The translations under genes and the position numbers were made by a program. A stretch of DNA of 64,000 nt from a virus. The notes below the pieces were generated by a model. The model was not told where the DNA came from. It was given only the letters and a program-made list of their open reading frames with translations, and ran no database searches. Below are positions 1-64,000 of the stretch, one piece after another. The stretch spans positions 6,359 to 70,358 of the IMG/VR virus record IMGVR_UViG_3300021197_000975. One strand, written 5' to 3'. The first letter of the stretch is position 1. Each line of letters starts with the position of its first letter.

Positions 1-327
1 CCTATCTTTATTGAAGAAGAAGATGCTGATAAGTTCTTCTATCAACAGTGGATGTCAGGGGATAGCACGGATAATATATGGGGCCTTTGGAGAGTTGGTG
101 CTAAGACAGCAGATAAGATTCTTGATTCCCATGATAAAGAGAAATGGGATGAGCTGATCCTCGATAAATATATGTCTGAGGATTGGGATCGTAGGCCTGA
201 AAGCAAGACCCCTACTATCTCAAGAAGGGATTTTGCTATAGCTCAGGCAAGATGTGTTAGAATCTTACGGGATGGGGACTATGATAGTAATACTAAAGAA
301 GTTTTACTATGGTCCCCTGTCGAATAA
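1..327 (+). CDS. 5'-3' exonuclease (T7 gp6 / RNase H-like), C-terminal part, truncated by the window start
   Basis: Frame is open from base 1. QWMSGDSTDNIWGLWRVGAKTADKIL is the GDxxDNxxG..G.KTA helix-hairpin-helix motif; ends with the typical QARCVRILR...LW. Confidence 0.85.
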   Translation, partial: PIFIEEEDADKFFYQQWMSGDSTDNIWGLWRVGAKTADKILDSHDKEKWDELILDKYMSEDWDRRPESKTPTISRRDFAIAQARCVRILRDGDYDSNTKEVLLWSPVE

Positions 328-370
328 CCGTGCATTTAGCAGAAATTATTAAAAATTATAGGAGGTTTTG

Positions 371-2281
371 ATGAACCTATTTGAAGATTTTGTTGCCATA
401 TCCCGGTACTGTCGATGGATTCCTGAAATTAATAGACGGGAAACATGGGAAGAAACGGTAGATAGATTTGTAAACTATATTATAAATCGTTGTGGTTTCG
501 ATGGTATGATGAGGCCGGTATTAGATGACATCAGAGAGATGATCTTAAACCGGGAGGTGTTCCCCTCTATGAGGACACTCATGACAGCTGGGCCTGCTCT
601 TGATAGAGATGATACAGCAGCCTATAACTGTTCTTATGTGGCAATGAATCGAGTTGAAGATTTTAGAAACATAATGTACATTCTAATGTGCGGTACTGGT
701 GTTGGTTTCTCCTGCGAAGAAGCAGAGATAGATCAGCTGCCAGCAATCCCCTCTGAAATTATTAGGGATGATGGTCATATTATTGTGGTAAAGGACAGCC
801 GATCTGGGTGGGCTGATGCCTACTCTGGGCTACTCAACTGCCTATACAAGGGCATCCACCCTACCATAGACACCAAAGAGATCCGTCCAGCTGGTGCTAG
901 ACTGAAGACCTTTGGTGGCCGAGCTTCTGGACCTGAGCCTTATGAGCGACTTGTTCGCTTTACTGTTAATATGTTCAATAAAGCTAAGGGACGCAAGCTC
1001 AAGTCTATTGAAGTCCATGACCTTGTGTGCCAGATAGCTGAGGTTATCATCTGTGGTGGTGTACGAAGATCCGCTCTGATTTCTTTGTCTGATCTTTCAA
1101 ATAGAGAGATGGCAATGGCAAAGACTGGACCGTGGTGGGATACTGCTAGCCATAGAAGCTTAGCAAATAACTCTGCTGTATATGAACACAAGCCTGAGCT
1201 TGGTGGTTTCTTACAAGAGTGGTCTGCACTGTATGACTCACGTTCTGGTGAGCGTGGTATCATGAATAGAGAAGCACTTGCCATGTTAGCAAAAAGATCA
1301 GGGCGTAAAACAAATGACATTAAGTTTGGTACGAATCCCTGTTCTGAAATCATCTTACGACCTAATCAGTTTTGTAATTTGTCTACTGTTGTTATCAAAG
1401 CAGATGATGACAAGGATAGAATCGCACGTAAGATTGAAATTGCTACCATCTTAGGTACAATCCAAAGTTCATTTACTAACTTTACTTTCTTTGAAGACAG
1501 GGGAGATTACTCTTTCAAAGAAAACTGTGAAGAGGAATGCTTACTTGGTGTTTCTATGACAGGGATTCTTGATCACCCACTTATGAGTGGCAAGTTAGAT
1601 AAAGAAGATCTTAAAAGTTTCTTAAATGATCTTCGTCTTATGGCTCGTGAAGTTAATAAGATCTGGGCAGACATGTTGAACATCAATTCTTCTACTGCTG
1701 TGACTTGTATCAAGCCAGAGGGTACTACTTCCTGTGTTGCAGGTTCCTCCTCTGGGCTCCACCCTAGACATAGCCAATATTATATTAGAAGAGTACGTTT
1801 GGATATTAAAGATCCCCTTACTCAGCTAATGATAGACCAAGGTATACCTTCTGAACGATGTGTCATGAGACCCGAAAGCCAAATGGTCTTTGAGTTTCCA
1901 ATCAAGTCGCCAGCTGGCAGTGTTATCCAACAGGAACTAGGTGCTGAAGAACATCTTTCTATGTGGGAATTATACCAAAAGTTTTATTGCGATCACAAAC
2001 CAAGTATCACTATATCTTATACGGATGATGAATTCTTGAAGATAGGTTCTTGGATTTGGGAAAATTGGGAATGGGTTTCTGGCATTTCATTCCTTCCAGC
2101 AACGGATCATGTGTACAAACAAGCACCGTTTGAATCAATTGATAGGGAAAAGTATGATGAATTACTTGACCTTATGCCAGCAGATATTGATTGGTCTTTG
2201 CTTTCAGCTTATGAGAAAGAAGATGAGACCAAACACAACCATACTCTTGCGTGTTCCGCAAACGGTTGTGAAGTACAATAA
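371..2281 (+). CDS. nrdJ: Class II (adenosylcobalamin-dependent) monomeric ribonucleotide reductase
   Basis: Motifs RRETWEETVDR, YNCS, GTGVGFS, GGRASGP, GGVRRSA, GTNPCSEI, CNLS, TCIKPEGT and C-terminal CSANGC. GGAGG RBS upstream; no small-subunit gene nearby. Confidence 0.93.
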   Translation: MNLFEDFVAISRYCRWIPEINRRETWEETVDRFVNYIINRCGFDGMMRPVLDDIREMILNREVFPSMRTLMTAGPALDRDDTAAYNCSYVAMNRVEDFRNIMYILMCGTGVGFSCEEAEIDQLPAIPSEIIRDDGHIIVVKDSRSGWADAYSGLLNCLYKGIHPTIDTKEIRPAGARLKTFGGRASGPEPYERLVRFTVNMFNKAKGRKLKSIEVHDLVCQIAEVIICGGVRRSALISLSDLSNREMAMAKTGPWWDTASHRSLANNSAVYEHKPELGGFLQEWSALYDSRSGERGIMNREALAMLAKRSGRKTNDIKFGTNPCSEIILRPNQFCNLSTVVIKADDDKDRIARKIEIATILGTIQSSFTNFTFFEDRGDYSFKENCEEECLLGVSMTGILDHPLMSGKLDKEDLKSFLNDLRLMAREVNKIWADMLNINSSTAVTCIKPEGTTSCVAGSSSGLHPRHSQYYIRRVRLDIKDPLTQLMIDQGIPSERCVMRPESQMVFEFPIKSPAGSVIQQELGAEEHLSMWELYQKFYCDHKPSITISYTDDEFLKIGSWIWENWEWVSGISFLPATDHVYKQAPFESIDREKYDELLDLMPADIDWSLLSAYEKEDETKHNHTLACSANGCEVQ

Positions 2282-2291
2282 GGAGTAACAC

Positions 2292-2552
2292 ATGAGTATG
2301 TATGTTGTTGACTCAGAGTATGATATGGACACTACCTTAAAGGAATGTGTTAAGTTAATATCAACTACTGATAATGGAAATGTCCGAGTAGCTTTTAATA
2401 ACATGGGAATGGTACATATCTTCCTACAAAATTTATCAACTGCTTGTGACCACTTTGAAATTGACCCTGAAGACAAGGGGTTTTCATTAGATGTATTCGT
2501 TGGTGCTCCAATGGAAATGGATGATGAAGATGAGGGAGAATTATTACTATGA
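2292..2552 (+). CDS. Hypothetical protein (acidic)
   Basis: AAGGAG RBS; tightly packed after nrdJ. Confidence 0.7.
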   Translation: MSMYVVDSEYDMDTTLKECVKLISTTDNGNVRVAFNNMGMVHIFLQNLSTACDHFEIDPEDKGFSLDVFVGAPMEMDDEDEGELLL

Positions 2553-2821
2553 GTTTCGGTGGTCTTAACAGAGTGGAGTTGCTTAAGATGCAACGAGTAG
2601 CAGGAACAATAGTTCATGCAGATACTATTCTACTTTTAGAATATATTAAGGGATTAGAAAACACTAATGAAAAGTTACGACAAGAGCTTAATGATAAGCA
2701 AGAAGTTAGTGGACGAATTGAAGAAGCTGTACGGAACCCAGAGACCGGAGGAACTACAGCTAAACGAGTTCGAAAGAGGACAACGGTACGGAGAACTCCT
2801 CCTACTACAGAAGATAATTAA
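2549..2821 (+). CDS. Hypothetical protein (coiled coil)
   Basis: ATGA overlap with the upstream gene and a GGGAG RBS; its 3' half overlaps the next small ORF. Confidence 0.5.
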   Translation: MSFGGLNRVELLKMQRVAGTIVHADTILLLEYIKGLENTNEKLRQELNDKQEVSGRIEEAVRNPETGGTTAKRVRKRTTVRRTPPTTEDN

Positions 2822-2849
2822 CTGGTATGAATCAGAACAAGGAGCTTAA
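2667..2849 (+). CDS. Small hypothetical protein of the type preceding the head module in T7-like phages (true start may be a few codons downstream)
   Basis: ISKKLVDELKKLY...RYGELLLLQKI pattern and position two genes upstream of the portal. Confidence 0.55.
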   Translation: MKSYDKSLMISKKLVDELKKLYGTQRPEELQLNEFERGQRYGELLLLQKIINWYESEQGA

Positions 2850-2851
2850 AT

Positions 2852-3196
2852 ATGGGTAAAGGTGATTCAGGGCCTTCCGCAGGAGAAATGATGAGCATGC
2901 AAAGAAGGCTTCAGCGTGAAGCTTTTGATATGCAGCAGCAAGCTACATTAGAAGCGGAAGAAAGAGATTCAGCACGTCGTGAAGAAGATAGACTTGCTGA
3001 ATTAGAACGTAGGCGGCAGGGAGAAGTAGAGAAGGCAACGCTTGCAGCCGAAGAAGAACAGAGGGAAACTCTTCTTATGGGTGAGGCAGAAGCTATGGCC
3101 GACATTGAAGAAACCGGAGCTCTAGATAATCTTAACATGGAAGGCGTTCAGATTGAGCGTCCTGACTATGAAGACCTTGATGAAAGGCCGGAGTAA
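2852..3196 (+). CDS. Small virion/assembly protein upstream of the portal (positional analogue of T7 gp6.7/7.3)
   Basis: AAGGAG RBS, MGKG start, E/R-rich helix, synteny. Confidence 0.55.
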   Translation: MGKGDSGPSAGEMMSMQRRLQREAFDMQQQATLEAEERDSARREEDRLAELERRRQGEVEKATLAAEEEQRETLLMGEAEAMADIEETGALDNLNMEGVQIERPDYEDLDERPE

Positions 3197-3200
3197 TTAA

Positions 3201-4814
3201 ATGATGGACAATAAAATTCCAGAAAAAACTATAGCCAAACGTTGGGAAGCATTAGATAACAAGAGAGAAGATAAGCTTGAGAGAGCAAAGTCTTGCTCAG
3301 CTATTACTATACCAACCCTTTTACCTCCACAAGATTTTTCTGGACAGGATAACACATACCAGCAGTATTCTTCAGTTCAATCTAGAGGAATAACAAGCCT
3401 TGCTGCTAAGATATTATCCGTATTAATTCCATTAAATGATACTCCCTTCTTTAAGTTTGGTCTCAACAATGGAAGAACACCTGAGCTAGAAGTTCAAGAG
3501 TACTTAGAAAGATTATCTCTTCAGATTTACCGTAAGCTCCTCGGTGAAAACATGAGAGAAACAATCTACTTAGCTCTTCAACATCTTATAGTATTAGGTG
3601 ATGCGTTAATTGTATTCGATAATGACTACTCATTCCGAACAATCCGTCTTGACAACTATGTTATTAGGAGAAATGTACAAGGACATGTCCAAGAGATTAT
3701 TTATCTTGAGCATGTTGTTTCTCCTAATTACGAAGAGGTTGATGAGTCTGATTGGTATCGTGCTGGTGATGCTACCCAACAGGGGTACGCCACAGTCTAC
3801 GTTAGAGTGACTAAAGAGGATGATGGCCGTTGGTATATGTGCAAAGAACATGAAGAAGAAATCTTTGATGAAGGTTTCTTTGAAGTTAGTCCTTTCATTG
3901 CACTTCGATGGAGTAGTATAACAGGTGAAGATTATGGTAGATCTCATGTTGAGGATATCTATGGAGATATTGCTAGTCTAGAGGGTTACTCTCGTGCATT
4001 AATCCAAGGTATGGCAGCAGGTTCCACTTTCTTTATGGGAGTAGATCCCGCAGGCTTAACAGAAATAGATGACTTGTCTACCGCTCAGAATGGTGAGTGG
4101 GTTCCTGCAAGACAACAAGATATCTATACTATTACCCCTTCACAAACAATGAACCCCCAACTTCAGGTAACTCAAGCAGCAGTTGAAGCGATGAGAAAAG
4201 AAGTTGGTCAAGGTTTCCTCCTCCAAGCAGCTGCAATGCCAACAGGTGATCGTGTAACAGCGACTGCCGTTCGTGCTGTAGGTAATGAACTTGAAACTAT
4301 ATTGGGTGGCACATTCTCTAGCATTGCTAGGGATCTTATGACACCTGTAGTTCGTCGAGCTATTTATCTAATGCAAGCGGCAGGTGAAATTGATCCTAAT
4401 ATGGAACAACAATTCGATCAGGAGGAGGGAATATTAAACATTGAAATTATTACTGGACTACAAGCACTATCTCGTGAATCAGATCTTACTCGTTTATTAC
4501 AGATGGGTGAGATGGTTCGGAATCTTCCTGACACTGCCGCGCAAATGTTTAAGTGGGATGAGTATGCTCGCTCCCTCGTCATGTCGCTTGGTTTTGATCC
4601 CTCCAACTGGGTTAAGAATGAAGAAGATGTTATGGCTGAACAGCAGGCAGCAGCTCAAGCGCAAGCCCAGCAACAGCAGTCAAATCAGATGCAGCAGATC
4701 CTTGGATCACAGGTCGCAGATGTGGCCGGGCATGCCGCGAAACAATCTATAGACCAAGGGCAGGGCATGCCTCCTGAGGTCATGGATAAAGCTAAAGAAA
4801 TGTTTGGAGTTTAA
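3201..4814 (+). CDS. Portal (head-tail connector), T7 gp8-like
   Basis: TIPTLLP, SVQSRGITSLAAK, PFIALRW...GEDYGRSHVE, RVTATAVR...EL...LGG motifs; 537 aa. Confidence 0.95.
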   Translation: MMDNKIPEKTIAKRWEALDNKREDKLERAKSCSAITIPTLLPPQDFSGQDNTYQQYSSVQSRGITSLAAKILSVLIPLNDTPFFKFGLNNGRTPELEVQEYLERLSLQIYRKLLGENMRETIYLALQHLIVLGDALIVFDNDYSFRTIRLDNYVIRRNVQGHVQEIIYLEHVVSPNYEEVDESDWYRAGDATQQGYATVYVRVTKEDDGRWYMCKEHEEEIFDEGFFEVSPFIALRWSSITGEDYGRSHVEDIYGDIASLEGYSRALIQGMAAGSTFFMGVDPAGLTEIDDLSTAQNGEWVPARQQDIYTITPSQTMNPQLQVTQAAVEAMRKEVGQGFLLQAAAMPTGDRVTATAVRAVGNELETILGGTFSSIARDLMTPVVRRAIYLMQAAGEIDPNMEQQFDQEEGILNIEIITGLQALSRESDLTRLLQMGEMVRNLPDTAAQMFKWDEYARSLVMSLGFDPSNWVKNEEDVMAEQQAAAQAQAQQQQSNQMQQILGSQVADVAGHAAKQSIDQGQGMPPEVMDKAKEMFGV

Positions 4815-4816
4815 CT

Positions 4817-5866
4817 ATGGCTATTAGATTACAAGAACCCGGTATTTTTACAAGAACACTTGATATAATTGGTGAACATAACAGTGGTAATGAGATGGTA
4901 CTCAGGGCAAACAAAGATACTTTGTTAAGCCGTGGGACACAAGAACACATTATTTCTATGAGAGAAACCATTTTAGAAAACACCACGTTCGGTGGCTACC
5001 GTATTCCAGAAGAGTGGGATCAAGAATGGAACTTTAAACTTGGGCCTATATGGGCTCCTGATTCTATGTCCATTGCTACCTTGGGTTGCTGGCTCAAGCC
5101 AGAAGAGTTTGTCCGTGACAGTGGCGATGCTGCTTTTACACAGGCAACAGACTCTTCTTCTAATTCAGTAGACTTTGATCAATCAGTAGAAGCAAATATG
5201 CCAGACATTGGAGACAAAGGTTTAAATAATTATAGACCTCTTGATTACTCAGCAGCTGGTGGAGATCAGAACTTGTTTGCTATTACAGGAGATGGCAATG
5301 CTATCTTTAATGCAAGTGCTAGTGATGAATATTTTACAGCCTTTGTAATTAATACAGGCACGGATACAGATACTCTTTCAGCTCTTCTGTGTCATGGTAA
5401 TAGAAGTGATAACGGCCAACATTTAATTACTTTAAAATGGAATGGTACTAATAGGCATATACTTTACATCCAAAAGAATGTGACCAAGGGTCAATGGGAT
5501 AATTGTATTACTGTTGGTGCTGATCATATTATTACAATAGGTAGAGTTGGTGGCGGTCTTATTTGTAGGGTAGATGGTACTAATATAACTGCTTCTACTC
5601 TTGCTGCTCCTGCTGCTAATAGTTCTACTGATGATACTACTTTAGGAATGGCTTACACAGGAGCTTTGGGTGCTGCTAATTCTAAGTTTGATGGTAAAAT
5701 ATATGAGATGGTACACGCAAAACTTTCGGGAGGAGCATCGTCTGTTCTTCCAGATGTAAAAAAGATAGAGGGTTATTTAGCCCATAAATTTAATTTAACC
5801 GCAAGCTTGCCGAGTGACCATGATTATAAGAATAATCCACCCCGAGCTTCAGTAACAATTTCTTAA
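4817..5866 (+). CDS. Putative virion decoration protein with a concanavalin A/LamG-like beta-sandwich
   Basis: Beta-rich sequence with HIITI...RVDG, FDGKIYEMV and KIEGYLAHKFNL, typical of phage LamG-like domains. Confidence 0.6.
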   Translation: MAIRLQEPGIFTRTLDIIGEHNSGNEMVLRANKDTLLSRGTQEHIISMRETILENTTFGGYRIPEEWDQEWNFKLGPIWAPDSMSIATLGCWLKPEEFVRDSGDAAFTQATDSSSNSVDFDQSVEANMPDIGDKGLNNYRPLDYSAAGGDQNLFAITGDGNAIFNASASDEYFTAFVINTGTDTDTLSALLCHGNRSDNGQHLITLKWNGTNRHILYIQKNVTKGQWDNCITVGADHIITIGRVGGGLICRVDGTNITASTLAAPAANSSTDDTTLGMAYTGALGAANSKFDGKIYEMVHAKLSGGASSVLPDVKKIEGYLAHKFNLTASLPSDHDYKNNPPRASVTIS

Positions 5867-5876
5867 GGAGATAACA

Positions 5877-6086
5877 ATGCCAATGGGAAAAGGAACATAC
5901 GGGTCGTCTATGGGTAGACCACCTAAGAAGAAGAAGAAGGGTGCTAAGAAGACTACTGCTAAGAGATCAGCTAACGTTGGTGCTGGAGGCAAGCTTACAA
6001 GCAAGAGAAATACTAAGACTGCAAAAGGTCGCGCAGGTACAAGAGCATCATCCCGCACTTCAGAACGACGTGGCGGCGGTAAGTAA
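5877..6086 (+). CDS. Small, very basic protein
   Basis: AAGGAG RBS; MPMGKGTYGS..GRPPKKKKK; K/R-rich. Confidence 0.75.
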   Translation: MPMGKGTYGSSMGRPPKKKKKGAKKTTAKRSANVGAGGKLTSKRNTKTAKGRAGTRASSRTSERRGGGK

Positions 6087-6097
6087 GGAGAATAATA

Positions 6098-6247
6098 ATG
6101 GACGTAATTGCATACCCATTTAAGAAGCCCGCTGATTCAGCATGGCTTAATGGTGGCGGTGAAACAGAAGAGACTCCTATCTGCGCCCAGTGTGGTGAGA
6201 GACGGGAAAGTTGTGAGAATTGTTCTGGTAAGAACGATGGCGAATAA
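6098..6247 (+). CDS. 49-aa protein with a CxxC..CxxC zinc-ribbon-like motif (below the ORF-track cutoff)
   Basis: Manual translation MDVIAYPFKK...CAQCGERRESCENCSGKNDGE; AAGGAG RBS. Confidence 0.55.
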   Translation: MDVIAYPFKKPADSAWLNGGGETEETPICAQCGERRESCENCSGKNDGE

Positions 6248-6359
6248 AAAAAAGAAAAACAATCTTAAGGGTATGGGTGGCAAACATAAGACACCCAAGC
6301 TTCCTAATGTAAAAGGGAAAGCTTACCTTAAATCCTCTAATCGAAAGGGGAATAGGTAA
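6237..6359 (+). CDS. Small basic protein (MANKKKKNN...)
   Basis: K-rich 40-aa ORF overlapping its neighbours' ends. Confidence 0.5.
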   Translation: MANKKKKNNLKGMGGKHKTPKLPNVKGKAYLKSSNRKGNR

Positions 6360-6490
6360 TGGATAAATGTAAATGCTCTAAGGATTATGTAAAAAATAAC
6401 TCTGGTGTAAGACCAGACACTATGAAAAAAACAACAAAGAAAAAAGGTTCGACTCGTCGGAAGACGAACAATCGTAAAGGAACTTATTAA
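6359..6490 (+). CDS. Small basic protein (MDKCKC...KKTTKKKGSTRRK)
   Basis: Manual translation; TAATG coupling at both ends fills the gap before the scaffold gene exactly. Confidence 0.5.
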   Translation: MDKCKCSKDYVKNNSGVRPDTMKKTTKKKGSTRRKTNNRKGTY

Positions 6491-7446
6491 TGACAGATAA
6501 TAATATGGCTGAACAATCCCCCGAGACTCAGCCGGGGATGGATGTTGTAATGCCTGCTGAATCTTCTGAAGATCCTCGGGTTACACAGGAGAGAGCCGCT
6601 TTCGAACGCTATATTCAAGAGCAAGGCGAAGCAATTCCATCCAATTTTAAAACTGCTGAGGATTGGTTTAACTCTTTGAAGGAAGCCCAGTCCCAGTATA
6701 CTAAAGGACAGCAAGAGATTGCTGATCTCAAAAAGAACTACTCAGAAACTGGAGTTCAGAATCCTGCTTATGATCCGCAGGCTGAAGGACAACCCCAAAC
6801 GGCAGAACCACAGGAACAGGCACAGCCTGACGTTTCCAATATGCCTGATGAATTAGTTATCAATAAACCAGTAGAACCACCCACTCCTGAAGGAGTAACC
6901 CAAGAAGATTGGGCTAAGTGGGGACAGGAAATTGATACTAATGGTAACTTAACAGAAGCCACTCGTCAGGAAATTGCGACTCGTCTTAAGGCTGATCCCG
7001 TGGTTGTAGACCAGATGGTAAGAGGCAGACAGGCTATGAAGGAGCAATCATTCAACAAGTCTGCTGAGGTTGTCGGCGGTGCGGAAAATCTTAAGCAAAT
7101 TCTAAGGTGGGCAGGGGAAACATTGCCCCCAGCTGAAGTCGAAGCAGCTAATAGAGCACTACAGACCGATGCCTATGCGTCTGTACTGCTCGGCTTGCAA
7201 GCTAGATACCAGCAGGTTGTATCCCCTAGTCATACCTCTACTCAGGAACCTCCAGTTTCTACCCCTAATGCCGTTCCACAAGGGCAGACACGTATGCCAG
7301 CATCTGAACAGGTGCAGGCGTTTGCTTCGGAGGCTGAAATGAAAGCAGCTATTCAAGATCCTCGGTATCGTACCGATCCTGCTTTCAGACAAGCCGTTGA
7401 ACAGAGAGCAACCCTCTCCTATCAACACGGATACCGTAATAGGTAA
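6490..7446 (+). CDS. Capsid assembly scaffolding protein (T7 gp9-like)
   Basis: Acidic and P/Q-rich; VGGAENLKQILRWA and C-terminal EMKAAIQDPRYRTDPAFRQAVEQR; lies between portal and capsid. Confidence 0.9.
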   Translation: MTDNNMAEQSPETQPGMDVVMPAESSEDPRVTQERAAFERYIQEQGEAIPSNFKTAEDWFNSLKEAQSQYTKGQQEIADLKKNYSETGVQNPAYDPQAEGQPQTAEPQEQAQPDVSNMPDELVINKPVEPPTPEGVTQEDWAKWGQEIDTNGNLTEATRQEIATRLKADPVVVDQMVRGRQAMKEQSFNKSAEVVGGAENLKQILRWAGETLPPAEVEAANRALQTDAYASVLLGLQARYQQVVSPSHTSTQEPPVSTPNAVPQGQTRMPASEQVQAFASEAEMKAAIQDPRYRTDPAFRQAVEQRATLSYQHGYRNR

Positions 7447-7453
7447 ACCCAAA

Positions 7454-7474
7454 GGATCCCGTTAGGGACAATCC
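7454..7474 (+). promoter_or_regulatory. Small hairpin in the capsid leader (GGA-TCCC-gtta-GGGA-caa-TCC)
   Basis: Inverted repeat in the scaffold-capsid spacer; function inferred only. Confidence 0.35.
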
Positions 7475-7529
7475 AGAGGACAATTTACTCTTGCGATTTT
7501 AATTTATTAATCTCAAAGGAGAAATTATA

Positions 7530-8978
7530 ATGGCTGATAATTTTAATGCAGAACCATTATCTGCTGGAGCAACTACATGGTTGCCCGGTGGAGCAGCAGC
7601 TGCTACAACTAGTAGCACTACCCATGGTCAGTACGCTGATGGCGTTGGCGGAGCCACGTCGAGTGAACAGTACTGGCTTCCTATTTGGTCGGGTGAAATT
7701 CTTCACGCGTACGACCAGTACAATATGTTTGAACCGCTTGTTACCACTAGAAACATTACCAGTGGTACGACCATGCGATTCCCTATCACGGGAACCGTGG
7801 GTCATCAGGCTGTTTGGTCTGCCGGTGAAGAGTTAAATGGCAACGGTCTTCTTACCGATGCCCCCGGCTACTTCGATATCTCGCTTGACCAGAGGCCGAT
7901 GGCTTCTTACTTCGAGCTTGATGATATCTCCCTCATGCTTACGCAGTGGGAATATCGTTCGGAGATTGCTCGTCAGGCTGGTCTGTCTCTTGCTAACGCA
8001 CGAGATAAGCAGATCGCATGCTTGATCGCACAGGGTGCTTTCATGCCCTCACGTAGCCCTGCTGTTTCGCAGGGTGGTAACTTTGCTGGTGCAGCTAGTG
8101 CTGTGGGTTCGCCTTGGGCCAACACCGCAGACACTGACATGACCAGCTCAACCATCTATGACATGGAAGCATCAGCTGCTTTCAATGCTCTTGGTAATAC
8201 GACTGCCGATGTGGCTGGCCGTACTGCTGCTGCACTCAAGCTTCTTGAGTACATTGAGCGTTACATGGTTAGATTGCAGCAGATCGATGCACCTACTGAA
8301 GGTGTGTATTGTTCTGTTACGCCACAGGCATTCCAAGACATTCGTGCCTTGGGTATTGCTAGAAGCACTACTGCTGAAGCTGCAAACATGCAGCCGATGT
8401 TCGGTGGTGTTGCTGCTGCCGGTGGTCTGGGTGCTCAGTACTCTCAGGGTCTGAATACTCTTAGTGATAGCCTTGTTTACATGGGCTGCACAATCATTAA
8501 GACTAACCACATGCCAGAGCAGACTGTTCAGTACTCCGCAGCAGCGGCTGACTGGACAACGGCTGACACTGGTACTGCTACGCTGCCTGATGATGACATC
8601 GCAAACGTTATCTTCAATGCGTCAGACTATGTGGATGGTAACAGTGGTACTAAGATCGGCGGTACTCCCGCTGATACTGGTATCGGCAAGACGCTTCGTA
8701 AGATCCATGATCTTGGCGATGCAAAGTATGACTTTGACTGGGTTGGCTTCGCAGCTGACGGAGTTGGTGGCACGACCATCACCCGTATGCACCCCGTCAA
8801 GGCCCTCATGTGGCAGAAGGATGCTGTTGCATCCCTCAGCTTGCAGGGACTTAAGGTGAATTCCATTGAGGACATTCGCCGCAACACTCACTTCACCGTG
8901 GCTTCGGTCATGCGTGGCGGTGGCGTTCTGCGTCCCGAGCTGTGTGCCGCAATTTGCGGATACGGTCAGGTCATCTAA
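7530..8978 (+). CDS. Major capsid protein (T7 gp10-like, with insertions)
   Basis: LPIWSGEILHAY, RNITSGTTMRFPITG, YRSEIARQAGLSLANARDKQI, GGGVLRPELCA. Strong AAGGAG RBS and highly-expressed codon bias. Confidence 0.95.
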   Translation: MADNFNAEPLSAGATTWLPGGAAAATTSSTTHGQYADGVGGATSSEQYWLPIWSGEILHAYDQYNMFEPLVTTRNITSGTTMRFPITGTVGHQAVWSAGEELNGNGLLTDAPGYFDISLDQRPMASYFELDDISLMLTQWEYRSEIARQAGLSLANARDKQIACLIAQGAFMPSRSPAVSQGGNFAGAASAVGSPWANTADTDMTSSTIYDMEASAAFNALGNTTADVAGRTAAALKLLEYIERYMVRLQQIDAPTEGVYCSVTPQAFQDIRALGIARSTTAEAANMQPMFGGVAAAGGLGAQYSQGLNTLSDSLVYMGCTIIKTNHMPEQTVQYSAAAADWTTADTGTATLPDDDIANVIFNASDYVDGNSGTKIGGTPADTGIGKTLRKIHDLGDAKYDFDWVGFAADGVGGTTITRMHPVKALMWQKDAVASLSLQGLKVNSIEDIRRNTHFTVASVMRGGGVLRPELCAAICGYGQVI

Positions 8979-9010
8979 ATGATTTGATCAACTAGTGTAT
9001 AACTAATCAT

Positions 9011-9045
9011 GCCCTCCGGAGAGAGATCTCCGGGGGGTATTTTTT
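9011..9045 (+). terminator. Intrinsic terminator after the capsid gene (T-phi analogue)
   Basis: CCCTCCGGAGA-gaga-TCTCCGGGGGG followed by TATTTTTT. Confidence 0.88.
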
Positions 9046-9059
9046 CAAAGGAGGAATGT

Positions 9060-9263
9060 ATGAGTGATAACCCACTTAAGAAAAAGTCTGAAGGTCTGGG
9101 AGATACTGTAGAAAAGGTTGCTTTCATTGCAACTCTTGGTCATTTGGGTGGCCGAATGTCTCCTGCAAAACAAAAGAATAAGAAGAAGGATTGTGGGTGT
9201 GCTAAGAGAAAGGCTGCCCTTAACAATGCTGCAAAATATAATAAACCAGAAGAAGGAGATTAA
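9060..9263 (+). CDS. Small basic phage protein (GLGDTVEK...CGCxKRK type)
   Basis: AGGAGG RBS; recognisable motif of small phage proteins, function unknown. Confidence 0.7.
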   Translation: MSDNPLKKKSEGLGDTVEKVAFIATLGHLGGRMSPAKQKNKKKDCGCAKRKAALNNAAKYNKPEEGD

Positions 9264-9265
9264 TA

Positions 9266-9931
9266 ATGGGATCATTTTCCAAGTTAGATGCTGTTAATCA
9301 TATGCTATTATACAGTGGAGAACATATCGTTAATCACTTGGAAGACGATTCTAGTGTTGATACAGCTATTGCTGAGAGAATTCTAGAAGACAACATCATG
9401 TCTCATGTTATGCGTGGGTTGGTTAATAATACTTTTGTTAAGAAATATTCTCTTGATTCAAATGGATTTATCTACCTCCCTTCGGAAACTCTAGAGGTTA
9501 CTTTGTTAGATTATATTGTTGATGAAGAATTTAATTTACCCATTCAAGTATCTTACAAAGGAGGTTCATCCCCCTACCTTTGGAATGTTAGTGATCAGAC
9601 AGGTAACTGGACTGCCTACTTAAGTGATGTATCAGAGGATAAGTTTACCCTCGAAGTTATACATAACTTAGACTGGGAAGACATTGAGACTCCTATGCAA
9701 CGAGGGATTATGGCTTCGTCAGCTAGAGATTATCAAATGATTGTTCAGGGAGACAGTGGCTTAGATCAATACTTAGCACAGAGAGAAGTGGTTTACACAG
9801 CCAAGGGCAGGAGTTCTGATATACATTCTAAGAGAAGGAATTTCTTAATGGGAGATGCAGGAACTAAGTTTGCTGTGGGAAGACAAGGACCAAACTCAAG
9901 AGATCCCTTTAGTATTAGGAGAGGTTACTGA
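9266..9931 (+). CDS. Tail tubular protein A (T7 gp11-like)
   Basis: SKLDAVNHML..GE..V N-terminus, LDWEDIETPMQ..I...AR..Q, size and synteny. Confidence 0.9.
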   Translation: MGSFSKLDAVNHMLLYSGEHIVNHLEDDSSVDTAIAERILEDNIMSHVMRGLVNNTFVKKYSLDSNGFIYLPSETLEVTLLDYIVDEEFNLPIQVSYKGGSSPYLWNVSDQTGNWTAYLSDVSEDKFTLEVIHNLDWEDIETPMQRGIMASSARDYQMIVQGDSGLDQYLAQREVVYTAKGRSSDIHSKRRNFLMGDAGTKFAVGRQGPNSRDPFSIRRGY

Positions 9932-12900
9932 TGGCTAGAAAGAGGAGAACACAATCGGTTAACATACCTATCCACACACTCTCAGGTGGTGTAGCAAAGC
10001 AAGCACCATCCAAGAGACTGCCTTCAGAGGCAGAAGAGATAGATAATTGTTTAGTTTCATTGGAGAGGTCAATCGAAAAGCGTCCTCCTATTAGCCACAT
10101 TTCTACGAATACTGGAGACGGAAGACTTGATGTCAAGTATTTAAATGGTGAGGCAACACCAAACTCAGGTACTAAAGCTACAGCTACACTAACAATAGAT
10201 GCAGCTTCTGATGATGTAGAAACTATTACGGAGTTACATGACAAAACTTTAATCCTCCAAGATGTTGAAGGAGCTGCCTTTACTTTAACGTTTGATAATA
10301 CGGTAAAAGAAATAGCAACCAAAGCTACTGAAACAATGAAGTTCAAGACAACGACATTATCTAAATACTGTGGTTCCTTTGGTAATCCTTCAGATGCTTT
10401 CTATGATACAGGTTGGATTGGTCTTACTGATGCAGCTGGTGTATATAAGAAGTATAAATTTATAGCAGTAAACCCCTCAACTTTTACTCAGTATGCAACA
10501 GGAGCTCTTGCTGCTGCTCCTACAGGACAGTCTCAAGGTTTTGTTTGGGTTAATATCTATGGCAAAACTACAGTACAACAAATTGCTGATGAGTTTAAAG
10601 AAGCTGTTGATGGTGCAAACGGACATAATGCTGGTACAGCAGGCTCTGTAATTTCTATAACTACTTCTAGTGATGGCTCTGCTTTAATGCAACAGCAAAC
10701 TTTAGGAACTAGTGGCAATACAAATATTATTGAAAAGATAAATGGAAATCATAACCCAGATAAATCTTCTGGTTACATAACTTTTAGTAGTTGGACTTGT
10801 GATTACAGGTATGGCACTGACGTTCCTAAATTTACTGGAGGATACAACGGAGGCACATCTTCTACAATTGGATTGCATGGGCTTACAACAGTAGCACATA
10901 TATATTCTTCAATTATTACTTCAATTGATTTAGCAATCGTTGCTGGGTTAAGGATGACAAGAACAGGCACTGGACCTATTACATTAACTATGTCAACTGC
11001 CGGTTTAACAGGAAACAATAGAACTATTACTGGAACTTCTATCACCCCTACTACCCCAGCTACAGCTTCGCTTCAGTTTGGAGATGCTGGTTATGTAGGT
11101 GATTGTTGTGACCCTGAGAATAGTGTGTATGCTAATAAGACAATTACTTTGACTGATAGCTCAGGAGCTTCTGTTGTCTTTACTATAAAGACTGATGGCA
11201 CAGCAACAGGAAAAGTTACTTCGTCTGCATATAATGTAAGTTTCCAAGGTGTCTCAAAGAAATACCAGTATGCTGAAAGATTTCAAGTTGCTGTTGCTCT
11301 TGCAAAAACAAATAGTGACTTAGCTATTACTGCCGTGTGGGCTGGCGATACAGCTACGGCTGTGAGTTTAACTCAAGATGTTGTAGGTAACAATGGCAAC
11401 AGGGCAGTAACTTCTAATGTTTCTGGTACAAAAGCTACTGCAACCATAACAGTTCTTAATGATCAAGAAGCAACATTAGCTACTAACCTTGATGGTACTA
11501 CATTTATTTTAAATGATGGCAGCTCTTCTGTTACTTTTACTTTTGATGATGATACTAACGGAGCTTTAGGTACTACCATTTCAGTATGGGATGTTGATGA
11601 TACTCCTGCTATTAAAGCAGATGCTGCTGACTTCAATGGTTTTACCACTGGTACGGATAGAATTAGATTAAATGTTCCTACCGCAGCTGGAGGAGCTGGT
11701 AGTGATATTGATATCCAACTTGTTAATGACACTGACGGCAGTACTTCTGCTGGCTCAGGTGTTATTGGAGTAGGCACAAGTGGGGCAAGCGCAAGCACTG
11801 TCGTTGAGGCAGTGATTGATGCTATTAATGGGATCACTAATAGTAGAGTACACTTTGGTAGTGGGACCAGTGCTAGTGGTATAGTCGGATTGATAGCAAG
11901 CATTGGTACTAGTGGCACTAAGATGTCGCTTGAAGCAAACAACCCCGGTACAGCAGGCAATGCAATTACTATTGCTAACGCAGCTGGCGATGCTGCAAGC
12001 GCAGGCTCACTGGCAGGTGGACTTGATGGACAGATGACAGCAAAGTGTGTTGCAAATAGAATTGTAGATTGTATTAATTCTAACTCTATTAATATTACAG
12101 CTACCCCTAATCCTCCTACAGCTGACGGAGGTGGTGACTATGCTATTACTCTTACTCAAGATACAGCAAGTGATGCTGGTAACACAGCAATTACAGCTAC
12201 ATCAATATCAAACTATATAACTTATGCTGCTGCGTTTACAGGAGGAACTCGTGGGGTTTCTGCAACTAAGGTAGATGCGGTTGATTACAATGGGTTTACA
12301 ATTGGAGACTCATGGACGTTTACTACACCCGGAGGTACGATATACACCGTTAGAACTTCAGGTGCTGATGCAACGGGATCTGGATCTACAACCTCAACAG
12401 TAATTGCTGTAGGTTGTTCTTCAGGCCCAAGTGCAGGCACTGTAGCGGAGACTGTGGTTGATGCTATCAATGGACACTTTGGATCTGGTGGGGCGTATAA
12501 CCACGCCTTTGCAAGTGCAAACTCTGGTGTAAACACAGGTCTTCCTAATGTAACTGCTACTTTAAGTGGGTCTACGAAAGTAACACTAACCCATGACGAA
12601 GGTGCGAATGGAAACACGGCTGTCGTAGGGAACTCAACAGGTGACGCTGCGAGTGCCGGTGCTTTATCTGGAGGACACACTCAAATCCTTGGGGTAACTG
12701 GATTCACAGGTGGCGTTGGCAACATGCTAACTCCAACAACATTTGCTAGTGGAACTGATGATGTTATTCCTGATTTCAATTCAGACAATCTTTACTATCA
12801 TTTCCTTGATATAGATGGAACCCATAGATACTGCATTGTTGTTAATAGATCCATTCAAAATACAAGTGGCACAGATCTTGTAAATATCTATCGAATAGAA

Positions 12901-15381
12901 CCAACGGAGTGGGTAAAAGAAACCTTTGATCTTGGTTCATATGATGATTGTATGAAAGATTATATACTGTACAAAAACTTAGCGTCTGATTTGTTAGATG
13001 CTGATGGGTCTTCTATGCGAATAGATGAGGTTCTCGGCTCCATTGATTATGGTAAGGGTATTGTACTTTTTAACAAGCATATTGAATTAGAATATTTACC
13101 TGACAATTCAAACTTAACATACACTCATACAGACCCTTTGTTCAAGGGAGTAGAATTAGATCCTCAGTATAACCAAGCTGGAACTCCCTTTAGATTTAAA
13201 GTGGGTAGTATGGGATGGGGATGTAGTACTACCCAGTTACCCGGCGCAGATACAGAAGACCTTAATCCTATTTGCTACGGGGATGCCGGAACTTCAGAAT
13301 GTCCTGCTTGTGAAGGTGATCAATATTCTGAAGGTTGTTTTGATTTAGATGGCTTGTGTAAATGGTATGATAAAACTGGTGGGTTTGTTAATGTTTCGGA
13401 TCACATTGAAGCAAGAGTAAATACAGCTTCTCTTGAACCTTATGATGTTGGTAAATCAAGAACAAACTTCGGTGACTTTGATGTTCCACCTGCTGCTGAT
13501 GATTACAAAACATTCATGGGAACAAAAGCAAGAAGAGTTTGTGATCATACTTACAACCCCTTTACTACGACAGTAAAATGGTCTGAAGCTGTCGGTGCAA
13601 AAAACTGTAGACCAAACCCTTTCTATGGACCCGGACAACTTGATGATAGGTTTCTATACACAGGTGAAGATGGTATGTATGGCGAGGTGTGGTATGCAAG
13701 AGAATCATTCTTTACGTTCCCCTCAGGATTCTACCGTGTAACTTCAAAGGATGGTCTTCAGCCTTACTTCCATAGGATGAGATCTGAAGGGCCTAAGTCT
13801 GTCCTTGACCATACTACATTCCCTCTTATGATTTACAAGAGCAATGACTTGGATGATAATGGAAATGGTAAGTGGAAGATACGATACATGCCATTACAGC
13901 CCAAGCTAAGTGGTGGTGAAAATACTAACCCCGGTCCCACTGCTATTGATAATAAAGAGAAGATCAAAGGTGCTTGTATATGGGGTGATAGACTGTGGTT
14001 TGGAACTGAATCAACTATCTTCTCATCACGAATGGGGGAATACTTTGATTTCTTCCTCAATGATTACTTAAATATAGTAGATACTGACCCAATTGACTTG
14101 AGTCTTAACATTGGAAAGTATAGTGTTATTTCTCACATGGTTCCATTCCAAGGATATATTTTCTTGACAACCGAAAGTGGAACACAGTTTGAAGTACGTC
14201 CTTCTGGAACACTTGGTACAATAACACCAACAACCACAATGATTAGACCCTCTTCGTTCTTTTCTACTAGTGCAAAGATGACTCCTATTAGAATGGGAAC
14301 TAAGATATACTTCTTTGATAAGAAGAAATTGTTCTTATATTCTGGAGCAGAAACTTTTGGATACGAATTCTCTACAGCATATGAACTGTCCGAACATTGT
14401 CGTGATTACCTACCCAAGAACTTTAAGGATGTGACAGCTTCCTCTGCAACTAACTCAATCTTCATGGTAGATAAAGATATTCCCTATCATTTATATGTGT
14501 ACACAAACCGTATCACAGATAGAGGTGAGATGCAACAGAATGCATTCCATAGGTGGATTCTTCATACTTCAGATTCAATTGAAGCTGTCCATAGTTATGA
14601 AAATGATTTGTATATCATTGTAAGGAGAACAAATGGTCAAGCTCAGGGTATATATGCATACCATATGTCCTTAGATTCAGTACCTACTAACACTCCATTG
14701 ATGGACAGGATGGTTAAACTGTCAGGTGATAATATTACATATGATGGTAATACTAACTTAACAACTTTCCACCTTCCATATTATGATACGCATGCTAATG
14801 AAATAGTTTTAGCAGAAGATTGGGATTACTCATCGGGCGGTGTAACTAAGAAGCAAGCCTTCACCCGCCTCACTCCTGTCCAGCTTTCAGCTGTTGATCG
14901 AGGAGATTACTGGACAACAGATGTTATTGTTAACGGGAACTGGAAACAGCAGAACACTTCCGCTGGTACGGTTAGTAACTTTGTTGATAGATCCGCCTAT
15001 GTAGGTAGGCCATATGATATGAATGTAGAATTGTCCACTATTTTCCAGAGAGATCGAGACAATAATGCTGTTGATGGTACTCTAAACTTAAAGAGAATCA
15101 CAACAAGACATAAAGATACAGGACAATATGATATTGAAATCACAAGAAGAGGGAGATCTTCTACGACCGTTAGATCTGAAGCTCTCACTCTTGATGACAG
15201 TACAGACCTGCTAGGTGACACCCGTATTGATAGTGAAGGTGAGCTTATCTCTAAGATTCTGGCTCCTGCTGATGGGACTACGATTAAAATTAAAAGTAGC
15301 TACCCAACCCCTTGTAATATTTCTAACATTGATCTCATAGCCAACTTCAGGCCATACATGAGTTCGCCAACACAACAGTAG
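9931..15381 (+). CDS. Tail tubular protein B / nozzle (T7 gp12-like) with a ~860-aa insertion
   Basis: N-terminal IHTLSGGVAKQAP..R...Ns..SLERSIEKRPP; C-terminal RLWF, IFSSRMGEYFDFF, DTDPID, QNAFHRW, YVGRPY. 1816 aa, about twice the usual length. Confidence 0.88.
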   Translation: MARKRRTQSVNIPIHTLSGGVAKQAPSKRLPSEAEEIDNCLVSLERSIEKRPPISHISTNTGDGRLDVKYLNGEATPNSGTKATATLTIDAASDDVETITELHDKTLILQDVEGAAFTLTFDNTVKEIATKATETMKFKTTTLSKYCGSFGNPSDAFYDTGWIGLTDAAGVYKKYKFIAVNPSTFTQYATGALAAAPTGQSQGFVWVNIYGKTTVQQIADEFKEAVDGANGHNAGTAGSVISITTSSDGSALMQQQTLGTSGNTNIIEKINGNHNPDKSSGYITFSSWTCDYRYGTDVPKFTGGYNGGTSSTIGLHGLTTVAHIYSSIITSIDLAIVAGLRMTRTGTGPITLTMSTAGLTGNNRTITGTSITPTTPATASLQFGDAGYVGDCCDPENSVYANKTITLTDSSGASVVFTIKTDGTATGKVTSSAYNVSFQGVSKKYQYAERFQVAVALAKTNSDLAITAVWAGDTATAVSLTQDVVGNNGNRAVTSNVSGTKATATITVLNDQEATLATNLDGTTFILNDGSSSVTFTFDDDTNGALGTTISVWDVDDTPAIKADAADFNGFTTGTDRIRLNVPTAAGGAGSDIDIQLVNDTDGSTSAGSGVIGVGTSGASASTVVEAVIDAINGITNSRVHFGSGTSASGIVGLIASIGTSGTKMSLEANNPGTAGNAITIANAAGDAASAGSLAGGLDGQMTAKCVANRIVDCINSNSINITATPNPPTADGGGDYAITLTQDTASDAGNTAITATSISNYITYAAAFTGGTRGVSATKVDAVDYNGFTIGDSWTFTTPGGTIYTVRTSGADATGSGSTTSTVIAVGCSSGPSAGTVAETVVDAINGHFGSGGAYNHAFASANSGVNTGLPNVTATLSGSTKVTLTHDEGANGNTAVVGNSTGDAASAGALSGGHTQILGVTGFTGGVGNMLTPTTFASGTDDVIPDFNSDNLYYHFLDIDGTHRYCIVVNRSIQNTSGTDLVNIYRIEPTEWVKETFDLGSYDDCMKDYILYKNLASDLLDADGSSMRIDEVLGSIDYGKGIVLFNKHIELEYLPDNSNLTYTHTDPLFKGVELDPQYNQAGTPFRFKVGSMGWGCSTTQLPGADTEDLNPICYGDAGTSECPACEGDQYSEGCFDLDGLCKWYDKTGGFVNVSDHIEARVNTASLEPYDVGKSRTNFGDFDVPPAADDYKTFMGTKARRVCDHTYNPFTTTVKWSEAVGAKNCRPNPFYGPGQLDDRFLYTGEDGMYGEVWYARESFFTFPSGFYRVTSKDGLQPYFHRMRSEGPKSVLDHTTFPLMIYKSNDLDDNGNGKWKIRYMPLQPKLSGGENTNPGPTAIDNKEKIKGACIWGDRLWFGTESTIFSSRMGEYFDFFLNDYLNIVDTDPIDLSLNIGKYSVISHMVPFQGYIFLTTESGTQFEVRPSGTLGTITPTTTMIRPSSFFSTSAKMTPIRMGTKIYFFDKKKLFLYSGAETFGYEFSTAYELSEHCRDYLPKNFKDVTASSATNSIFMVDKDIPYHLYVYTNRITDRGEMQQNAFHRWILHTSDSIEAVHSYENDLYIIVRRTNGQAQGIYAYHMSLDSVPTNTPLMDRMVKLSGDNITYDGNTNLTTFHLPYYDTHANEIVLAEDWDYSSGGVTKKQAFTRLTPVQLSAVDRGDYWTTDVIVNGNWKQQNTSAGTVSNFVDRSAYVGRPYDMNVELSTIFQRDRDNNAVDGTLNLKRITTRHKDTGQYDIEITRRGRSSTTVRSEALTLDDSTDLLGDTRIDSEGELISKILAPADGTTIKIKSSYPTPCNISNIDLIANFRPYMSSPTQQ

Positions 15382-15394
15382 GAGATAAATAAGA

Positions 15395-18300
15395 ATGGCT
15401 GATTGGATTCGCGCTAGAAAGAATTGGTTTAGAACTAATAATAAATGGGTAGCCAAGGCATTTGAGAGCGCGAAAGCTAACAACAGCAATTGGGCAACGT
15501 ACTATGGTAAGTATGGGCATATCTCTAACTCATGGGGATTAAACCCAGACAATCCTTTTTATAATCCTACTAGAAAAATTGATAACTACTATGCATCTCG
15601 TGATTCAGATGGACAAGGCTTAGGCTTTCCTCGAAATGATGGTTGCGATGAATGTAATATTCTTGCAGAAATTATTAATTGTTCTGATGGTAATAATGAC
15701 AGTGCTGCAATGAAAGCATTAAGATCAGCATTGGGGAATAGAGTATGTGAATGTAATGGAACACAAAATGAAAAGTGTTGTGGGTGTATATCAAATAATT
15801 GCCAAGGAGCTGATGTTAATTGTATTCCAGTAAGCCCTCCAGATTGTCCAGATAATAGTAGTATAGCAGACTTATGTGCCGCAAGAGTTAATGCTGGGAG
15901 TAATTGGGATCCTTGTGCTGCGGGATCATGCGAATGCGGCTTCTGCCTAAATGGATGTCCATGTTGCGAGTATGGTGCTGCGGATTGTTCCGGCGATGTT
16001 GGTGATGGATGTTTAGACGGACCTAATGGAGAGTCAGGCTGCTTACCTCTGGAATGCACGGGTGAAGATTGTGCTACTATAGGCATGGCTGAATATGGTT
16101 TAGTTTGTAATGGCTGTCAAGAAGGACAAGAAGTAGTTGGTGAAAATGGTGAGAGCTTAGGGGAATGCTTATGCGAGGATATAACTGCCCCCGGATGTAC
16201 TACTGTTGCCTGCCCCTGTGGTGTTATTCCCGGTAGTTGTTACTTTGGGCCTGAGTGTATATCTCCATGCTGCCCACCGGGAGAAGAAGGGTGTTGTGAA
16301 TGTCCTGATGGATCATGGGTTCCCTGTGAATCTGGATGTGGATCTTCTGAATGCACTTGTCCTAACTATGGTGGTGGTACTTTACCATTAGAATATTGTA
16401 TGACTTGTGAGTATTGTGATTGCGTTTGTGATGATTGTGATTGTAGTAACTTTTCAGGTGAAGGTGGATTTGGGATGCAATGCTTAAATCCTCAGAGTTG
16501 TTTATGGTGTGAGATAACAGGTAAGTGGATCGATCCTTCGATTGAAGATTGTGATGAGCCACCTACTCCCTGTAACTGTGATTCGCAGGGTCCGTGTGCA
16601 ACGGACTCAGAATGTCCCGAGGGTACAGTGTGTATCCAAGGAGGTTGTCATGATCCCGAATGTGTTTATTGTGAATGCACGGAACGATGTCAACCCATAT
16701 GGTGGGACTGCGATTGTGAAGTAAATCCCTGCGAGGATCCAACGGATCCCGAATGTTTTGGAGGCCCCCCGATTGTGTGTTACGATTATAATTCAAATGA
16801 TCCGATATATTATAGTGCTAGTTCCTTAGGACCGTCAGTTACTGTTGAATATACAACAACTGATACTGCTACTGGAGGCACTTACTCGTATGGTAGTGTT
16901 GCTCTTCTTTGTGAAGTGCCTGATCAGTTCCAACTTTGTGTTTATGTTGAGGACTCAAGCGGTAATGAGACCCAATTAGCTTATGCTAACTGTGGAGACT
17001 TTAGCGAATCAGGATGTACAACGAACAACTCATTTATTATTAACCAGACGGCATCTACTATTACCCTTTCACCTACAACTTCTGTTCCGGGTGGTGGTAA
17101 AGTTGTTATGCGTCGATGTACAGATAACAATAGGATGATGCTGAGCTTTTCTGATGGGGCCAAGCTTACAGCAAACGATCTTAATGCTTCTTTACACCAG
17201 TTATTATTCTTAATCCAAGAAAAAGAATTTGCTAGTAATACTTATTACAATGTGGCGAATGCTGCGGACATTTCTGCAACTTCTTTCTTTGAAGTTAAGT
17301 CAGATAGTCCAGCTACGCTGTCAGGTAAGTCAATTCAATTAATAGCAAGCGATGGAACAACTAGGCAGTACGTTTTCTTTAACACAACAGGGCAGGGCCA
17401 TGACACTGGGGATGTTGGTGCGGCTACTAATGATGTTATCGTACAGGTATACGGATTATCCACAACTGCTACTATTGCTGCACAGTTAGAAGCTGCAATT
17501 GAATCTGCTGCTGGTCACAACAGTAAGATTCTTGTTAATGATTACACGGGTAATACATCCAAGAGAACTCTTACGCAATCTGTTGTTGGTACTGCTGGTA
17601 ATACAGCTATTACTACTACCGGCATAGATGATACCATTGTTATTATTCCTTCTATCTTTACAGGTGGTACTGACTATGGTGGGTCGGCTCTTATTAAGTT
17701 TGCTCCTGCTACTACATTGCCTGTTACCTTTAACTTTGCTGGTGCTTCATCAGGAGAAGTTTTAATATGGGATGGTAATGAAGTTTCTGCTACAGCTACT
17801 CCCCCCAAGAGCACATTGCTTGGGCTGGTTGATGTAGATGATACAGTAACTGCTGTGACTAATGATGTTCTTACATACAGTGGTGGTAAGTGGAAACCTT
17901 TAGCTGCCCAAGGAACTGGTGGGACAGGTGTTGACTTGACCGCGTTCCTCGTTATGGATTACTCTGCTAATGCAGCCCTTGATGATTTCTGGACCGCTAC
18001 GTCTACCTCTAGTGGACTTGGATCAGAAGTTTCAACGGTGTGGGAGAAGTCACACATCTCTACTTGGGTCAGCAATGCTCGTGGTGGAAGCTTTACAGCT
18101 AGCCAAGAGAAAGCTACAATTCCTAATGCAATTACTGCATTTGGTTTGGGTATGTTTGGTGCTCAGGAGTGGACAAGAAATGCACTTGGTGTGGGTGATG
18201 GAGTAGCTTCTAGTCAAATCTTTGATACATGGTATGATGGTAAATCACCTCCCGGCAGCAACACAGTACATGCAGCAATGGAATGGGATCTTAGTAAGGG

Positions 18301-20032
18301 CGTCGGTAGAAAGTGGGCTAGTGAAAGCCCTGAGCCTGTGACAAACAGTTCTCCTTACTGGGGTATTAATGATGTGTTAAGATTAAGCACCTCTCTGACT
18401 ACTTGTGGCCGAGCGTTCTATGAATCAATCTCTGTCAGTGGAGTAGATAGGAAGATTAAAAGAGTTGAGCTTTATAATATTGATCAATCAGGAGGTTTTG
18501 AACTTTATTCTGAGAAGTGCAGTACTACAGGTATTCAGTTCCACAAGAAGAATGCCTCTAATAATACAATGTCAGGACAACCCGAGGTAGACCATTACTT
18601 TAATAGCTTAAAGAACGCAGTTTCTTTAGCAAACTGGACTACCGGAAATAACTGGGGACGAACTCATCCTCTTGCTGGGGTATCTGGCGGGTTGGATTAT
18701 ACCGCAGGAATTAAAGAAGCGTTCCAGTCTGATTACGTCTACTCCTCATTAGAAGCAGGAGCTGATCTGTCGGGCGGTACTTATAATGCTGACCAGACTA
18801 CAGCTGGGTGGTGGAAGGCGCAGCTTAATATGCCCGCTGTCATTACTTATTATCTTGGTACTCTATATGATGCCGATTTGGCAGCTGGTAATTCAGATAA
18901 TACAACCAGAACTGTACCTAATGTATTAGAATGGAAAGGCAACTTAGAAAGTATTGTTGACCCTGACTTATTCTTTGATGATAATATTCCTAATGCAGAA
19001 GATGGGTTCTATACTACTCGACAATTCCTTAGATCAACACGAGGAACAAATGAGAGAGCAGGAACAGAATGGTACTTCCATAAGTGGTTCATTAGAGCCG
19101 ATGGTGCAACTTCTGAAGCTGGTTCCTCTTGGGTTCCTGAGTTTAATCCATTCAATGGATCACATTACCAAGATGGTGGTGGCTCAGATAACACGTATAT
19201 CCGACCATCATATAAGGATGGTACTGACCAAGGCGGAACTCTTTCATTTAACGCGGGCTATAGCTTTATGATTGAATCTAATAAGGTGTTCAGTTGGTTT
19301 ATAGAGAATACCCCTCCGATGTATGATGATTATGTCTTTAAGGTAACAATGAAAGATCAACTTCCTGCCAATGCATCTTATCAAGTAATGATTGATTTGC
19401 ATGAACATGTCAATGGTTGTTCACAATTAGAATCTGAAGGAGTAACGACAGCAAGTAAGAGAGTTGGGGATACCGATTGTGATCCTATTGGAATTGGAGG
19501 CACTAACATTGCTTCTGATGGAACAGAAAGATCCGGGCAGCATATCTATCCCGCTGACTTCCATCCTGAGTATGTGTCTATCTGGAATCAGGTGGACTTT
19601 ACTAAGATTAAAGCTTACTCTAGAAATCACCAGCCAACTTCGTTTGAGATTGTTTTAAAGATTCCTAGGTTTGTTCGTATTGGGGTTATAGATAGATATA
19701 CTGATCCTAATGATGAAAGCTACTACAATTCTTCTGGCGCCGGAACAGAGGTTGGTCCTTTATCTCTTGAGTTAATGGCTGATGGTTACACATCTACTGA
19801 TTGGTCAGATGATACTGATGGTTCAGGCGATGGCAATCCTCCAAACAACAACTCAAAGGGCATAACACAGGCAGGATCTGACACAGCTTCTGGTCTTATT
19901 GTTCCTAATACTATTGCTTCTGTATCTACAGAATCTGCTATTCAGTATATTAGATTAGGAATCCCTGCTAACATGATGCTCAGGTTTGCTGTTATTCCTA
20001 GCGCGTTATCACCCATGACAGAACCAACTTAA
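15395..20032 (+). CDS. Tail fiber-like protein: Cys-rich N-terminal extension plus an internal T7 gp17-type attachment domain
   Basis: VMRRCT....LSFSDGAKLTANDLNASLHQLLFLIQE is the T7 fiber anchor motif; about 68 Cys precede it. Confidence 0.75.
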   Translation: MADWIRARKNWFRTNNKWVAKAFESAKANNSNWATYYGKYGHISNSWGLNPDNPFYNPTRKIDNYYASRDSDGQGLGFPRNDGCDECNILAEIINCSDGNNDSAAMKALRSALGNRVCECNGTQNEKCCGCISNNCQGADVNCIPVSPPDCPDNSSIADLCAARVNAGSNWDPCAAGSCECGFCLNGCPCCEYGAADCSGDVGDGCLDGPNGESGCLPLECTGEDCATIGMAEYGLVCNGCQEGQEVVGENGESLGECLCEDITAPGCTTVACPCGVIPGSCYFGPECISPCCPPGEEGCCECPDGSWVPCESGCGSSECTCPNYGGGTLPLEYCMTCEYCDCVCDDCDCSNFSGEGGFGMQCLNPQSCLWCEITGKWIDPSIEDCDEPPTPCNCDSQGPCATDSECPEGTVCIQGGCHDPECVYCECTERCQPIWWDCDCEVNPCEDPTDPECFGGPPIVCYDYNSNDPIYYSASSLGPSVTVEYTTTDTATGGTYSYGSVALLCEVPDQFQLCVYVEDSSGNETQLAYANCGDFSESGCTTNNSFIINQTASTITLSPTTSVPGGGKVVMRRCTDNNRMMLSFSDGAKLTANDLNASLHQLLFLIQEKEFASNTYYNVANAADISATSFFEVKSDSPATLSGKSIQLIASDGTTRQYVFFNTTGQGHDTGDVGAATNDVIVQVYGLSTTATIAAQLEAAIESAAGHNSKILVNDYTGNTSKRTLTQSVVGTAGNTAITTTGIDDTIVIIPSIFTGGTDYGGSALIKFAPATTLPVTFNFAGASSGEVLIWDGNEVSATATPPKSTLLGLVDVDDTVTAVTNDVLTYSGGKWKPLAAQGTGGTGVDLTAFLVMDYSANAALDDFWTATSTSSGLGSEVSTVWEKSHISTWVSNARGGSFTASQEKATIPNAITAFGLGMFGAQEWTRNALGVGDGVASSQIFDTWYDGKSPPGSNTVHAAMEWDLSKGVGRKWASESPEPVTNSSPYWGINDVLRLSTSLTTCGRAFYESISVSGVDRKIKRVELYNIDQSGGFELYSEKCSTTGIQFHKKNASNNTMSGQPEVDHYFNSLKNAVSLANWTTGNNWGRTHPLAGVSGGLDYTAGIKEAFQSDYVYSSLEAGADLSGGTYNADQTTAGWWKAQLNMPAVITYYLGTLYDADLAAGNSDNTTRTVPNVLEWKGNLESIVDPDLFFDDNIPNAEDGFYTTRQFLRSTRGTNERAGTEWYFHKWFIRADGATSEAGSSWVPEFNPFNGSHYQDGGGSDNTYIRPSYKDGTDQGGTLSFNAGYSFMIESNKVFSWFIENTPPMYDDYVFKVTMKDQLPANASYQVMIDLHEHVNGCSQLESEGVTTASKRVGDTDCDPIGIGGTNIASDGTERSGQHIYPADFHPEYVSIWNQVDFTKIKAYSRNHQPTSFEIVLKIPRFVRIGVIDRYTDPNDESYYNSSGAGTEVGPLSLELMADGYTSTDWSDDTDGSGDGNPPNNNSKGITQAGSDTASGLIVPNTIASVSTESAIQYIRLGIPANMMLRFAVIPSALSPMTEPT

Positions 20033-20043
20033 GGAATATATAA

Positions 20044-22908
20044 ATGACTACAACTATTGAAAAAATATATGCTAGTGGCTCCGGTTATAATATCGCAAGC
20101 TTAAGTTGGACACCTGATATTACTACAATTGATTCTATGGGTGCATATCAGATTGTAATTTATGTCAAGAAGAGTGCTTCAGAATCAAGTGCAGAGTGGA
20201 CTCAGCTAGAAAGATCTTCATGGATCTCTACTTATGATTCTACATCTAAAACAGTAGACTTAAGTAACGCCACATACGTATCGGGTTCTAGTTCTGTTCC
20301 TGCTGCTATTACTAATACAGCAGATTCAGTTCGTTTCTTGAGGGTAACTTCATTAACTCCATTTAAATCCTTTACTGCCGGGGCCAAGCTTTCGGCATCA
20401 GATTTAACTACGGTTCATGATCAGTTATTCCATGCCGTGCAAGAAGAGGATGCCAATACTTCAGTTGATATCGCAGCTGAACGGACGTACTTGACAACTA
20501 ACTATTATACAAAGACAGAAGTAGATACATTCTTCAGTAACTTAAATCTCTTTCCTGATTGGACAGTTGGTGCTTCTTATTTAGTAGGTGATGTTGTCTT
20601 ATATAGTGGGAAGATTTGGTATGCAACGATAGATCATACAGCCGTTACAGGAGATCCTCCTGAGGTTGGAGATTCTAAGTGGACCACAGTTGCACCTGAT
20701 GCAACGGTAGAAAACATTACATATATTAGAAAGTTTCCCGGTATAAAAAGTACTCCACCTCTTTGGAATACTATTGTTCCTCAGCAGGCTACCGCAAAAG
20801 GTTTAGTACTTCAATACAATCCTGACCTTACAGCTACAGCAGATCTTTTTCAGATCCAAGACTCTAGTCAAAATGTAAAAGTTAGATATAGTACTACTAA
20901 TAAAATGATCTTCGATACTCAAGTAGATTTTAATACTACCCCTGAGTTTAATGATGATGTTAAAATGTTTCAGAGCACAACAGGTAAATCTTTATTTGTT
21001 GGCGTGGCTCCTACATCTGCTAGTCAGCCCAATGTGTTGGTGGGTACGTACCCCCGTGTTGTTATCAGCAGATCCGATGGTGACAATGCTTATCTTGAAT
21101 GCCGTAAGGATGATGGGACTACTCACTTCCTTGTAGGACAGTCAGGGCTTGTAACCACCTTCTCTGGTTTCTATTCTAAGGATGATGCAAGATTCTTTGA
21201 AAACATATGGGGTGGAACAGCAGTGTATACATCACTGCCTACCTTAACAGACAGTGGCGTAAGATCCGTTGGACTAACAGCAGGTGATAAGCATCTGTAT
21301 GGTGATTTAAATATTCGTTTAGGTCACTGGTCTGGTAGTGCGTTTACCGAGAAGCTGACTATAGATGGATCTACAGGATCTATTGGAACTGAAAGCACTA
21401 TCAATGCAGCTGGCACTATTACGAGCGATTCTATGGTGCAGGCAGATAAGGTTAGGCTTACACAGGCTGGAATGCAGAGTGCATCTTATCTTGGAACAAA
21501 TTCCTCAGGAGATATTATAACTAAGACAGGCCCTGCTTACTCTAATAGTGTTAATTATGATGTTACTAACAATGATGGCAACGCTTTAGCGAATGCAGAT
21601 CCTGTATACTTGGGCCGAAGTGAAACAGATGTAGTTAACTGGGCTTTGGCACAATCAAATGATGTAGATAAAGCATCGGTTGGTGTTATATCTAGCGTAG
21701 TATCTTACACGGAAAGCGTAGATGCTACAGGTAGAATTGATGCAGTCAGCCCAACAGCTTCTGCCTATCTAACTAAGACTTGCCAGATCTGTGATGGATC
21801 TGATGGCTCTAAGAAGTGTGTTACGTTTACTGCTGCTGGTTCAGCTGGTGGTAGCGGCACGGCTTGGAACTGGAACCTTGGTTCTATCACAGGCAACGCT
21901 ACTTATGTGGATGCTTTAGATCTAGACGGTACAGCTAGTAGTAGTACAGCTAGAATAACAATTACAGTTCCTACTGCCGCTGGTGGTGCAGGGAGTGCTA
22001 TTATTATTCAACTTTGTAATGACACTACTGGCAATACGTCAGCTGGTTCTGGAGTTATCGGTGTCGGTACATCAGGTGCTAGTGATGGCACAGTAGCTGA
22101 AGCTGTAGTTGATGCCTTCAATGGCGTAGACTCACATGGAAGAGTGAACTTCGGTAGTGGAACTAGCGCAAGTGGTATTGCAGGTCTTACAGCTACCTTG
22201 AGTGGCTCTGAAAAAGTAACATTAACTGCTTCCAATACGGGAACTGATGGTAATAGTATTACTGTTGCAGATGTTGCTGGTGCTATTGTCGGTGATGGAT
22301 CAGGAAGCCAGACTGTCACCTTGGCAGGAGGCTATGTACCTGAAGCCAAGATCGCGGAAAGAATTAAAGATGGTATTCAGGCTGCTGTTACCGCTGGTGA
22401 TCTCCGTGTGTCTGTTGCTTGGTCAAGTGGCAATGAGTTTGTAACTTTAGCTAACACAAGGGCAGATGGAACTACTACTAGATCTATAGGAGATACTGGA
22501 AATGTCGATATGGTCTTAACAGGATCTGATTCTGCTATCTTCACAACCACTGGAATGTCTGGTGGTGCAGATAAATGCGGAGATAATGATGGAACAGGAG
22601 GAACCTTCCCTTGTCAGGACTTTACTGTTACCTTCCAAGGTGCTGTATCTGGCTTTACAGGAAAGGTATGTAATTGTGCCAATGAGCATGGCACTTGTGG
22701 AGAAACTGGAACAGAAGCTGAATGTGATGAAGCGGGTGAGTTTACTTCTAACTTAAAGCCGGGTGATTGGTATTATGTTTCTGAAATTGGTAAGCTAAGG
22801 AACTGGAAGTGGCATACACTTGCATCCAGTAAAATAAATGATCCTATTGGATTAGCACTTACCAGTGATATCTTAATGGTTATGCCTTATAGAGCAAATA
22901 AAACTTAG
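20044..22908 (+). CDS. Tail fiber protein with a gp17-type anchor and a CBM5/12-like carbohydrate-binding module
   Basis: FLRVT....FTAGAKLSASDL...DQLFHAVQE; WTVGASYLVGDVVLYSGKIWYA...PP...KW. Confidence 0.8.
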   Translation: MTTTIEKIYASGSGYNIASLSWTPDITTIDSMGAYQIVIYVKKSASESSAEWTQLERSSWISTYDSTSKTVDLSNATYVSGSSSVPAAITNTADSVRFLRVTSLTPFKSFTAGAKLSASDLTTVHDQLFHAVQEEDANTSVDIAAERTYLTTNYYTKTEVDTFFSNLNLFPDWTVGASYLVGDVVLYSGKIWYATIDHTAVTGDPPEVGDSKWTTVAPDATVENITYIRKFPGIKSTPPLWNTIVPQQATAKGLVLQYNPDLTATADLFQIQDSSQNVKVRYSTTNKMIFDTQVDFNTTPEFNDDVKMFQSTTGKSLFVGVAPTSASQPNVLVGTYPRVVISRSDGDNAYLECRKDDGTTHFLVGQSGLVTTFSGFYSKDDARFFENIWGGTAVYTSLPTLTDSGVRSVGLTAGDKHLYGDLNIRLGHWSGSAFTEKLTIDGSTGSIGTESTINAAGTITSDSMVQADKVRLTQAGMQSASYLGTNSSGDIITKTGPAYSNSVNYDVTNNDGNALANADPVYLGRSETDVVNWALAQSNDVDKASVGVISSVVSYTESVDATGRIDAVSPTASAYLTKTCQICDGSDGSKKCVTFTAAGSAGGSGTAWNWNLGSITGNATYVDALDLDGTASSSTARITITVPTAAGGAGSAIIIQLCNDTTGNTSAGSGVIGVGTSGASDGTVAEAVVDAFNGVDSHGRVNFGSGTSASGIAGLTATLSGSEKVTLTASNTGTDGNSITVADVAGAIVGDGSGSQTVTLAGGYVPEAKIAERIKDGIQAAVTAGDLRVSVAWSSGNEFVTLANTRADGTTTRSIGDTGNVDMVLTGSDSAIFTTTGMSGGADKCGDNDGTGGTFPCQDFTVTFQGAVSGFTGKVCNCANEHGTCGETGTEAECDEAGEFTSNLKPGDWYYVSEIGKLRNWKWHTLASSKINDPIGLALTSDILMVMPYRANKT

Positions 22909-22917
22909 GAGAACTAA

Positions 22918-24123
22918 ATGGCTTACGGAAATAATAATGCAATAATCGAACCTTTGCCAAATCAAGGCACAGCATGCAACCAGTGCGGTCCTCTTGTATT
23001 GAACCCCAAAGGTATAGAACGTGGAGAAACTGGTACATCTTCTGTGTTTGTTGGTTTATTTAAAAATGATCCTGCAACAGACCAGATGTCAGGTGTAAAC
23101 CCTAGTGCTTTATTTACAACTGGTGTTGGTAGACCAGAGTTTACTTTAACTATTCAGAATATGACAGATGATGATGATAGTTCCTATATTAAATCTCTTA
23201 TGTCACCTACTTATACACAGTCAGAGTTGTTTAAGAACTCAGCTGGTACTATTTCTTTGCAGAATAGTGGGTCAATATTAACAGGGCTGACTGCCAATGG
23301 TAATGTAACAGCTACTGGTACTCTCAATCTTTCTTCTTCATCCGCAACTCATACAATTACAAAACATCTTTCGGTAGGTGAAAACTTAACCGTAGGTGGT
23401 GACCTTACGGTAGATGGTGGAATGACTATCTTTCAAGATAAAACGGTAAAGAATAATTTAACGGTTGAAGGAAATACCACCCTTAGTACCAATAGTAGCG
23501 CGATTACTGAGATATATGGCAACACAACCTTTAAAGATGAAAACTTAGTTAAGTTTGATAATGGTCTTTCAATTGTTGGAGGCACGCTTGAGATGAACGC
23601 ACGCACTTTAAACAGTGCAGGAACTATTACCACAACCGGAACGGTAGCAGCAGGCGTGGGAGACTTTACAAATGCTCTCGTTGACACTCCTCCCTCCGTT
23701 GACAAGAGTGTTGTAAGAAGAGTAGATATTAATATAGGTACTTCTATAAGTAGCACATTCAACCAACCTAAGGTAGTTGTAGCAGGTGGTTATATTACAG
23801 GTATAACCGAAGGGACTAATGAAAACGCTACTTCACATGGCGGCTATCATGCAACCTCCACGCTTACCACAGACGCTCCTGCCACTGGATCATCCGCCGC
23901 AGGTGCTATCAGTGCAGAAATGGTAAAGGGTGTTAGAAGAGATGCTCCTGTTCTTAAGGGGCCTATCAAGATTACTGATAGCTCTAGTAACTACACTCAC
24001 GCTGATGCTACACATGGCGATGGTACATATACTGGAGATTTATTTAAAATTATTGGATCAACAGAAGAGCCTGATGTAGATGGCCCGGCATACCAAGTTA
24101 TATTTAGAAAGGCAACTACGTGA
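22918..24123 (+). CDS. Putative fiber/spike subunit with short beta-strand repeats
   Basis: LSVGENLTVGGDLTVDGG...VKNNLTVEGNTTL repeats; T/G/S-rich; lies in the tail cluster. Confidence 0.55.
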   Translation: MAYGNNNAIIEPLPNQGTACNQCGPLVLNPKGIERGETGTSSVFVGLFKNDPATDQMSGVNPSALFTTGVGRPEFTLTIQNMTDDDDSSYIKSLMSPTYTQSELFKNSAGTISLQNSGSILTGLTANGNVTATGTLNLSSSSATHTITKHLSVGENLTVGGDLTVDGGMTIFQDKTVKNNLTVEGNTTLSTNSSAITEIYGNTTFKDENLVKFDNGLSIVGGTLEMNARTLNSAGTITTTGTVAAGVGDFTNALVDTPPSVDKSVVRRVDINIGTSISSTFNQPKVVVAGGYITGITEGTNENATSHGGYHATSTLTTDAPATGSSAAGAISAEMVKGVRRDAPVLKGPIKITDSSSNYTHADATHGDGTYTGDLFKIIGSTEEPDVDGPAYQVIFRKATT

Positions 24124-26585
24124 CAGATCCTAATCAGCAGAACAGACTATGGTTTAGAGACACTAATGGTAAAATCTATGATGACACTACTGGAGAATAT
24201 AAAGATGACACAGTAATGGATAAGATTTTTATACGTGACCCTGCTGATGACTACTATCATGAAGGTTTAGAGAAGACTGTTACTCCTGCCACAGAAATAA
24301 CAAAGGTATGGATACGTGATGAAACAGGAGCTCTTCAAATAATGTACCCCACTACAATAGATCCCCAGAATACACTAATTCAAACTATAGTATGGGACCA
24401 TTTTTGCCAGCTTGAACAGGGAGATCTAGATTTTGGAATATCAATCCATCCCTCCTTTGTTTCTTCATGGAATTATCTTCCTATTGAAAGCATCGGCTCT
24501 CCTGTTGGTAGTGATGAAGATAAAGTAGGAACTTCTATCTATCATTTCAGAAGTGGTGGAGTAAGGAACCCTGATTATGGGAATTATATATGGAATACAA
24601 CAGCCACAAGTACCCCTCCTTTGCTAAGTAGGGAATGGGGGTATGTTGGTAGTGTTGTTAGGCGGATACCTAAGATAAATACTACAGCTTCTTGTCCAGT
24701 TGAGTGGGTTAGTTTGATGTATACTCGTCCAGCTCTTAGGAAATTCTACCAAGGGTGGAATGTAAACTCAGATACTTGGGCATGGACAAGAGAAGCCGGA
24801 AGTCATACGCTTGAAGAGTATCCAGTAGAGGATAACGTACCTTATCTTACAAATGTACCGGGGTTAGCTGTTGATTTAGAATATTATGAATACATTCCAC
24901 AAGGAATTAAAGGAACAAGTGTTAGTAATCAATTCAGCTTAACAGGAAACCCTGTGGCTACCACTAAACCATGTGACTGTGGTGTGACAAGTAATTTAAA
25001 TGCATTCGGTTGGCCTACGTCTAGTGAAAACACTCCTGATCTATCTACGTTTGGTGAGCTTCCGAGAAATACATCAAGCCCCGAAGAGTTTACATACCAA
25101 GATCTTGATACATCCCTCCCTTACATGCGTATTGATCAACGCAATGGCTCAGTTAACCCCCCAGATGCTAAGACAGGTCGTTGGGTTGTGATAGATCCAG
25201 CAAAAGAACCTTACGCTTCCCAGTGGCCCAACGCTACACACACTACTAGTACCCCCTGTAGTGGGTCTACTCATCAAAACTTGTGTAATCTATCTACAGC
25301 AAATACTGAAAAAGAGTATATTGTTGCGTTTGTCGCTAACTGGCAATCGGATGGTTCTACAAGATATGAATTTGATTATACTGTAGATAATATGGGTGCT
25401 GACTTCTACAGCACGACGGCAAGTGTTTCCCCTCGGTGGGATTCTTGGGACGGGGATGGGTATGTCTTTTTATTTATGCGTTTTACTTCTAGTACTTTCA
25501 ATCACACTGATACTGATCACGGATATCCGAGACCCCCCGTAATGAGGGAGTTTTGGATACAGCCTAAAGCGTGGAAGTATGTCAATGGAACTGGTACAGC
25601 TTGGTCAAGTAATTATATTGGTATTGTATTGGAATCTTTACCTTCAATGTACACTGTCCCATGTAGTATGGATAGTAATACTAGTGACATTTTGAATATT
25701 CACCACGCTATGCAGACATTACCTAAGTATTATTACTGGAACATGCCAATACCTAAGTGTACTGGAGAGACCTATAGTAGTGATAAGACTACCGTATCAG
25801 GATCTTCAGGGGATCATGAACATTTTTATGGAACATACCCTGCATATGTGGATTGGACAGACAGTACAGGGCGGGTTGATCTCATGGGGTGCGGTAATTC
25901 ATCCTTTGGTGGTTTTGATCCTGCTCCAAGTACGTGGGGATCTAACAATTGTAGCGATGAATCGTGCATTAACCATGTTTATAGTATAGATTTGCTCAAG
26001 TTTAATAAACATTTTGGATCTATGTCTGGTTTCCCTTATGGTATTGGACATGGGTACGGTAGAAAATACCTTAGTCCTCAGCCAGCTTGTGCATGCACCG
26101 CTAACAATAGTGGTTCTATATCTGGTTTCTCAGATTATCCTGAACTCAACTGCCCCTGCCCAGAAGCATATGAAGTTGGTGGATCTACCGGATATGAGTG
26201 CGGTGAAATATCAGCACAGCCAACAGGCGGTTACATGTTAGATAAAACAAATACAAATACTGTAGGTGACTGGACCGTAACAGATTGGTCTACGCTTGGC
26301 TGGAAGAAAGCTTGGTGTGGAGATCCTGATGATATATCATACCCCGGAGGTGGCGTGTGTGGTTGTTCTAGGGACAGAATAAGTGAATGTAATAGACCTG
26401 ATCTTATAGATAATATGCCGGGATGCAACTCCCCAACTTGTTGGGATTGTTTATCTTTTATGAGTGGCTTTGGTAATGAGCAACTGGCATATTGTAATGA
26501 ATTAGGTTGGGATCAGGGGTGTATAGATGCTTTGCTATTATATTGTAGCTATAACCCAATAACAAATACGTGTACTAATCCGTAA
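24120..26585 (+). CDS. Hypothetical virion-surface protein, W/Y/C-rich
   Basis: 821-aa ORF coupled by GTGA overlap; repeated (W/F)IRD strands at the N-terminus and a Cys-rich C-terminus. Confidence 0.55.
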   Translation: MTDPNQQNRLWFRDTNGKIYDDTTGEYKDDTVMDKIFIRDPADDYYHEGLEKTVTPATEITKVWIRDETGALQIMYPTTIDPQNTLIQTIVWDHFCQLEQGDLDFGISIHPSFVSSWNYLPIESIGSPVGSDEDKVGTSIYHFRSGGVRNPDYGNYIWNTTATSTPPLLSREWGYVGSVVRRIPKINTTASCPVEWVSLMYTRPALRKFYQGWNVNSDTWAWTREAGSHTLEEYPVEDNVPYLTNVPGLAVDLEYYEYIPQGIKGTSVSNQFSLTGNPVATTKPCDCGVTSNLNAFGWPTSSENTPDLSTFGELPRNTSSPEEFTYQDLDTSLPYMRIDQRNGSVNPPDAKTGRWVVIDPAKEPYASQWPNATHTTSTPCSGSTHQNLCNLSTANTEKEYIVAFVANWQSDGSTRYEFDYTVDNMGADFYSTTASVSPRWDSWDGDGYVFLFMRFTSSTFNHTDTDHGYPRPPVMREFWIQPKAWKYVNGTGTAWSSNYIGIVLESLPSMYTVPCSMDSNTSDILNIHHAMQTLPKYYYWNMPIPKCTGETYSSDKTTVSGSSGDHEHFYGTYPAYVDWTDSTGRVDLMGCGNSSFGGFDPAPSTWGSNNCSDESCINHVYSIDLLKFNKHFGSMSGFPYGIGHGYGRKYLSPQPACACTANNSGSISGFSDYPELNCPCPEAYEVGGSTGYECGEISAQPTGGYMLDKTNTNTVGDWTVTDWSTLGWKKAWCGDPDDISYPGGGVCGCSRDRISECNRPDLIDNMPGCNSPTCWDCLSFMSGFGNEQLAYCNELGWDQGCIDALLLYCSYNPITNTCTNP

Positions 26586-26596
26586 TAGGGGGGGTT

Positions 26597-26869
26597 ATGT
26601 CTGATAAATCAAAAGAAGCTGCATCTGTATTACAGTTATTGCAGATTATTGTATTAGCAATTGGTTTGGGAGGTATCTTTTTAAGAGCAGGCCAAGCTGA
26701 AACTAGAATAAATCACAATATTAGTGAGCTTACAGAGCTTAAAGTTATTGTCCAAGACCTGACTAAGACTCAGATCCAACTAGCTACTTCAGATGCTAGA
26801 CATACGACAATGCTAGAAAGCTTAAAGAATAGGATGGACAAACTTGAGACACTTACTAGGAACAATTAG
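26597..26869 (+). CDS. Membrane-anchored coiled-coil protein (holin- or spanin-like)
   Basis: One N-terminal hydrophobic helix followed by heptad repeats; lysis-cassette position. Confidence 0.5.
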   Translation: MSDKSKEAASVLQLLQIIVLAIGLGGIFLRAGQAETRINHNISELTELKVIVQDLTKTQIQLATSDARHTTMLESLKNRMDKLETLTRNN

Positions 26870-27251
26870 TTTGTTTGTTATGTTTGCAGTAGGGGGCTGT
26901 TTTACAAGCCCTCCTAAGGTGGTGTCTACTTCACCAATACCAATAGACTTGCCCACATCTCTAGAACAGGTACACGGTTTAGAAAATCTGTCTCTATTAA
27001 GTGCGATTGGGGGATTGTGTCTCGTTGCAGGCATGGCTTTATTAGTTATTTCAAAAGGAACTATGGGATGGAGACCCGTCATAGGCGGTATCATTCTAAT
27101 AACAGTTAACTATCTTATTGCCCTATATGCCGATTGGTTATTTATTCCCGTCCTGATTGTAACAGGAGCTATAAGTTTAGCATGGGGATGGAAGACTGTC
27201 AAAGGTATTATCAAGGGAAAGAAAGATGGTTTATTTACAAGGAGAAAATAA
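26844..27251 (+). CDS. Putative lipoprotein with C-terminal transmembrane helices (lysis-related?)
   Basis: Signal peptide ending in AVGGC (lipobox-like), then about three hydrophobic segments and a basic tail. Confidence 0.5.
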   Translation: MRHLLGTISLFVMFAVGGCFTSPPKVVSTSPIPIDLPTSLEQVHGLENLSLLSAIGGLCLVAGMALLVISKGTMGWRPVIGGIILITVNYLIALYADWLFIPVLIVTGAISLAWGWKTVKGIIKGKKDGLFTRRK

Positions 27252-27362
27252 ATGGATGCGTTTTTAGGTTCGATCTGGTTTAGTATTATGGTTGGTTTAG
27301 TTGGATATATTATCGGCAGCGTTATGCCTGTCTCCAAGATTAAGGAGAAGTTAGGTGGCTAA
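27252..27362 (+). CDS. 36-aa single-pass membrane peptide
   Basis: Manual translation MDAFLGSIWFSIMVGLVGYIIGSVMPVSKIKEKLGG; AAGGAG RBS. Confidence 0.55.
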   Translation: MDAFLGSIWFSIMVGLVGYIIGSVMPVSKIKEKLGG

Positions 27363-27579
27363 GACCAAGGTAGATCAGTTGAATGAAATGCTTCTCGACG
27401 CTTTGATTACGGATCTTCAGGATCCTGATAGAAGAGGGCCGGGACTTTACACCGTTGTTCGCGGTGTTGTAAATGATAATAGGGAAATGATTGATCAGAT
27501 CCCTCAAGAAACAATTGAAAGGGTGACTGAAGCTATGGCTGAAGCAGTCCCTTTTAAGTTTAAGGAAGCAACTTTATAA
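27355..27579 (+). CDS. Terminase small subunit (T7 gp18-like)
   Basis: 74-aa helical ORF directly upstream of and coupled to the large subunit; LNEMLLDALITDL and C-terminal VPF. Confidence 0.7.
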   Translation: MAKTKVDQLNEMLLDALITDLQDPDRRGPGLYTVVRGVVNDNREMIDQIPQETIERVTEAMAEAVPFKFKEATL

Positions 27580-29240
27580 TGGAAATACCCCAAGAAGTAT
27601 TGCAAGATTTTCGTAATCATGTTTTCTTTGCTATGAAATACCTTGGATTGGGTGAACCAACTCCTATGCAGTATGAGATAGCAAGGCAATTACAAGAAGG
27701 ACCCACTGATTTTATCATGGCAGCTGGCCGGGGTACAGGAAAATCTACACTTACTGCAATATTTGCTTCTTGGTTTTTGTTATGTAATCCTGACAAGACA
27801 GTCATGGTCCTCTCAGCTACTCAGCAGAAGGCTATTGAGTTTGTCTCTCAGACTAGGAAGATCCTGACAGTTGTTCCGTACTGTAAAGAGATGGCTCCGG
27901 GCGATCATACTAAGGATTCAGCCCTTGGATTCAACATTGAAACACGGACTACATTTACTCAGGATATGTCCTGCACCGCACGAGGCTCTACGAGCCAGCT
28001 GACGGGCCTCCACGCCGATCTTTGTATCTGTGATGACGTTGAGATCTCCACAAATACACAGACGGCAGAGGCCCGTGAGAGCCTCCTGCACAAGCTCACA
28101 GAACTAGAGTCTATTCGTAACAAAGGCTCACGAGTTCTGTTCTTAGGAACCCCTCATTCCAGTGAGTCAATCTATACTGTACTGAGAGAGGCGTACCCTA
28201 TTGTAAAATACCCCGCTCTGATGCCAGACCCTACTATTCAGGGGCAAGCTCAAGATGTAGCTGATTGGATATGGGATCTTGGGCTACAGCCCGGTGATTC
28301 TACCCAACCAGAGCGGTTTGATGAAGAGATGTTGATGGACCGTAAGGCTAAGATTGGTCCCTCGGCCTTTGCTCTTCAATATATGCTGGATACTTCATTG
28401 GCTGACGCTGATAAGTATCCTTTAAAACTATCAGATCTCGTTGTCTTTGATGTAGATCTGGAAGAAGCTCCTGAAAAGGTTGTATGGCAGGGGCAGAATA
28501 GTAATAAGAAGCTCCCTAGTTGGGGACTAAGTGGTGATATGATCATGGAACCCATGTATGTTGCTACTGATTACCTCCCCTACACCCATAGGCACATGGT
28601 TGTAGACCCATCAGGCAGGGGTAAAGATGAAACTGCTGTCTGTGTTGCCTCCACGCTAGGAGGAATGATATATATCCATGAGCTTACGGGTTGGGAGGGA
28701 GGATACAATGATGCTGTCCTTAAGAAGATAGCAAAGTTGGCTAACGAATACAGTTTAAAACTAGTAAGAGTTGAATCTAACTTTGGTGATGGCTTGTTTG
28801 CAAAAGTTCTTGCCCCCATTTTATTAGATTACTGTGGCCCAATAGCTATTGAAGAGTTTAGGGTAGCTGGTTTTAAGGAAAAAAGAATGATAGAAACTTT
28901 AGAACCTGTCATGTCTCAGCATCGACTTTGCTGGGACAGAAGGGTAGCTAAGGATGAAAAGAATCAAATTCAATTAACTCGCCTTTGTGAAATTAGGGGT
29001 GCATTGAAACATGATGACCGGGTTGATGCGTTATCATCTGCGGTTGATTACTACAAAGATCATATGTCTTTGGATACTGACAAGGTTGTTGGAATTAATA
29101 AACAAAAATCTTGGGAAAAAATGGTAGACAAGTGGGCTAATGATTTCAGGGCAGGAGATTACGTACCACATAGTGGGGCGATTAGAGAAACTTCTCGCAC
29201 AAATAAACCAAAACGTATAGGAGGACAGTGGGGATGGTAA
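27579..29240 (+). CDS. Terminase large subunit (T7 gp19-like)
   Basis: Walker A AGRGTGKST, Walker B ICDDVE, FLGTP, nuclease motifs VDPSGRGKDET, ESNFGDG and HDDRVDAL. Confidence 0.96.
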   Translation: MEIPQEVLQDFRNHVFFAMKYLGLGEPTPMQYEIARQLQEGPTDFIMAAGRGTGKSTLTAIFASWFLLCNPDKTVMVLSATQQKAIEFVSQTRKILTVVPYCKEMAPGDHTKDSALGFNIETRTTFTQDMSCTARGSTSQLTGLHADLCICDDVEISTNTQTAEARESLLHKLTELESIRNKGSRVLFLGTPHSSESIYTVLREAYPIVKYPALMPDPTIQGQAQDVADWIWDLGLQPGDSTQPERFDEEMLMDRKAKIGPSAFALQYMLDTSLADADKYPLKLSDLVVFDVDLEEAPEKVVWQGQNSNKKLPSWGLSGDMIMEPMYVATDYLPYTHRHMVVDPSGRGKDETAVCVASTLGGMIYIHELTGWEGGYNDAVLKKIAKLANEYSLKLVRVESNFGDGLFAKVLAPILLDYCGPIAIEEFRVAGFKEKRMIETLEPVMSQHRLCWDRRVAKDEKNQIQLTRLCEIRGALKHDDRVDALSSAVDYYKDHMSLDTDKVVGINKQKSWEKMVDKWANDFRAGDYVPHSGAIRETSRTNKPKRIGGQWGW

Positions 29241-29962
29241 TAGATTTTAAGGAAATAGTAGGATGTATACTACTTGTAGGCCTTAGTGTAATTATTGGAG
29301 AGCTTATCCCTACTGATGATACAGTTTTATATGGGTTCTTTCCTATTGCCATGGGAGCAATGATGGGAATAAGTGCTTTAGCTCAAGGAATTGGCGGTAG
29401 TGCCAAGGCTGCCGCAGCTAATCAACAAGCCCAACAGCAACATACTGAACAACTCATTAATAAATCCTATGCGAATGGACGGGAGATTTTTCAAGCTGTT
29501 CATAGTGAAATGCAACAGGCAAAAAGAAATAGGGAAATTGCTGAATCAGCTCACCTTTTTAAAGCAGAATCAATGGCAGATCTTGGAAGACAGAATGCTT
29601 ATCTGCAAAATGAACTAAGTAGTACATTAGGTAATAATCAAGCCGTTCTCTCCTCCTCACTAGCTGCACAGAATTCAGTTGGTGGTACTGCAAAGGTCGT
29701 ACAAAAATCTTTATTATTAAAAGGGCTCAGTGGCGTAATGAATTTAGAAGAAAATGAACGCAAGGCTGCTAAGAATATTGACCGGCAGTTTAGTAATATG
29801 ATGTCACAAAGAACTCAAGATGTATACATCCCGAATATTAACGGGGTTGGTCCTCCTCCTGTTCAGCAAGATACAACAATGCCCCTTATTAGCGGTGTCA
29901 TTGGTGGTGTTGCATCAGGAATGGGTGGCTTTGCGAGCGGCACATCAGCCGGGTTAGGATAA
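29234..29962 (+). CDS. Internal virion protein (T7 gp14-like)
   Basis: Gly/Ala-rich hydrophobic N- and C-termini with a Q-rich helical middle. Start uncertain. Confidence 0.65.
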   Translation: MVIDFKEIVGCILLVGLSVIIGELIPTDDTVLYGFFPIAMGAMMGISALAQGIGGSAKAAAANQQAQQQHTEQLINKSYANGREIFQAVHSEMQQAKRNREIAESAHLFKAESMADLGRQNAYLQNELSSTLGNNQAVLSSSLAAQNSVGGTAKVVQKSLLLKGLSGVMNLEENERKAAKNIDRQFSNMMSQRTQDVYIPNINGVGPPPVQQDTTMPLISGVIGGVASGMGGFASGTSAGLG

Positions 29963-29966
29963 ATAA

Positions 29967-32900
29967 ATGTTAAATGATATGTATAAATCTCTTAATGTAA
30001 ACCCTGATTCTTCAGCGAATGTTGTTAAACAAGTTGGACCTGTTAAGAAGGTTAGTGGAGGAAATGTCACTGTTGATGTTACTCAAGAAGGACTAGTGGA
30101 TGCAGCGACCCAACAATGGGATGAGTTATCAAGGATGGCTGCTGACTCAGCAGAAGGTATCAAAAATTATGGCCTAATCTCAGAAGGAATTGCTGAAGGA
30201 GAGGGGGATCAAAAGAAGGACATAGCTCTTTGGAATAAAGAACAAGAACATATCATGGCGGCTACAACTGCTGCTGAAGATGTTAGAAATAACCTCCCAG
30301 ACTCCAACGGTAATAATTTATATGAAGTGCAGATAGGGCTTAATGAAAATGGTTCTCCGGTAATGGCTACATATGATTTAAACGATCCCCAAAAGAGAGA
30401 AGAAGCTGCTGGAATGGCTTACCAAAAGAGATTAGAAGGGATTGATATTGTTTCAACAAGGGGTCAGGCAGCGCATCAAGGGCATTTGAGAGTCCAAGCA
30501 GATCGAATGAGGGGACTTACAGCAGAATCAGCTGATAAGGATGTAGCTCGTATCGAAGAAATATATAATGAGTTTCTTTCATCTGAAGGAATAGATTATA
30601 ACCCCAGTCTAGCCTATAACGCATGGCAGAATAACGCAGAAGTGCAGCAAATATCTACAAGAATAGGTATGCTCCCGACAGATCAATACTGGAGACAACA
30701 ACAACAATTAGAAACATTACAATCAGGAATGAGATTTTCCCAAGTAAAGCACCAAAAAGAGGAAATGGTCAGGGATATTACTGCTCTTACTAATGGACAG
30801 GTAAAAGGGTTGCTGGATGAAATGGCTGACGTTGTGGTCGATCCTTCAATGGATCCTTCTCAAAAAGCTGGGTTTATCTTGTATGCTCTAAACGAACAAG
30901 GGCTACTGACACCAGAAGTTACCGCATCTATCGGTATTACAGGGGGTGGAGACGTAGCTTGGGGGGTAGCGTCTGGTTCTCCTACTGAATCTTTATTAAC
31001 GGATCCTAACCACAACTCTTGGAAAAAGTTTTTAAATGTTGTTCTTAATTCTTCTATTGCATCAGATGTTGAACAGAGTGGCTTGAGTCCTGCGTTTGTG
31101 GAAACAGCTATTAGTAATGCAGTCAACCTAAGATCATCGGATATTAACGGGTATGTTTCTCAAAACATTAGTAATATTAAAGACGCTGTACAAAAAGACC
31201 GAGAAGTTAGGTTCAATCTTGCCCAACAAAGGGTAAGAGAGATTACTCAAGAGAAATATGACTCTTCTTCACAATCTAGATTAGGCAGCCAAATACAGAT
31301 AATGGGTGAACAATCGTTTGGTGCGGCTGGTCTTTCTTCAGATGCATTTGCGGATGGCGCTACGGCAGCAGCGATTGATGTACTAAGTGCAGGATCTGCT
31401 GGACCTCATAGAAATGTTGAGTGGGTAACAGAAAACTTTATTCGGGGTCTTTTAGTAGATACACAAGACGGCATGTTTGATTCTCAAGAACAACTGATAG
31501 ATAGAGCAAACAAGAGAAGGCTTGTTGCAGGTTCAAGATTGAATCAATTTTTGGAGGGAAGAGATGATGGTCAGGGATATTCTCTAGTAGATAGTGAAGG
31601 ACGTATTAATGAGCAAGGTGCGAGGTTTCTGTGGAGGGAATATCAAAACCTTGCAGGAAAAATAAGAAACGATCCTGCATACCAAGCTAGAGTAATGACA
31701 TGGTTTGAGGTTGCGATAAATCTAGCCCCCGGAGATGCTAATGCATTAGATCAAACTCGAGTTGTTGATACTATGGTTCACGCCATCTCTTTAATAACAG
31801 GAGATGAATACTCTGATGAGGAGACAGCAGTAATAGCTGCAAGACTAGGGGCTCTTGGAGAAGAAGATAGACTTGCTTTAGTTGAATTGATACCTGAGCT
31901 GACAGATAAAACATATAAACAATTTGAGTCAATCTTAACTCGTGTTGTTAAGACTGGACAAGCTGCACTTGGAGAAAGACAAGCTGCTTTAACCAAGGCA
32001 ATTAGGGATACGGATGGTATATTGGAAGTTGACAAAAAGAGACATGGAAGACTTCTTGTTTCAACAGCCAGAAACGCTTTCTTAGTCGGAACAAACTCCG
32101 CAGAAGAAATGTCTTTAGTTAGGGAGTTAGATAAACATTTTAAGTATGCCCAAGCAACTGGAACAGCTCTTTCTTATATTGTTGGCGATGAATATTCAGC
32201 TAAATTGCTTGATCCTTTTGAAGCGGTTGCTAATCATATATCACATTTACATGGTGGCCTAGCAGATCCTGCTCTTGAACAAGATATAATGAGTATGTAT
32301 CTCGGCTACAAAAATACTTTAGGAACATTTGCTTTGACGGCTTCTCATTTAAATTCAATGCCGGGCGTAAAACTTGATACAGCATCGTTGCCTGATAATG
32401 TAGAACCAATAGGAATGTTTTTGCAAAATCCATCTAAAGCATTTGTTGAGGCGGACACGGACGGTGATGGGAAGATGGAGCTTTCTATTTCCCCGGATTT
32501 TGCTTCATCTATTGCAGTAGAAGCTTCTAGAGTCTGGGCATGGTCTTCAGATCATAGACTAAGAGGAAACACAGAGTATGAATCTAACGTTCAATCATAT
32601 TTAGGTCATATAGTAGATTATGTTCACTTACTAGGGGACACAACATTAGAACCTGACCAACGAATGAAAGTAGCAACATCTTTGCATGCAATTATGTATG
32701 CTCTTCAACCATTGGAATATACTGCTGATACTGATGCGCCTCCTATGAGAAGCTACTCATTGGTTGAAAGGGAGGGGAATGCTATTGTTAAATCAACGAT
32801 AGAGATTCCTGAGGTAAAAATGGGTGACATAGCTAGAAATCTTTTAAGACTCTCTGATATGGATGATGATGCAACAACTGTTTCTTCAATTACAGGAATG

Positions 32901-34802
32901 ATTGCTTCTTCAGATGATGTCTTTCAAGGCTTTGATCAAGATCCTGTTACAGCAGGAGAAGAGTTCCACTATAAGATCTTTAAGAATGGATCTAAAGTTT
33001 TAGGAACGATAATGTTATCTGGGATGACTATGGGACGAGATGGCTCAGATGCAACAAGGCGTATTGGGGCTTACGAAATAAAAGTAGATGGACAAGGTTT
33101 GGTTACAGATGAGCGAAATAAACCCGGTATACTAACTCGTTGGATCGCACAACACGGACACGAGATTAGTGATATAAGAACAGCTATGTTGGCTCGTTTT
33201 GCTCAAGAAAAAATGTATGGTGGAGAGACTAAAAACACAATTGATTATATGAAAGAAATGATTGACGTAGCTGTACGTAATGGTTTTGGTAATGACTTAG
33301 CTGTTAACCCTATGACTGGAAAACGAGAAACTTTATATGAATTAGCTGCACAGTTGGATCCAAATAGCGGAAGTTATGTTGAAAACAATTGGTACACTTA
33401 TGCAAAACAACAAAGTAATAAGTGGTATGGAAAGTATGACCACTTAGATGGCCCCTCACACACCACTAGCCACGCCTTCGCAGGACTAGATGATGAAGAA
33501 AAAATTACATTTAGGTTGTCTGAGTTTGATGATGTCTTATTAAACCCCGGCGCTGACTTTACCGGAGATATAGGCTTGTCAATGGAATGGGGAGGAGATG
33601 ATATTGATTTCTATGGGGGTGAAGGAGTACCTGTTGCTGGATACAGTAGCATTTTGATTGCCGCATCAAGAGCTGCTCATACCTATGCAAATGAAACTGC
33701 TAATGCGTATGGAGGACAGACTTTATCTGGTGCTCCGGGTTACTACCAAAATGCTGTATATCAACAGATTCCAGAAATGAATGAGATGTTTGAAGGGACT
33801 GGGGATCCAAATCTAAGAGTTGGAAGCCTTTCTGCCCATGTAGAACTTATGAAATTACATACTAATAGAAATTCGGTTGTTCCGGGCATGACTAGATACT
33901 CCCAGCCTATAACTGTGCCTATGCAATCCTCAGATGGCACTACAAGATTTAGAACACAACGTAATCTTAATCCAGAATATAGAGGAAAGTTATCTGCATT
34001 AGGTCACACATACTTAACACAAGAGAGCATTGATCTACAGGGAGAACGTTACCCATTATATGCTGGTGCTGAACTTCCTGCTATGTCATTCCTTCTTTCT
34101 GCTCCTTCTCATGATAATGAAATTGGTGGAACTAGGTGGGAAGTTGCCAAGCAAATGATAGAACAAAACACAGGCATGACAATGGCACAGTATGGTCAAG
34201 CAGGAGGAGATATAAAAAAACTACATAGCTGGGCAATGGATCCAGATATGGTAAATATGCAGTTCTTTGCTCTTATGGGAAAAGATGTCTTTGATACAGC
34301 GAATTCAAATATGTTTGGAGGAGCTGCTCCTCACATGGGACCAGTTACAGATAACTTGAGTAGCAATACTTCAGTTTTTCAAACAAGACAAACTAGATCT
34401 AAAGAAGGCGTAGGTGTTCCTATTATTGATACTAATGAAACAAATGCTCTTGGTCATGTTGCATTAAAAGCTGTAACAGTTGAAGGGGGAAATCCTGTAA
34501 CTATTATGTATGTACCACCTGAGTTATTTGAGACTGGGACTTCTCCGGGCAATAAAAGGGTTGCACAAAGACTAAACCAATTATCTTATGATTATTTAAC
34601 CTTTGATGAAACACATACTGGAAGACCTAGACGATTTATGGGCATGAGGAAAAATTGGTTAGGAATGCCCGTTGCTACTGTTCCTCCGGGGGAAGATCCG
34701 TTGCAGGGAGAAGATCAAGATATGGGACACCCTGCTCCGGTTTGGGATAACCCTGATGAGCCTTTCTTCAAAACAATTAATCAATACTGGAGACACAGAT
34801 AA
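29967..34802 (+). CDS. Large internal virion (ejection) protein, gp15-like position
   Basis: 1611-aa helical protein following the gp14-like gene; no recognisable enzyme motif. Confidence 0.6.
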   Translation: MLNDMYKSLNVNPDSSANVVKQVGPVKKVSGGNVTVDVTQEGLVDAATQQWDELSRMAADSAEGIKNYGLISEGIAEGEGDQKKDIALWNKEQEHIMAATTAAEDVRNNLPDSNGNNLYEVQIGLNENGSPVMATYDLNDPQKREEAAGMAYQKRLEGIDIVSTRGQAAHQGHLRVQADRMRGLTAESADKDVARIEEIYNEFLSSEGIDYNPSLAYNAWQNNAEVQQISTRIGMLPTDQYWRQQQQLETLQSGMRFSQVKHQKEEMVRDITALTNGQVKGLLDEMADVVVDPSMDPSQKAGFILYALNEQGLLTPEVTASIGITGGGDVAWGVASGSPTESLLTDPNHNSWKKFLNVVLNSSIASDVEQSGLSPAFVETAISNAVNLRSSDINGYVSQNISNIKDAVQKDREVRFNLAQQRVREITQEKYDSSSQSRLGSQIQIMGEQSFGAAGLSSDAFADGATAAAIDVLSAGSAGPHRNVEWVTENFIRGLLVDTQDGMFDSQEQLIDRANKRRLVAGSRLNQFLEGRDDGQGYSLVDSEGRINEQGARFLWREYQNLAGKIRNDPAYQARVMTWFEVAINLAPGDANALDQTRVVDTMVHAISLITGDEYSDEETAVIAARLGALGEEDRLALVELIPELTDKTYKQFESILTRVVKTGQAALGERQAALTKAIRDTDGILEVDKKRHGRLLVSTARNAFLVGTNSAEEMSLVRELDKHFKYAQATGTALSYIVGDEYSAKLLDPFEAVANHISHLHGGLADPALEQDIMSMYLGYKNTLGTFALTASHLNSMPGVKLDTASLPDNVEPIGMFLQNPSKAFVEADTDGDGKMELSISPDFASSIAVEASRVWAWSSDHRLRGNTEYESNVQSYLGHIVDYVHLLGDTTLEPDQRMKVATSLHAIMYALQPLEYTADTDAPPMRSYSLVEREGNAIVKSTIEIPEVKMGDIARNLLRLSDMDDDATTVSSITGMIASSDDVFQGFDQDPVTAGEEFHYKIFKNGSKVLGTIMLSGMTMGRDGSDATRRIGAYEIKVDGQGLVTDERNKPGILTRWIAQHGHEISDIRTAMLARFAQEKMYGGETKNTIDYMKEMIDVAVRNGFGNDLAVNPMTGKRETLYELAAQLDPNSGSYVENNWYTYAKQQSNKWYGKYDHLDGPSHTTSHAFAGLDDEEKITFRLSEFDDVLLNPGADFTGDIGLSMEWGGDDIDFYGGEGVPVAGYSSILIAASRAAHTYANETANAYGGQTLSGAPGYYQNAVYQQIPEMNEMFEGTGDPNLRVGSLSAHVELMKLHTNRNSVVPGMTRYSQPITVPMQSSDGTTRFRTQRNLNPEYRGKLSALGHTYLTQESIDLQGERYPLYAGAELPAMSFLLSAPSHDNEIGGTRWEVAKQMIEQNTGMTMAQYGQAGGDIKKLHSWAMDPDMVNMQFFALMGKDVFDTANSNMFGGAAPHMGPVTDNLSSNTSVFQTRQTRSKEGVGVPIIDTNETNALGHVALKAVTVEGGNPVTIMYVPPELFETGTSPGNKRVAQRLNQLSYDYLTFDETHTGRPRRFMGMRKNWLGMPVATVPPGEDPLQGEDQDMGHPAPVWDNPDEPFFKTINQYWRHR

Positions 34803-37577
34803 ATGGGGTATATAAATAGAATTCTTCAAGAAGAAAGAGATGTCACAGAATTAGAAAGAATATATGCTAACGCGAGAAGTGAAGCATATCAGGGTGACTA
34901 TACTACAAGTGCAGAAGCTTTAAATTCTCTTGGAGAAGATTTCGTAAACTATGGAACCTTTTTTATTTCTCCTGATCAGAACCAATCAGAAGGTCAAGCA
35001 ATGTACAATGACTACCTTCAGGATATATCGAAGGCGGGATTGGCAATGGAAGATGCCCTAAAGGCAGGAGTCTTAGGGTCTGGATATGATTCTTATACTA
35101 AAGAACGTTTAAGAAACCAAGGGTATGAATATACTTCAATGATAGATGACAAGTCTGTTATGGGAGAGTTTGTCCTGCCGGGTGTAGAAAACTCAATGGG
35201 GTACTGGGATGCTAATTGGTGGGCTACATGGGCTGATAAGCATGGTGGATCTGGTATAGCTGGAGAAGAACTACCCACTCTTTATACTGTAGCAAGACAA
35301 TACTCTACTGGAGCTGACACAACATACAAAGAATGGGCAGAGAAAACCCCCGGTGCTCAAATTTCTGAATATGATAGAGAAGCCGCAGAATATTATCAGA
35401 AAGATTCTAACAACTGGGAAAGATTTCTTCCATGGGATGGAGCTGCTTGGAGACACCCTGTTCTTGCAAACTTAATTGTAGTTGCTAATCCAAGCGACGA
35501 TAAATATAACTGGACTTTCCCCGGTAACTTCTTTTCTTCCAGAAGACAAGAGGGTTGGGATGGTAAGAAAGCTTACGAAGTATTTGAAAAAACAAACCCC
35601 CATCTTTTAAAACTAGCCCATGCTATTGGTGTTTCTAGGGAGACTCTTGAAGCTAGCCCTAACCACTGGGAATTTAGGTATGCGATAAATAATGCTGTAC
35701 AGATGTATACAGTAAGTGGAGTCTTAGACAGAACCAGTGCAAGGGGCAGTGGGTTTGGTAATGCTTCTAGGTTCGTTGGATCATTTGCTTGGAATACTCT
35801 AAATTCTGCTGACATGCCTGTTGAAATAGCAACTGCTATATTGACAGGGGGTACATCCCTCACTTATACAGCAGTCAAGGGGTCCGCTACTCTTGCTAAG
35901 ATTGGGTACAAAACGAGTAAACGTGTTTCTAGATTAGAACGAATGTTTAATACGACCCGAAAAGTAATTGGTATAGGAGGCAGGAGTAGATATGGTAGAG
36001 TTGCCAGAAGAGCAGAGGTAGATAAGGCTGACGTTGATGTACTTACTAACTGGTCCTTAAAAACAAGGAAGCTCAGGAACTTGATGGCGAATATTCACTC
36101 TTGGATTCCTTCTAACATCCCTGATAAAATTATTATGGGAGGGTACAGAAAAGCTTTTGGTACTGAAATGGGGTTAGGAAAAGGATTTAAGAATTATAGC
36201 CAGTTCTGGCTGACGAGAAGAGGGTTAGATTTTGGGATTGGCACAATTGAAGGAGCAATGTATGGAGCTCTCAACCAGTATGATGGCAATGATGGCTGGG
36301 ACTGGAGCCGATTCTGGAATGAAGTTATTACCGAAGGTGTTGGTCAGGTATTTGCTGGGCCTACTTTTAGAATGGTTTTGGGTAGAGGTGTGATGGCCCC
36401 TGCTCACAAGATAGGAAAATCAACTTTGAATAAGATTTATGAAAAAATGGATTTTAGTCCTGAGGTCAGGGCGGCAATAGATGCTGCATACAAACCTATC
36501 ATGCCTAACTTTGATAGGATGACAGTAGAGCAACAGGAGTCTATATTGTCTAGTAGAATTATGTTAGGATTAGCTCATTCAGGTTATGGGAAAATAACAG
36601 GAACAGATGGTCCTATTCCCATGTATCTTCAAAATATGGTGGATGAAATTAGTGCAGCTACTGGAATTCCAATCGATGCACATTCAGCGATAGATTCAAT
36701 ATATACAAAGGCTACTGATTCCGAAGGGAATACAACCGAATTAACTGAATTAGAAATGTCATTAGCATTAATTCATGCTGTTATGAATCAGGTTGATAAC
36801 CAAGGTCGGCAGGTTCTTCAGGTCAAAGACCCAGAGACCGGAGAAAATGTAGGGCAAATACAAAGTTTGTTAAGAACTGCAATCCTACACGGTTTGGTAC
36901 ACGAGAGAGCAACTAAAGGAGGGACTGTAGAATTAGAGGGAGCTGATTTAGTTGCTGCTCAAGTACAAGCATTAGAGGAACTAGCTGGGGTTGATCAGGT
37001 CGAGTTACAAAGTATTGTAGATAGCGCTTTAAAAGCAACTAAAACAGTAATGGAAAAGCTGGGGATAGACGCATCAGCAATTGTGACTACCGCAGGTAGA
37101 AGCGTATCATCTGTCCAACGATTGGATGCCCCAACTATAGAAATCTTAAGAAGGTTATATAAAGAAAATAAAAATATAGACTTGGGAGATGGTATTGCCC
37201 CAGAAGATATTGCAGCTATTCGGGAAGACACCTCCGATCCTGACACACCTACAGATGTAGATGAAGCAACGGGAACTGGAGAAACAACGGGAACAGAAGC
37301 CATAGATAGTGCAGCTTCTACACCTCCCCCTCCGGTAGATAATACTCAAACTGAATCTGCTAATGCAGGAGAAGGACAAGAAACCACTCCTTCCGAGCCA
37401 GCAGCAGTTGAAGGAGAAGATGGTTCTTCACTGCCCGATCAGAAACGAGTTGAAGCTGCCGTGGAACAAAATGCAAATATAGATACCTTACAAGAGCTTG
37501 GTCTTACAAAAGAACAACTAGCTGATGCACTTGAAACATATAATGAGAATAATTCTTGTTTTAGAGGAGTCAAATAA
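34803..37577 (+). CDS. Internal virion (ejection) protein
   Basis: Gly/Ala amphipathic segments (IATAILTGGTS; GTIEGAMYGAL) typical of ejection proteins; acidic low-complexity tail. Confidence 0.6.
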   Translation: MGYINRILQEERDVTELERIYANARSEAYQGDYTTSAEALNSLGEDFVNYGTFFISPDQNQSEGQAMYNDYLQDISKAGLAMEDALKAGVLGSGYDSYTKERLRNQGYEYTSMIDDKSVMGEFVLPGVENSMGYWDANWWATWADKHGGSGIAGEELPTLYTVARQYSTGADTTYKEWAEKTPGAQISEYDREAAEYYQKDSNNWERFLPWDGAAWRHPVLANLIVVANPSDDKYNWTFPGNFFSSRRQEGWDGKKAYEVFEKTNPHLLKLAHAIGVSRETLEASPNHWEFRYAINNAVQMYTVSGVLDRTSARGSGFGNASRFVGSFAWNTLNSADMPVEIATAILTGGTSLTYTAVKGSATLAKIGYKTSKRVSRLERMFNTTRKVIGIGGRSRYGRVARRAEVDKADVDVLTNWSLKTRKLRNLMANIHSWIPSNIPDKIIMGGYRKAFGTEMGLGKGFKNYSQFWLTRRGLDFGIGTIEGAMYGALNQYDGNDGWDWSRFWNEVITEGVGQVFAGPTFRMVLGRGVMAPAHKIGKSTLNKIYEKMDFSPEVRAAIDAAYKPIMPNFDRMTVEQQESILSSRIMLGLAHSGYGKITGTDGPIPMYLQNMVDEISAATGIPIDAHSAIDSIYTKATDSEGNTTELTELEMSLALIHAVMNQVDNQGRQVLQVKDPETGENVGQIQSLLRTAILHGLVHERATKGGTVELEGADLVAAQVQALEELAGVDQVELQSIVDSALKATKTVMEKLGIDASAIVTTAGRSVSSVQRLDAPTIEILRRLYKENKNIDLGDGIAPEDIAAIREDTSDPDTPTDVDEATGTGETTGTEAIDSAASTPPPPVDNTQTESANAGEGQETTPSEPAAVEGEDGSSLPDQKRVEAAVEQNANIDTLQELGLTKEQLADALETYNENNSCFRGVK

Positions 37578-40500
37578 ATGAGTTGTAGTTTAAATTTTCT
37601 AGATGATTTGAAACAGAAGTTTATAGATCAGGGTAATTCCGAAGCCGATGCAAACAATATGGTGGAGGCCCTGAAGATTGCTTCTTCTGATCCTAGATCT
37701 TTTAGGAAACATGTTGCAAGTGAGAAACTAAAGGAAACATGGACATCCGAAAATAAAGCCGATCTTCAAGGACTAATGAATAAGGTTCTTAAAAGCAAAG
37801 ATGGCACTCTTCTTTTTGATTCATTAAATGAAGAAGAATCCCAAAGTCTTAAATATTTATTAACGAAAAAAATGGCTAAAGATAATGACCAAGCTCCAGT
37901 AGTGCGTCCTTCGAATGCTGATGTTAGGATACAAGCAGAACAAGAACTAGAAACAGAGATCGAAAGACTACAAGAAATTGGTGATGATCGTGGGGCCGCA
38001 AGAAACCAACAAGCTTTATCTCATCTACAGCAGATTAGGAAAAATAATTCTAGGTTAGGTAATCAATATGAAAGCATCAGCGAGAGCATTGACAGTAGAG
38101 ATCGCCTTCGAGAACAGCTAGTTCTTCTAGATGTTTGGCTAAGAAATGTTGATGATGGTAATAAAAAAGCTGAAGCTCGTATAAAAGAAATGAATGAGCA
38201 GCTTAAAACAATCAAAGATGACAAGTATAATCAGGCCAAAGCAGATAAAAAGACTTATGAAAAACAGATAAAGAAGCTTAAATCTGAACTCAAGTCTATT
38301 AAGAATAAGAAATCTGAGCCAGCTAATAAAATTAAGCGGGAAATAAAAGAAAAAGAAGGTAAATTAAAAGAAGCAGTAGCTATAATTCAAAAGGCTGACA
38401 GGGAAGCTGGACCCCTCGAGAAAAAAATAAATAGGATTATAGAAGCAGCAAGAGAATTAAGCGATAAAAACCCTGAGGTTAAGAAGCTTAGAAAAGCCCA
38501 TAGCGCTGCCGAAAAGAAATTAAAAGATGTTATGGCAGAATTAAATAAGGCAGGGTTTGCTTCTGATGGCTTCCTTCAATCTATTGTTCAAGGAATTAAT
38601 ACTGCTGTAACAGCTAGACAGTTAGCTGAAGATCTCCAAAGAGCTAGGCAAGATGAGGCTCTTCGGATTGAGTTAATAGATTCTTATTTTGATAAGAACC
38701 ATAAAAATTATATCAAGCCTAAGGAAGAGAAAGAAACTACTCTTAGCAGGGATATCTTAAGTGAAATTCTTGGGCCGAGCTTTGTTGTATCTAGAACAGA
38801 ATATGGACAGGTGCTAACTAGAGAAGAGATAGATGTTTTATTAAAAGAGTGGAGAAGCCTGAACTATAAGTATGCTGGAGAGCATGGCCTGTTAATTGCA
38901 GATCTTACTTTTGCAGATCAACAATCACTTGAAGCAATGCAGGAGCAATCTACTAATGAAGGTAAGTCGGTAGATGAAACAGATAATAATACTATTATTA
39001 TTCCTATGTTAACACAAGCTCAAGCAATGGAAAAAAGCAATCCCGGTGTTATTCCAGATGCGAACGCTCAATTAACCCCTCAGGAATTAAAGCAGAGATT
39101 ACTTAAGTTTGTTCGAAAGCTAGAAACTCTTCGCTCATCTGTTGGCTATGGTAAGTATGTTGGTCTACAACATGTAGAAGCAGTCTTAAATAATATGCCC
39201 GGTCTTGACGATGTAAGTGCTCAAATCTGGTTTGATGATGCTGTTCGAGTCTTAAATGAAGAAGGTATTGAGACCCTAACCCACACGGAGAGACAAGAAA
39301 CTCTTAGGCATATTCTTAGATTAACTGGGATGACTGATGCAGAAATAAGTTCTTTGCCGGAAATGATTGATTATGGGAGATGGCTCCAAGATTTGGATGT
39401 CCATGATAAGGAAAACCCCATGCCCCTAAATCAAGTTGTTAGTTTTGATATTGAAACCCGAGGTAAAAACAACGAAGAAATTATTGGCTGGTCAATCAAA
39501 AGAATTGATGGTACAATAATTAATAGCAGAACTATTGGCGAAGCTATGACTAAAGAAGAAGCGCAGGAAATGCTTGCCCTGTTAAATGATCTCCAAAACG
39601 ACGGTTATAAAGTTGTAACTTTTAACGGTAATAGTTTTGATATGAATACATTGGGCGCGCTTGCAGAAAATCAACAGATGGGCGTTAGAATTGCTTATCG
39701 AAGTCTTGATGTTATGCAGATCCTTAGGACTTTTAAATCCCAAATCCATACTGAGGATGATGCACAAAGTTTATATTTTAGTTTAAACAATGTATCTAGA
39801 GCCTTAGGAATGGGAGGAAAGTTTGGAACAGTCGGGCCGGAAGGATCTGTTCTCAGGAACTTAGGTAAGTGGTATTATTTAGTACACAAGAAAGCTACCA
39901 CAGGCGAAGACGTAACATTTGCAGATATTGTAAAGAATGGTGAGACTATGGCAGAAGAGGATGCTCAATCTATTTTAGATGAAATAAATGGTATGAGTTC
40001 TGAAGAAGCTGCATCTTATCTCGACCAATATCTTGATGCAGATGCTATGCTTCCCGCTCAAATTCTCTATGGAAATGGAGCACAAGATGGCCTGTTTAAT
40101 ATGATGGGAAGAAATGTTAAAATTAAAAGCGCTAATAAGGGGGAAGCTACAGTGGAAATAGCAGCTCCTACACCCACTTGGGCCTTGACTTCAAATGTTA
40201 CTGAAGCAAAGCAAGATAGGTGGCATGGGCTTGAATGGGCTAGGCACGTTGCTGATATTGGGGAAGTAATGACTTCCGCTTTCTCCTCTATTGATGATAC
40301 AAGTATTGTATCTGTAGATTTAGATCTTGCGATCAGTAGAGTATATGACGCTGTTATTAGAGCTCAGCATCTTGATCCATCTCAAAGGTTATTAGCCGAA
40401 CGAATGGTAGATTTAGCGAAAGAGACTCTTTCTAAAGAACAGCTACTTGAAAAAGAAAAGATTAATATTATCCAAGCAAACCGACAAGCTCTTGAGAATA

Positions 40501-43500
40501 TACACAAGGAAGAGTTTGAAACTGGCGAAAATGCTGGTAGATATCCCATCGAATTTGTTGGGGCTAATAAGATAAGATATACTAGCGGTGCGATAGACGC
40601 ACAGAAGGCGGAGTATACAGACTCAGTAGTGAATGGTTTCATTACGTTTATTGGTAAAAGAAAAGCAGTAGATCTTGATATCATTGCAAAGGATATTGGA
40701 TTTAGAGAACGAGCTGTTAATGAGGGTGATAAAAAGTTTGCTGAACAAATTATTAATTACTTCATCACTCGATTCACACCTCATCAAAAGTTCCAGTTAT
40801 CCGACTGGGGGGATGGAACTATTGACTATGCCCCTGCTAATTCTGTGGGTATTGCTATTGCACAGATTGTAACTACTCAGCCTGAGGGTGCTCGACTGCG
40901 TGACAATGCAAGGGATTGGATGGAAGGTGGAGCAGAAGAATTTTCTGAGTCGGCTAAGTCAGAAGATGAAGCTTACAAAAGAGAAACAACCTTCCACCCT
41001 CCTATCTTTGATGAAGTACATCAAGCTTTACCAAGATCTCTTGCTGAAGTTGAATGGGCTTATGATGATTGGAGATTGAGAAAAAGATTAGAACACATCT
41101 TAGATCCCAAACATATTACTACTAAGGAAGAAGCACTTGAAGTAATTCAAAGCTTAAGAGACAGAGAAGAAAATGAAAACGATGTTATTGGTGACACTAG
41201 AACACCAAGAATGGGATTAACGCCCAATGTATCAAACAGATTAATATGGAACAAATTACCTAGTCTGGAAGAGCATACGAACATGGTATTGGAATCCATG
41301 TTAGATATGCCCCAGATTCTTATGACTTGGGTTCATGATTCTGTTGCTCTTGGTGGTGATCATCAAATGTTCTTAGATCCCGATCTTGCTGAAACTTACT
41401 TTGAGGATAATGCTTTATCTCCCGGCTCTATGACTGGCTCGGCTCTTATTTCTGGATTAGGGATTCAGCTTGCTCATACTAGAGCCTATCCCGTAATTAG
41501 TATAGATACTGTTATCCAATCTTTGGAAAGAGGTATATCAGCATACGGAGATCATGGAACAGATGTATTTGCTAAGGGTAATTATTTTGATTACAAGTTC
41601 AATGGTCTTCACCACTTCCTTGCACTGATGTTGCAATACTCTCCTCAAGGAGCACAAAAATTAGATGAGTTCCTTGCTGAGTGGGAGCCAACAGCTTTCT
41701 TGTATAAAACATCTAAAGAAGCTCAGGATATTTATGATACGGCTGAAGAATTAATATTTGAATCTTTGACAAACCATATTAAGAATACACAAGAGGGACC
41801 AAAGAGATCAGAACTCCAAAAGCTTTTAAACTTTATGGAAAGTGATCCTTCTATTAGAGATGCCATGAAGAAGATTGTCATTCCTCGCCTTTACATGGGT
41901 GGTATAGATGCCATGAAATCTGGCCTGAAGGAAAAAGCAAGAGAAGAAGGATGGGACATTAATACAGATCTTCTGGCTGAACTTGCAATGGGACCGATTC
42001 AAGCTACTAAGCTTAGGGTGGTTGATAAGGCATTAGGAGGTCTTACTGATTCTGATAGGCGACAGCTTGCAGATGCTCTTGTAACAATGTATGGTGATAT
42101 CTATGACCACGGTCGGTGGCATGAGCAGTACAAAGATTATGTAAAAGAAAACCATTCTCTGATGGAAGGCAAAGAATTTGCGTTAAGTGATCTTCAATTT
42201 GCAATTCAAAAGAGAATAGAATTTATGGTAGAAATCCTTACACCCAAAACTGCAAACGATGGTCTTAAACTAAGAGAGCGTAAGGGTAAAATGCTAACGC
42301 TTATTCAAGAAAGATTCCAAGGAAGAATACAAAAAGCTATTGATTTTGTGAATGAAAAGGGTGGTGTTATAAAAAACCAAGAAGATATGCGTCAGCTGCA
42401 TGTTATTATTTCAGGTAGTGAGTCTGCTTGGAAGACGAGTGGAACCTTAGCGGCTATGAATGTAATGGGCCGAACTGGATACAGATTAAGATCAGGTGAA
42501 AAGATAAATGAAACCGATACACTTCTTGAAGCCCAAAGGCAAATCATTGGTAGACATTTAACAGAAGAAGATTTGTTAAACTACCCAAGCCATTTGGTTT
42601 ACTTTGCAGTGGGTCAGGACAGTGCTGGTCAGAGATTATATTATCACTCCAACAACTGGGGAGTTCAGCCTCAGAATGTTCCGGCTGCTCAGGTTTATCG
42701 AGAGAATACTCATAAGGGTGAGGATGATAACCCCTATGGTATGTGGAAAATGGAACATAATAATCTTGCTAGCCTCTCAAAAGAGGATGCTGAAACTGAA
42801 GTAATGAAGTTAGTTGCTAGAGACTTGTCGGTTAGAATGGCAGGCTCTCATGCTCCTCAGTTTGGGGGCTATTCAACCAGACCACTTAAGGTTACAAAGG
42901 ATAATGTTAAAACACCCGGAGATGAAACAAGAGAAGGGTTCTGGAGAGATCTTAAGAAAAGAAGCACTGAAGAAGATAATGCTTACGTTAGAGCACTAAA
43001 TGAAGAAGCTAACTGGATATCAGCTGAAGAAAGAATGAAGGCAGGCGTTAGTATGGAAGGCGATGCAGCTTTAATTGATAAGCTTAAGCAGAGAAGAAAG
43101 ACAACGGGCCTGCGAAGAAACGCAACCAGAAATGTTTTAGACCCCACTCGAACTTTAAATAGAGCACAGAATGAAATCTATGTCCCGTCACAAGATGCAT
43201 CGGTTAAGGGACTTGGAGCATTTAGACCACAGTATGCTGACATCCCTTGGGCAGAAAGAGGGATCATGTCTATGGCAGAGGCTCGTTCAAACTTCAAAAT
43301 AGATAGAGGGTATAACGGCAGAATACACAAAGACGCATTAAGCAAAACTCCTGAATCTATAGCAGATGTTATTCCTTCAAGTGCAAGAGGATGGCAAGGA
43401 AAATATCAAGGATCGGATGCTCCATATGTTCATGAAACACCTATTGATTTTATAGGTGAAGGTATTCTTGGAGCTGGTCGAAAGAGAATTGCTAGAAGAG

Positions 43501-46500
43501 CAGAAGGATTAAAGAATGTTCTTGAGAAGTTTGCTGTAGAGAAGGGCCTTCAACATTTTTCAGAAAAGAATGATTGGACTTCTTTATACGTTAGGTGGCA
43601 AGTTGATAAGAAAATCACGAGACCTTTCCTTAAAGAGATCAGTGCTCTTGAAACTTCTACTGGAGCAACAAGGGGATCTAGTAGGCAGCAAGCTTTATTA
43701 GCAAGGGCCAATATGCTTTCTTCTCTTACTGGACTGCACCAGTTCCATAGAGATGTGAGCCAGCAGAATATGACACTAATTGAATATGGACAAATGCTTG
43801 GATTCCATCCTGAGGATTTAAAGAAGAGTGCTGCAAATCCAGAAGAAGGGAACCAAGCGTTCTATTGGGCGGACTTCTTTAAGTTACTCGCCAACCGAGG
43901 TGTGACAAATCTTGCACCCCTTACAATAAATATAGATGCTAATTCATTGAGTCCTGTCAATCTTACAGCAGAAGGTAATATTCTAATGGGTGGGGAAATG
44001 ACTGCCACCAGTAAACAAACTAGAATTATTACTTTAACTGTACAGCATAATGAAATGTCTCAGGTTCTCTTTACTCTCTTCTATGAACAGAGGGGAAGAG
44101 AAATCGCACAAGAATATCTTCAATCAAAAATGAGTGAAGCAGCTTATGGAAGGTTAAAGAAAGATGGAGCAGGTTTCCCAATGTTATCTGAAGTTCCAAT
44201 GTCTTTCCAAACAGAGTTAATGCATAGGTTGATTGAGGACAAAGAACTTCTTTCTATTGCTATAGATAATATGGGGTTACATATTATTCTCGATTCTTAC
44301 ACTAATGAAGCATTGGCTAGTATTGGTCCTCATAATCTTGACCCTGATAAAACACTTAGGCCCGGCATGCTAACAGGTGGCCTTCATAATTTCGCTGTTA
44401 ATGAAAACGCAGGGATGTATGGCATTACACCTGAGATTGCAAATTCTATGTTGTCTTCGTTAAGAAATACTGTAGTTAATAATACTGCGGAACTTGTATC
44501 TATTACTGGATCTCAGATGGGGCAAGTGGAAAGCCCATCTATGAGATTAAGAGATCAGGCTAAAAGAGATTTCTATGAATCACAGCGAGATGGATTCTCA
44601 GATGAAATGGATGCATTGTCTTATCTTCATATAACAAACAATGTTGATCCCCCAAAGTCTGTTAGGAATCCCAAGTTAAAGAATGAATACGGACAACCTG
44701 TTGTTGTTTATGATGCACCACATTACTTTGCTAAGAAAGACAAGACTACTGGATTGAATCCAGTTGAAGAAGGCTTTGCGGGATACATTAGATCGGCAGC
44801 CTTAAACGCTAGAGCTTTGGGATTAGAAACTGAAGGTAAATTACTTGCGCAAATTTTAAACCCAAAGTCTACTCTATTCCGTACAAAGTATTTACGAGAA
44901 GCTGTAGTCATTATTGTTGAAGCTTCTGGAAGTAAGATGGATTCCTTATTTAAGCTTGAAGCTTTCTTGCCCGGTAACTGGACAAGAGCTGACATTGAAG
45001 TTCTCTATAATGAAGCAACAAAAGTTAGAAAGGGATCCAAAATGTCTATTGTGGATGCTTATAGGATTGCAGCTTCAAGAACCATGGAAAGAAATACCTT
45101 CATCTCTCCCGCCAGAAGATACGTAGAATTGAACGGGGAGATAGATGAATTAAATATTTCAGCAGACTTTGCCGCTTATATTGGAGCAGATGTTAGCAAT
45201 CCCGAAACATTACTGCAAGCAAGGGCTGCTGCTAGAATTGCAAACAATTCATTAAAGGAAGTATCTTCAGAAGTTGAAGCCTTTAGTGGAATGGATGATG
45301 ATATTTCTCTTATGGAAATATCTGATCCCGAAGGCTTCTGGCATAAATACGGTAACGAGGGATCATCAATTACAGCCCAGATTTCAAGTATGGTTGGAGA
45401 AAATCTAATCACTCCCGAGACAGCTGCTTTCCTTAGGCAGATGATGGGTGTTGTTCTGTCCCATAATAATGATTTTGCAAATGGATTAAGTTTAATTCAC
45501 GATCCTGAAATCTCTAGAGCAAGCATTGCTGAGAAGTATGGCGACAAATACAGTATCCGTATTAACCCAGACTTAATTAAAAGAATGCCTCAAGCTGAAA
45601 TCATTAAAGTGTTTGCTCACGAGGTTGTGCATATTGCTAGAATGAAGTATATGGAGAGTGGGGATAGAGCTTGGAATTCTCTTGTTGGTGTTTACTCTAC
45701 AGAAAATGGTAGAGAAACAATGAGAGGCTTAATTACTATCATGACTAACGGAGATAGTAATGCAGTCAATGATGCAATGGAATACTATACAGGTAACATT
45801 GATGAGTTCCTTGCTGAGTGGGGTGCGTATTACTTGATGGCAAAGACATTAGGTAATCATACTGTTGTTAACGAAGTTCAGAATCTTAGGAATACTGATA
45901 CTACAGCAGAAGAAACTATGCAATGGTGGGACCGTGCGTTTAACTACATTAAGCGTGTCATGGGTAGCATTCACCAAAAGCTTTCAATTATGCAGCAGAC
46001 TAACCCTGAAGTATACAAGGAGATGAGTACTATTGTTGATGGCTTGTTCAACTTCGATAATGCTCACGAATTAACCGGCAGACCTCTAGCCAAGAATCCT
46101 AACATGCGAATGGGAGTTGCAAAACATACTCGCATGGGGCCTGACTTTGGTAGACCTAGTGATGAAAATTCTAGGATTAATTCGTTGGCTGAAGTAATCT
46201 CAAGAGAAAAGAACTTACGTAATACAGGAGCAGAGAGTGATACCAACCATCCCCGACATGAGGAATGGTTAGCTGCTACTGAAACAATTAGAGCCGAAGG
46301 ACTTCTTGATCATGATATCTTAGGTATTCCTCATAGTGAATACATATCAACACTACATGAAATGTGGGATGCTGATACTGGAGAATTTAAACAGCCAGAA
46401 AACGATAAGGAAGAAATGATAATGATATCATATCTCCTCAAGCAAGTTGCTAGACAAAGAGGAGAAAGAGTTGATTCTCCCGGTACGTTTGGACATCTTC

Positions 46501-49500
46501 TTCGAAAGGTGTTCCCTGAGTTTACTGAAACCGTACAAGATTTCTTATACAATAACAGTAACAGAACAGATAAGACTTGGAACAGTAAGGTAGCAATAAT
46601 TGCAAACCTTGCTTGGCTTCTTGACAATACTAAAGCAACAACTGAAAATGCATTTCAGGCTGAAGGTAACGGTATCATCCATAATAAAAATTACATCGAA
46701 CAATACTCAAGAAGAGTTACTGAAGCTTCTAATCTTATTCGAAGTACATATGATAAGTCAACAGCTATGGGTATTGAACAGACGGCATTCTCTTTGCTGA
46801 TGGATCCTGAATATGTTCTTCCCACTACTCTTACTGAAGAACAAAAACAACATGCTACTATGCTGTCAGATATCTTTAGAGCTAACCATGGGCAATTACT
46901 TAACATGGCTAAGGACATGCTTCTTAGAAGAGAAGGAAGAGAAACACATTCCAGCAATCTTGCTCTTAGATTAAATAGAGATTTTCTTCTTAGACAAGAG
47001 GGAAGGCGTGAAGAATTCGTCACAGCACTTGCTAATAAGCAATCAAGAAAGTTGCAAGCTTCTCTAATCCCAGCAGGAACAATTGATTCTACTCTTGTTT
47101 ACATGAGTGGTCTTGTTCCGCGAGTTATAACTAATCCAGATGGGAACAGTGTTCACCCTGAGTTTATTAATGAACTGGTAAAATACACCCGTGAAGATGC
47201 TCCGGGTGCTTTGAAAGCACAGTTAAAAATACTTGATAGACTGGCCTTGGAACAATTCCAGAAGAGCAATAAGGACTTGGATAGTGAATTATTAGCTAAT
47301 GAATTTGATCCTGAGGGAGAGAACCATTATCACAATATGGCTATTTATTACCAAAGAGCGGTAGTCAAGTTACTTAAAGATACTACAAATAAAAAGATAA
47401 CTTATAACGAGTTGTTTGATAAGGGTAGATTAAGTCAAGGTGAGCGAGGAGCTATCTTTAATTATCTCCAGAACAGAACAAATGTTGTTGAAGATGGTGG
47501 CGGTACTCTTGATGCGGTAGGTCGCGCTTCAGATCTAAAGTCTGGGCTTGGTGACATATTTAGATTAAGACAGGACATCTCTTCTGATATTGATGTCTGG
47601 GCTGGTGTCTCTCCAGATGCTGCCAGAATGAAGACAGCTTATCTTTTAGCACAGGTTGGTAACTCTACCTTCATTCCCTATGAGGATGGAACAGAATTAA
47701 CTATTACTGATATCTTTGGTCCTGATCAATATGGCGATGAAAGAGAACATTCTATTGTTCAAGCTGGGTTTACTCGAGATCTTAGACAGATTATCCGAGG
47801 AACTCAACGTGGTCTAGGAGCTGCTGCCCACACAAGAAAGGTTATCAAAGAACTTACTGGCGTAAACATGGACTTCAAAAGAATAATTGGATCATTACGA
47901 AGATATCTAGATGAGTCCCCTTACGCTACTCATATTTCTGAATCCGTTGATTTTAATGGCTTAGATAAATCTACCGGCGACCAAAAAGCTTTCATTCAAA
48001 GAGGGCTCGCACATCTCGAAAGAGTATATGAAGTAGGGATGAACATTGGAAACAGAGTTGAAATTACAGATAGAGCCGCGTGGGATACACTAGCAAAGTT
48101 TGGTCCTGATATTTTGACATACGTCTGGGGTCCAAACCTTAATGCTGCTAACTTAATCTTTGAGGGCGGGTTGTCTGGATTAACTACAGCTATGTATGGT
48201 GGTAATCCTGTCCAACTTTACTCTGATATCCTTGGTAATACCTTCTCACTCATATGGAAACTACGAAAGGGAATGTCAAACTTAGAATTCACTGGGCAAT
48301 TGAGAGCTTTGGGTGATGCTATGTTTGATACTGATTCAGCCTTACGTGACTTTATGGAAAACGATGTCTTTGAAAATGATCAATTCTTTGAGGAAGAAGG
48401 AATTCCTTTAAATGAAAGAGGCCGTAAGGCTTACTCCGGTTGGATTAAGGGATTAAGAACCTATAATAATATATCTGCTATGGCTGTTAAGATGGCAACT
48501 ATGAAGCAGGGCCACCGTATTCTTATGAAGAATCAAGAAAAATTACGGGAAATGATAGAGTGGAATAATAATTATGACGGTCCTGATAATATGAACAAGT
48601 TCCATAAGATGAAGAAGGAACTTGGTTTAAGATTCAGGGGTGAGGTTGCACAGATGTTTATGGAATCTGGTCTACTTAAAGAAGATAGTGCAGATAAATT
48701 AGATTGGATTATGGCTAATGTTCCTATGGTTCGGGGGATGATAGATATGTCATCTCTTAGAGAACGTATTGAACAATCTCCTAATGCTACTATTACCCAA
48801 GGGAATTCTGAATTTGCACTTAAAGATCTTTGGGAGTTTGCAACATCTATTGAATTGTTTGCTGATAAGTATTCTCAGCTTTCTGTTGTGAAGTCAGATC
48901 CCCTTGATAAAGATGTGGATAGTAATGCTGCGTGGTATCTTAATGCTTTATACCGCCAGTTCCCTAACTTGTTTGTGGCCCAGCATATTCTCCGTAAGGG
49001 AGCAAGGCATGGTATGGGTCCGTATGCTATGACCCTTAGTGCAGGTGTTGTACTCGATCTTATTTACAACTTATTCCTTGCCGCCTTGTTTGGAATGATT
49101 GAGCCAAAGGATTTCTCACGCTGGGCAAAGGGAGACTTTGATACCTCTGATCTCCTCCTTATTGGTAGATCTATTGCTAGATTCCCCGGATTTGGTATCA
49201 GAGGTAATGCGGCTACTGAGGCAGCAATGGGATTGGGATATGGTATTGCTAAATATACTGGAGGCGACATGGATTTAGCTAGAGCAGGAACCTTAGCTAT
49301 GCCCCTGCCAGTAGTTGCTGGAATTCGTTGGATAGAGAATATGTGGGCTGGTGTAAACAATCCCCTCAAATACGCATTAGCTGATTCTTCTGCGGATAAA
49401 GAATACTGGCAAGAGAAGACAATACGGGACTATGTGATGGCGGCAAAGAGTATGATACCCGGATTGAACGATAGTATTCTTACTTCGGTTATGAATAACG

Positions 49501-49898
49501 CATGGGGAGAACCCGTGAAACCCGGAAAGAAGCAGAGAACTGGAACTCCTTATCCTGTTAATGCGCCTACAATTAAGACCATAGAGGATGAACTTAATAA
49601 TAATTCTGTAGAGGGATTATACAGAAGAGCATTTACGGAGATGAATCCTGAACTTCCCTCCATTATGCACCAGAGAGGGAGGAGGACAGCAGCGATGAAA
49701 GAAGCGGTTAGCAACTCCCTTCCTGCTATGGCCCCTCAGATCCCCTCTAAGGCATCTTCACCCCAACCCACCTTACCCCCCTCGGGAGATCCGAAAGCTC
49801 CTCAGACGCAGCCTCCGGCTCCCTCAGGGCAAGTTACAGGACGGAGTGAGGGAGATGCTGCAACCAATCCTATACAAGCCCCTGAAGGCTTGATCTAA
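37578..49898 (+). CDS. Giant 4106-aa internal virion protein: coiled coil, DEDDy exonuclease, candidate T7-family RNA polymerase domain and zincin (HExxH) motif
   Basis: SFDIET / TFNGNSFD / YLDAD; FDYKFNGLHHF..QDIY..RDAMKKIVIPRLYMGG; FAHEVVH...DEFLAE. AGGAG RBS. Confidence 0.7.
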   Translation: MSCSLNFLDDLKQKFIDQGNSEADANNMVEALKIASSDPRSFRKHVASEKLKETWTSENKADLQGLMNKVLKSKDGTLLFDSLNEEESQSLKYLLTKKMAKDNDQAPVVRPSNADVRIQAEQELETEIERLQEIGDDRGAARNQQALSHLQQIRKNNSRLGNQYESISESIDSRDRLREQLVLLDVWLRNVDDGNKKAEARIKEMNEQLKTIKDDKYNQAKADKKTYEKQIKKLKSELKSIKNKKSEPANKIKREIKEKEGKLKEAVAIIQKADREAGPLEKKINRIIEAARELSDKNPEVKKLRKAHSAAEKKLKDVMAELNKAGFASDGFLQSIVQGINTAVTARQLAEDLQRARQDEALRIELIDSYFDKNHKNYIKPKEEKETTLSRDILSEILGPSFVVSRTEYGQVLTREEIDVLLKEWRSLNYKYAGEHGLLIADLTFADQQSLEAMQEQSTNEGKSVDETDNNTIIIPMLTQAQAMEKSNPGVIPDANAQLTPQELKQRLLKFVRKLETLRSSVGYGKYVGLQHVEAVLNNMPGLDDVSAQIWFDDAVRVLNEEGIETLTHTERQETLRHILRLTGMTDAEISSLPEMIDYGRWLQDLDVHDKENPMPLNQVVSFDIETRGKNNEEIIGWSIKRIDGTIINSRTIGEAMTKEEAQEMLALLNDLQNDGYKVVTFNGNSFDMNTLGALAENQQMGVRIAYRSLDVMQILRTFKSQIHTEDDAQSLYFSLNNVSRALGMGGKFGTVGPEGSVLRNLGKWYYLVHKKATTGEDVTFADIVKNGETMAEEDAQSILDEINGMSSEEAASYLDQYLDADAMLPAQILYGNGAQDGLFNMMGRNVKIKSANKGEATVEIAAPTPTWALTSNVTEAKQDRWHGLEWARHVADIGEVMTSAFSSIDDTSIVSVDLDLAISRVYDAVIRAQHLDPSQRLLAERMVDLAKETLSKEQLLEKEKINIIQANRQALENIHKEEFETGENAGRYPIEFVGANKIRYTSGAIDAQKAEYTDSVVNGFITFIGKRKAVDLDIIAKDIGFRERAVNEGDKKFAEQIINYFITRFTPHQKFQLSDWGDGTIDYAPANSVGIAIAQIVTTQPEGARLRDNARDWMEGGAEEFSESAKSEDEAYKRETTFHPPIFDEVHQALPRSLAEVEWAYDDWRLRKRLEHILDPKHITTKEEALEVIQSLRDREENENDVIGDTRTPRMGLTPNVSNRLIWNKLPSLEEHTNMVLESMLDMPQILMTWVHDSVALGGDHQMFLDPDLAETYFEDNALSPGSMTGSALISGLGIQLAHTRAYPVISIDTVIQSLERGISAYGDHGTDVFAKGNYFDYKFNGLHHFLALMLQYSPQGAQKLDEFLAEWEPTAFLYKTSKEAQDIYDTAEELIFESLTNHIKNTQEGPKRSELQKLLNFMESDPSIRDAMKKIVIPRLYMGGIDAMKSGLKEKAREEGWDINTDLLAELAMGPIQATKLRVVDKALGGLTDSDRRQLADALVTMYGDIYDHGRWHEQYKDYVKENHSLMEGKEFALSDLQFAIQKRIEFMVEILTPKTANDGLKLRERKGKMLTLIQERFQGRIQKAIDFVNEKGGVIKNQEDMRQLHVIISGSESAWKTSGTLAAMNVMGRTGYRLRSGEKINETDTLLEAQRQIIGRHLTEEDLLNYPSHLVYFAVGQDSAGQRLYYHSNNWGVQPQNVPAAQVYRENTHKGEDDNPYGMWKMEHNNLASLSKEDAETEVMKLVARDLSVRMAGSHAPQFGGYSTRPLKVTKDNVKTPGDETREGFWRDLKKRSTEEDNAYVRALNEEANWISAEERMKAGVSMEGDAALIDKLKQRRKTTGLRRNATRNVLDPTRTLNRAQNEIYVPSQDASVKGLGAFRPQYADIPWAERGIMSMAEARSNFKIDRGYNGRIHKDALSKTPESIADVIPSSARGWQGKYQGSDAPYVHETPIDFIGEGILGAGRKRIARRAEGLKNVLEKFAVEKGLQHFSEKNDWTSLYVRWQVDKKITRPFLKEISALETSTGATRGSSRQQALLARANMLSSLTGLHQFHRDVSQQNMTLIEYGQMLGFHPEDLKKSAANPEEGNQAFYWADFFKLLANRGVTNLAPLTINIDANSLSPVNLTAEGNILMGGEMTATSKQTRIITLTVQHNEMSQVLFTLFYEQRGREIAQEYLQSKMSEAAYGRLKKDGAGFPMLSEVPMSFQTELMHRLIEDKELLSIAIDNMGLHIILDSYTNEALASIGPHNLDPDKTLRPGMLTGGLHNFAVNENAGMYGITPEIANSMLSSLRNTVVNNTAELVSITGSQMGQVESPSMRLRDQAKRDFYESQRDGFSDEMDALSYLHITNNVDPPKSVRNPKLKNEYGQPVVVYDAPHYFAKKDKTTGLNPVEEGFAGYIRSAALNARALGLETEGKLLAQILNPKSTLFRTKYLREAVVIIVEASGSKMDSLFKLEAFLPGNWTRADIEVLYNEATKVRKGSKMSIVDAYRIAASRTMERNTFISPARRYVELNGEIDELNISADFAAYIGADVSNPETLLQARAAARIANNSLKEVSSEVEAFSGMDDDISLMEISDPEGFWHKYGNEGSSITAQISSMVGENLITPETAAFLRQMMGVVLSHNNDFANGLSLIHDPEISRASIAEKYGDKYSIRINPDLIKRMPQAEIIKVFAHEVVHIARMKYMESGDRAWNSLVGVYSTENGRETMRGLITIMTNGDSNAVNDAMEYYTGNIDEFLAEWGAYYLMAKTLGNHTVVNEVQNLRNTDTTAEETMQWWDRAFNYIKRVMGSIHQKLSIMQQTNPEVYKEMSTIVDGLFNFDNAHELTGRPLAKNPNMRMGVAKHTRMGPDFGRPSDENSRINSLAEVISREKNLRNTGAESDTNHPRHEEWLAATETIRAEGLLDHDILGIPHSEYISTLHEMWDADTGEFKQPENDKEEMIMISYLLKQVARQRGERVDSPGTFGHLLRKVFPEFTETVQDFLYNNSNRTDKTWNSKVAIIANLAWLLDNTKATTENAFQAEGNGIIHNKNYIEQYSRRVTEASNLIRSTYDKSTAMGIEQTAFSLLMDPEYVLPTTLTEEQKQHATMLSDIFRANHGQLLNMAKDMLLRREGRETHSSNLALRLNRDFLLRQEGRREEFVTALANKQSRKLQASLIPAGTIDSTLVYMSGLVPRVITNPDGNSVHPEFINELVKYTREDAPGALKAQLKILDRLALEQFQKSNKDLDSELLANEFDPEGENHYHNMAIYYQRAVVKLLKDTTNKKITYNELFDKGRLSQGERGAIFNYLQNRTNVVEDGGGTLDAVGRASDLKSGLGDIFRLRQDISSDIDVWAGVSPDAARMKTAYLLAQVGNSTFIPYEDGTELTITDIFGPDQYGDEREHSIVQAGFTRDLRQIIRGTQRGLGAAAHTRKVIKELTGVNMDFKRIIGSLRRYLDESPYATHISESVDFNGLDKSTGDQKAFIQRGLAHLERVYEVGMNIGNRVEITDRAAWDTLAKFGPDILTYVWGPNLNAANLIFEGGLSGLTTAMYGGNPVQLYSDILGNTFSLIWKLRKGMSNLEFTGQLRALGDAMFDTDSALRDFMENDVFENDQFFEEEGIPLNERGRKAYSGWIKGLRTYNNISAMAVKMATMKQGHRILMKNQEKLREMIEWNNNYDGPDNMNKFHKMKKELGLRFRGEVAQMFMESGLLKEDSADKLDWIMANVPMVRGMIDMSSLRERIEQSPNATITQGNSEFALKDLWEFATSIELFADKYSQLSVVKSDPLDKDVDSNAAWYLNALYRQFPNLFVAQHILRKGARHGMGPYAMTLSAGVVLDLIYNLFLAALFGMIEPKDFSRWAKGDFDTSDLLLIGRSIARFPGFGIRGNAATEAAMGLGYGIAKYTGGDMDLARAGTLAMPLPVVAGIRWIENMWAGVNNPLKYALADSSADKEYWQEKTIRDYVMAAKSMIPGLNDSILTSVMNNAWGEPVKPGKKQRTGTPYPVNAPTIKTIEDELNNNSVEGLYRRAFTEMNPELPSIMHQRGRRTAAMKEAVSNSLPAMAPQIPSKASSPQPTLPPSGDPKAPQTQPPAPSGQVTGRSEGDAATNPIQAPEGLI

Positions 49899-49912
49899 TA
49901 AGGAGATTAATT

Positions 49913-50179
49913 ATGGCTAAGAAAAGAAAAAGTAAAGGTGCAATGAAGGGCTGCAATATCGGCAATGGTTGCAAAAGTAAATCGGGGGGGCTTACGGCTA
50001 AAGGTCGAAGAATGATCAATAAGAAAACTGGATCTAAGCTTAAGGCCCCTCAGCCCGGAGGAGGAGCTCGTAAGAAAAGTTATTGTGCCAGATCAGCAGG
50101 GCAGATGAAAAAGTTCCCCAAGGCTGCTAAGGATCCTAACAGCAGATTGCGGAAGGCACGTAGGAAATGGAAGTGCTAA
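49913..50179 (+). CDS. Small basic protein common in aquatic phages
   Basis: GGLTAKGR...LKAPQPGGG.RKKSYCARS.G...DPNSR..KARRKWKC; AAGGAG RBS. Confidence 0.8.
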   Translation: MAKKRKSKGAMKGCNIGNGCKSKSGGLTAKGRRMINKKTGSKLKAPQPGGGARKKSYCARSAGQMKKFPKAAKDPNSRLRKARRKWKC

Positions 50180-50274
50180 AATCGACTATAGGGGTCGAGA
50201 ATTTGGACGGGGGGAGTATAGCTTTGAAGTTGAAGCTATCCCCCAGTACCCCCCCTTCAAAGGAGATACATACC

Positions 50275-50457
50275 ATGTATCCAAAGAAAAGACCTGAGAA
50301 AGGCAAGCTCATTGATATCTTCTCTCATAATCCTCTCGTAAAGGGAGGACAGGGAAGGTCTGCCCAGCAGACTAAGGAAGATACAATCAGTGGTGCTATT
50401 GTGTGGACTGTATTCATTGCAGTCTTCCTTGTGGTGCTGATCATCGCAGCTGCCTGA
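50275..50457 (+). CDS. Small protein with a C-terminal transmembrane helix
   Basis: AAGGAG RBS before ATG 50275; IVWTVFIAVFLVVLIIAAA. Confidence 0.55.
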   Translation: MYPKKRPEKGKLIDIFSHNPLVKGGQGRSAQQTKEDTISGAIVWTVFIAVFLVVLIIAAA

Positions 50458-50464
50458 TCTCACT

Positions 50465-50516
50465 GACAATCTCAACGATGCTCTCTCAATCGAGAGAGTA
50501 TCTATTGGGATTCTCA
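50465..50516 (+). repeat. 52-nt structured repeat, copy 1
   Basis: GACAATCTCAACGA-[22-nt hairpin]-TCTATTGGGATTCTCA; flanks identical to 50871-50922. Confidence 0.9.
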
Positions 50517-50565
50517 CTCTGAGAATTCTGTGCTTAAACTAGGGCTTGGCCCTAAGGAGTTTGAC

Positions 50566-50862
50566 ATGTCACAGTATGACGAACTGGCAGCCCGCCTTGC
50601 GGTGCTCGAAGCTCGTGATCGTATGCAGCGTGCCATCTTGTCGATGGTGACTGACCCTGCTACGTGGCAATCATTGCTTGACTTCCATGCTGAGTGGAAG
50701 GACGAGCTCCAAGCAATCGGTAAGGTTCTCAATGCTTTCTTCGATACGGAGAATGTACCTGAGCAGCTTATCGATACCATCGTTGATGGAGTCAAGGGAC
50801 ATGTAGCAGTACATGAGACTTGGCTAGAACATCATCGAGAGGCTGGTCACCTCAGTCACTGA
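50566..50862 (+). CDS. Hypothetical early protein
   Basis: AAGGAG RBS before ATG 50566; lies exactly between the two 52-nt repeats. Confidence 0.7.
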   Translation: MSQYDELAARLAVLEARDRMQRAILSMVTDPATWQSLLDFHAEWKDELQAIGKVLNAFFDTENVPEQLIDTIVDGVKGHVAVHETWLEHHREAGHLSH

Positions 50863-50870
50863 ACGTGACA

Positions 50871-50922
50871 GACAATCTCAACGACACCCTCTCTTAGGAG
50901 AGGTTGTCTATTGGGATTCTCA
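50871..50922 (+). repeat. 52-nt structured repeat, copy 2
   Basis: Same flanks and length as copy 1; different but still self-complementary core. Confidence 0.9.
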
Positions 50923-51057
50923 TCCCACGGAGGAGAACGAAAGGACACAAGGACCACGCCTGCGGTGGGCAGGCCAGACAAACTATGCAAGGAAGCAAGC
51001 TTCACGCTGTAGCTCAACAGATCGTTCCAGTGCTACAGCGGAGCAATAGACAATAGC

Positions 51058-51110
51058 TGCGGTAGACAGTAGGCGTGTCACTGCCTGCCGCACATTCTCC
51101 TGAGACACGC
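51058..51110 (+). promoter_or_regulatory. H-type pseudoknot in the leader of the divergent polymerase gene
   Basis: Stem 51058-70/51080-92; loop GCGTGTC is complementary to GACACGC at 51104-10. Confidence 0.6.
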
Positions 51111-51135
51111 GATAACTTTGGAAAGGAGGTTTGTC

Positions 51136-53046
51136 ATGATGGCAGACCGCACCAAAGTAGTGAGTGCTTTGACAAAGCCCGTATCAACGATATGGGATTT
51201 CGTCCACACTCTTCACACCTTCTGCAACATCCCGTTGCAGGAGGCTGGCGATCTCATGTTCGCCTTGGCTCACGATGGAACCATCGAGCTGTTCAACGTA
51301 GCAGACGATGAATCCAGCAAGACCACCACATATGTAGTTAATACACATGTGGCAAGTCGAGCCTTTGGACTTGATGGGGAATGTCGCCTCATCAGGTGTG
51401 ACGAGAACAAGCGTATCCCATCCCTCGGGGCGGGCGGGCGTCTTGGCTCTTTCCACTTGCCACCCATGTTGGCGAAGGCTATGGATCACAATGATTCCCA
51501 GCGGTTTATCATGCACACCGGGATGCTCGATATCTATCGACGCATCAAGGATGGCATGTCCCGCGAGGATGATTCCAAGAATGTGATCTGGACCCGTCGC
51601 CGCAACAGGATGGAACTGCTACTGGTTACGGAGTTCGAGACCCATGGTCCCGGCCCTTATCACCAGATCGGTACACCCGAGGCAGCATTCCGGCTCCATG
51701 TTCTGGCTTCCACTGCGGGCATTGCGTCCCATCAGGGAAGTGGTTGGCATCGTGCAGTGTGCGACTTCGCTCTTCGGTACGGAGCACCCAAGGGCAGTGA
51801 CGAGTGGGATCACGGTATGTACATCCTTGAACAGGAGTACAACGTGAACACCAGCAACTACGCCAAGATTCTCGAGGCAGGTTGCAGCTTGGATCTGTTC
51901 CTTAATCCCGCCAAGTACGAGCACATGCTCGGCACCACTGACGGGGCCAAGTTGGCCGAAGCTGTTCGCGCTGCGTTCTGCATTCATGAACTGCTGACTG
52001 AAGGATCCACCTCTTACATCTTCGGTAAGGACCGCAACTCCTGTGGTCCCGCCGATATGTCCCGTATGATCGGCTGCCGCGATCTCGCTACAGCTACGAA
52101 CATGATCTACTCGGGCAAGGAGGTGAACTTCGCAGCTGAAGTTCTCAAGTTTGTCGGCAAAAAGATTGCAGTGACTGACTCCATGTTGCCTTACGAGGAT
52201 CTCATCCTCGATCCCAAGGCAACTGGCAAGCCCTGCCTTCAGCCCATCCAGTACACGGCCTCTGCGGCTAGTGCGTCCCGTGCTCTTGTCTTTCGCAAGG
52301 GCAAGGGGGATGATGTCCATTACTTGGACGCTGCTGACATGTACATTCCCGGCTCTCTGGATAAGGTTGCTGAATGCGACCTCAACCAGAAGTGGCTCCA
52401 CGTTCACAAGGAGCTGGGTTGGGAGAAGAGCATTGCTCTTACCATTGAGACTGCAAGCTGCATCGAAGAGGCCTTCCACATGCTTTCCCACGGGAGGGCA
52501 CGAACGGCTGGTCAGATCATGAAGAAGGCAGTTGAAGTATGCAATGAGAATAAGACGTACCTCACATGGCCGACCGTCATGGGAATTGATTTCGTCTATC
52601 GGCCCACTGAACTTGATTACAGTGTGCTCGAAAAGGATGACGATGGCAACATCGTCAAGGACGAACGCATCAAGATCTCAGGTCGAGTGAATGGCAGGAG
52701 GAAGCAGTACAAGCTGTACCCGACTGTCACTGAAGCTCGTAGCTCAGGAGCCTTGGCTGCTGTGCTGCGTGTGAAGGATGCGGAACAGAATGTCCTGTAT
52801 AACTGCGAAGCCAGTGATGCAGGTATTCCCACCGCCAACACTCACGACAAGTTCGGCACAGCCCTTGGCTGCCTTGGTTTCGTGAACGAGGTGATCACCC
52901 GGAATGCAAAGACCGGGACCGATGCCAACTTCTTCAACGAGATCATTGACAGGTACGAACTGCCTTTCAACCACTTCACGCCACTGCGGCCTGAAGAGTT
53001 GGATGGCAAGCACATGCTGGACGGCACTCCGCCTCATCTGGCATGA
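51136..53046 (+). CDS. Highly divergent single-subunit (T7-family) RNA polymerase paralog, N-terminally shortened
   Basis: Colinear matches to the in-window RNAP: HQGSGWHRAVCDFA, KDRNSCG (motif A), KATGKPCLQPIQY (B), WPTVMG, KDAEQ, THDKFGT (C). AAGGAGG RBS. Confidence 0.8.
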   Translation: MMADRTKVVSALTKPVSTIWDFVHTLHTFCNIPLQEAGDLMFALAHDGTIELFNVADDESSKTTTYVVNTHVASRAFGLDGECRLIRCDENKRIPSLGAGGRLGSFHLPPMLAKAMDHNDSQRFIMHTGMLDIYRRIKDGMSREDDSKNVIWTRRRNRMELLLVTEFETHGPGPYHQIGTPEAAFRLHVLASTAGIASHQGSGWHRAVCDFALRYGAPKGSDEWDHGMYILEQEYNVNTSNYAKILEAGCSLDLFLNPAKYEHMLGTTDGAKLAEAVRAAFCIHELLTEGSTSYIFGKDRNSCGPADMSRMIGCRDLATATNMIYSGKEVNFAAEVLKFVGKKIAVTDSMLPYEDLILDPKATGKPCLQPIQYTASAASASRALVFRKGKGDDVHYLDAADMYIPGSLDKVAECDLNQKWLHVHKELGWEKSIALTIETASCIEEAFHMLSHGRARTAGQIMKKAVEVCNENKTYLTWPTVMGIDFVYRPTELDYSVLEKDDDGNIVKDERIKISGRVNGRRKQYKLYPTVTEARSSGALAAVLRVKDAEQNVLYNCEASDAGIPTANTHDKFGTALGCLGFVNEVITRNAKTGTDANFFNEIIDRYELPFNHFTPLRPEELDGKHMLDGTPPHLA

Positions 53047-53159
53047 TTCACCTTGACGGGTGACTCTCCGGGGACGGGCAGGCTGGGAGAAATCTCAGTC
53101 TGTCTATTAGATGTCTAGTTGTTAGATATCTATTTATTAATCTCACTGGAGATAAAACA

Positions 53160-53606
53160 ATGAACAATGGAAACAACGCAAGGTACTTCTACCTCGAGGA
53201 GGTGGAGTCACCTCACCGGAAGTTCTTCTTCACCTCATTCGGAGACCGGGTGGGTGTGAAGTTCGTGGACGCAATGCCCGAAGAGCTTCGTGAAGGTGCG
53301 AAGATATATGATCTTATTACCTTCCTGCCCATGTGTGAGCAGTCAGGGTACAAGGTCGTACAGAATCGCTGGACTTCCAAGCATATCCGTCTGACGAAGT
53401 TGGATGGGATCTGGAAGGCCAAGGTTGTGGCTGTTCACCCTCTGGCCGACAAGCCTCTTCACGCCACCTTTGGTGGTGAGACGATGCGAGATGCCCTCTC
53501 CAACTTCTGGCTTGGGTGGAACCAGAAGGTAGTGAATGAGTATGGACACCTCAATGTCCACACTCACATCATCTTCACCGAACCGAAGAAGTACCTCGAG
53601 TGCTGA
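53160..53606 (+). CDS. Hypothetical early protein
   Basis: GGAG RBS; 148 aa; codon style matches the island. Confidence 0.7.
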   Translation: MNNGNNARYFYLEEVESPHRKFFFTSFGDRVGVKFVDAMPEELREGAKIYDLITFLPMCEQSGYKVVQNRWTSKHIRLTKLDGIWKAKVVAVHPLADKPLHATFGGETMRDALSNFWLGWNQKVVNEYGHLNVHTHIIFTEPKKYLEC

Positions 53607-53617
53607 TGCACTGATTA

Positions 53618-53648
53618 CAAGGCCCCTTGCAAAGTGCTTGGGGCCTTG
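53618..53648 (+). terminator. Hairpin immediately after the gene (possible terminator or processing site)
   Basis: CAAGGCCCC/GGGGCCTTG 9-bp stem; poor U-tract. Confidence 0.4.
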
Positions 53649-53664
53649 ATCTCTAGGCATCTCT

Positions 53665-53870
53665 ACGTAACCCTAGATAACCCAAGTATCACGTAGCCCA
53701 TCATAACACAGGATAGCCCTAGAGGTAGCCCTAAGTCGGCCCAGAGTAGCCCGAGGTAGCCCTAGAGGTAGCCCTACAGGCAGGTAGCCCCGTGGTATCC
53801 CCTAAGTAGCCCCCAAGTAGCGGGGTAAGGGGGTATCCATAGGCCTACCTGCTTTTTTCGTAGCCCAACC
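53665..53870. repeat. Array of degenerate short GTAGCCC repeats
   Basis: About 8 TAGCCC copies plus variants (GTAACCC, GTATCCC), often 10-12 nt apart. Confidence 0.9.
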
Positions 53871-54105
53871 CAAGACGGAACGCTTCGCTGACCATCTCTT
53901 GCCTTCGGCACACGCGGAACACACTCCCAGTTGCTCCCGAATGCCAGCGGGGGTAAGCCCGTGGCATTCTGGGCAGTTTGTGAACATGTGTCACCGAGTA
54001 GGGATCTTTCGGGATCTTCTTGGTGACAGGTTGGAAGAGTCATCGTCCAGCCGTCCCCGTTGTGGGGAAGAAATGATGACGTACTCTTCGGAGGACTTGG
54101 AATCA

Positions 54106-54339
54106 ATGGCGAAGACCACTGATACCAAGCAGTCCACCAGCCCCAATGGATTCACTCGAATCCGTGAGGCTAAGGTGTCCCTTGAGGCCCAATACGCTGA
54201 GCGTGTTGAGGCTTGGGATGACGCCACGGTAGACCACTGCCTCGATATGATCGATGAAGGACGCATGCGCGTTCCCTTCAAGGTCCGTATCGTGCGTGCG
54301 TCTGCTGTCAAGCGTGGACTCGCCACTAATAACGGTTAA
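54106..54339 (+). CDS. Hypothetical early protein (MAKTTDTK...)
   Basis: GGAGG RBS at ~54090; biased codons; upstream extension unlikely. Confidence 0.6.
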   Translation: MAKTTDTKQSTSPNGFTRIREAKVSLEAQYAERVEAWDDATVDHCLDMIDEGRMRVPFKVRIVRASAVKRGLATNNG

Positions 54340-54344
54340 TCCGT

Positions 54345-54965
54345 TGTTGGGCCTCGCCTAGCGGGGTGGTGGTGTTTAGCACACCCGGCAGTAGCACTGG
54401 CTGTCGTTATGTCCTCAGTGCTTTTCTTTATGCTCTCTCCTTCGGGAGAGGGTGTAGAGAAAATGAGTTAGGTTGGAACCAACGGATCTCCCGTGAGCAG
54501 GTGCTTGCAGGGCTGCAACCCGGTGAAGGTGGCGACTGCCCCTCCATGGGAGATCCATTCCAACCGCAACGAGCAGCAGACGGGATGCAACTGCAATAAC
54601 AACATCCCAATTCGGGTGCTGGAGTGTGATGATGTCCGCCATTGACCAGCATACTATGAAGAGGCGGGTCCGGCTAAAGAAGGCAGCCGTGAGGTGGATA
54701 GGGGACGAATCGCCAGCCTTTACTTATGGAGACCTGAAGCCAGATCGTATGCTGGAACAGGATAAAGATAGCGCCTCTGTCTTAGGCGGGAACTGCTGGG
54801 CATGGTGAGAGGATACTCTCTTTGGATACGGTACACGCCGGTTACATGTAGGTAGATAAACCGTGGCCCGTAGCACGAAGAAATCGGGGCGGTACGGACC
54901 TTTGCTGTGAAGACGTTACCAGTAAAACAGCATGTGCCTGAGTATGCACGTAAATAACTACTCCA
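54345..54965 (+). ncRNA. Candidate large structured non-coding RNA
   Basis: No credible ORF; many nested helices with G-U pairs, a cUUCGg tetraloop and a terminal pseudoknot. Confidence 0.6.
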
Positions 54966-54973
54966 ATCTAATA

Positions 54974-55077
54974 GGGGGACCTAGGCATGCTCTACGATGT
55001 CCTGAGGTTGCTTGTGCTGGTTCAGGAGCCAAGATAAGTAACTTATGTCGTATCGGGTTCGAATCCCGGCCCCTCCT
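54974..55077 (+). ncRNA. tRNA-like element 1 (non-canonical)
   Basis: T-arm CGGG-TTCGAAT-CCCG and an imperfect G-rich/C-rich acceptor stem; a long hairpin replaces the anticodon arm. Confidence 0.55.
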
Positions 55078-55084
55078 AACCTAT

Positions 55085-55190
55085 GCCCTGCCGTGGCTTG
55101 GCTAAATTCTACGTGTCTTTGATAAGTAATTGGTCGTAGAAGATGAAAGTCAAAAGACTAGAGAGGTTCGACTCCTCTCGGGGCTTACCA
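55085..55190 (+). ncRNA. tRNA-like element 2 (non-canonical, encoded CCA)
   Basis: GCCCTG/CGGGGC acceptor, AGAGG-TTCGACT-CCTCT T-arm, variable hairpin AGTC-aaaa-GACT, 7-bp stem with a 21-nt loop, 3' ACCA. Confidence 0.6.
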
Positions 55191-55480
55191 TATCACGATG
55201 AGTCGTGCGTTAGTATAGAGCGTGAGACTATACCCAATGCAGAACTGGATTAGCGGGGGTGTCAGAGGTCTGTTGAGGTTTGAGTGCTACCAAGAGTCAG
55301 AAAGCATTACACGATTTTAGGTCTTGAGTTCGACACAAAACGGCTCGGGCTTGTGAGCTAAGGATCGTATCCTTCCCTGACTGCGAAATAACGTGAGGTC
55401 GATGGGTGGTGTAAGCATGACAACACACACGAGTTTCTTATGTATTACAAGGAGAACATATGATAATTCCAAACATGTTC

Positions 55481-55509
55481 TTGATCGGTGCTAGGTTATA
55501 TATTATACT
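55481..55509 (+). promoter_or_regulatory. Putative host sigma70-type promoter
   Basis: TTGATC-N17-TATACT upstream of the early gene run that leads to the RNAP. Confidence 0.45.
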
Positions 55510-55638
55510 AGAGCCCATCAGAATGACTCTTTGTTGAACCATATGGACAAGCCTAGACTGTAGTGATGGTGTGTAGTGGCTAGGATGAGGTCAGGGAGGC
55601 CAAGAGTAGCAATCTCCCCAGCATACAAGGAGGTGTCT

Positions 55639-55803
55639 ATGACACAAGATAATTACGATAGATACTACAAGTATCTCAATCTGCTCTCTGCCTACGGTCG
55701 TGAGGGTGAAGTGAGCGATCTTGTCGAGCACTTCAATGTCTCTAAATATGAGGCATTCAGAATTATAATGAATTGGGCTGAGTCCCAGAAGGAGTCTGAC
55801 TAA
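55639..55803 (+). CDS. Small hypothetical protein
   Basis: AAGGAGG RBS before ATG 55639. Confidence 0.65.
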   Translation: MTQDNYDRYYKYLNLLSAYGREGEVSDLVEHFNVSKYEAFRIIMNWAESQKESD

Positions 55804-56153
55804 TGGGTATGGATGTGTATGGTGCTAACGAAGGTACTTACTTTCGTGCTAATTGTTGGGGCTGGAGACCTATCGTTGAAGCCATCTGGGCAGCAGATAA
55901 GGGTGAACTCTTTAGTGAAGACCTGCTGTCTCGTATGGGATACAATGATGGTGCTGGCCCTACCTGTGAACATAGTTGTAGGCAGTTGGCTGACAAATTG
56001 GAACACTGGACCAATGAGAACGTAGAAGATACGTACTCTCCAGATGTGTTCCTTGAGGAAGATGGAACCAACTACTACGGAACAAGCAAAGGCCACCTTC
56101 TTGAGTTTGTCGCATTCCTTAGGGAATGTGGTGATGGATTTGAAGTGTGGTAA
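55803..56153 (+). CDS. Conserved hypothetical phage protein (MGMDVYG...YFRAN.WGWRP type)
   Basis: TAATG coupling; ends FLRECGDGFEVW. Confidence 0.75.
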   Translation: MGMDVYGANEGTYFRANCWGWRPIVEAIWAADKGELFSEDLLSRMGYNDGAGPTCEHSCRQLADKLEHWTNENVEDTYSPDVFLEEDGTNYYGTSKGHLLEFVAFLRECGDGFEVW

Positions 56154-56214
56154 CTTAGGTATACTATAGTTATATAGTTAATATAGTTATATAACTATAG
56201 TCTAATACCCAAGT
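56153..56214. repeat. AT-rich palindromic element with TATAGTTA repeats
   Basis: Perfect 18-bp palindrome at 56182-56199; inverted repeat 56163-75/56189-201. Confidence 0.8.
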
Positions 56215-56246
56215 ATATAGACAAAGGTTAAAACTAAGGTATTACT

Positions 56247-56489
56247 ATGACTGATGAAAAGGAAAGAGGCCCCCTCTCAGACATGAAGACTGAGCAACTG
56301 ATGGTTGCTCGTGTTCTCTTCGATGCTCTAAAGGATGTACTCAAACAAGGAATAGATGGCGATGATTTCGACTCAGAGTTTCATGACAATCTTGAAAAAA
56401 TCGAAGAAGAAATTTCAGAAATTGATGTCGAACTACTCACAAGAGATGACATCCCAGACCCAGATGATGGAGATGGATCAATACTGTGA
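56247..56489 (+). CDS. Hypothetical acidic protein
   Basis: ORF with AAGG RBS; very D/E-rich. Confidence 0.65.
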   Translation: MTDEKERGPLSDMKTEQLMVARVLFDALKDVLKQGIDGDDFDSEFHDNLEKIEEEISEIDVELLTRDDIPDPDDGDGSIL

Positions 56490-56668
56490 CGAGCCAAATG
56501 AATATGAACGAGATGAAAGTTACTCAAATTGGTATTCGTCTAGAGACTCTCTTGAATGAGGGTAAGATTCTAGACTATACCTCCGATGGATGGCTAAGGA
56601 TTCATGATAAATGGGTTCCTTGGCAAATAGGATTCAAGCAATTAGGAGATAAAAATGATTGCAACTAA
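56486..56668 (+). CDS. Hypothetical protein
   Basis: GTGA overlap; fills the gap before the next gene. Confidence 0.5.
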   Translation: MTSQMNMNEMKVTQIGIRLETLLNEGKILDYTSDGWLRIHDKWVPWQIGFKQLGDKNDCN

Positions 56669-57611
56669 TTTTGGTAACACCGTTACCTCAACTAATCACT
56701 CTGAAATTCTTGATCAAGCTGGTCTTGATTGGGATGTAGAGATGAGTAGTGGTATCGGTGGTACACTCTCAGATGGTACGCCCATCTACACTTCCAAGAA
56801 GTGTGCTGTAGTACGTAAGGATACCAACGATGTGCTTGGTATCGTGAGCCCTGACTATCAGGTAGTTCAGAATGAAGAGTTGGCATACATGGCATCGCAA
56901 CTGCATGGTACTAATGTTAAAGTTAGTAGTGGTGGCGAACTTATGGGTGGCAGCCGAGTGTTCTTGTGCTTGGAACAACCATCGTTTAACGTTGGCAATG
57001 GAGTAGATGATGAGGTTAAGCCTTATCTTGTGCTTGCTAATGGTCACGATGGTAAGTTCTCATTGCATGGACTTGGCACTACTATCCGTGTCTGGTGTGA
57101 CAACACACTGAATGCTGCTATGAAAGAGGGAAGGAAATCTAATAACCTTATCTCTATCAGACACAAGGGAAACATGTCCTCAAAGATTGAAGATCTTGTT
57201 ACTGCCCTGCGTGTTGTTAATAAGCAGACTGAAGATCTGAAGGAAGCATCCAACGCTATGGCACGCTATCAGATGACTTCGAAGAGTGTGAATGATTATT
57301 GGGATGATGTCTATGCTAGGTTCATTGATACAATTCCTAATACTGTTCAAACAAAAGAAGAACTCAGGCAACATAACCGATGGGCTTCAGTTAAGATGAA
57401 GTTCTGGGATGTGTTTGATAAAGAAGCATCTGCACTAGGTTCAAACCTATGGACTGCATTCAATGCTATTACTAATCACATTGATCACAATACTGTGTAT
57501 CGTGGTGACAATGGTAACAAGGCAAAGAATAAATTCTATGGGAACATCTATGGAAACGCGGCAAGTAAGAAGAAGCAGATTCTTCTGCATAGCCTTGACT
57601 CCATACGTTAA
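56655..57611 (+). CDS. DUF932/DUF945 family (phage/plasmid-like TIGR03299-type) protein
   Basis: AGLDWDVE, VVRKDT..VLGIVS..Y.VVQN, GGSRVF, NGHDG, IRVWCDNTL, IRH.G, LWTAFNAIT. Confidence 0.88.
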   Translation: MIATNFGNTVTSTNHSEILDQAGLDWDVEMSSGIGGTLSDGTPIYTSKKCAVVRKDTNDVLGIVSPDYQVVQNEELAYMASQLHGTNVKVSSGGELMGGSRVFLCLEQPSFNVGNGVDDEVKPYLVLANGHDGKFSLHGLGTTIRVWCDNTLNAAMKEGRKSNNLISIRHKGNMSSKIEDLVTALRVVNKQTEDLKEASNAMARYQMTSKSVNDYWDDVYARFIDTIPNTVQTKEELRQHNRWASVKMKFWDVFDKEASALGSNLWTAFNAITNHIDHNTVYRGDNGNKAKNKFYGNIYGNAASKKKQILLHSLDSIR

Positions 57612-57622
57612 CTCTAAACCAA

Positions 57623-57665
57623 GGGAGAGCAGGGATTTAATCGCGAGTAAGCGCCCTGCTCTCCC
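57623..57665 (+). promoter_or_regulatory. Strong intergenic hairpin (12-bp perfect stem)
   Basis: GGGAGAGCAGGG/CCCTGCTCTCCC; no U-tract. Confidence 0.5.
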
Positions 57666-57679
57666 GCTCCCATTGGAGG

Positions 57680-57871
57680 ATGATTATGTATTTAAAAGTA
57701 GAGACAACTGTAACACGAATCATTACATACTATTACAATGATGATGGACACCTGTCTGTTGTTGATTCTACTGATCCAATATCTAATCATACTATTCTGG
57801 AAATGAGACATGAAGAAACGATTACCAACACAATTCCCAAGCAACCCTCAAGTTTACTTGTTAGGATATAA
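57680..57871 (+). CDS. Hypothetical protein
   Basis: GGAGG RBS; 63 aa. Confidence 0.5.
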   Translation: MIMYLKVETTVTRIITYYYNDDGHLSVVDSTDPISNHTILEMRHEETITNTIPKQPSSLLVRI

Positions 57872-58304
57872 GACTGAGTATTCTAGTTATGTGGATAGAA
57901 TATTATCCCATCCAAGGCACACACATCTTGCTGTTCAAGTAGGAGATTGGTGCTATCATATCACAACTGATGCTACTCCTGATAACTCTAAGGCTTATTG
58001 GGTTAGTGAAGAAGTTAGTAATAGACTGTGGAAAAAACCACTCACAAAAATACTAGTAGGGACAACAGATAAGAAGTGGGAAGACATTGTAAACTTTAGT
58101 TTAAACTGGTCTTCGCCGTTGTATCTAACACTCATTACTTATTTTACCTTTAGATTATTTAGGTGGAAGAAGGATTGTGTTACTTACTCTAGAAAATATT
58201 TAGAGTATCTTGTAGGAATAAAGATTAAGCATCCGCATTCCGTAACCCCAGATGGTTTTATCAAGGAGATATTAAACTGTGGGTATAAAAACTCAATGGT
58301 ATGA
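57810..58304 (+). CDS. Putative permuted papain-like (NlpC/P60 superfamily) enzyme
   Basis: His motif HTHLAVQVG precedes Cys motif DCVTY...VTPDG, the permuted order. Confidence 0.5.
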   Translation: MKKRLPTQFPSNPQVYLLGYKTEYSSYVDRILSHPRHTHLAVQVGDWCYHITTDATPDNSKAYWVSEEVSNRLWKKPLTKILVGTTDKKWEDIVNFSLNWSSPLYLTLITYFTFRLFRWKKDCVTYSRKYLEYLVGIKIKHPHSVTPDGFIKEILNCGYKNSMV

Positions 58305-60726
58305 ACTGACTCCCGAGGAGCAGTCACACCGTATCAATTTACAAAAGGTATTTGAAGAAGAACTTTTGACTAGTGGTGTCGAGCGTTACTGGAAAGATTG
58401 GGAACGATCAACAGATGAAGGGAAACCTGAACAGCTGTTGCTTGAAAGTTCCGTGATCCACCTTGCTCCATACTATCAGAAGTGGATTGATGTGGCGGTA
58501 AGCCATAGAAAATCTCCTCTTTGGTTACCTCCATTGTTATCTTTAGGTGCTGCTAAGATGGCTGATCTAACTATAAGATCTGTACTCAAAACATTTCTTA
58601 CACGAGCCACTGTATCGAAGTTATCTATTGGCAATGGGATGCCGTTCAACGCTCCCACTGCGCAAGCAATATCTAAACAGATTGCTGATGATGCTATTGC
58701 TATCATCTCTTATCAACAAGCTAAAGATTTATTTAAAGAAGATTGGATGAGGCAGTCTAAGTTTATTAAAAACTGGACACCTAAAAGATGCAAAGCTTTT
58801 ACTGATAAAGTGGCTACTATTAGTGAGTATACACACAAACAGAAGGAAGACTTTGGTCACAACATGTTACGTGTTGCACTTCAATCTGATATATTGACAT
58901 CTAAAATTGTATTTACAGGAGCTAGACGTAAAGCATTGATGGTAAGCCTTGCTCCTAAGATTCTAGAAGAGCTGTCAAATAGGCATGCTCTACTTGAAAC
59001 TGCTAGCATGGTGTATAGACCTATGATATCTCCACCTGTTCTTCATACTAAAGAAGAAGATGGTGGGTTCTTGTCCCCTTGGATAAGAAAGAAGATGATT
59101 AAAAGATACCATCCTATTGGATCTGATCCTAAAGAATGGAACTCTAAACCAAGTCAACTTGTGTTGGATGGTTTAAATGCTCAGATGGAAACTGAATGGA
59201 CAGTTAACTCTAAGGTTCTTGATGTTATGGAAAAGTTTTTCTATAATGATTACCGAGAAGCTAATGTTCCTTCATATACATTCAAAGATCATGCATTCAA
59301 TCGACCTTACCCTGAAGAAGGAACCAAGGTTGACCAAGCCAAGTGGATTCAAGAAGCCAATGAGTCTTGGGGTGAGTGGTATAAAGAAGAACAAACTCGT
59401 AGTCGTATGCTTGTTAGACTAAGATTAGCTAGGAAGATGGAAGACTTTGATTTCTTTTATATGCCATACACATTAGACTTTAGAGGTAGAGCTTACTCAG
59501 TATGTGAGTTACTCTCTTGTCAGGGTGTAGACTTTGACCGATCCTTGATTACATTTGCCACACCTATCAAACAAACTGAACGTGGTTTGTTCTGGCTTAA
59601 GGTACATGTAGCAAACTTGTTTGATCAAGATAAGGTTAGCTTCGAAGAAAGAGTTCAATGGGTTGATGATAACATGGATCTTCTTAAGGAAATGAATGAT
59701 GATCCGCTTGGTAACAGAGGTTGGGTATCAGATGCAAAGAAAAAGAACAAGTCGTTTCAAAGACTGGCTTCTATCTTTGAGTTGTTCCGTACTGATGGCA
59801 TGACTCAGTTACCTATCCAATTAGATGGCAAGAACAACGGTGTTCAACACTGGAGTGCTATCCGTAGAGATAGGAAGCTCGCTGTTCTTACTAATGTTAT
59901 TCCAAGTGCGACGAATAACGATCTATATCAGTATGTTGCGGACAAGACCTATCATATTATGATTGAGAATGAAGACAACAGAGATTGGTATGATAAATTT
60001 ACAACGTATTGGAACGATGGTCTTCCTCGTAGTGTACCTAAAAGAAGTACTATGTGTGATGCATATGGTCTTACCTTCTTTGGTATGCAGAAGTATGTTA
60101 AGGAAGAAGGACACGTTGATTGGGTTGATCGTGATGATCGAGGTGGTGCTATTGTAGAACTATCTAGAGCATTGCAAGAAGGACTAAGTACTACAATGCA
60201 AGAGCCTAACATAGGTAAACAATACTTGCGTAGTGTTGCTCGTATCTTAAATGATATGAACCTCCCTCTTGTATGGACTACACCTAGTGGGTTCACTGTT
60301 CAACATGTATACAATCAGGTCATTGAAAGAGTTAGTTATGCTGAGCTTTTCAATAGAACTTCAATAACTTTCGCAGCTTTAACCGAAGAGTTGGATAGCA
60401 AGGCACAGTTCTTAGCTATTAGTCCTAACTTTATTCATAGTATTGATGCTGCACATATGTTTTTAACTATACATAGGATGATTATGGAACACAATATAGA
60501 TTCCTTTTCTTTTATTCATGATTCTTTTGGGACGTATGGTCCTAACATAGATGCCATGTCTAAAATTATTAGGGAAGAATTTATCAGAGTACATAGGGTT
60601 AATCCTTTGGAACAATTTAAGAAAGACATAGAGGAAAGATATGAGATCATACTCCCAGATGTCCCAGAAAACACAGACGACTTCAACATCGAAGATGTCA
60701 TCGAGTCGGAATACATCTTTGGATAA
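58279..60726 (+). CDS. T7-type single-subunit DNA-directed RNA polymerase
   Basis: PMISPP, LDFRGRAY, LDGKNNGVQH (motif A), RSVPKRSTMCDAYG (B), PNFIHSIDAAH, IHDSFGT (C), C-terminal YIFG. Confidence 0.97.
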   Translation: MGIKTQWYELTPEEQSHRINLQKVFEEELLTSGVERYWKDWERSTDEGKPEQLLLESSVIHLAPYYQKWIDVAVSHRKSPLWLPPLLSLGAAKMADLTIRSVLKTFLTRATVSKLSIGNGMPFNAPTAQAISKQIADDAIAIISYQQAKDLFKEDWMRQSKFIKNWTPKRCKAFTDKVATISEYTHKQKEDFGHNMLRVALQSDILTSKIVFTGARRKALMVSLAPKILEELSNRHALLETASMVYRPMISPPVLHTKEEDGGFLSPWIRKKMIKRYHPIGSDPKEWNSKPSQLVLDGLNAQMETEWTVNSKVLDVMEKFFYNDYREANVPSYTFKDHAFNRPYPEEGTKVDQAKWIQEANESWGEWYKEEQTRSRMLVRLRLARKMEDFDFFYMPYTLDFRGRAYSVCELLSCQGVDFDRSLITFATPIKQTERGLFWLKVHVANLFDQDKVSFEERVQWVDDNMDLLKEMNDDPLGNRGWVSDAKKKNKSFQRLASIFELFRTDGMTQLPIQLDGKNNGVQHWSAIRRDRKLAVLTNVIPSATNNDLYQYVADKTYHIMIENEDNRDWYDKFTTYWNDGLPRSVPKRSTMCDAYGLTFFGMQKYVKEEGHVDWVDRDDRGGAIVELSRALQEGLSTTMQEPNIGKQYLRSVARILNDMNLPLVWTTPSGFTVQHVYNQVIERVSYAELFNRTSITFAALTEELDSKAQFLAISPNFIHSIDAAHMFLTIHRMIMEHNIDSFSFIHDSFGTYGPNIDAMSKIIREEFIRVHRVNPLEQFKKDIEERYEIILPDVPENTDDFNIEDVIESEYIFG

Positions 60727-60997
60727 GGCGTATTCATATAGAAAAGGAACTAAACCTCCTATCATTGAGCTTCATTGGGTTGATGCTCAGACAACAGGTG
60801 GTTCAGAATGGATGGAATCAGAAGAGACTAAAGCTGTTGCTAAGTCTAAGCTACCCTGTATGTACTCGGTTGGTTATCTGATTCATGAAGATGAAACTCA
60901 AGTTGCTATCGTTAGTATGCTTGGGCCTAGTGAATCCTCTCAAGTTCACAAGATCCCTCAGTCTATGATTATTATGAGGCGAACTCTTGATGGCTGA
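60641..60997 (+). CDS. Conserved hypothetical phage protein (start probably further downstream)
   Basis: IELHWVDA...W...SVGYLI..D......IP..MI pattern. Confidence 0.65.
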   Translation: MRSYSQMSQKTQTTSTSKMSSSRNTSLDKAYSYRKGTKPPIIELHWVDAQTTGGSEWMESEETKAVAKSKLPCMYSVGYLIHEDETQVAIVSMLGPSESSQVHKIPQSMIIMRRTLDG

Positions 60998-61133
60998 GGA
61001 TAGGATTAAAAAGAAACATAATAGAAGTATCGATCCAGATGAGCGTGATGAACGCAGAAGGAGAAAAGATCGTGACAAACAACGGAAACAGAAAAGGCGA
61101 GACAAAACCCAAAGAGAAACTGAAGATGAATAA
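60990..61133 (+). CDS. Small highly charged protein
   Basis: Manual translation MAEDRIKKKHNR...RRRRKDRDKQRKQKRR; overlaps both neighbours by 8 nt. Confidence 0.4.
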   Translation: MAEDRIKKKHNRSIDPDERDERRRRKDRDKQRKQKRRDKTQRETEDE

Positions 61134-61368
61134 GTTCCAAGAGGAACACATCAAAGGTAATCTCAATGTTTATGCCCCTGTTGAAGCCTACTATCAGGAA
61201 TGGGAACACATAACAGATAACAAAGGAGACTTTGTTACTGCTAGACCCAAGCCTGAGACACGCCGTCGTGCTGACATGCCATCATTGGCTGAGCAGTGGC
61301 GGAATGATTGGGCTAAGCGGAGGCAAAGAATGGAGAAAAGGAATGTCAAGAGTTCTAGTAATAGGTGA
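61126..61368 (+). CDS. Hypothetical protein
   Basis: Packed ORF; start uncertain. Confidence 0.55.
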   Translation: MNKFQEEHIKGNLNVYAPVEAYYQEWEHITDNKGDFVTARPKPETRRRADMPSLAEQWRNDWAKRRQRMEKRNVKSSSNR

Positions 61369-62005
61369 CCTACACGCACCTGCCCATCACCCTAAGTACT
61401 ACTCATTTGTTAAGTCAATTGAAAAAAAGTATGATTGTAATAGGGTGGTATTCATTGGTGATGTTATAGATCACAATGCTATTTCCTACCACAAGAAGAA
61501 CCCAGATATGCCATCAGCTCTTGATGAATTCAAGCAAGCTATAGCTGTTGTTAAGAAGTACTACCGTGCCTTCCCTAAGGCCGACGTTACTATTGGCAAT
61601 CATGACGAACGAGTTATGAAACTGGCTTCTGATTCTGGTATTCCGCCTATGTATCTTAAAGGATACAGTGAAGTGTATGGAACAGAAGGTTGGGACTGGT
61701 CTTATAAAGTAGAGATTGATGGTGTGTTGTATACACACGGTACAGGTTGGGGAAGCAAGACACCGGCACTAAATGCTGCGGGTATTGGTCTGCAATCTAC
61801 TGTATGTGGACACCATCATTCAATCTCCGCAATTAATTGGATAAAAGGCCCAACAACCACGCTTTTTGGTATGTCTGTAGGTTGTGGTGTTGATAGACAT
61901 CATCCTGCAATGGAGTATGGTAAGAGTTATCTTAAGAAGCCTATCCTATCTTGTGGTGTTGTTATAAATGGACACCCTTATCTCGAAATAATGAAAGGAA
62001 TATAA
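61343..62005 (+). CDS. Calcineurin-like metallophosphoesterase
   Basis: VIGDLH, IGDVID, GNHD, THG and GHHH metal-binding motifs. Confidence 0.9.
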   Translation: MSRVLVIGDLHAPAHHPKYYSFVKSIEKKYDCNRVVFIGDVIDHNAISYHKKNPDMPSALDEFKQAIAVVKKYYRAFPKADVTIGNHDERVMKLASDSGIPPMYLKGYSEVYGTEGWDWSYKVEIDGVLYTHGTGWGSKTPALNAAGIGLQSTVCGHHHSISAINWIKGPTTTLFGMSVGCGVDRHHPAMEYGKSYLKKPILSCGVVINGHPYLEIMKGI

Positions 62006-62271
62006 TGAGTGAAAAGCTAAAGGTAGAAACTGATCTACCAGATGCACCGGAGGGTCAACAGTACCCTAATTTAATTGCAACTAATGCTGTGCTGTCTTAC
62101 TTGCGTGAGATCTTTATGGCATTAGACAATATGAGTTTTCAAATTCGGACCACTATGAATAGCATCATCAATACTGATGGCGCTAGCATGTCAATGGAGA
62201 ATCCCAACGATGCGGATTCTTCTGGTGATCCTATTATGGCAGGCGTTGATAAGGAGAATGATAATGTCTGA
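62005..62271 (+). CDS. Hypothetical protein
   Basis: TAATG coupling; AAGGA RBS. Confidence 0.6.
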   Translation: MSEKLKVETDLPDAPEGQQYPNLIATNAVLSYLREIFMALDNMSFQIRTTMNSIINTDGASMSMENPNDADSSGDPIMAGVDKENDNV

Positions 62272-62773
62272 ATACGGAACGTCCTTTACTACGGCCCCGG
62301 CAGAAGTCCGGTGGTCACATCTTATGAAGCCGGATGATAAGTTCGGTAACCCACACCATAGCGTAACTGTCGTGGTAACGCCCGAGTTGCAAAAGCAGCT
62401 CGATAGTTCGCTCGCTAACCTTAGCGGTTCTAAGATTAATGGAATGAAGACTGACGATGAAGGTACTACCCTCATTCGCTTCAAGAATAATCTTATGGCC
62501 CGTGAAGGAATCACTAAGTTTCCTATCCTTGATTCAGAGGATAATGATACTACTACGATTCCTTTCGGCACCGACAAGGTACGTGTACGTGTAACCCCCG
62601 CTCTTCTTGATCGAGACAATTCTGTTTCGTTCTACATGGACAAGATCCAGTTGATTGAGCGTAATTGGGAGCCTTCTAACGGAGGTTCATCCAATGGTAT
62701 GGGTAAGGTCGAAGGTGGTTTTGTTGCTCCTCTTGATGAGGCAACAACTGAAACTGCTGAAGCTCCCTTCTGA
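62264..62773 (+). CDS. Single-stranded DNA-binding protein (T7 gp2.5-like)
   Basis: VRWSHLMKPDDKF, VSFYMDKIQLIE and an acidic tail ending in PF. Confidence 0.85.
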   Translation: MSEYGTSFTTAPAEVRWSHLMKPDDKFGNPHHSVTVVVTPELQKQLDSSLANLSGSKINGMKTDDEGTTLIRFKNNLMAREGITKFPILDSEDNDTTTIPFGTDKVRVRVTPALLDRDNSVSFYMDKIQLIERNWEPSNGGSSNGMGKVEGGFVAPLDEATTETAEAPF

Positions 62774-63150
62774 TGATGGAGCTAACCTTCCCGGTTAGCC
62801 CTGTTGCTGCAAGTAGGCCCCGTGTTAGTAGGAGAGGATCCTATTACACGGGTGCTTACAAGCGGTATAGACATGAGGCTGCTGAAGTTATCCTTGAAGT
62901 TCTTGGACCTGACTTTGAACCGTTGGATGGTATGCTATCTGTTGACATCGAGTGTTATTGCACTCGTCCTAAGACTACCAAATTAGATGGACCCAAGTCT
63001 GATGTAGATAACATGGCAAAAGCAATCCTAGATTCTCTTAATGGGAAGCTATGGATTGATGACTCTCAAATAATTGAACTCCATATCACAAAACAATGGG
63101 CTTCAAAGGGAGAGCCGGGTTACTTTACACTTGGTCTATCACGTAAGTAA
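62773..63150 (+). CDS. rusA: RusA-family Holliday junction resolvase
   Basis: PVAASRPRV; PKSDVDNMAKAILDSLNG..WIDDSQI. Confidence 0.9.
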   Translation: MMELTFPVSPVAASRPRVSRRGSYYTGAYKRYRHEAAEVILEVLGPDFEPLDGMLSVDIECYCTRPKTTKLDGPKSDVDNMAKAILDSLNGKLWIDDSQIIELHITKQWASKGEPGYFTLGLSRK

Positions 63151-63152
63151 AT

Positions 63153-63189
63153 ATAGGGGAGAGCCTTCGGGTTCTCCCCTATTTTTTTT
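63153..63189 (+). terminator. Intrinsic terminator
   Basis: ATAGGGGAGAGCC-TTCG-GGTTCTCCCCTAT followed by a T-run. Confidence 0.92.
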
Positions 63190-63202
63190 AAGGAACATAA
63201 TA

Positions 63203-63460
63203 ATGTTTAACGAGATTAAAGATATCGTATCACGATATTATCCACAGACTAATTACTGGCATGATTTGAAATCAGATTTTTCTGTTGCTGAATCTGTTAT
63301 GGATGAAGCATTTGAACAGCACGTTGATGAACTTACTGATGATATCTGGTGTGATATTGAAACTATGGTTACTGATTGGATCGACCGCCATGGTGAGTAC
63401 ACAGCTGATCGTATGGCTGTTGATATTAAGCGTATGCTAGGTAAAGCTAATTCTTATTAA
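63203..63460 (+). CDS. Hypothetical acidic protein
   Basis: AAGGA RBS before ATG 63203. Confidence 0.65.
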   Translation: MFNEIKDIVSRYYPQTNYWHDLKSDFSVAESVMDEAFEQHVDELTDDIWCDIETMVTDWIDRHGEYTADRMAVDIKRMLGKANSY

Positions 63461-63471
63461 GGAAAGATATA

Positions 63472-63759
63472 ATGATGACGATTGATTTTATGGACTTGCC
63501 TGATATATGGGGTGCAGACCCCGGCTCTCCTATGTGGGGCGTGCCTCCTGAGGATGACCCCTATTGGGAGGATCGATTCAAGGAAGGGCATGATGAGCAA
63601 GTGTATTGGCTAGAGCGTGAGTTAGAGCACTGGTTCACAGTTGCTAAGAGTTTCTACCATGCGTGTGGTGGCCCTGATTGCTGTCCCTTTAATGCTCGTA
63701 AACTTCTTGCTACATACACCCCGTTCTTTGAGGAGAAAACTTATGGACCCCTTGACTGA
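63472..63759 (+). CDS. Hypothetical protein
   Basis: AAGGA RBS; 95 aa. Confidence 0.6.
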   Translation: MMTIDFMDLPDIWGADPGSPMWGVPPEDDPYWEDRFKEGHDEQVYWLERELEHWFTVAKSFYHACGGPDCCPFNARKLLATYTPFFEEKTYGPLD

Positions 63760-63889
63760 GCCTGATTGGAAGAATGTTGCAGATAACTTTTGGTATGCTG
63801 CATTCCATGGAGATACCGATCTCATGGATCACATGGTAGAGAAATACACTGATTGGTTTGATGAAAAGGATGAAGAAGATGTCGAATAA
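63743..63889 (+). CDS. Small hypothetical protein
   Basis: GAGGAG RBS; WKNVADNFWYA resembles WFTVAKSFYHA in the upstream ORF. Confidence 0.55.
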   Translation: MDPLTEPDWKNVADNFWYAAFHGDTDLMDHMVEKYTDWFDEKDEEDVE

Positions 63890-64000
63890 AGTATTTGAAA
63901 TAAGAATCAATGTCACAAGTACAACGTGGGACAGTGCCTATGCTTATGTTGAAGCCGAGACTGAGGAAGAAGCAAAGGAAATGTTCGAAGAAAATCCCTA
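63879..64000 (+). CDS. Hypothetical protein, truncated by the window end
   Basis: MSNKVFEIRINV...YVEAETEEEAKE; frame open to the end. Confidence 0.5.
   Translation, partial: MSNKVFEIRINVTSTTWDSAYAYVEAETEEEAKEMFEENP

Follow-up and report, generated by a model that had tools for sequence, protein, structure and literature searches.

Two kinds of phage provide the closest described counterparts of the locus studied here. In coliphage N4 (Schitoviridae), transcription passes from the virion RNA polymerase (RNAP) gp50 to RNAPII (gp15 and gp16) and then to the host RNAP, while T7-type phages (Autographiviridae) have one RNAP together with the internal core proteins gp14-gp16. In the parts of the survey by Iyer et al. 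(2017; PMC5512222) considered here, N4-like virion RNAP (vRNAP) modules are restricted to N4-like phages and prophages, with an HExxH peptidase following the core in all of them. The window we analyzed is a 64,000-nucleotide stretch of viral DNA (positions 6,359 to 70,358 of the IMG/VR record IMGVR_UViG_3300021197_000975), and all coordinates below are on its forward strand. Rather like a T7-type phage, it encodes a portal, scaffold, capsid, tail tube A and B, terminase, primase-helicase, PolA, and an 815-aa RNAP, with every gene on one strand. It differs from such phages in genome size (70 kb versus ~40 kb), in having two extra polymerase modules (one of these only probable), and in an ejection-protein block after the terminase that totals 6885 aa. 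With N4 it shares a giant virion protein (3500 aa in N4, 4106 aa and predicted to be virion-borne here) that is almost or entirely free of cysteine, a central polymerase core (a candidate here) with an HExxH peptidase behind it, a second and N-terminally reduced T7-type RNAP among the early genes (predicted early here), and repeated hairpins at the start of the early region. The giant also differs from its N4 counterpart: no sequence homology was detected to either full-length gp50 or Pfam families of vRNAPs, its core probably has the motif order C-A-B, and it carries an additional exonuclease-like domain. Moreover, the second RNAP consists of one chain where N4 uses two, the genome adds a full-length T7-type RNAP that has no equivalent in N4, and its portal, capsid, tail, and terminase belong to the T7 type. 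Overall, we slightly favor the reading in which phages of this lineage encode three polymerase modules from the T7/N4 superfamily, which would act in an N4-like relay.

That this genome holds two T7-family polymerases is certain. The gene at 58279..60726 encodes a canonical T7-type single-subunit RNAP of 815 aa, just as the initial annotation had proposed, with residues 433-789 matching PF00940 in Pfam (E 3.4e-76, 257 bits) and the protein matching phrog_414 in PHROG (E 1.8e-151). Its translation reads DFRGR, LDGKNNGVQH, PKRSTMCDAYG, and IHDSFGT, and so the T/DxxGR motif and motifs A, B, and C of the T7-type (PF00940) family accompany the significant profile match. The nearest RNAP from a cultured phage shares at most 28% identity with it.

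The gene at 51136..53046 encodes a compact second single-subunit RNAP of 636 aa, an N-terminally reduced paralogue that lacks the first ~290 residues of T7-type enzymes and yet retains both catalytic aspartates (codons at 52030 for motif A and 52846 for motif C) as well as the lysine and tyrosine of motif B (codons at 52228 and 52252). Its start codon is likely ATG 51136 rather than TTG 51118, and an AGGAGG sits 7 nt before the former. Searches of Pfam and PHROG with the window's own copy gave no match, including none at the PF00940 cut-off; membership in PF00940 rests instead on its relatives, as 19 of the 21 sequences in the family alignment (A4) match this profile, and on the hhalign comparison of that alignment with the window's canonical RNAP (probability 99.4%, E 2.6e-21, 444 columns). 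The family also aligns with both chains of N4 RNAPII (gp16, E 9.8e-10; gp15, E 4e-7). Six residues (R186, D299, K365, Y373, D548, and D571) are invariant in all 21 sequences, with D299, K365, Y373, and D571 aligned to the catalytic T7 residues D537, K631, Y639, and D812. The AlphaFold2 model (pLDDT 84.3, pTM 0.83) has the predicted palm, fingers, and thumb fold of the T7 and mitochondrial RNAPs, and Foldseek returned 74 chains at E<=1e-3 (E 1.5e-14 to 1e-11, TM (query) 0.52-0.61), including yeast mitochondrial RNAP (E 1.5e-14) and T7 RNAP (E 1.7e-13). The initial annotation's reading of this protein as a polymerase of the T7 family is thereby confirmed. The window's copy has nonetheless lost the T/DxxGR motif and the histidine of FxHSxD, with EAAFR in place of DxRGR and an arginine in place of the histidine (LRVKD), whereas relatives retain DFRYR and IHSVD. 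It evolves about ten times faster than its canonical paralogue, and no close relative was found among cultured phages.

The compact RNAP gene lies in a G+C-rich block (49500..55500; 0.46-0.56 versus ~0.40 elsewhere) that is predicted to be early. Here, a hairpin element with a 7-bp core stem, extended into an irregular stem of ~25 bp, occurs at 50465..50516 (RNA fold -27.4 kcal/mol, z -6.0) and again at 50871..50922 (-24.7 kcal/mol, z -3.8). The flanks of the two copies are identical, while the core stem of the second differs with its pairing kept. The block shows no excess of sigma-70-like sites (13 versus 11.8 +/- 3.2 expected).

The giant protein (37578..49898) occupies the ejection-protein slot after the terminase in a conserved gene order (TerL, 244 aa, ~1650 aa, ~900 aa, and the giant of ~4000 aa) and reads as a predicted polyvalent virion protein. 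It contains a single cysteine in 4106 residues, as compared with none and one in its 1611-aa and 924-aa neighbors and none in the 3500 residues of N4 gp50. Residues ~623-822 (39444..40043) form a DEDD-type 3'-5' exonuclease-like domain, recognized by PF13482 (RNase_H_2) in the window's giant (E 1.5e-6) and in 11 of the 12 giants searched, with D624, E626, D688, Y818, and D822 invariant. C-terminal to the candidate polymerase module, as in N4-type proteins, there is the HExxH motif of a zincin or SprT-like metallopeptidase (45543..45641; H2681, E2682, and H2685, all invariant). The SprT-like profile is matched by 10/12 giants, though in the window's copy this match (E 8.2e-5, 22.9 bits) is under the 25.6-bit cut-off. 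Polyvalent proteins as described by Iyer et al. (2017; PMC5512222) are similarly very large and multidomain, lie in late or virion neighborhoods, and join unrelated enzymatic domains to a zincin-like peptidase. In contrast, an exonuclease, a polymerase-like core, and a peptidase together on a T7 chassis do not appear in the parts of that paper considered here, though its supplements may list such a case.

Between the exonuclease-like domain and the peptidase, sequence patterns make it likely that the giant includes a third and very diverged polymerase-like core (residues ~1150-1720; 41025..42737). The candidate positions are HD 1253-1254 (41334-41339), motif A Asp1338 with Gly1343 and His1346 (41589), DIY 1384-1386 (41727-41735), motif B R1427, K1431, and Y1439 (41856-41894), and a weaker downstream acidic motif at D1681 (42618). 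The HD, D-x4-G-x2-H, DIY, and R-x3-K-x7-Y patterns are invariant across 16 giants, an alignment that is biased because the regions of two members (G006 and G008) were picked by motif pattern, profile matches having pointed to the same place. In hhalign comparisons, the core aligns in register with T7 535-650 (E 0.0017, 98 columns) and N4 606-685 (E 0.004, 67 columns, a local motif-B alignment), and its HD with T7 808-834 at motif C (E 0.0085), all of these values being sub-threshold; none of 100 column shuffles reached the T7-like and N4-like scores. The initial annotation had placed RNAP motifs in the right order within ~41000-43150. Such motifs do exist, and A and B follow the canonical order with T7-like spacing, but the best match to motif C (H1253-D1254) is 84 residues upstream of motif A, and thus the order is probably the non-canonical C-A-B. 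Downstream, residues 1681-1700 score E 0.14 against T/DxxGR and E 0.44 against motif C, neither of them significant. In a language-model search, residues 1100-1960 have PF00940 and N4-vRNAP clusters as their neighbors, which are absent among those of a control segment (residues 1961-2820; one neighbor there has LPD23 on 18% of its members). Moreover, the distant giant G008 has a weak PF00940 match at the same place (15.7 bits, and 12.4 bits in a second search).

Alternatively, there may be only two polymerases. The giant would then be an ejection or polyvalent protein made up of an exonuclease, a peptidase, and a helical scaffold, with motifs that are chance or a dead relic, while the host RNAP would transcribe the early block as in T7, and the compact RNAP would be an early or specialized enzyme, e.g., for a subset of promoters or for replication priming. 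We think this unlikely, even though several results are in its favor. None of the 12 giants matched a Pfam RNAP family (vRNAP included) at E<=1, PHROG and PDB profile searches with the giant found no RNAP, and when the entire segment or protein was aligned to N4 gp50 with hhalign, the probability was 0.1-0.5%. The AlphaFold model of the segment is poor (pLDDT 56, with minima at motifs A and C), and the Foldseek comparison that the initial annotation had called for yielded no match at E<=1e-3. In a 57-window scan of the giant, the motif A-B window came second (25.9) behind an out-of-order match (27.0). Every hhalign value is in the twilight zone, the motif order is non-canonical, and position 1681 is a glutamate in 3/16 giants. 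Against this, the HD, the motif A aspartate, and the motif B lysine and tyrosine are invariant across three subgroups of giants that otherwise share little sequence, two independent profiles (T7-like and N4-like) align in the same register, and single-subunit RNAPs head the structural and language-model searches with the core but not with the control segment. The N4-like layout of the giant and the unenriched sigma-70-like sites in the early block likewise argue for a third polymerase module.

It is a good deal less probable that the core represents a module resembling family-A DNA polymerases, which would pair an exonuclease with a polymerase on DNA ends after injection. The DEDD exonuclease-like domain does precede the core as in family-A DNA polymerases, and R-x3-K-x7-Y is common to the entire family-A polymerase superfamily. 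However, the residue five positions past the motif A aspartate is a glycine, as in the T7 and N4 RNAPs, and not the glutamate that serves as the steric gate in DNA polymerases. D-x4-G-x2-H-F-x-A and DIY fit the T7-type RNAP profile, the structural and language-model neighbors are RNAPs, and the phage has a PolA of its own (PF00476, E 1e-47).

Other genomes have this three-gene combination as well. As the initial annotation had suggested checking, the genes for the giant, the compact RNAP, and the canonical RNAP occur together in 6/6 related IMG/VR records with a completeness of 75% or more, of which one has terminal repeats, and always in the order of giant gene, G+C-rich block with the compact RNAP, and canonical RNAP. 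A chimeric contig (the initial annotation had named possible breaks around 50.2 and 55.4 kb), with the 49.5-55.5 kb block and its compact RNAP derived from another genome, to which the G+C jump across the block and the lack of close cultured relatives of the compact RNAP might point, is refuted by this synteny, by the same G+C rise in 4/4 relatives examined, and by the congruent trees of the compact and canonical RNAPs, which leave it a negligible likelihood. As the lineage preserves both the linkage and the order of the three genes, a division of labor among them is plausible.

Returning to the three-module reading, we infer a cascade from the injected giant to the compact and then the canonical enzyme. 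The giant protein would be packaged and ejected together with the DNA, and would start transcription of the G+C-rich block directly after its own gene. The compact RNAP encoded there would take over the middle genes, including that of the canonical RNAP, which would then transcribe the replication and virion genes. Such a relay would be N4-like, with a canonical phage RNAP in the role that the host RNAP has in N4, and its giant would resemble N4 gp50 in layout, with an exonuclease-like domain before the core and an HExxH peptidase after it. The stronger version, in which an uncultured and widespread T7-like lineage runs a fully host-independent three-enzyme relay begun by an injected giant with a rearranged core (motif C before A and B), is tentative and somewhat doubtful.

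These modules matter for annotation because standard profile libraries flag neither of the two extra ones in this genome. T7/N4-type injected virion RNAPs are regarded as a hallmark of N4-like phages, and the giant, if truly a polymerase, would be the equivalent of the N4 virion polymerase in phages other than Schitoviridae, having arisen independently or diverged very long ago, while its C-before-A/B core would give the single-subunit RNAP superfamily a new architecture. Two new minimal or rearranged RNAPs would then be available as scaffolds: the compact enzyme of ~590-640 aa, which has no N-terminal domain, and a core that may be permuted. Each bears on the question of how an RNAP can recognize promoters and pass from initiation to elongation when the T7 N-terminal domain is missing. 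The phage would represent a natural intermediate between the T7-type and N4-type transcription programs, and polymerase relays would have a longer history than has been assumed, or would have been reinvented more frequently.

The source record is 70,358 bp long with a completeness rating of 100%, and all long ORFs of the window lie on the + strand. PHROG and Pfam scans revealed a T7-type body, comprising the portal (3201-4814, +), scaffold, major capsid protein (7530-8978, +), tail tubes A and B, and large terminase (27579-29240, +), and the 6.3 kb preceding the window encode a T7-type primase-helicase, PolA, and a 5'-3' exonuclease. After the terminase come four successive ORFs of 244, 1611, 924, and 4106 aa, none with a structural-family match, and downstream of the last, in this order, a G+C-rich block, a 636-aa ORF, small ORFs, a DUF932 protein, and an 815-aa RNAP. 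This RNAP (58279-60726, +), annotated from the start as the canonical enzyme, is indeed so, matching PF00940 (E 3.4e-76) and phrog_414 (E 1.8e-151), with the motifs DFRGR, LDGKNNGVQH, PKRSTMCDAYG, and IHDSFGT readable in its translation. Its closest cultured-phage relative, from Rhizobium phage RHEph01, shares only 28% identity, and so the lineage is distant from every isolate. ARAGORN found no tRNA. In the tail region, the tail tube B homologue (9931-15381) is 1816 aa long, and since its T7-type family match is confined to the last ~500 residues, it has an N-terminal extension of ~1300 aa. Two tail-region proteins are unusually rich in cysteine, with 77 Cys (5.0%) in 1545 aa (15395-20032) and 27 Cys (3.3%) in 821 aa (24120-26585).

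The initial annotation had also assigned a T7-family polymerase to the 636-aa ORF at 51136-53046 (+), here the compact RNAP, and this assignment is borne out by its relatives, its predicted structure, and profile alignment. The probable start is ATG 51136, with AGGAGG 7 nt upstream, and the database gene call gives 635 aa. For the window's copy, Pfam and PHROG scans and a PDB sequence search gave no match, tblastn found no relative in cultured phages, and the single-sequence searches (word index, IMG/VR patterns, and tblastn of cultured phages) recovered only the protein itself. Relatives were reached solely via genomes with homologues of the giant protein (the 4106-aa ORF; 37578-49898, +) and a full phmmer scan. 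Four of the five IMG/VR records with giant-protein relatives contain a 586-616-aa ORF with 28-32% identity to the compact RNAP (E 5.6e-48 to 1.9e-32), and these four match PF00940 above the cut-off (57.9, 51.8, 51.8, and 44.5 bits), and the phmmer scan of 1.84 billion representatives returned 19 relatives at E<=1e-3. Six residues (R186, D299, K365, Y373, D548, and D571) are invariant across an alignment of 21 sequences, 19 of which match PF00940 (best E 5.8e-31); the window's copy is among the other two, which have no match. The AlphaFold2 model from this alignment (pLDDT 84.3, pTM 0.83) matched 74 chains in Foldseek at E<=1e-3, foremost among them yeast mitochondrial RNAP (E 1.5e-14), T7 RNAP (1.7e-13), and then human mitochondrial RNAP. 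Moreover, the compact family aligned by hhalign to residues 291-815 of the window's canonical RNAP (probability 99.4%, E 2.6e-21) and, in N4 RNAPII, to gp16 (E 9.8e-10) and the T/DxxGR end of gp15 (E 4e-7). The compact RNAP is therefore a single-chain enzyme that lacks the N-terminal domain of T7 RNAP. Divergence within the family is greatest in the window's copy (branch length 2.36), with DxRGR changed to EAAFR and a conserved His to Arg, and all four catalytic residues are intact.

Within the giant protein, a T7/N4-type polymerase core is likely present at residues ~1150-1720. A language-model search with residues 1100-1960 gave an N4-vRNAP cluster (0.89) along with PF00940 clusters (0.90 and 0.89), none of which reached the tool's confidence marks, and a control with residues 1961-2820 gave LPD23 and unnamed clusters with zero RNAP. 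As for motif A, YFD1338-YKFN-G1343-LH-H1346-F-L-A of the giant aligns with AFD537-GSCS-G542-IQ-H545-F-S-A of T7 RNAP, and DIY 1384-1386 with DIY 569-571. For motif B, R1427-x3-K1431-x7-Y1439 aligns with T7 R627, K631, and Y639, the spacing between the motif-A Asp and motif-B Lys being 93 residues versus 94 in T7. When the whole giant was scanned by hhalign against a T7-like profile in 57 windows, residues 1336-1450 (window 1331) aligned to T7 535-650 over 92 columns (E 0.012) with the second-best score, the best (27.0) being an out-of-order match. Relatives of the compact RNAP led to more distant giants, two of 4138 and 4172 aa (records G007 and G009) and two of 5321+ and 5139 aa (G006 and G008). 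An HMM of the core does not detect the latter two, which carry TYFDGNFNGIHHKMAL and R-x3-KKPVM-x3-YGA, nearer to T7. At the core site of G008, PF00940 matched weakly (15.7 bits, E 1.1e-4 per genome), the same match being below cut-off Pfam-wide (12.4 bits, E 0.068). In hhalign, an alignment of all 16 giants, with the G006 and G008 stretches picked by motif pattern and thus biased, matched T7 535-650 (E 0.0017, 98 columns) and N4 606-685 (E 0.004, 67 columns), both in catalytic register. None of 100 column shuffles, a lenient null, equaled these scores (maxima of 17.7 and 19.7 versus 32.8 for T7 and 30.5 for N4).

The placement of motif C suggests that the order in this candidate core is probably C-A-B. 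Here, H1253-D1254 lies within (L/M)xxWxHDS, the HD pair is invariant in 16 of 16 giants, and G006 reads SSIHDSV at this site versus ALIHDSF in T7. This region aligns to T7 808-834 (E 0.0085, 27 columns), with an observed score of 24.2 versus a maximum of 17.0 in 60 shuffles. A weak alternative places motif C downstream at D/E1681 (QDSAGQ), where the Asp is Glu in three of the 16 giants, only five columns align with motif C (E 0.44), and the fit to T/DxxGR is somewhat better (E 0.14). Other readings were rejected: as motif A, D1254 fits much less well than D1338, and D1873 is Asn in most relatives; a second downstream module (residues 2072-2193), drawn from weak N4 alignments, has no Lys at the motif-B position; and the giant alignments have no invariant DxDxD motif of the crAss-type virion RNAP.

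Several searches with the giant protein returned nothing for an RNAP. No RNAP family in Pfam was matched by any of 12 giant-family members (E<=1), PDB phmmer or profile searches gave coiled coils or nothing and no significant match, tblastn of the segment against cultured phages gave none at E<=1, and hhalign of the giant against N4 mini-vRNAP or whole gp50, the N4 virion RNAP, was not significant. An AlphaFold2 model of residues 860-1960 from 12 sequences had a pLDDT of 56 (below 50 at the candidate palm motifs) and a pTM of 0.47, and Foldseek found 0 matches for it at E<=1e-3. Of what was originally claimed for this segment, the canonical motif order stands for A and B alone, and the fold gained no Foldseek match at that threshold.

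In Pfam, the giant protein matched only RNase_H_2 (DEDD exonuclease-like) at 623-743 and, below threshold, a SprT-like HExxH at 2656-2688; these recur in 11 and 10 of 12 family members, respectively. The DEDD 3'-5' exonuclease-like domain (39444-40043, +) lies upstream of the polymerase-like core, with D624, E626, D688, Y818, and D822 intact. According to Iyer et al. (2017; PMC5512222), an HExxH zincin peptidase almost always comes after the vRNAP module of N4-like phages, and such modules are confined to N4-like phages or prophages. The giant protein has the same layout, with an HExxH peptidase after the candidate core, and adds the exonuclease-like domain upstream. Cysteine is scarce as well, with one in 4106 residues (N4 gp50, comparably, has none in 3500), zero and one in the 1611-aa and 924-aa neighbours, and a total of three in 6885 residues over all four post-terminase proteins (29228-49898), the phage's other proteins having 0-5% and the compact RNAP 2.2%. 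The lone Cys of the giant sits at position 3-6 in most relatives. We infer from the N4-like layout and the cysteine scarcity that the giant protein may be ejected.

The compact RNAP gene lies in an early block of ~6 kb after the giant gene (49500-55500), where G+C is 0.46-0.56 versus ~0.40 across the rest of the genome, and the rise over this gene (0.50-0.56 versus 0.38-0.43 in the giant gene) recurs in 4 of 4 relatives checked (L002, L003, L005, and L007). The rise may reflect, among other things, a segment of DNA that enters first, a difference in codon use, or a polymerase-specific template property. Between the giant and compact RNAP genes are two copies of a 52-nt hairpin element, at 50465-50516 (+; -27.4 kcal/mol, z -6.0) and 50871-50922 (+; -24.7 kcal/mol, z -3.8), with identical flanks and core stems that differ yet pair. 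At the same place, relatives have repeated hairpin-plus-flank elements of their own, with four copies in L003 (12122-13176), one in L007 (22594-22618), and two in L002 (15010-15533); these are lineage-specific with conserved flanks, and the loops are often GCAA. The hairpin elements could be N4-type hairpin promoters, RNase III sites, or terminators. In the early block, terminator-like hairpins are enriched (19 versus 6.5 +/- 2.6) and sigma-70-like sites are not (13 versus 11.8 +/- 3.2). As a candidate promoter, the word ATTTATTAATCTCA occurs in exact form only twice, and the number of its near matches, 16, is at chance level. A 38-nt stretch with this word and a ribosome-binding site likewise has two exact copies only, in the leaders of the capsid gene (7495-7532) and of a 148-aa ORF after the compact RNAP (53125-53162). 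After the 148-aa ORF, an inverted repeat and short GTAGCCC-type units in tandem lie at 53696-53853, and the only Rfam match in the block was here, to a miRNA family far below threshold (33.6 bits versus a gathering score of 104).

Ten related IMG/VR records were compared for co-occurrence: the giant, compact, and canonical genes occur in the same order in all six records at least 75% complete (G001, G002, G004, G006, G008, and G009) and in the window's genome, with G006 and G008 weakly tied to the giant family (A3 profile E 4.2e-9 and 7.2e-6). Four fragments (G003, G005, G007, and G010; 33-62% complete) are each without one or two of the genes, and in all four a contig end falls at the expected site of the missing gene. 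A chimeric assembly, which the initial annotation had named as a possible refutation, is excluded, as the order and the G+C rise recur in relatives. A quick maximum-likelihood tree, built from 20 rows and carrying long-branch risk, splits the canonical enzymes and T7 from the compact enzymes (SH-aLRT 100); sub-topologies of the two match, and terminal branches reach 2.4 in the compact enzymes, 0.27 in the lineage's canonical enzymes, and 2.3 in T7. Between the window and G001, identity is 68% for the canonical RNAP, 36-39% for the giant, and 28-32% for the compact RNAP. Our literature search, supplements aside, turned up no account of a T7-like phage that has either a giant protein bearing a polymerase or a second, compact RNAP, and neither extra module had a tblastn match in cultured phages. 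The giant, compact, and canonical genes have been inherited together, as a trait of the lineage, and the three-module set may be likened to the N4-type polymerase relay, a kind already known.

What the first reader, a model, noticed from the sequence alone, without database searches (positions are those of the whole stretch)
40860..43160. Candidate virion RNA polymerase domain inside the 4106-aa ejected protein
Seen in order: WNKLPSLEEHTNMV (~DKVSFEERVQWV of the canonical RNAP); motif A-like YFDYKFNGLHHFLALM (Asp at 41589); QDIY (41724, ~NDLY); motif B R-x3-K-x7-Y as RDAMKKIVIPRLYMGG (41856-41903). A tentative motif C follows: SMEGDAAL (43062) then NVLD (43140) 26 residues later, versus SIDAAH..IHD at 25 residues in the canonical enzyme. 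Motifs A and B are persuasive; motif C is weak. Known: N4 packages a ~3500-aa virion RNAP of this family. Inference: an injected polymerase for the first genes, or an inactive polymerase-derived module.
Basis: partly seen in the sequence, partly recalled or inferred. Interest (0 to 1): 0.85.

Follow-up and report, generated by a model that had tools for sequence, protein, structure and literature searches.

The report
Hidden RNA polymerase in giant phage protein
A 4106-residue protein of an uncultured marine T7-like phage hides a very diverged T7/N4-type RNA polymerase module and looks built to be injected with the DNA, which would give this phage group an N4-style way of starting infection.

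Summary
Motif A (D1338), QDIY (D1384) and motif B (K1431, Y1439) are real. These residues are invariant in 28 of 28 full-length relatives at about 20-50% identity. Two AlphaFold models place 1384-1506 on the fingers/O-helix of T7, mitochondrial and N4 RNA polymerases (Z 9.6-11.4).

Better candidates are an invariant H1253-D1254 hairpin upstream of motif A and a T/DxxGR-like hairpin (R1686) downstream of motif B. That order is non-canonical and remains unexplained.

No sequence profile recognises the module: Pfam, PHROGs, PDB and hhalign were all non-significant. I could not test whether the palm superposes.

The protein has 1 Cys in 4106 residues, and N4 vRNAP has 0 in 3500. It carries a downstream HExxH peptidase, as N4 vRNAP does. 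It also ends a Cys-poor gene set placed after the terminase. All of this favours an ejected virion polymerase.

Du et al. 2025 described these large proteins of group AG-10.1 as having unclear function. Earlier scan notes cover this same window only.

Verdict: a new variant of a known kind, with confidence about 0.6.

The parts
37578..49898 (+). Giant ORF of 4106 aa (P0001). It belongs to a family of ~4000-aa proteins of uncultured marine T7-like phages.
   Evidence: One search found 46 representatives at E<=0.001, most of them 3700-4230 aa. It has 1 Cys (C3) in 4106 residues.
39444..40043 (+). RNase H-like / DEDDy-type 3'-5' exonuclease domain (aa 623-822)
   Evidence: Pfam PF13482 at 1.5e-6 over aa 623-743. 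Weak match to the family B DNA polymerase exonuclease in PDB, E 0.0072. D624 23/28, E626 23/28, D688 24/28, Y818 23/28, D822 23/28.
40980..43313 (+). Polymerase-like module as folded (aa 1135-1912)
   Evidence: AF2 model md80012ff8183: pLDDT 82.5, pTM 0.80, 42-row alignment. In the ESM Atlas, 24 of 30 named nearest clusters carry PF00940.
41322..41351 (+). Beta-hairpin with invariant H1253-D1254 at its turn (aa 1249-1258). Candidate motif C, lying upstream of motif A.
   Evidence: H1253 and D1254 are 28/28 and 38/38. Strands at 1249-1252 and 1255-1258 in the model. A segment HMM lands on the T7 800-820 bins, where T7's HD (811-812) lies, in 61 of 61 T7-like RNAPs; the scores are low and the set has little diversity.
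41583..41639 (+). Motif A: strand ending in D1338, then a helix (aa 1336-1354)
   Evidence: D1338 and G1343 28/28, H1345 27/28. Strand 1336-1338 and helix 1342-1354 in the model. hhalign pairs it with T7 536-550, E 0.088, not significant.
41727..42095 (+). Fingers subdomain with QDIY and the motif B O-helix (aa 1384-1506). R/K1427, K1431, Y1439 and G1442 lie at nt 41856-41903.
   Evidence: VIA-align: T7 RNAP 3e2e_A Z 9.6-10.0, POLRMT Z 8.5-8.8, yeast mtRNAP Z up to 11.4, N4 mini-vRNAP Z 5.9-6.1. K1431 28/28; Y1439 26 Y + 2 F.
42444..42677 (+). 'ALN'-like element (aa 1623-1636) and T/DxxGR-like hairpin with a PQ(N/G) tail (aa 1673-1700). Both lie downstream of motif B.
   Evidence: R1686 28/28 and 37/37. 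It is the top hhalign hit to N4 mini 423-438 (E 0.016) and T7 411-455 (E 0.054), neither significant. A segment HMM lands in the bin that holds the N4 site in 31 of 31 N4-like vRNAPs, median 8.2 bits against -4.6 on reversed sequences. The ALN element pairs with T7 316-342, E 0.084.
43050..43142 (+). NVLD). Not part of a conserved motif.
   Evidence: The stretch is gapped or variable in most of the 28 relatives, and neither Asp reaches 26/28.
45543..45806 (+). Zincin-like metallopeptidase motif (HEVVH at aa 2681-2685, plus E2743)
   Evidence: Pfam SprT-like at 8.2e-5, 22.9 bits, below the 25.6-bit cut-off. E2682, H2685 and E2743 are 28/28. The first His is H in 14 and E in 14 of 28.
49044..49100 (+). 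Single strongly hydrophobic segment (aa 3823-3841)
   Evidence: Kyte-Doolittle mean 2.02 over 19 residues.
29228..37577 (+). Three upstream ORFs (244 aa with two hydrophobic segments, 1611 aa, 924 aa). With the giant ORF they form a Cys-poor set after the large terminase and are the likely ejection proteins.
   Evidence: TerL lies at 27579-29240. The set has no family hits. Cys counts are 1, 0 and 1. A ~1350-1610 aa plus ~900-1070 aa pair precedes the giant ORF in the related loci.
58279..60726 (+). The phage's canonical T7-type RNAP (815 aa), used for comparison and not part of the giant protein
   Evidence: PF00940 at 3.4e-76 and phrog_414 at 1.8e-151. BLASTP against aa 1001-2100 of the giant gives a best E of 6.4.

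Best explanation
The central part of the 4106-aa protein (about aa 1215-1710, folded here as 1135-1912) is a very diverged single-subunit polymerase module of the T7/N4 (Pol A) type.

Shown:
- A motif A Asp on a strand followed by a helix.
- A QDIY element.
- A motif B O-helix carrying the Lys and Tyr.
- A fingers subdomain whose nearest solved structures are single-subunit RNA polymerases.

Inferred:
- The second catalytic Asp is D1254, in an invariant His-Asp hairpin.
- R1686 in a T/DxxGR-like hairpin completes the active site. The palm elements would then be present but strung in the order C-like, A, B, T/DxxGR instead of T/DxxGR, A, B, C.
- The whole protein is packaged in the capsid together with the three preceding Cys-poor proteins.
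- It is threaded unfolded through the tail and periplasm on infection. It then transcribes the first-entering genes (the small-ORF region after 49.9 kb, which includes two further RNAP genes), in the manner of phage N4 gp50.
For: Conservation and structure of the module:
1. Thirteen of 1100 positions are 28/28 invariant at about 20-50% identity. They include D1338, G1343, D1384, K1431, H1253, D1254 and R1686. The same holds in 37-38 rows of A7. By my arithmetic, three randomly chosen positions would all be invariant about 2 times in a million.
2. Two independent AF2 models give the same top matches among 48,161 PDB representatives: T7 RNAP Z 10.0 and 9.6, POLRMT Z 8.5 and 8.8. Unrelated rows reach at most 7.1 and 5.7 respectively. 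The top 26 rows of the second look are all single-subunit RNAPs, with Z up to 11.4.
3. The alignments start in register at QDIY.
4. In model 2 the His-Asp sits at a hairpin turn, and D1338 ends a strand before a helix.
5. In the ESM Atlas, 24 of 30 named hits carry PF00940, score 0.91, 179 of 256 features shared.

Literature and architecture:
6. Du et al. 2025 (PMC12361551, sections 17-18 read) report that all AG-10.1 genomes carry a 3274-5566-aa protein. Four of those show PF00940 and eight show PF13482.
7. A polymerase followed by an HExxH peptidase is also the N4 vRNAP arrangement (Iyer et al. 2017, PMC5512222, passages read).

Signs of ejection:
8. The protein has 1 Cys in 4106 residues and N4 vRNAP has 0 in 3500. 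The phage's own RNAP has 0.5%, TerL 1.6% and RNR 2.8%. The neighbouring 244-, 1611- and 924-aa proteins have 1, 0 and 1 Cys.
9. No other candidates for internal or ejection proteins turned up in the structural module.
Against: - No sequence method recognises the module. Pfam at E<=1 gives neither PF00940 nor the four N4 vRNAP families. PHROGs gives nothing. phmmer and a family profile against PDB give nothing for RNAPs. A six-frame PF00940 scan finds only the canonical RNAP in this genome, and nothing inside the giant genes of the 10 related records scanned.
- All hhalign comparisons have probability under 4% and E 0.011-0.87.
- Short segment HMMs of motifs A and B did not land on the A and B motifs of T7-like or N4-like enzymes.
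- Foldseek found nothing at E<=0.001 in PDB or BFVD.
- The structural match covers only about 85-127 residues of fingers. The palm did not align.
- The Atlas 'recognition' value of 1725 is below the 2300 the tool calls reliable.
- The motif order is non-canonical.
- The acidic residue of the T/DxxGR-like hairpin is Gly in 7 of 28 relatives.
- The phage already encodes one canonical RNAP and one cryptic RNAP.
- Packaging and ejection are unproven, and the physical genome ends are unknown.
Confidence: 0.6

Rival explanations
1. The module descends from a polymerase but is catalytically dead. It survives as a structural or nucleic-acid-binding part of an ejected channel-forming protein, the analogue of T7 gp16.
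For: The palm did not superpose. The motif order is non-canonical. No profile recognises it. Two other RNAP genes in the genome could do all the transcription.
Against: The residues a polymerase would need (D1338, K1431, Y/F1439, H1253-D1254, R1686) are among the very few invariant positions over about 20-50% identity. They are kept more strictly than the exonuclease residues (23-24 of 28) or the first peptidase His (14 of 28). That pattern is not what a relic would show.
Confidence: 0.15
2. An active polymerase-bearing giant protein that is made early in the cell and not packaged. It would be a cytoplasmic host-takeover 'polyvalent' protein encoded at the leading end of the genome. Du et al. 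place the gene in the region upstream of the RNAP genes.
For: Du et al. 2025 describe the gene as part of the variable region upstream of the RNAP (PMC12361551, section 18). The physical genome ends are unknown. Contigs of relatives break at different places. No virion-protein family hit was found for the giant or its neighbours.
Against: Cysteine is almost absent from the giant and its three upstream neighbours, 3 Cys in 6885 residues. N4 vRNAP is the same, unlike this phage's cytoplasmic enzymes. The genes follow the terminase on the same strand, and the set begins with a small protein with two hydrophobic segments. The structural module otherwise lacks ejection-protein candidates.
Confidence: 0.12
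3. The module is a DNA polymerase or another template-dependent nucleotidyl transferase that works with the upstream DEDDy exonuclease. It would fill in or repair the entering genome end rather than act as an RNA polymerase.
For: An exonuclease-then-polymerase order recalls family A DNA polymerases. Pol I-type DNA polymerases appear among the structural matches: Aquifex Pol I Z 5.9, apicoplast Pol Z 5.5.
Against: RNA polymerases score far higher (Z 9.6-11.4) than DNA polymerases (Z at most 5.9). The Atlas neighbours carry PF00940. The stretch after D1338 (x4-G-L-H-H-F) resembles the T7 RNAP stretch after D537 in the hhalign printout. The phage has its own T7-type DNA polymerase.
Confidence: 0.08
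4. Chance resemblance: a helical bundle that happens to look like polymerase fingers, plus short motifs that occur by chance in a 4106-aa protein.
For: R-x3-K-x7-Y also occurs by chance elsewhere, for example at aa 382 of the phage's own RNAP. The tool notes that helical models can reach Z 13-14 by chance. All sequence statistics are non-significant.
Against: The two best matches among 48,161 representatives, and all 25 chains with Z>=8 in the second look, are single-subunit RNAPs. They align in register with the sequence motifs. Invariance of the motif residues and the language-model neighbours are independent of the fold search.
Confidence: 0.05

Closest known systems
Phage N4 gp50 virion RNA polymerase (Schitoviridae; mini-vRNAP PDB 2PO4/3Q0A, full RNAP domain 9PNQ)
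   Same: Both are giant proteins (3500 vs 4106 aa) with a central T7-type polymerase module at a similar position (998-2103 vs ~1135-1912). Both have a downstream HExxH metallopeptidase and almost no cysteine (0 vs 1). Both are encoded next to smaller ejection-type proteins (Bellis et al. 2026, PMC13434306, abstract and outline seen). The fingers align at Z 5.9-6.1 with 21% identity.
   Different: There is no detectable sequence relationship: the four N4 vRNAP Pfam families are not hit, and hhalign gives E 0.011-0.15. The host phage is T7-like in capsid, portal, tail tube, DNA polymerase and RNAP. This protein has an added DEDDy exonuclease and a different motif order. The peptidase regions share only the HExxH motif.
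T7-type single-subunit RNA polymerases (Pfam PF00940: T7 RNAP, mitochondrial POLRMT/Rpo41)
   Same: They are the best structural matches for the fingers/O-helix (Z 8.1-11.4). They share the motif A Asp-x4-Gly pattern, QDIY, and the motif B Lys and Tyr. They also have an HD hairpin and T/DxxGR-like elements.
   Different: PF00940 does not score. The palm was not superposed. The T/DxxGR-like element follows motif B and the HD hairpin precedes motif A. The module is embedded in a 4106-aa protein.
Large proteins (3274-5566 aa) of marine Autographiviridae group AG-10.1 (Du et al., Commun Biol 2025, PMC12361551)
   Same: This is the same kind of genome: about 70 kb, T7-like, with a typical ~800-aa RNAP plus an extra ~650-aa RNAP downstream of the large gene. 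The paper reports PF13482 in eight large proteins and PF00940 in four, and calls their function unclear (sections 17-18 read). The window's protein carries PF13482.
   Different: The text I read neither assigns a polymerase module to the PF13482-type proteins nor proposes virion packaging; 'vRNAP', 'internal virion' and 'Schitoviridae' occur 0 times. The supplements were closed, so I cannot tell which genomes hold the four PF00940-positive proteins, or whether this genome is in their set.
T7 gp14/gp15/gp16 ejectosome proteins
   Same: A set of small-to-large proteins of a T7-like podovirus. The last is the largest and has a hydrophobic segment. They are the expected channel-forming ejection proteins.
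   Different: No sequence or profile match. The genes lie after the terminase rather than between the tail tube and the fibre. This comparison is from recall of T7 biology plus gene order, not from a test.
Other virion-delivered RNA polymerases fused to large virion proteins (Thermus phage P23-45 tape-measure-fused RNAP, PMC10770324)
   Same: The idea is the same: a polymerase fused into a giant virion protein transcribes pre-early genes, including the gene for a second, non-virion RNAP (abstract seen in the listing).
   Different: According to that abstract, that enzyme is homologous to cellular multisubunit RNAPs, not to the T7/Pol A type.

Membership tests
T7/N4-type single-subunit RNA polymerase (Pol A superfamily) | Motif A: beta-strand ending in a catalytic Asp, followed by a helix | tested here: met
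   D1338 28/28 and 38/38, G1343 28/28. Strand 1336-1338 then helix 1342-1354 in the pLDDT 82.5 model. The sequence match to T7 536-550 is weak on its own, E 0.088.
T7/N4-type single-subunit RNA polymerase (Pol A superfamily) | Motif B on the O-helix (R/K-x3-K-x7-Y) within a fingers subdomain of the family's fold | tested here: met
   K1431 28/28, Y1439 26 Y + 2 F, position 1427 R or K. Residues 1384-1506 align to T7 569-707 at Z 9.6 (rmsd 4.0, 109 aligned), and in model 1 at Z 10.0 (rmsd 2.2, 95 aligned). Yeast mtRNAP gives Z 11.4.
T7/N4-type single-subunit RNA polymerase (Pol A superfamily) | Motif C: hairpin with the second catalytic Asp, located after motif B | tested here: not met
No invariant acidic hairpin lies after motif B; the acidic position of the 1681 hairpin is Gly in 7 of 28. 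An invariant HD hairpin does exist, but before motif A, so the function may be present while the defining order is not.
T7/N4-type single-subunit RNA polymerase (Pol A superfamily) | T/DxxGR motif located before motif A | tested here: not met
   A T/DxxGR-like hairpin with invariant R1686 and a PQ tail exists. It is the top local match to the N4 and T7 T/DxxGR sites. It lies about 250 residues after motif B rather than before motif A.
T7/N4-type single-subunit RNA polymerase (Pol A superfamily) | Palm with the two catalytic Asp side chains converging | not testable with these tools
The aligners report only sequential alignments, and these covered the fingers only.
T7/N4-type single-subunit RNA polymerase (Pol A superfamily) | Recognition by the family profile PF00940 | tested here: not met
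   No hit at E<=1. The six-frame scan at E<=10 finds only the canonical RNAP gene.
N4-like virion RNA polymerase (Schitoviridae gp50) | Recognition by the N4 vRNAP domain families PF21769, PF21894, PF21624 and PF21867 | tested here: not met
   These four families annotate all 120 listed N4 relatives. None is hit by P0001 at E<=1.
N4-like virion RNA polymerase (Schitoviridae gp50) | Architecture: long N-terminal region, central RNAP, downstream zincin-like HExxH peptidase | tested here: met
   Polymerase-like module at ~1135-1912, with HEVVH at 2681-2685 plus E2743. The N4 architecture is taken from Iyer et al. 2017. The peptidase match to Pfam SprT-like is below the curated cut-off, at 22.9 vs 25.6 bits.
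N4-like virion RNA polymerase (Schitoviridae gp50) | Packaged in the virion and ejected into the host | not testable with these tools
   Indirect evidence only: 1 Cys in 4106 residues against 0 in 3500 for N4, gene order after TerL, and a hydrophobic segment.
N4-like virion RNA polymerase (Schitoviridae gp50) | Encoded by an N4-like (Schitoviridae) genome | tested here: not met
   The genome is T7-like: T7-type portal, tail tube A and B, primase-helicase, Pol A DNA polymerase and an 815-aa PF00940 RNAP.
AG-10.1 large proteins of marine Autographiviridae (Du et al. 2025) | A 3274-5566-aa protein in a ~65-70-kb T7-like marine genome, upstream of small genes and the RNAP, some with PF13482 | tested here: met
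   4106 aa, PF13482 at 1.5e-6, in a 70,358-bp record with the RNAP downstream. Description from the paper. Formal group assignment by their core-gene phylogeny was not done.

The most novel reading that the evidence does not exclude
The giant protein is an active, virion-injected RNA polymerase of T7-like phages. Its Pol A-type palm is wired in a rearranged order: a motif C-like HD hairpin before motif A, and T/DxxGR after motif B. That would be a natural re-threading of one of the best-known enzyme folds. It would start a three-polymerase cascade (injected giant, then the cryptic ~640-aa RNAP, then the canonical T7-type RNAP) in an abundant marine phage group.
Probability: 0.3. Interest if true: 0.9.

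Novelty: new variant of a known kind. Interest (0 to 1): 0.72.

Why it matters
According to the 2017 survey of Iyer et al., N4-type virion RNA polymerases occurred only in N4-like phages or prophages. T7-like phages are the textbook case of relying on the host polymerase to express their own.

A hidden, injected polymerase in a globally distributed marine T7-like group would change how infection is thought to start in these phages. It would explain why they carry a ~4000-aa gene whose function was published as unclear. It would also explain why some of them have two further polymerase genes.

The module is a test case for how far a Pol A-type polymerase can diverge, and possibly be re-threaded, while keeping its catalytic residues. 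It shows too that profile searches miss such enzymes. Finally, a minimal active fragment could be a new promoter-specific polymerase for laboratory use.

Tried and rejected
Sequence searches that found no polymerase:
- blastn and tblastn of the region against 50,697 phage records: no match.
- phmmer of aa 975-1974 against PDB: 0 hits at E<=10.
- Family profile (A3) against PDB: 89 sequences at E<=10. The 60 shown are coiled coils and family B polymerase exonucleases, and none is an RNAP.
- Pfam and PHROGs on the whole protein.
- BLASTP against the phage's own RNAP: best E 6.4.
- hmmsearch --max of the family HMM against N4 vRNAP, T7 RNAP and the phage's own RNAP: E 0.007-0.038 at Z=1. The N4 alignments did fall on its T/DxxGR site and its NDLY/motif B site.
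- hhalign against N4-like (121 rows), T7-like (61 rows), T7 alone, the phage's own RNAP and the 642-aa ORF: probability always under 4%.
- hhalign after reordering the alignment blocks to mimic a circular permutation: no longer or stronger alignment. A simple circular permutation is therefore not supported, and the observed order (C-like, A, B, T) is not a circular permutation of T, A, B, C in any case.
- Segment HMMs: motifs A and B gave scattered hits no better than reversed sequences, and QDIY was inconsistent.

Structure searches:
- Foldseek on PDB for both models, and on BFVD: nothing at E<=0.001. N4 mini-vRNAP took ranks 1-3 and 6 at E 0.13-0.59 for model 2.

My first idea that YFAVGQDSAGQ (1675-1685) was motif C was dropped. 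The Asp is not conserved there, and the stretch matches T/DxxGR instead.

Searches for related giants and neighbours:
- I looked for a relative whose giant protein scores PF00940, to get a transitive link. None was found in 10 related records or in Pfam scans of the L008, L009 and L010 giants.
- The peptidase region compared with N4 matches only the 7-residue HExxH motif.
- Neighbouring 1611-aa and 924-aa proteins: no PDB, PHROG or Pfam match. The Atlas was uninformative for the 924-aa protein.
- The flank of the hairpin repeat after the giant gene was not found downstream of the giant gene in any related locus.
- Rfam and tRNA scans of 49.8-58.4 kb and of the window: nothing.
- Literature searches for a virion RNAP in Autographiviridae found no such claim. 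The StenR_269 paper (passages read) proposes a vRNAP in a different podophage from size, helicity and lack of cysteine alone.

Full report
WHAT IS THERE

The window is bases 6359-70358 of a 70,358-bp virus record that CheckV rates complete. All large ORFs are on the + strand. The gene content is T7-like:
- ribonucleotide reductase, T7-type portal, scaffold, major capsid protein, tail tube A and B, fibre-like proteins and large terminase;
- primase-helicase, a Pol A DNA polymerase and an exonuclease in the 6.3 kb that precede the window;
- an 815-aa RNA polymerase at 58279..60726 (PF00940 at 3.4e-76). It is about 28% identical to the RNAPs of cultured Autographiviridae.

After the terminase come ORFs of 244, 1611, 924 and 4106 aa. 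The finding lies in the last one, at 37578..49898.

THE OBSERVATION

The 'canonical' strings it compared them with are those of the phage's own 815-aa RNAP.

Standard tools see only two things in the giant protein:
- an RNase H-like exonuclease domain (PF13482, aa 623-743, 1.5e-6);
- a sub-threshold SprT-like HExxH peptidase (aa 2656-2688).

PHROGs and PDB sequence searches show no polymerase, and phage-genome BLAST finds no match for the region.

THE FAMILY AND ITS CONSERVATION

A full scan of 1.84 billion representative proteins with aa 1001-2100 found 46 proteins at E<=0.001, of which 33 were at E<=1e-30. Most are 3700-4230 aa, and they match at equivalent positions.

Related IMG/VR loci keep the same three-gene arrangement of ~1350-1610 aa, ~900-1070 aa, then the giant. 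All five related records first scanned also carry a canonical ~812-823-aa RNAP.

I aligned the 28 members of at least 3000 aa, which are about 20-50% identical to the query. Only 13 of 1100 positions are invariant. These are G1091, P1152, R1170, P1245, H1253, D1254, D1338, G1343, D1384, K1431, R1686, E1783 and G1878.
- Y1439 is Tyr in 26 and Phe in 2, and position 1427 is always Arg or Lys.
- If three positions were picked at random, all three would be invariant about twice in a million. That is my arithmetic. It is rough, because D and K are conserved more often than average.
- The same residues hold in all 37-38 covering rows of a 42-row alignment that includes a remote 5247-aa relative.
That part of the reading fails.

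STRUCTURE

The first AlphaFold model covered aa 1001-2100 with 29 rows. It was mediocre (pLDDT 68, pTM 0.56), with the motif A and His-Asp regions below 50.

I deepened and trimmed the alignment using sub-regions of fetched loci, giving 42 rows. The second model of aa 1135-1912 reached pLDDT 82.5 and pTM 0.80. It shows:
- H1253-D1254 at the turn of a beta-hairpin (strands 1249-1252 and 1255-1258);
- D1338 at the end of a short strand followed by a helix (1342-1354);
- R1686 in a hairpin (strands at 1678-1680 and 1687-1689).

Foldseek found nothing significant. The exhaustive VIA-align search of 48,161 PDB representatives put polymerases first for both models:

| Target | Model 1 | Model 2 |
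|---|---|---|
| T7 RNAP 3e2e_A | Z 10.0, rmsd 2.2, 95 aligned | Z 9.6, rmsd 4.0, 109 aligned |
| Human mitochondrial RNAP | Z 8.5 | Z 8.8 |
| N4 mini-vRNAP | Z 6.1 | Z 5.9, 21% identity |
| Best unrelated chain | Z 7.1 or less | Z 5.7 or less |

In the second look at Foldseek's 983 best chains, the top 26 rows are all single-subunit RNAPs: yeast mtRNAP Z 11.4, T7 about 10, POLRMT 8-9.9, N4 about 6. All 25 chains with Z>=8 belong to them.

The alignments begin at model residue 250 on T7 569, and at model residue 249 on N4 mini 609. They run to about aa 1506 on T7 707.

Only this fingers region of 85-127 residues aligns. The palm does not.

The tool warns that helical models can reach such Z by chance. 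What argues against chance here is that the top matches are one family, that they recur with two models, and that the register agrees with the motifs.

A protein-language-model search points the same way. Of 30 named nearest clusters, 24 carry PF00940 (score 0.91, 179 of 256 features shared). The query's 'recognition' value is below the tool's reliability mark, however.

THE REST OF THE ACTIVE SITE

Where is the second Asp? My first candidate was the Asp in YFAVGQDSAGQ (1681). It is Asp or Glu in 21 of 28 relatives and Gly in 7.

Its hairpin, together with the invariant R1686 and a following P-Q-(N/G), is instead the best local match of the whole module to the T/DxxGR sites:
- N4 mini 423-438, hhalign E 0.016;
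- T7 411-455, E 0.054;
- a short HMM of this segment lands in the bin that holds the N4 site in 31 of 31 N4-like enzymes, at 8.2 bits median against -4.6 on reversed sequences.

Just upstream, an 'ALN'-like element pairs with T7 316-342 (E 0.084).

The invariant His-Asp hairpin at 1249-1258 has the form of motif C: a hydrophobic strand, then H-D, then a strand. Its short HMM finds its best match in the T7 800-820 bins, where T7's own HD (811-812) lies, in 61 of 61 T7-like RNAPs. The scores are only about 1 bit, and the 61 sequences are close relatives of one another plus T7.

None of these sequence matches is significant alone. Motifs A and B were not recovered by the same short-HMM test.

Taken at face value, the order is HD hairpin, A, B, T/DxxGR. 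In T7 and N4 it is T/DxxGR, A, B, C. This is not a circular permutation, and reordering the alignment blocks did not improve hhalign. This is the main open point.

IS IT INJECTED?

There is no direct evidence. Four indirect lines exist:
1. The protein has one cysteine (C3) in 4106 residues. The 244-, 1611- and 924-aa neighbours have 1, 0 and 1, and N4 vRNAP has 0 in 3500. The phage's RNR, TerL, 642-aa ORF and canonical RNAP have 2.8, 1.6, 2.2 and 0.5%. The median among the 27 family members longer than 3500 aa is 1 Cys.
2. The polymerase-like module is followed by an HExxH peptidase motif (E2682, H2685 and E2743 28/28; first His in 14, Glu in 14). Iyer et al. 2017 state that N4-like RNAP modules are almost always fused to such a peptidase (passages read).
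3. The four genes follow the terminase. The set starts with a small protein with two hydrophobic segments, and the giant has one such segment near its end. The structural module has no other candidates for the internal proteins a podovirus needs.
4. N4 ejects gp50 together with two smaller proteins (Bellis et al. 2026; abstract and outline seen).

Against this, the neighbours have no recognisable family and the physical genome ends are unknown. Du et al. treat the large gene as part of the variable region upstream of the RNAP.

WHAT IS KNOWN

They report the following for group AG-10.1 of marine Autographiviridae:
- the genomes are large;
- all encode a 3274-5566-aa protein;
- eight of these proteins show PF13482, seven an SMC N-terminal domain and four PF00940;
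- their function 'remains unclear';
- 23 members have an extra ~650-aa RNAP downstream.

The words vRNAP, internal virion and Schitoviridae do not occur in that text.

The window fits this group. Its 642-aa ORF (51118..53046) is 25% identical (E 2e-27) to a 629-aa ORF of a related genome that scores PF00940.

So the giant proteins, and a polymerase domain in a few of them, are in print. Three things are not in the text I could read or in the searches I ran:
- a polymerase module in the PF13482-type giants;
- the N4-like architecture and cysteine depletion that point to ejection;
- the odd motif order.

VERDICT

- The module is very probably polymerase-derived, about 0.85.
- It is probably active, given which residues are invariant.
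- It is plausibly injected.

I put 0.6 on the full statement. This is a new variant of a known kind, an N4-style virion polymerase in a T7-like phage.

The decisive check is geometric, namely whether D1254 and D1338 meet. After that comes a polymerase assay and virion proteomics.

Noticed in passing
window 37584-37586 (aa C3 of the giant protein): The only cysteine of the 4106-aa protein is at position 3. An N-terminal Cys (position 3, 4 or 6) is invariant in all four alignments made: A1 and the three clade alignments A4-A6. The cause is unexplained. Possibilities include a processing, attachment or metal site.
   Followed up: partly
window 45618-45632 (aa 2681-2685): The peptidase motif is HExxH in 14 and EExxH in 14 of 28 family members. 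E2682, H2685 and E2743 are invariant. Half of the family therefore has a changed first metal ligand.
   Followed up: partly
window 39444-40043: A DEDDy-type exonuclease domain lies upstream of the polymerase-like module. Its acidic residues are kept in 23-24 of 28 members, less strictly than the polymerase residues.
   Followed up: partly
window 50436-50516, 50842-50922 and 54430-54450: Two 81-nt repeats (72% identical) each hold a CTCTC...GAGAG-type hairpin with differing stem letters and conserved flanks. A third similar hairpin lies at 54.4 kb. They sit just after the giant gene, in the presumed first-entering region. They could be hairpin promoters of the N4 kind, or terminators. The flank word was not found at the equivalent place in related loci.
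   Followed up: partly
window 50000-56000: GC content is 0.50-0.53 here against about 0.37-0.46 elsewhere. The region holds only small ORFs plus the 642-aa ORF. There are 19 terminator-like hairpins against 5.9 +/- 2.3 expected from shuffles in 49.8-58.4 kb.
   Followed up: no
window 51118-53046: The 642-aa ORF has no Pfam or PHROG hit of its own. It is homologous (E 2e-27, 25% identity) to the ~630-aa extra RNAP of related genomes that scores PF00940. That gene was seen in 3 of the 5 related records.
   Followed up: partly
window 15395-20032: The 1545-aa fibre-like protein has 77 cysteines (5.0%), by far the richest in the window and the opposite of the ejection-protein set.
   Followed up: no
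L008:2-15742 and L010:203-16279: Other uncultured phages carry still larger ORFs of 5247 and 5359 aa. The first contains a remote copy of the polymerase-like core (HMM E 8e-40 and 2.6e-7 in two pieces). The second matches only outside it.
   Followed up: partly
window 9931-15381: Tail tube protein B is 1816 aa. Only its last ~500 residues match the T7-type family (phrog_457, aa 1291-1806), so about 1300 residues are added at the N-terminal side.
   Followed up: no

Follow-up and report, generated by a model that had tools for sequence, protein, structure and literature searches.

A second, N-terminally reduced T7-type RNA polymerase homologue encoded upstream of the normal RNA polymerase in a marine phage

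Introduction

A class of extra phage RNA polymerases (RNAPs) of ~650 aa has already been published. In uncultured marine Autographiviridae of group AG-10.1, an additional RNAP of this size is encoded upstream of the typical ~800-aa RNAP and downstream of a gene for a protein of 3274-5566 aa, among small unknown genes (PMC12361551, Commun Biol 2025). In the parts of that account that describe the group, the different RNAPs are proposed to serve different genes, horizontal transfer is suggested as the origin of the additional ones, and AG-10.1 members are said to be without an SSB gene. A second precedent is N4 RNAPII, a T7-type RNAP of minimal build whose activity depends on gp1 and gp2 (PMC4496689), while the bearing of two further papers (PMC3821669; PMC4819975) is limited, in the portions relevant here, to N4-type virion RNAPs.

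The window analysed here is a stretch of 64,000 nucleotides of a virus record (IMGVR_UViG_3300021197_000975, positions 6,359 to 70,358). Besides a normal T7-type RNAP it holds a shorter gene, whose product (the short RNAP) was originally predicted, from the letters alone, to be a divergent second polymerase, active and with altered template or substrate use. Like the AG-10.1 extra RNAP as described, the short RNAP is ~640 aa long and lies upstream of the typical RNAP and downstream of a giant gene in a marine phage, with small unknown genes around it and limited identity to typical RNAPs; the order of giant gene, short RNAP and normal RNAP is also seen in relatives, and the short RNAPs group apart from the typical ones (SH-aLRT 98), as would be expected of members of that class. 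The assignment to the AG-10.1 class is made by this published description. With moderate confidence we read the gene as coding for a T7-type RNAP of this class that evolves fast and has a reduced N-terminus, and which we infer to be working and to serve a separate gene set or stage.

Results

The locus comprises the following features, in coordinates of the window.

37578-49898, upstream of the short RNAP: giant gene, 4106 aa, from the list of open reading frames (ORFs)
49500..55200, no strand assigned: high-GC island around the short RNAP, GC 0.46-0.58 against ~0.40 outside
50436-50516 and 50842-50922: conserved hairpin-bearing repeats
51124..51130, plus strand: Shine-Dalgarno-like AAGGAGG, 5 bases ahead of ATG 51136, found by reading the sequence
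51136..53046, plus strand: short RNAP coding sequence, 636 aa from ATG 51136, from the ORF list and family search
53160..53606, plus strand: downstream ORF, 148 aa, directly 3' of the short RNAP, a candidate cofactor gene
58279..60726, plus strand: normal T7-type RNAP, 815 aa, PF00940 E 3.4e-76, 5.2 kb downstream of the short RNAP

The frame of the short RNAP runs without interruption from 51118 to 53046 on the plus strand and would give 642 aa if TTG 51118 were used; residue numbers throughout follow this 642-aa numbering. With AAGGAGG ahead of it, ATG 51136 is likely the start, and it is the one that the original prediction had chosen; database copies of the protein are 635-636 aa long. The residue positions given there also agree arithmetically with ours (D305 at 52030, K367-T380 at 52216-52257, D577 at 52846). 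One sequencing run contained a variant with 113 differences across ~2007 bases of the gene; if this variant were to encode the P0023-type protein, a dN/dS of roughly 0.2 would result, a figure given no weight here.

Direct searches with the window copy yielded almost nothing. It matched no Pfam family at E up to 10, PF00940 included, and a scan of the whole record with PF00940 found the 815-aa RNAP only; it had no PHROG match, chance matches only among PDB sequences (E 0.31 or worse), no hit but itself in a word-indexed search of 5.8 billion proteins and no tblastn match in 50,697 phage records. BLASTP against the in-window 815-aa RNAP was not significant, the best HSPs having E 0.14 and 0.42. 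These two HSPs are collinear and coincide exactly with the motif A and motif C blocks that had been aligned by hand, yet at such E-values the hand alignment alone is below statistical detection. Intermediates bridge the gap. With a full HMMER search 19 relatives came to light, most of them 574-632 aa long, the nearest being P0003 (E 6.5e-73, 35% identical), and 16 of the 18 members of the resulting family alignment (A1) match PF00940, with a best E of 5.8e-31. The A1 profile reached T7 RNAP at E 7.3e-34 (120 bits), so that the RNA_pol family, against which a profile search had been proposed originally, is attained by way of the family profile, and it reached mitochondrial RNAPs at 1e-28 to 3e-32. 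Membership of the window copy therefore runs through intermediates and profile and not through the direct PF00940 cut-off, and the gene encodes a true single-subunit RNAP homologue. In its lack of a PF00940 match the window copy differs from the AG-10.1 extra RNAPs as described (PMC12361551), and a domain-based survey could miss a copy so divergent.

A single-sequence AlphaFold model of the short RNAP was useless (pLDDT 33.7). The AF2 model built on A1 reached pLDDT 84.0 and pTM 0.84, its best Foldseek matches were mitochondrial and T7 RNAPs (E ~1e-14), and VIA, comparing the model with a T7 elongation complex, gave Z 30.9 with 481 residues aligned and an rmsd of 4.0. Because there is no direct sequence match and the single-sequence model failed, the fold assignment leans on the family alignment. 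The polymerase fold, on whose presence the original prediction depended, is found in this model, which has a right-hand architecture superposable on T7 and mitochondrial RNAPs.

Among structures in BFVD the best match of the model was the RNAP of phiEcoM-GJ1 (648 aa, Chaseviridae; E 3.7e-16, TM 0.62/0.61), which hhalign also paired with the short RNAP (98.8% probability, E 7.8e-17, 434 columns). It is not a close relative, since identity is only 15-17%. The annotation makes it gene one of its genome and lists phage promoters downstream of it, and the first 12 kb of that record contain one annotated RNAP, whereas the phage of the short RNAP has two; to our knowledge it is the sole RNAP of phiEcoM-GJ1. 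The N4 RNAPII chains (6dt7) were matched by the A1 profile at E 1.2e-9 and 2.7e-7 (40.2 and 32.4 bits), so the short RNAP family is nearer T7 RNAP (7e-34, 120 bits) than N4 gp15/gp16.

In T7 RNAP, the first ~290 residues hold the promoter-binding domain, the AT-rich recognition loop and the intercalating hairpin, R627, G640, H784 and S813 are canonical nucleotide-handling residues, and H784 and Y639 govern 2'-OH discrimination. Residues were mapped in a MAFFT alignment that sets 21 short RNAPs beside three normal ones and T7 RNAP, and the motifs of the window copy are these, all on the plus strand.

51679..51699: DxxGR region, E188-A-A190-F-R192-L-H194, sole residue kept the second Arg (T7 R425)
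52030..52047: motif A core, D305-R-N-S-C-G310 (T7 D537...G542), from the A1 and MAFFT alignments
52216..52257: motif B/O-helix, K367-x3-K371-x7-Y379-T380 (T7 R627, K631, Y639, G640), from the MAFFT alignment
52768..52779: R551-V-K-D554 (T7 H784...D787), His changed to Arg, Asp kept
52843..52860: motif C, H576-D577-K-F-G580-T (T7 H811-D812-S-F-G-T), from the A1 and MAFFT alignments
53026..53043: C-terminal extension TPPHLA, six residues, past the last aligned residue of the family (A1)

Much of the original alignment by hand stands in this map. Four of its six blocks (DxxGR and motifs A, B and C) reappear in the MAFFT alignment and the first fits T7 residues 294-350 in the family-profile alignment, but the block around LTWPTVMG is weak, its one basis being a low-scoring BLASTP pairing. 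As had been claimed, both metal-binding Asp and the Lys and Tyr of motif B are kept, and they are kept in all 21 short RNAPs: D305 (D537), K371 (K631), Y379 (Y639) and D577 (D812). So are R192 (R425), G310 (G542), D554 (D787) and G580, and H576 (H811) is present in 20/21. D..G, K-x7-Y, D and HD also survive in three syntenic proteins that have diverged even further. The N-terminal domain is mostly missing, again as claimed: the family profile has only ~78 positions ahead of the stretch that aligns to T7 residue 294, and the short RNAP, at 636 aa against 883, has no T7-like N-terminal promoter-binding domain. The window copy thus resembles T7 RNAP (883 aa) in its fold of palm, fingers and thumb (Z 30.9) and in having the second DxxGR Arg and motifs A, B and C, and differs from it in lacking roughly the first 290 residues, in R423A, R627K, G640T, H784R and S813K, and in its C-terminal extension.

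The altered residues named in the original prediction (DxxGR, the Arg and Gly of motif B and the QH after motif A) are altered in the MAFFT map too, and to them we add Arg at the H784 position, Lys at the S813 position and the six-residue extension. In the DxxGR region E188, A190, R192 and H194 are the equivalents of T7 D421, R423, R425 and Y427, and D421E, R423A and Y427H are shared by the window copy and P0003. At the R627, G640, H784 and S813 positions the window copy has K367, T380, R551 and K578, where the family majority is R, G, H and S. R627K occurs in the window copy and P0003, and G640T in these two, in P0004 and in three cryptic copies. At the H784 position 19/21 short RNAPs have His, the exceptions being the window copy and P0003, which have Arg; the S813 position is changed in the same two, S813K in the window copy only. 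The column of A883, the C-terminal Ala of T7 RNAP, holds Gly in 16/21 short RNAPs and most relatives end there, the six-residue extension being found in the window copy only. Altogether, of 46 positions with a conservation of 80% or more across the family, the window copy deviates at 13, including the two Gln before the motif A Asp, the H784 equivalent and S813. Tyr-Thr in motif B together with a lost His characterises five divergent copies (the window copy, P0003, L058, L059 and L065), while P0004 has Tyr-Thr but retains the His; in the more divergent members (the window copy, P0003 and the three cryptic copies) motif C reads HD(K/A).

The reading originally offered for these changes was a changed substrate or template, that is, use of dNTPs or modified NTPs or RNA-templated synthesis. 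An Arg in place of H784, a Thr in place of G640 and the recurrence of Tyr-Thr with His loss in five divergent copies speak for it; however, the ribonucleotide-selecting Tyr (the Y639 equivalent) is present in 21/21, and neither an Rfam family nor a tRNA adjoins the gene or occurs anywhere in the window. We consider such a change of substrate or template very unlikely, and the wider set of uses that had been suggested (primase-like action, RNA templating, DNA pulling, dedication to neighbouring RNAs) is not supported by the comparisons made here. Tyr-Thr, the lost His and HD(K/A) in the divergent members may nevertheless mean altered nucleotide handling.

Selection and descent were assessed at two depths. 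Among seven strain-level variants (89-100% identical), 2/106 family-conserved positions vary against 48/530 others (Fisher p 0.009), and the frame is intact in the window copy and in the strain variants; the short RNAP has been under recent purifying selection. Searches for related loci with the window protein, with P0003 and with a further alignment (A5) brought up no DNA of close relatives. In a quick ML tree of 27 rows with SH-aLRT support only, a single branch (SH-aLRT 98) sets all 15 short RNAPs apart, and the order of ten genomes is identical in the short and normal RNAP subtrees; genome pairs closest by the normal RNAP are also closest by the short RNAP. The normal RNAP is 62-66% identical to its counterparts in the five nearer of nine relatives and 30-52% identical in the other four, while identities of the short RNAP among the relatives compared are 23-29%. 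The short RNAP is thus inherited vertically together with the normal RNAP and evolves several-fold faster. This vertical co-descent within the clade stands against the horizontal transfer suggested in the published account (PMC12361551). The branch of the window short RNAP is ~2.5x that of its sister lineage, whereas the corresponding normal RNAP branches are equal.

So long a branch could mean relaxed constraint, and with it a pseudo-polymerase has to be weighed: in the lineage that the window copy forms with P0003, efficient catalysis would have been lost while the protein retained its RNAP fold and still bound nucleic acid, acting as a regulator, for example as a promoter- or RNA-binding factor or as a decoy or partner of the normal RNAP. 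Losses or changes affect the QQ ahead of motif A and the equivalents of R423, R627, G640, H784 and S813, the C-terminus is longer by six residues, and the protein has no Pfam match. In T7 RNAP the free C-terminus matters for nucleotide binding, as do several of the residues concerned, so that activity could be weak or lost. On the other hand, the window copy and P0003, at 35% identity, both keep the two Asp, K631, Y639, H811, D787, G542 and R425, the same core recurs in three even more divergent copies, and strain variation spares it. Catalytic residues so retained are not expected of a non-catalytic role, and we think both the loss of catalysis and the regulatory role rather unlikely. Comparison of the sequences suggests instead that the short RNAP is probably a real, working enzyme.

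The position of the gene is likewise constant. All 8 of the related records with a completeness of 64% or more have both RNAPs, on one strand. In a survey of 20 loci anchored on the normal RNAP, each with at least 8.8 kb of upstream sequence, 18 had an A1-HMM match 4.2-8.3 kb upstream of it and the remaining two had frames of 663-666 aa with weak collinear matches in the same slot, which is therefore occupied by a frame of 434-722 aa in 20/20. Because variants avoid the conserved positions, the two RNAPs co-diverge and the slot is always filled, decay of the copy can be rejected, as had been argued originally.

The same evidence bears on whether the gene was recently acquired from a foreign source, which would account for its high GC, or is a decaying duplicate of the resident RNAP. 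GC is indeed higher in it (0.54) than in the gene of the normal RNAP (0.385), and horizontal transfer has been suggested as the source of additional RNAPs (PMC12361551). Yet the high-GC island is present in 7/7 related loci over a background GC of ~0.30 to 0.47, the tree topologies of the two RNAPs agree, the slot is filled throughout and the frame is intact, also in strain variants. Any transfer must then predate the clade, and a recent arrival or decay is barely credible. At third codon positions GC is 0.61-0.81 in short RNAPs versus 0.31-0.53 in normal RNAPs.

Directly 3' of the short RNAP, the family of the 148-aa ORF (alignment A6) adjoins it in 7/7 loci compared and has the common core W..HP.GD..VT..GP..EA..FW..WN..HTH. 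The ORF itself has no Pfam, PHROG or PDB match, and the family gave nothing meaningful in the PDB (best E 0.21) and a PHROG match at E 0.005 in one of its seven members only. Compared by hhalign with N4 gp2 and gp1, the downstream ORF family alone gave probabilities of 0.2% and 0.1%. A predicted complex of the short RNAP (A1) with this ORF (A6) scored 0.00, which has no bearing on binding either way. Sigma-70-like promoters in 49800-58400 are at chance level (12 found against 11.2 expected). The 4106-aa giant protein was searched for a virion RNAP domain and gave no PF00940 match and none in the PDB, with a 1000-aa segment and a 5-sequence profile; the giant proteins of two relatives have RNAP-like motifs and matches.

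Gene order is T7-like (early island, RNAP, primase-helicase, DNA polymerase, structural genes). T7 RNAP serves the primary origin of T7 in this way, as mitochondrial RNAP serves mitochondrial origins: it makes primers or opens the origin. A short RNAP without a promoter-binding domain might similarly make primers or open an origin and not make messenger RNA, a role that was among those suggested originally. AG-10.1 members are described as lacking an SSB gene (PMC12361551), which points to an unusual replication set-up. The record, however, has its own T7 gp4-type primase-helicase (Toprim plus DnaB_C) and family A DNA polymerase, and the gene lies in the early region, outside the replication module, and we regard a replication or priming enzyme as highly improbable.

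Discussion

The role that we consider most likely for the short RNAP, judging from its sequence and setting, is that of a cofactor-dependent, stage-specific transcriptase. It would be a DNA-dependent RNA polymerase for another gene set or infection stage than the normal RNAP. Since the N-terminal domain that binds the promoter and melts DNA is absent, it probably depends on a helper protein or on a promoter that is structured or already melted, by analogy with N4 RNAPII and mitochondrial RNAPs. Its gene is the first large one after the structural module in a T7-like order, which suggests that it is expressed early, ahead of the normal RNAP.

N4 RNAPII offers a parallel in kind. It shares with the short RNAP a truncated N-terminal part, a place in the early region and the position of a second polymerase beside another phage RNAP, and it is cofactor-dependent (PMC4496689). 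It differs in being a heterodimer of gp15 (269 aa) and gp16 (404 aa), whereas the short RNAP is a single uninterrupted chain. Giant virion proteins of the clade have RNAP-like motifs, as N4 gp50 does. A fuller scheme can be imagined, a relay of three polymerases without host RNA polymerase that would combine the strategies of N4 and T7 and would include altered nucleotide handling in the variants with Tyr-Thr and no His; we put it forward as a speculative and on the whole doubtful possibility. In its first step an RNAP domain in the giant ejected virion protein would transcribe the GC-rich early island, perhaps starting at the hairpin-bearing repeats. In the second, the short RNAP would transcribe the middle genes, including that of the normal RNAP, with the ~150-aa downstream protein as its specificity or melting factor, and in the third the normal RNAP would transcribe the late genes. 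The virion RNAP domain of such a relay is drawn from motifs and matches in the giants of two relatives only.

To the published class this analysis adds cryptic members, fast vertical evolution, the conserved high-GC3 island and the conserved downstream ORF; the island, this ORF and the motif changes do not figure in the parts of the published account that describe the additional RNAPs (PMC12361551). Short single-subunit RNAPs are of practical interest as compact enzymes for in vitro transcription, and a natural variant with Tyr-Thr and without the His could have a useful nucleotide tolerance. Three features provide testable handles on what the enzyme does: a catalytic core kept through extreme divergence, a conserved small protein next to it, and a GC island at synonymous sites that is maintained in phages of very different base composition.

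Where horizontal acquisition has been proposed (PMC12361551), the picture inside this clade is one of vertical descent with evolution accelerated several-fold. By sequence the window copy and three others can barely be detected, and the second polymerase of a ubiquitous marine phage group is undercounted by domain-based surveys.

Frame and direct annotation of the short RNAP

The parent IMG/VR record (70,358 bases, of which the window covers 6359-70358) is rated 100% complete. Three features define the polymerase genes.

51118-53046, + strand: open frame of 642 codons in the ORF listing (short RNAP)
51124-51130, + strand: AAGGAGG ribosome site, followed by ATG at 51136
58279-60726, + strand: normal RNAP (T7-type, 815 aa)

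Given the AAGGAGG and the ATG behind it, the short RNAP is likely a product of 636 aa, and its database copies, 635-636 aa long, agree with the ATG at 51136, bearing out the start originally proposed. The window copy had no matches in Pfam, PHROGs or PDB sequences, a word-indexed protein search returned only the protein itself, and none of 50,697 phage records gave a tblastn match. The normal RNAP matches PF00940 at E 3.4e-76. BLASTP between the two polymerases of the window was not significant (E 0.14 and 0.42), the best two HSPs being collinear and lying on motifs A and C.

Homology and fold

Searched exhaustively with HMMER against 1.84 billion representatives, the window short RNAP gave 19 matches, the weakest at E 7e-4, including a 172-aa fragment with 89% identity and the nearest family member, P0003 (34% identity, E 6.5e-73); the remaining relatives are mostly 574-632 aa. 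The consensus of the 18-row family alignment (A1) contains the T7-type words YILQQDQTCSGxQ, K..P..YGA, PPNxIHSxD and PIHDSxGT. PF00940 is matched by 16 of the 18 rows (best E 5.8e-31), the window row being one without a match. Compared with the A1 profile, T7 RNAP scored E 7.3e-34, mitochondrial RNAPs about 1e-28 to 3e-32 and the two chains of N4 RNAPII 1.2e-9 and 2.7e-7. Since just ~78 profile positions precede the segment aligned to T7 residue 294, the short RNAP lacks most of the T7 N-terminal domain.

Single-sequence folding gave a pLDDT of 33.7, and folding with the A1 alignment a pLDDT of 84.0 and a pTM of 0.84; because the model depends on the family alignment, it shows the fold of the family. 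The top Foldseek matches in the PDB were mitochondrial RNAPs, from yeast and human, and T7 RNAP (E about 1e-14, TM about 0.57-0.62 by query length). The polymerase fold implied by the original prediction was recovered, with the A1-based model superposing on the T7 elongation complex at Z 30.9 (VIA-align, 481 residues aligned, rmsd 4.0) and on N4 mini-vRNAP at Z about 19. The best structural match in BFVD was the 648-aa RNAP of phiEcoM-GJ1 (hhalign with A1: probability 98.8%, E 7.8e-17), which is similar in size to the short RNAP and indicates that single-chain short RNAPs of this kind exist in cultured phages. Homology through A1, the fold and the catalytic residues kept in 21/21 sequences together confirm a divergent second polymerase, and we regard its membership of the single-subunit RNAP family as virtually certain.

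Catalytic residues and selection

Residues of T7 RNAP and their window counterparts (in brackets) in a MAFFT alignment of T7 RNAP, three normal RNAPs and 21 short RNAPs; window numbers follow the 642-aa frame
Kept in 21/21 short RNAPs: D537 (D305), D812 (D577), K631 (K371), Y639 (Y379), G542 (G310), R425 (R192), D787 (D554)
Kept in 20/21 short RNAPs: H811 (H576)
Changed in the window copy and P0003: D421, R423, Y427 (E188, A190, H194); R627 (K367); H784 (R551)
Changed in the window copy, P0003 and P0004, another family member: G640 (T380)
Changed in the window copy only: S813 (K578)

As originally claimed, the metal-binding Asp pair is conserved among homologues, and the motif-B Lys and Tyr are kept. 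The claim of changed motifs stands for DxxGR, for motif B (R627K, G640T) and for the QH after motif A, though loss of the QH means little because it varies throughout the family. The column of the last T7 residue holds a terminal Gly in most relatives, and the window protein runs six residues further. What R627, G640, H784 and the free C-terminus would do is taken from T7 biochemistry. Overall, of 46 positions with 80% or more conservation in its relatives, the window copy deviates at 13.

Such deviations could be read as altered substrate use, or as a pseudo-enzyme in the window lineage. Seven strain-level proteins (89-100% identical, 50/636 positions variable) bear on the latter: variation touches 2/106 family-conserved positions (at least 60%) against 48/530 others (Fisher p 0.009), sparing the conserved ones and supporting the claim that the gene is not a decayed copy. 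We consider it fairly probable that the short RNAP is catalytically active.

Slot occupancy and descent

The slot test was anchored on the normal RNAP, so it carries no bias for the short one, and covered 20 loci with at least 8.8 kb upstream. An A1-HMM match (E 1e-3 or better) was present in 18, in frames of 434-722 aa located 4.2-8.3 kb upstream of the normal RNAP. The remaining two loci, L058 and L065, fill the slot with frames of 663-666 aa whose matches are weak and collinear (E 3.6e-5 and 1.3e-3, filters off).

Cryptic proteins of 630-666 aa in the short-RNAP slot
L058: 1955-3952
L059: 547-2436
L065: 936-2924

These three retain the DxRGGR, D..G, K-x7-Y-T, D and HDA motifs, are near-invisible to the family profile and share 32-63% mutual identity; they form a second cryptic lineage.

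All eight related records at least 64% complete carry both RNAPs on the same strand (normal 809-836 aa, short 595-697 aa). Two further records are fragments, G005 stopping just past the short gene and G010 having its normal RNAP cut by the contig end. The conserved order is giant protein, DUF6321, island with short RNAP, DUF932, ~160-aa ORF and normal RNAP. Between the window and four related loci (L002, L003, L005, L006), identity is 64-66% for the normal RNAP and 25-27% for the short one. Across all 45 pairs of 10 genomes, the pairs closest by short RNAP are also closest by normal RNAP. In a quick ML tree of 27 rows, the 15 short RNAPs are set apart by a branch with SH-aLRT 98, P0003 is sister of the window copy, and both subtrees share the order (G008,G009), (G006,G007), (G003,G004), (window,(L002,(G001,G002))). 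Path lengths for the window and its sister group are 2.13 vs 0.86 for the short RNAP and 0.30 and 0.27 for the normal one. It follows from these agreements and path lengths that the clade ancestor already carried the gene, which speaks against the rival reading of recent transfer, and that the short RNAP evolves several-fold faster than the normal one, with a further acceleration in the window lineage.

Genomic surroundings

37578-49898: giant virion-type protein, 4106 aa, RNAP-like motifs near 41589 and 41856-41903
49500-55200: GC-rich island holding the short RNAP, GC 0.46-0.58 vs about 0.40 around
49913-50179: DUF6321 protein, small and basic, immediately following the giant gene
50436-50516 and 50842-50922: two ~81-nt direct repeats, identical flanks, covarying 6-7-bp hairpin
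53160-53606, + strand: 148-aa ORF (~150 aa in relatives), adjoining the short RNAP 3' in 7/7 loci compared
53696-53776: GTAGCCC-like tandem array, two 38-nt copies 79% alike, lying between the downstream ORF and the next ORF

The record follows a T7-like order: early island, normal RNAP, metallophosphatase, RusA, primase-helicase (Toprim + DnaB_C), family A DNA polymerase, RNR, portal, capsid and giant internal proteins. By this order the short RNAP comes first among the large genes in the presumed early region, and the rival priming role is not needed, since the record has its own primase-helicase. The downstream ORF has a C-terminal core common to 7/7 loci, matches no known family and is a candidate partner of the short RNAP.

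The same island occurs in 7/7 relatives (L002-L008) with background GC from about 0.30 to 0.47, and third codon positions bear most of its excess. The short RNAP has a GC3 of 0.61-0.81, the normal RNAP one of 0.31-0.53 and the giant gene one of 0.12-0.40 (in L006, for example, 0.61 vs 0.12 in the giant gene); in 16/18 loci the short RNAP exceeds the normal one by at least 0.10. Conservation of the island across backgrounds, with the excess mostly at third positions, suggests that a pressure at the nucleotide level acts on the early region.

The ~81-nt repeats, two copies only within the window, flank an ORF of 110 aa that closely precedes the short RNAP, and 54430-54450 has a similar hairpin word. 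Possible roles for the repeats are promoter, terminator or RNase III site; RNase III sites occur in the T7 early region. In one seawater run, summed contig depth over 54623-55430 and 55829-56000 reached 2-6 times the level in the remainder of the island, and near 55074-55314 several of the contigs connect over stretches of 111-239 nt; it thus appears that this non-coding stretch, with length variants, is common to many related phages at 80% identity or more. Neither Rfam nor tRNA scans gave a match. The DUF6321 protein is about 70% identical in L003 and L005 (normal RNAP 65%), far above the 25-44% of short RNAP and DUF932, and the 3' part of its gene had very high summed depth in four of four runs mapped.

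The giant protein matches RNase_H_2 and SprT-like, and no search run detected an RNAP domain in it. Its motif A-like D-x4-G-x-H and motif B-like R-x3-K-x7-Y columns are invariant in 5/5 aligned homologues. The giants of two relatives (L032, L033) match PF00940 weakly (E 1.1e-6, 22.3 bits, and 1.1e-4), one carrying SIDGSQNGVRH and RKFAKKPVMVLPYGAG.

Proposed role and relation to a published class

Most likely, the short RNAP is an active DNA-dependent RNA polymerase that serves a gene set or stage of its own; that it is specifically a stage-specific transcriptase has about an even chance. Early expression would be expected, and since the enzyme lacks the domain for promoter binding and melting of T7 RNAP, it would rely on a helper or pre-melted DNA. 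Precedents for such factor dependence are N4 RNAPII, which works with gp1 and gp2, and the mitochondrial RNAPs and their factors (PMC4496689).

According to PMC12361551 (Commun Biol 2025), 23 members of the marine Autographiviridae subgroup AG-10.1 have an additional ~650-aa RNAP upstream of the typical ~800-aa RNAP, surrounded by small unknown genes and following a 3274-5566-aa gene, with PF00940 in four of the giant genes and an RNase_H domain in eight. The same paper places no cultured member in the subgroup; its authors suggest that the additional RNAP came by horizontal transfer and that the two RNAPs divide the work. The window fits this description, including the RNase_H_2 match of its giant protein, and the sequencing runs containing the phage are seawater metagenomes, in keeping with the marine origin of AG-10.1. 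This kind of gene is therefore already described, and the window copy is a new, unusually divergent member, one that would escape a Pfam-based survey.
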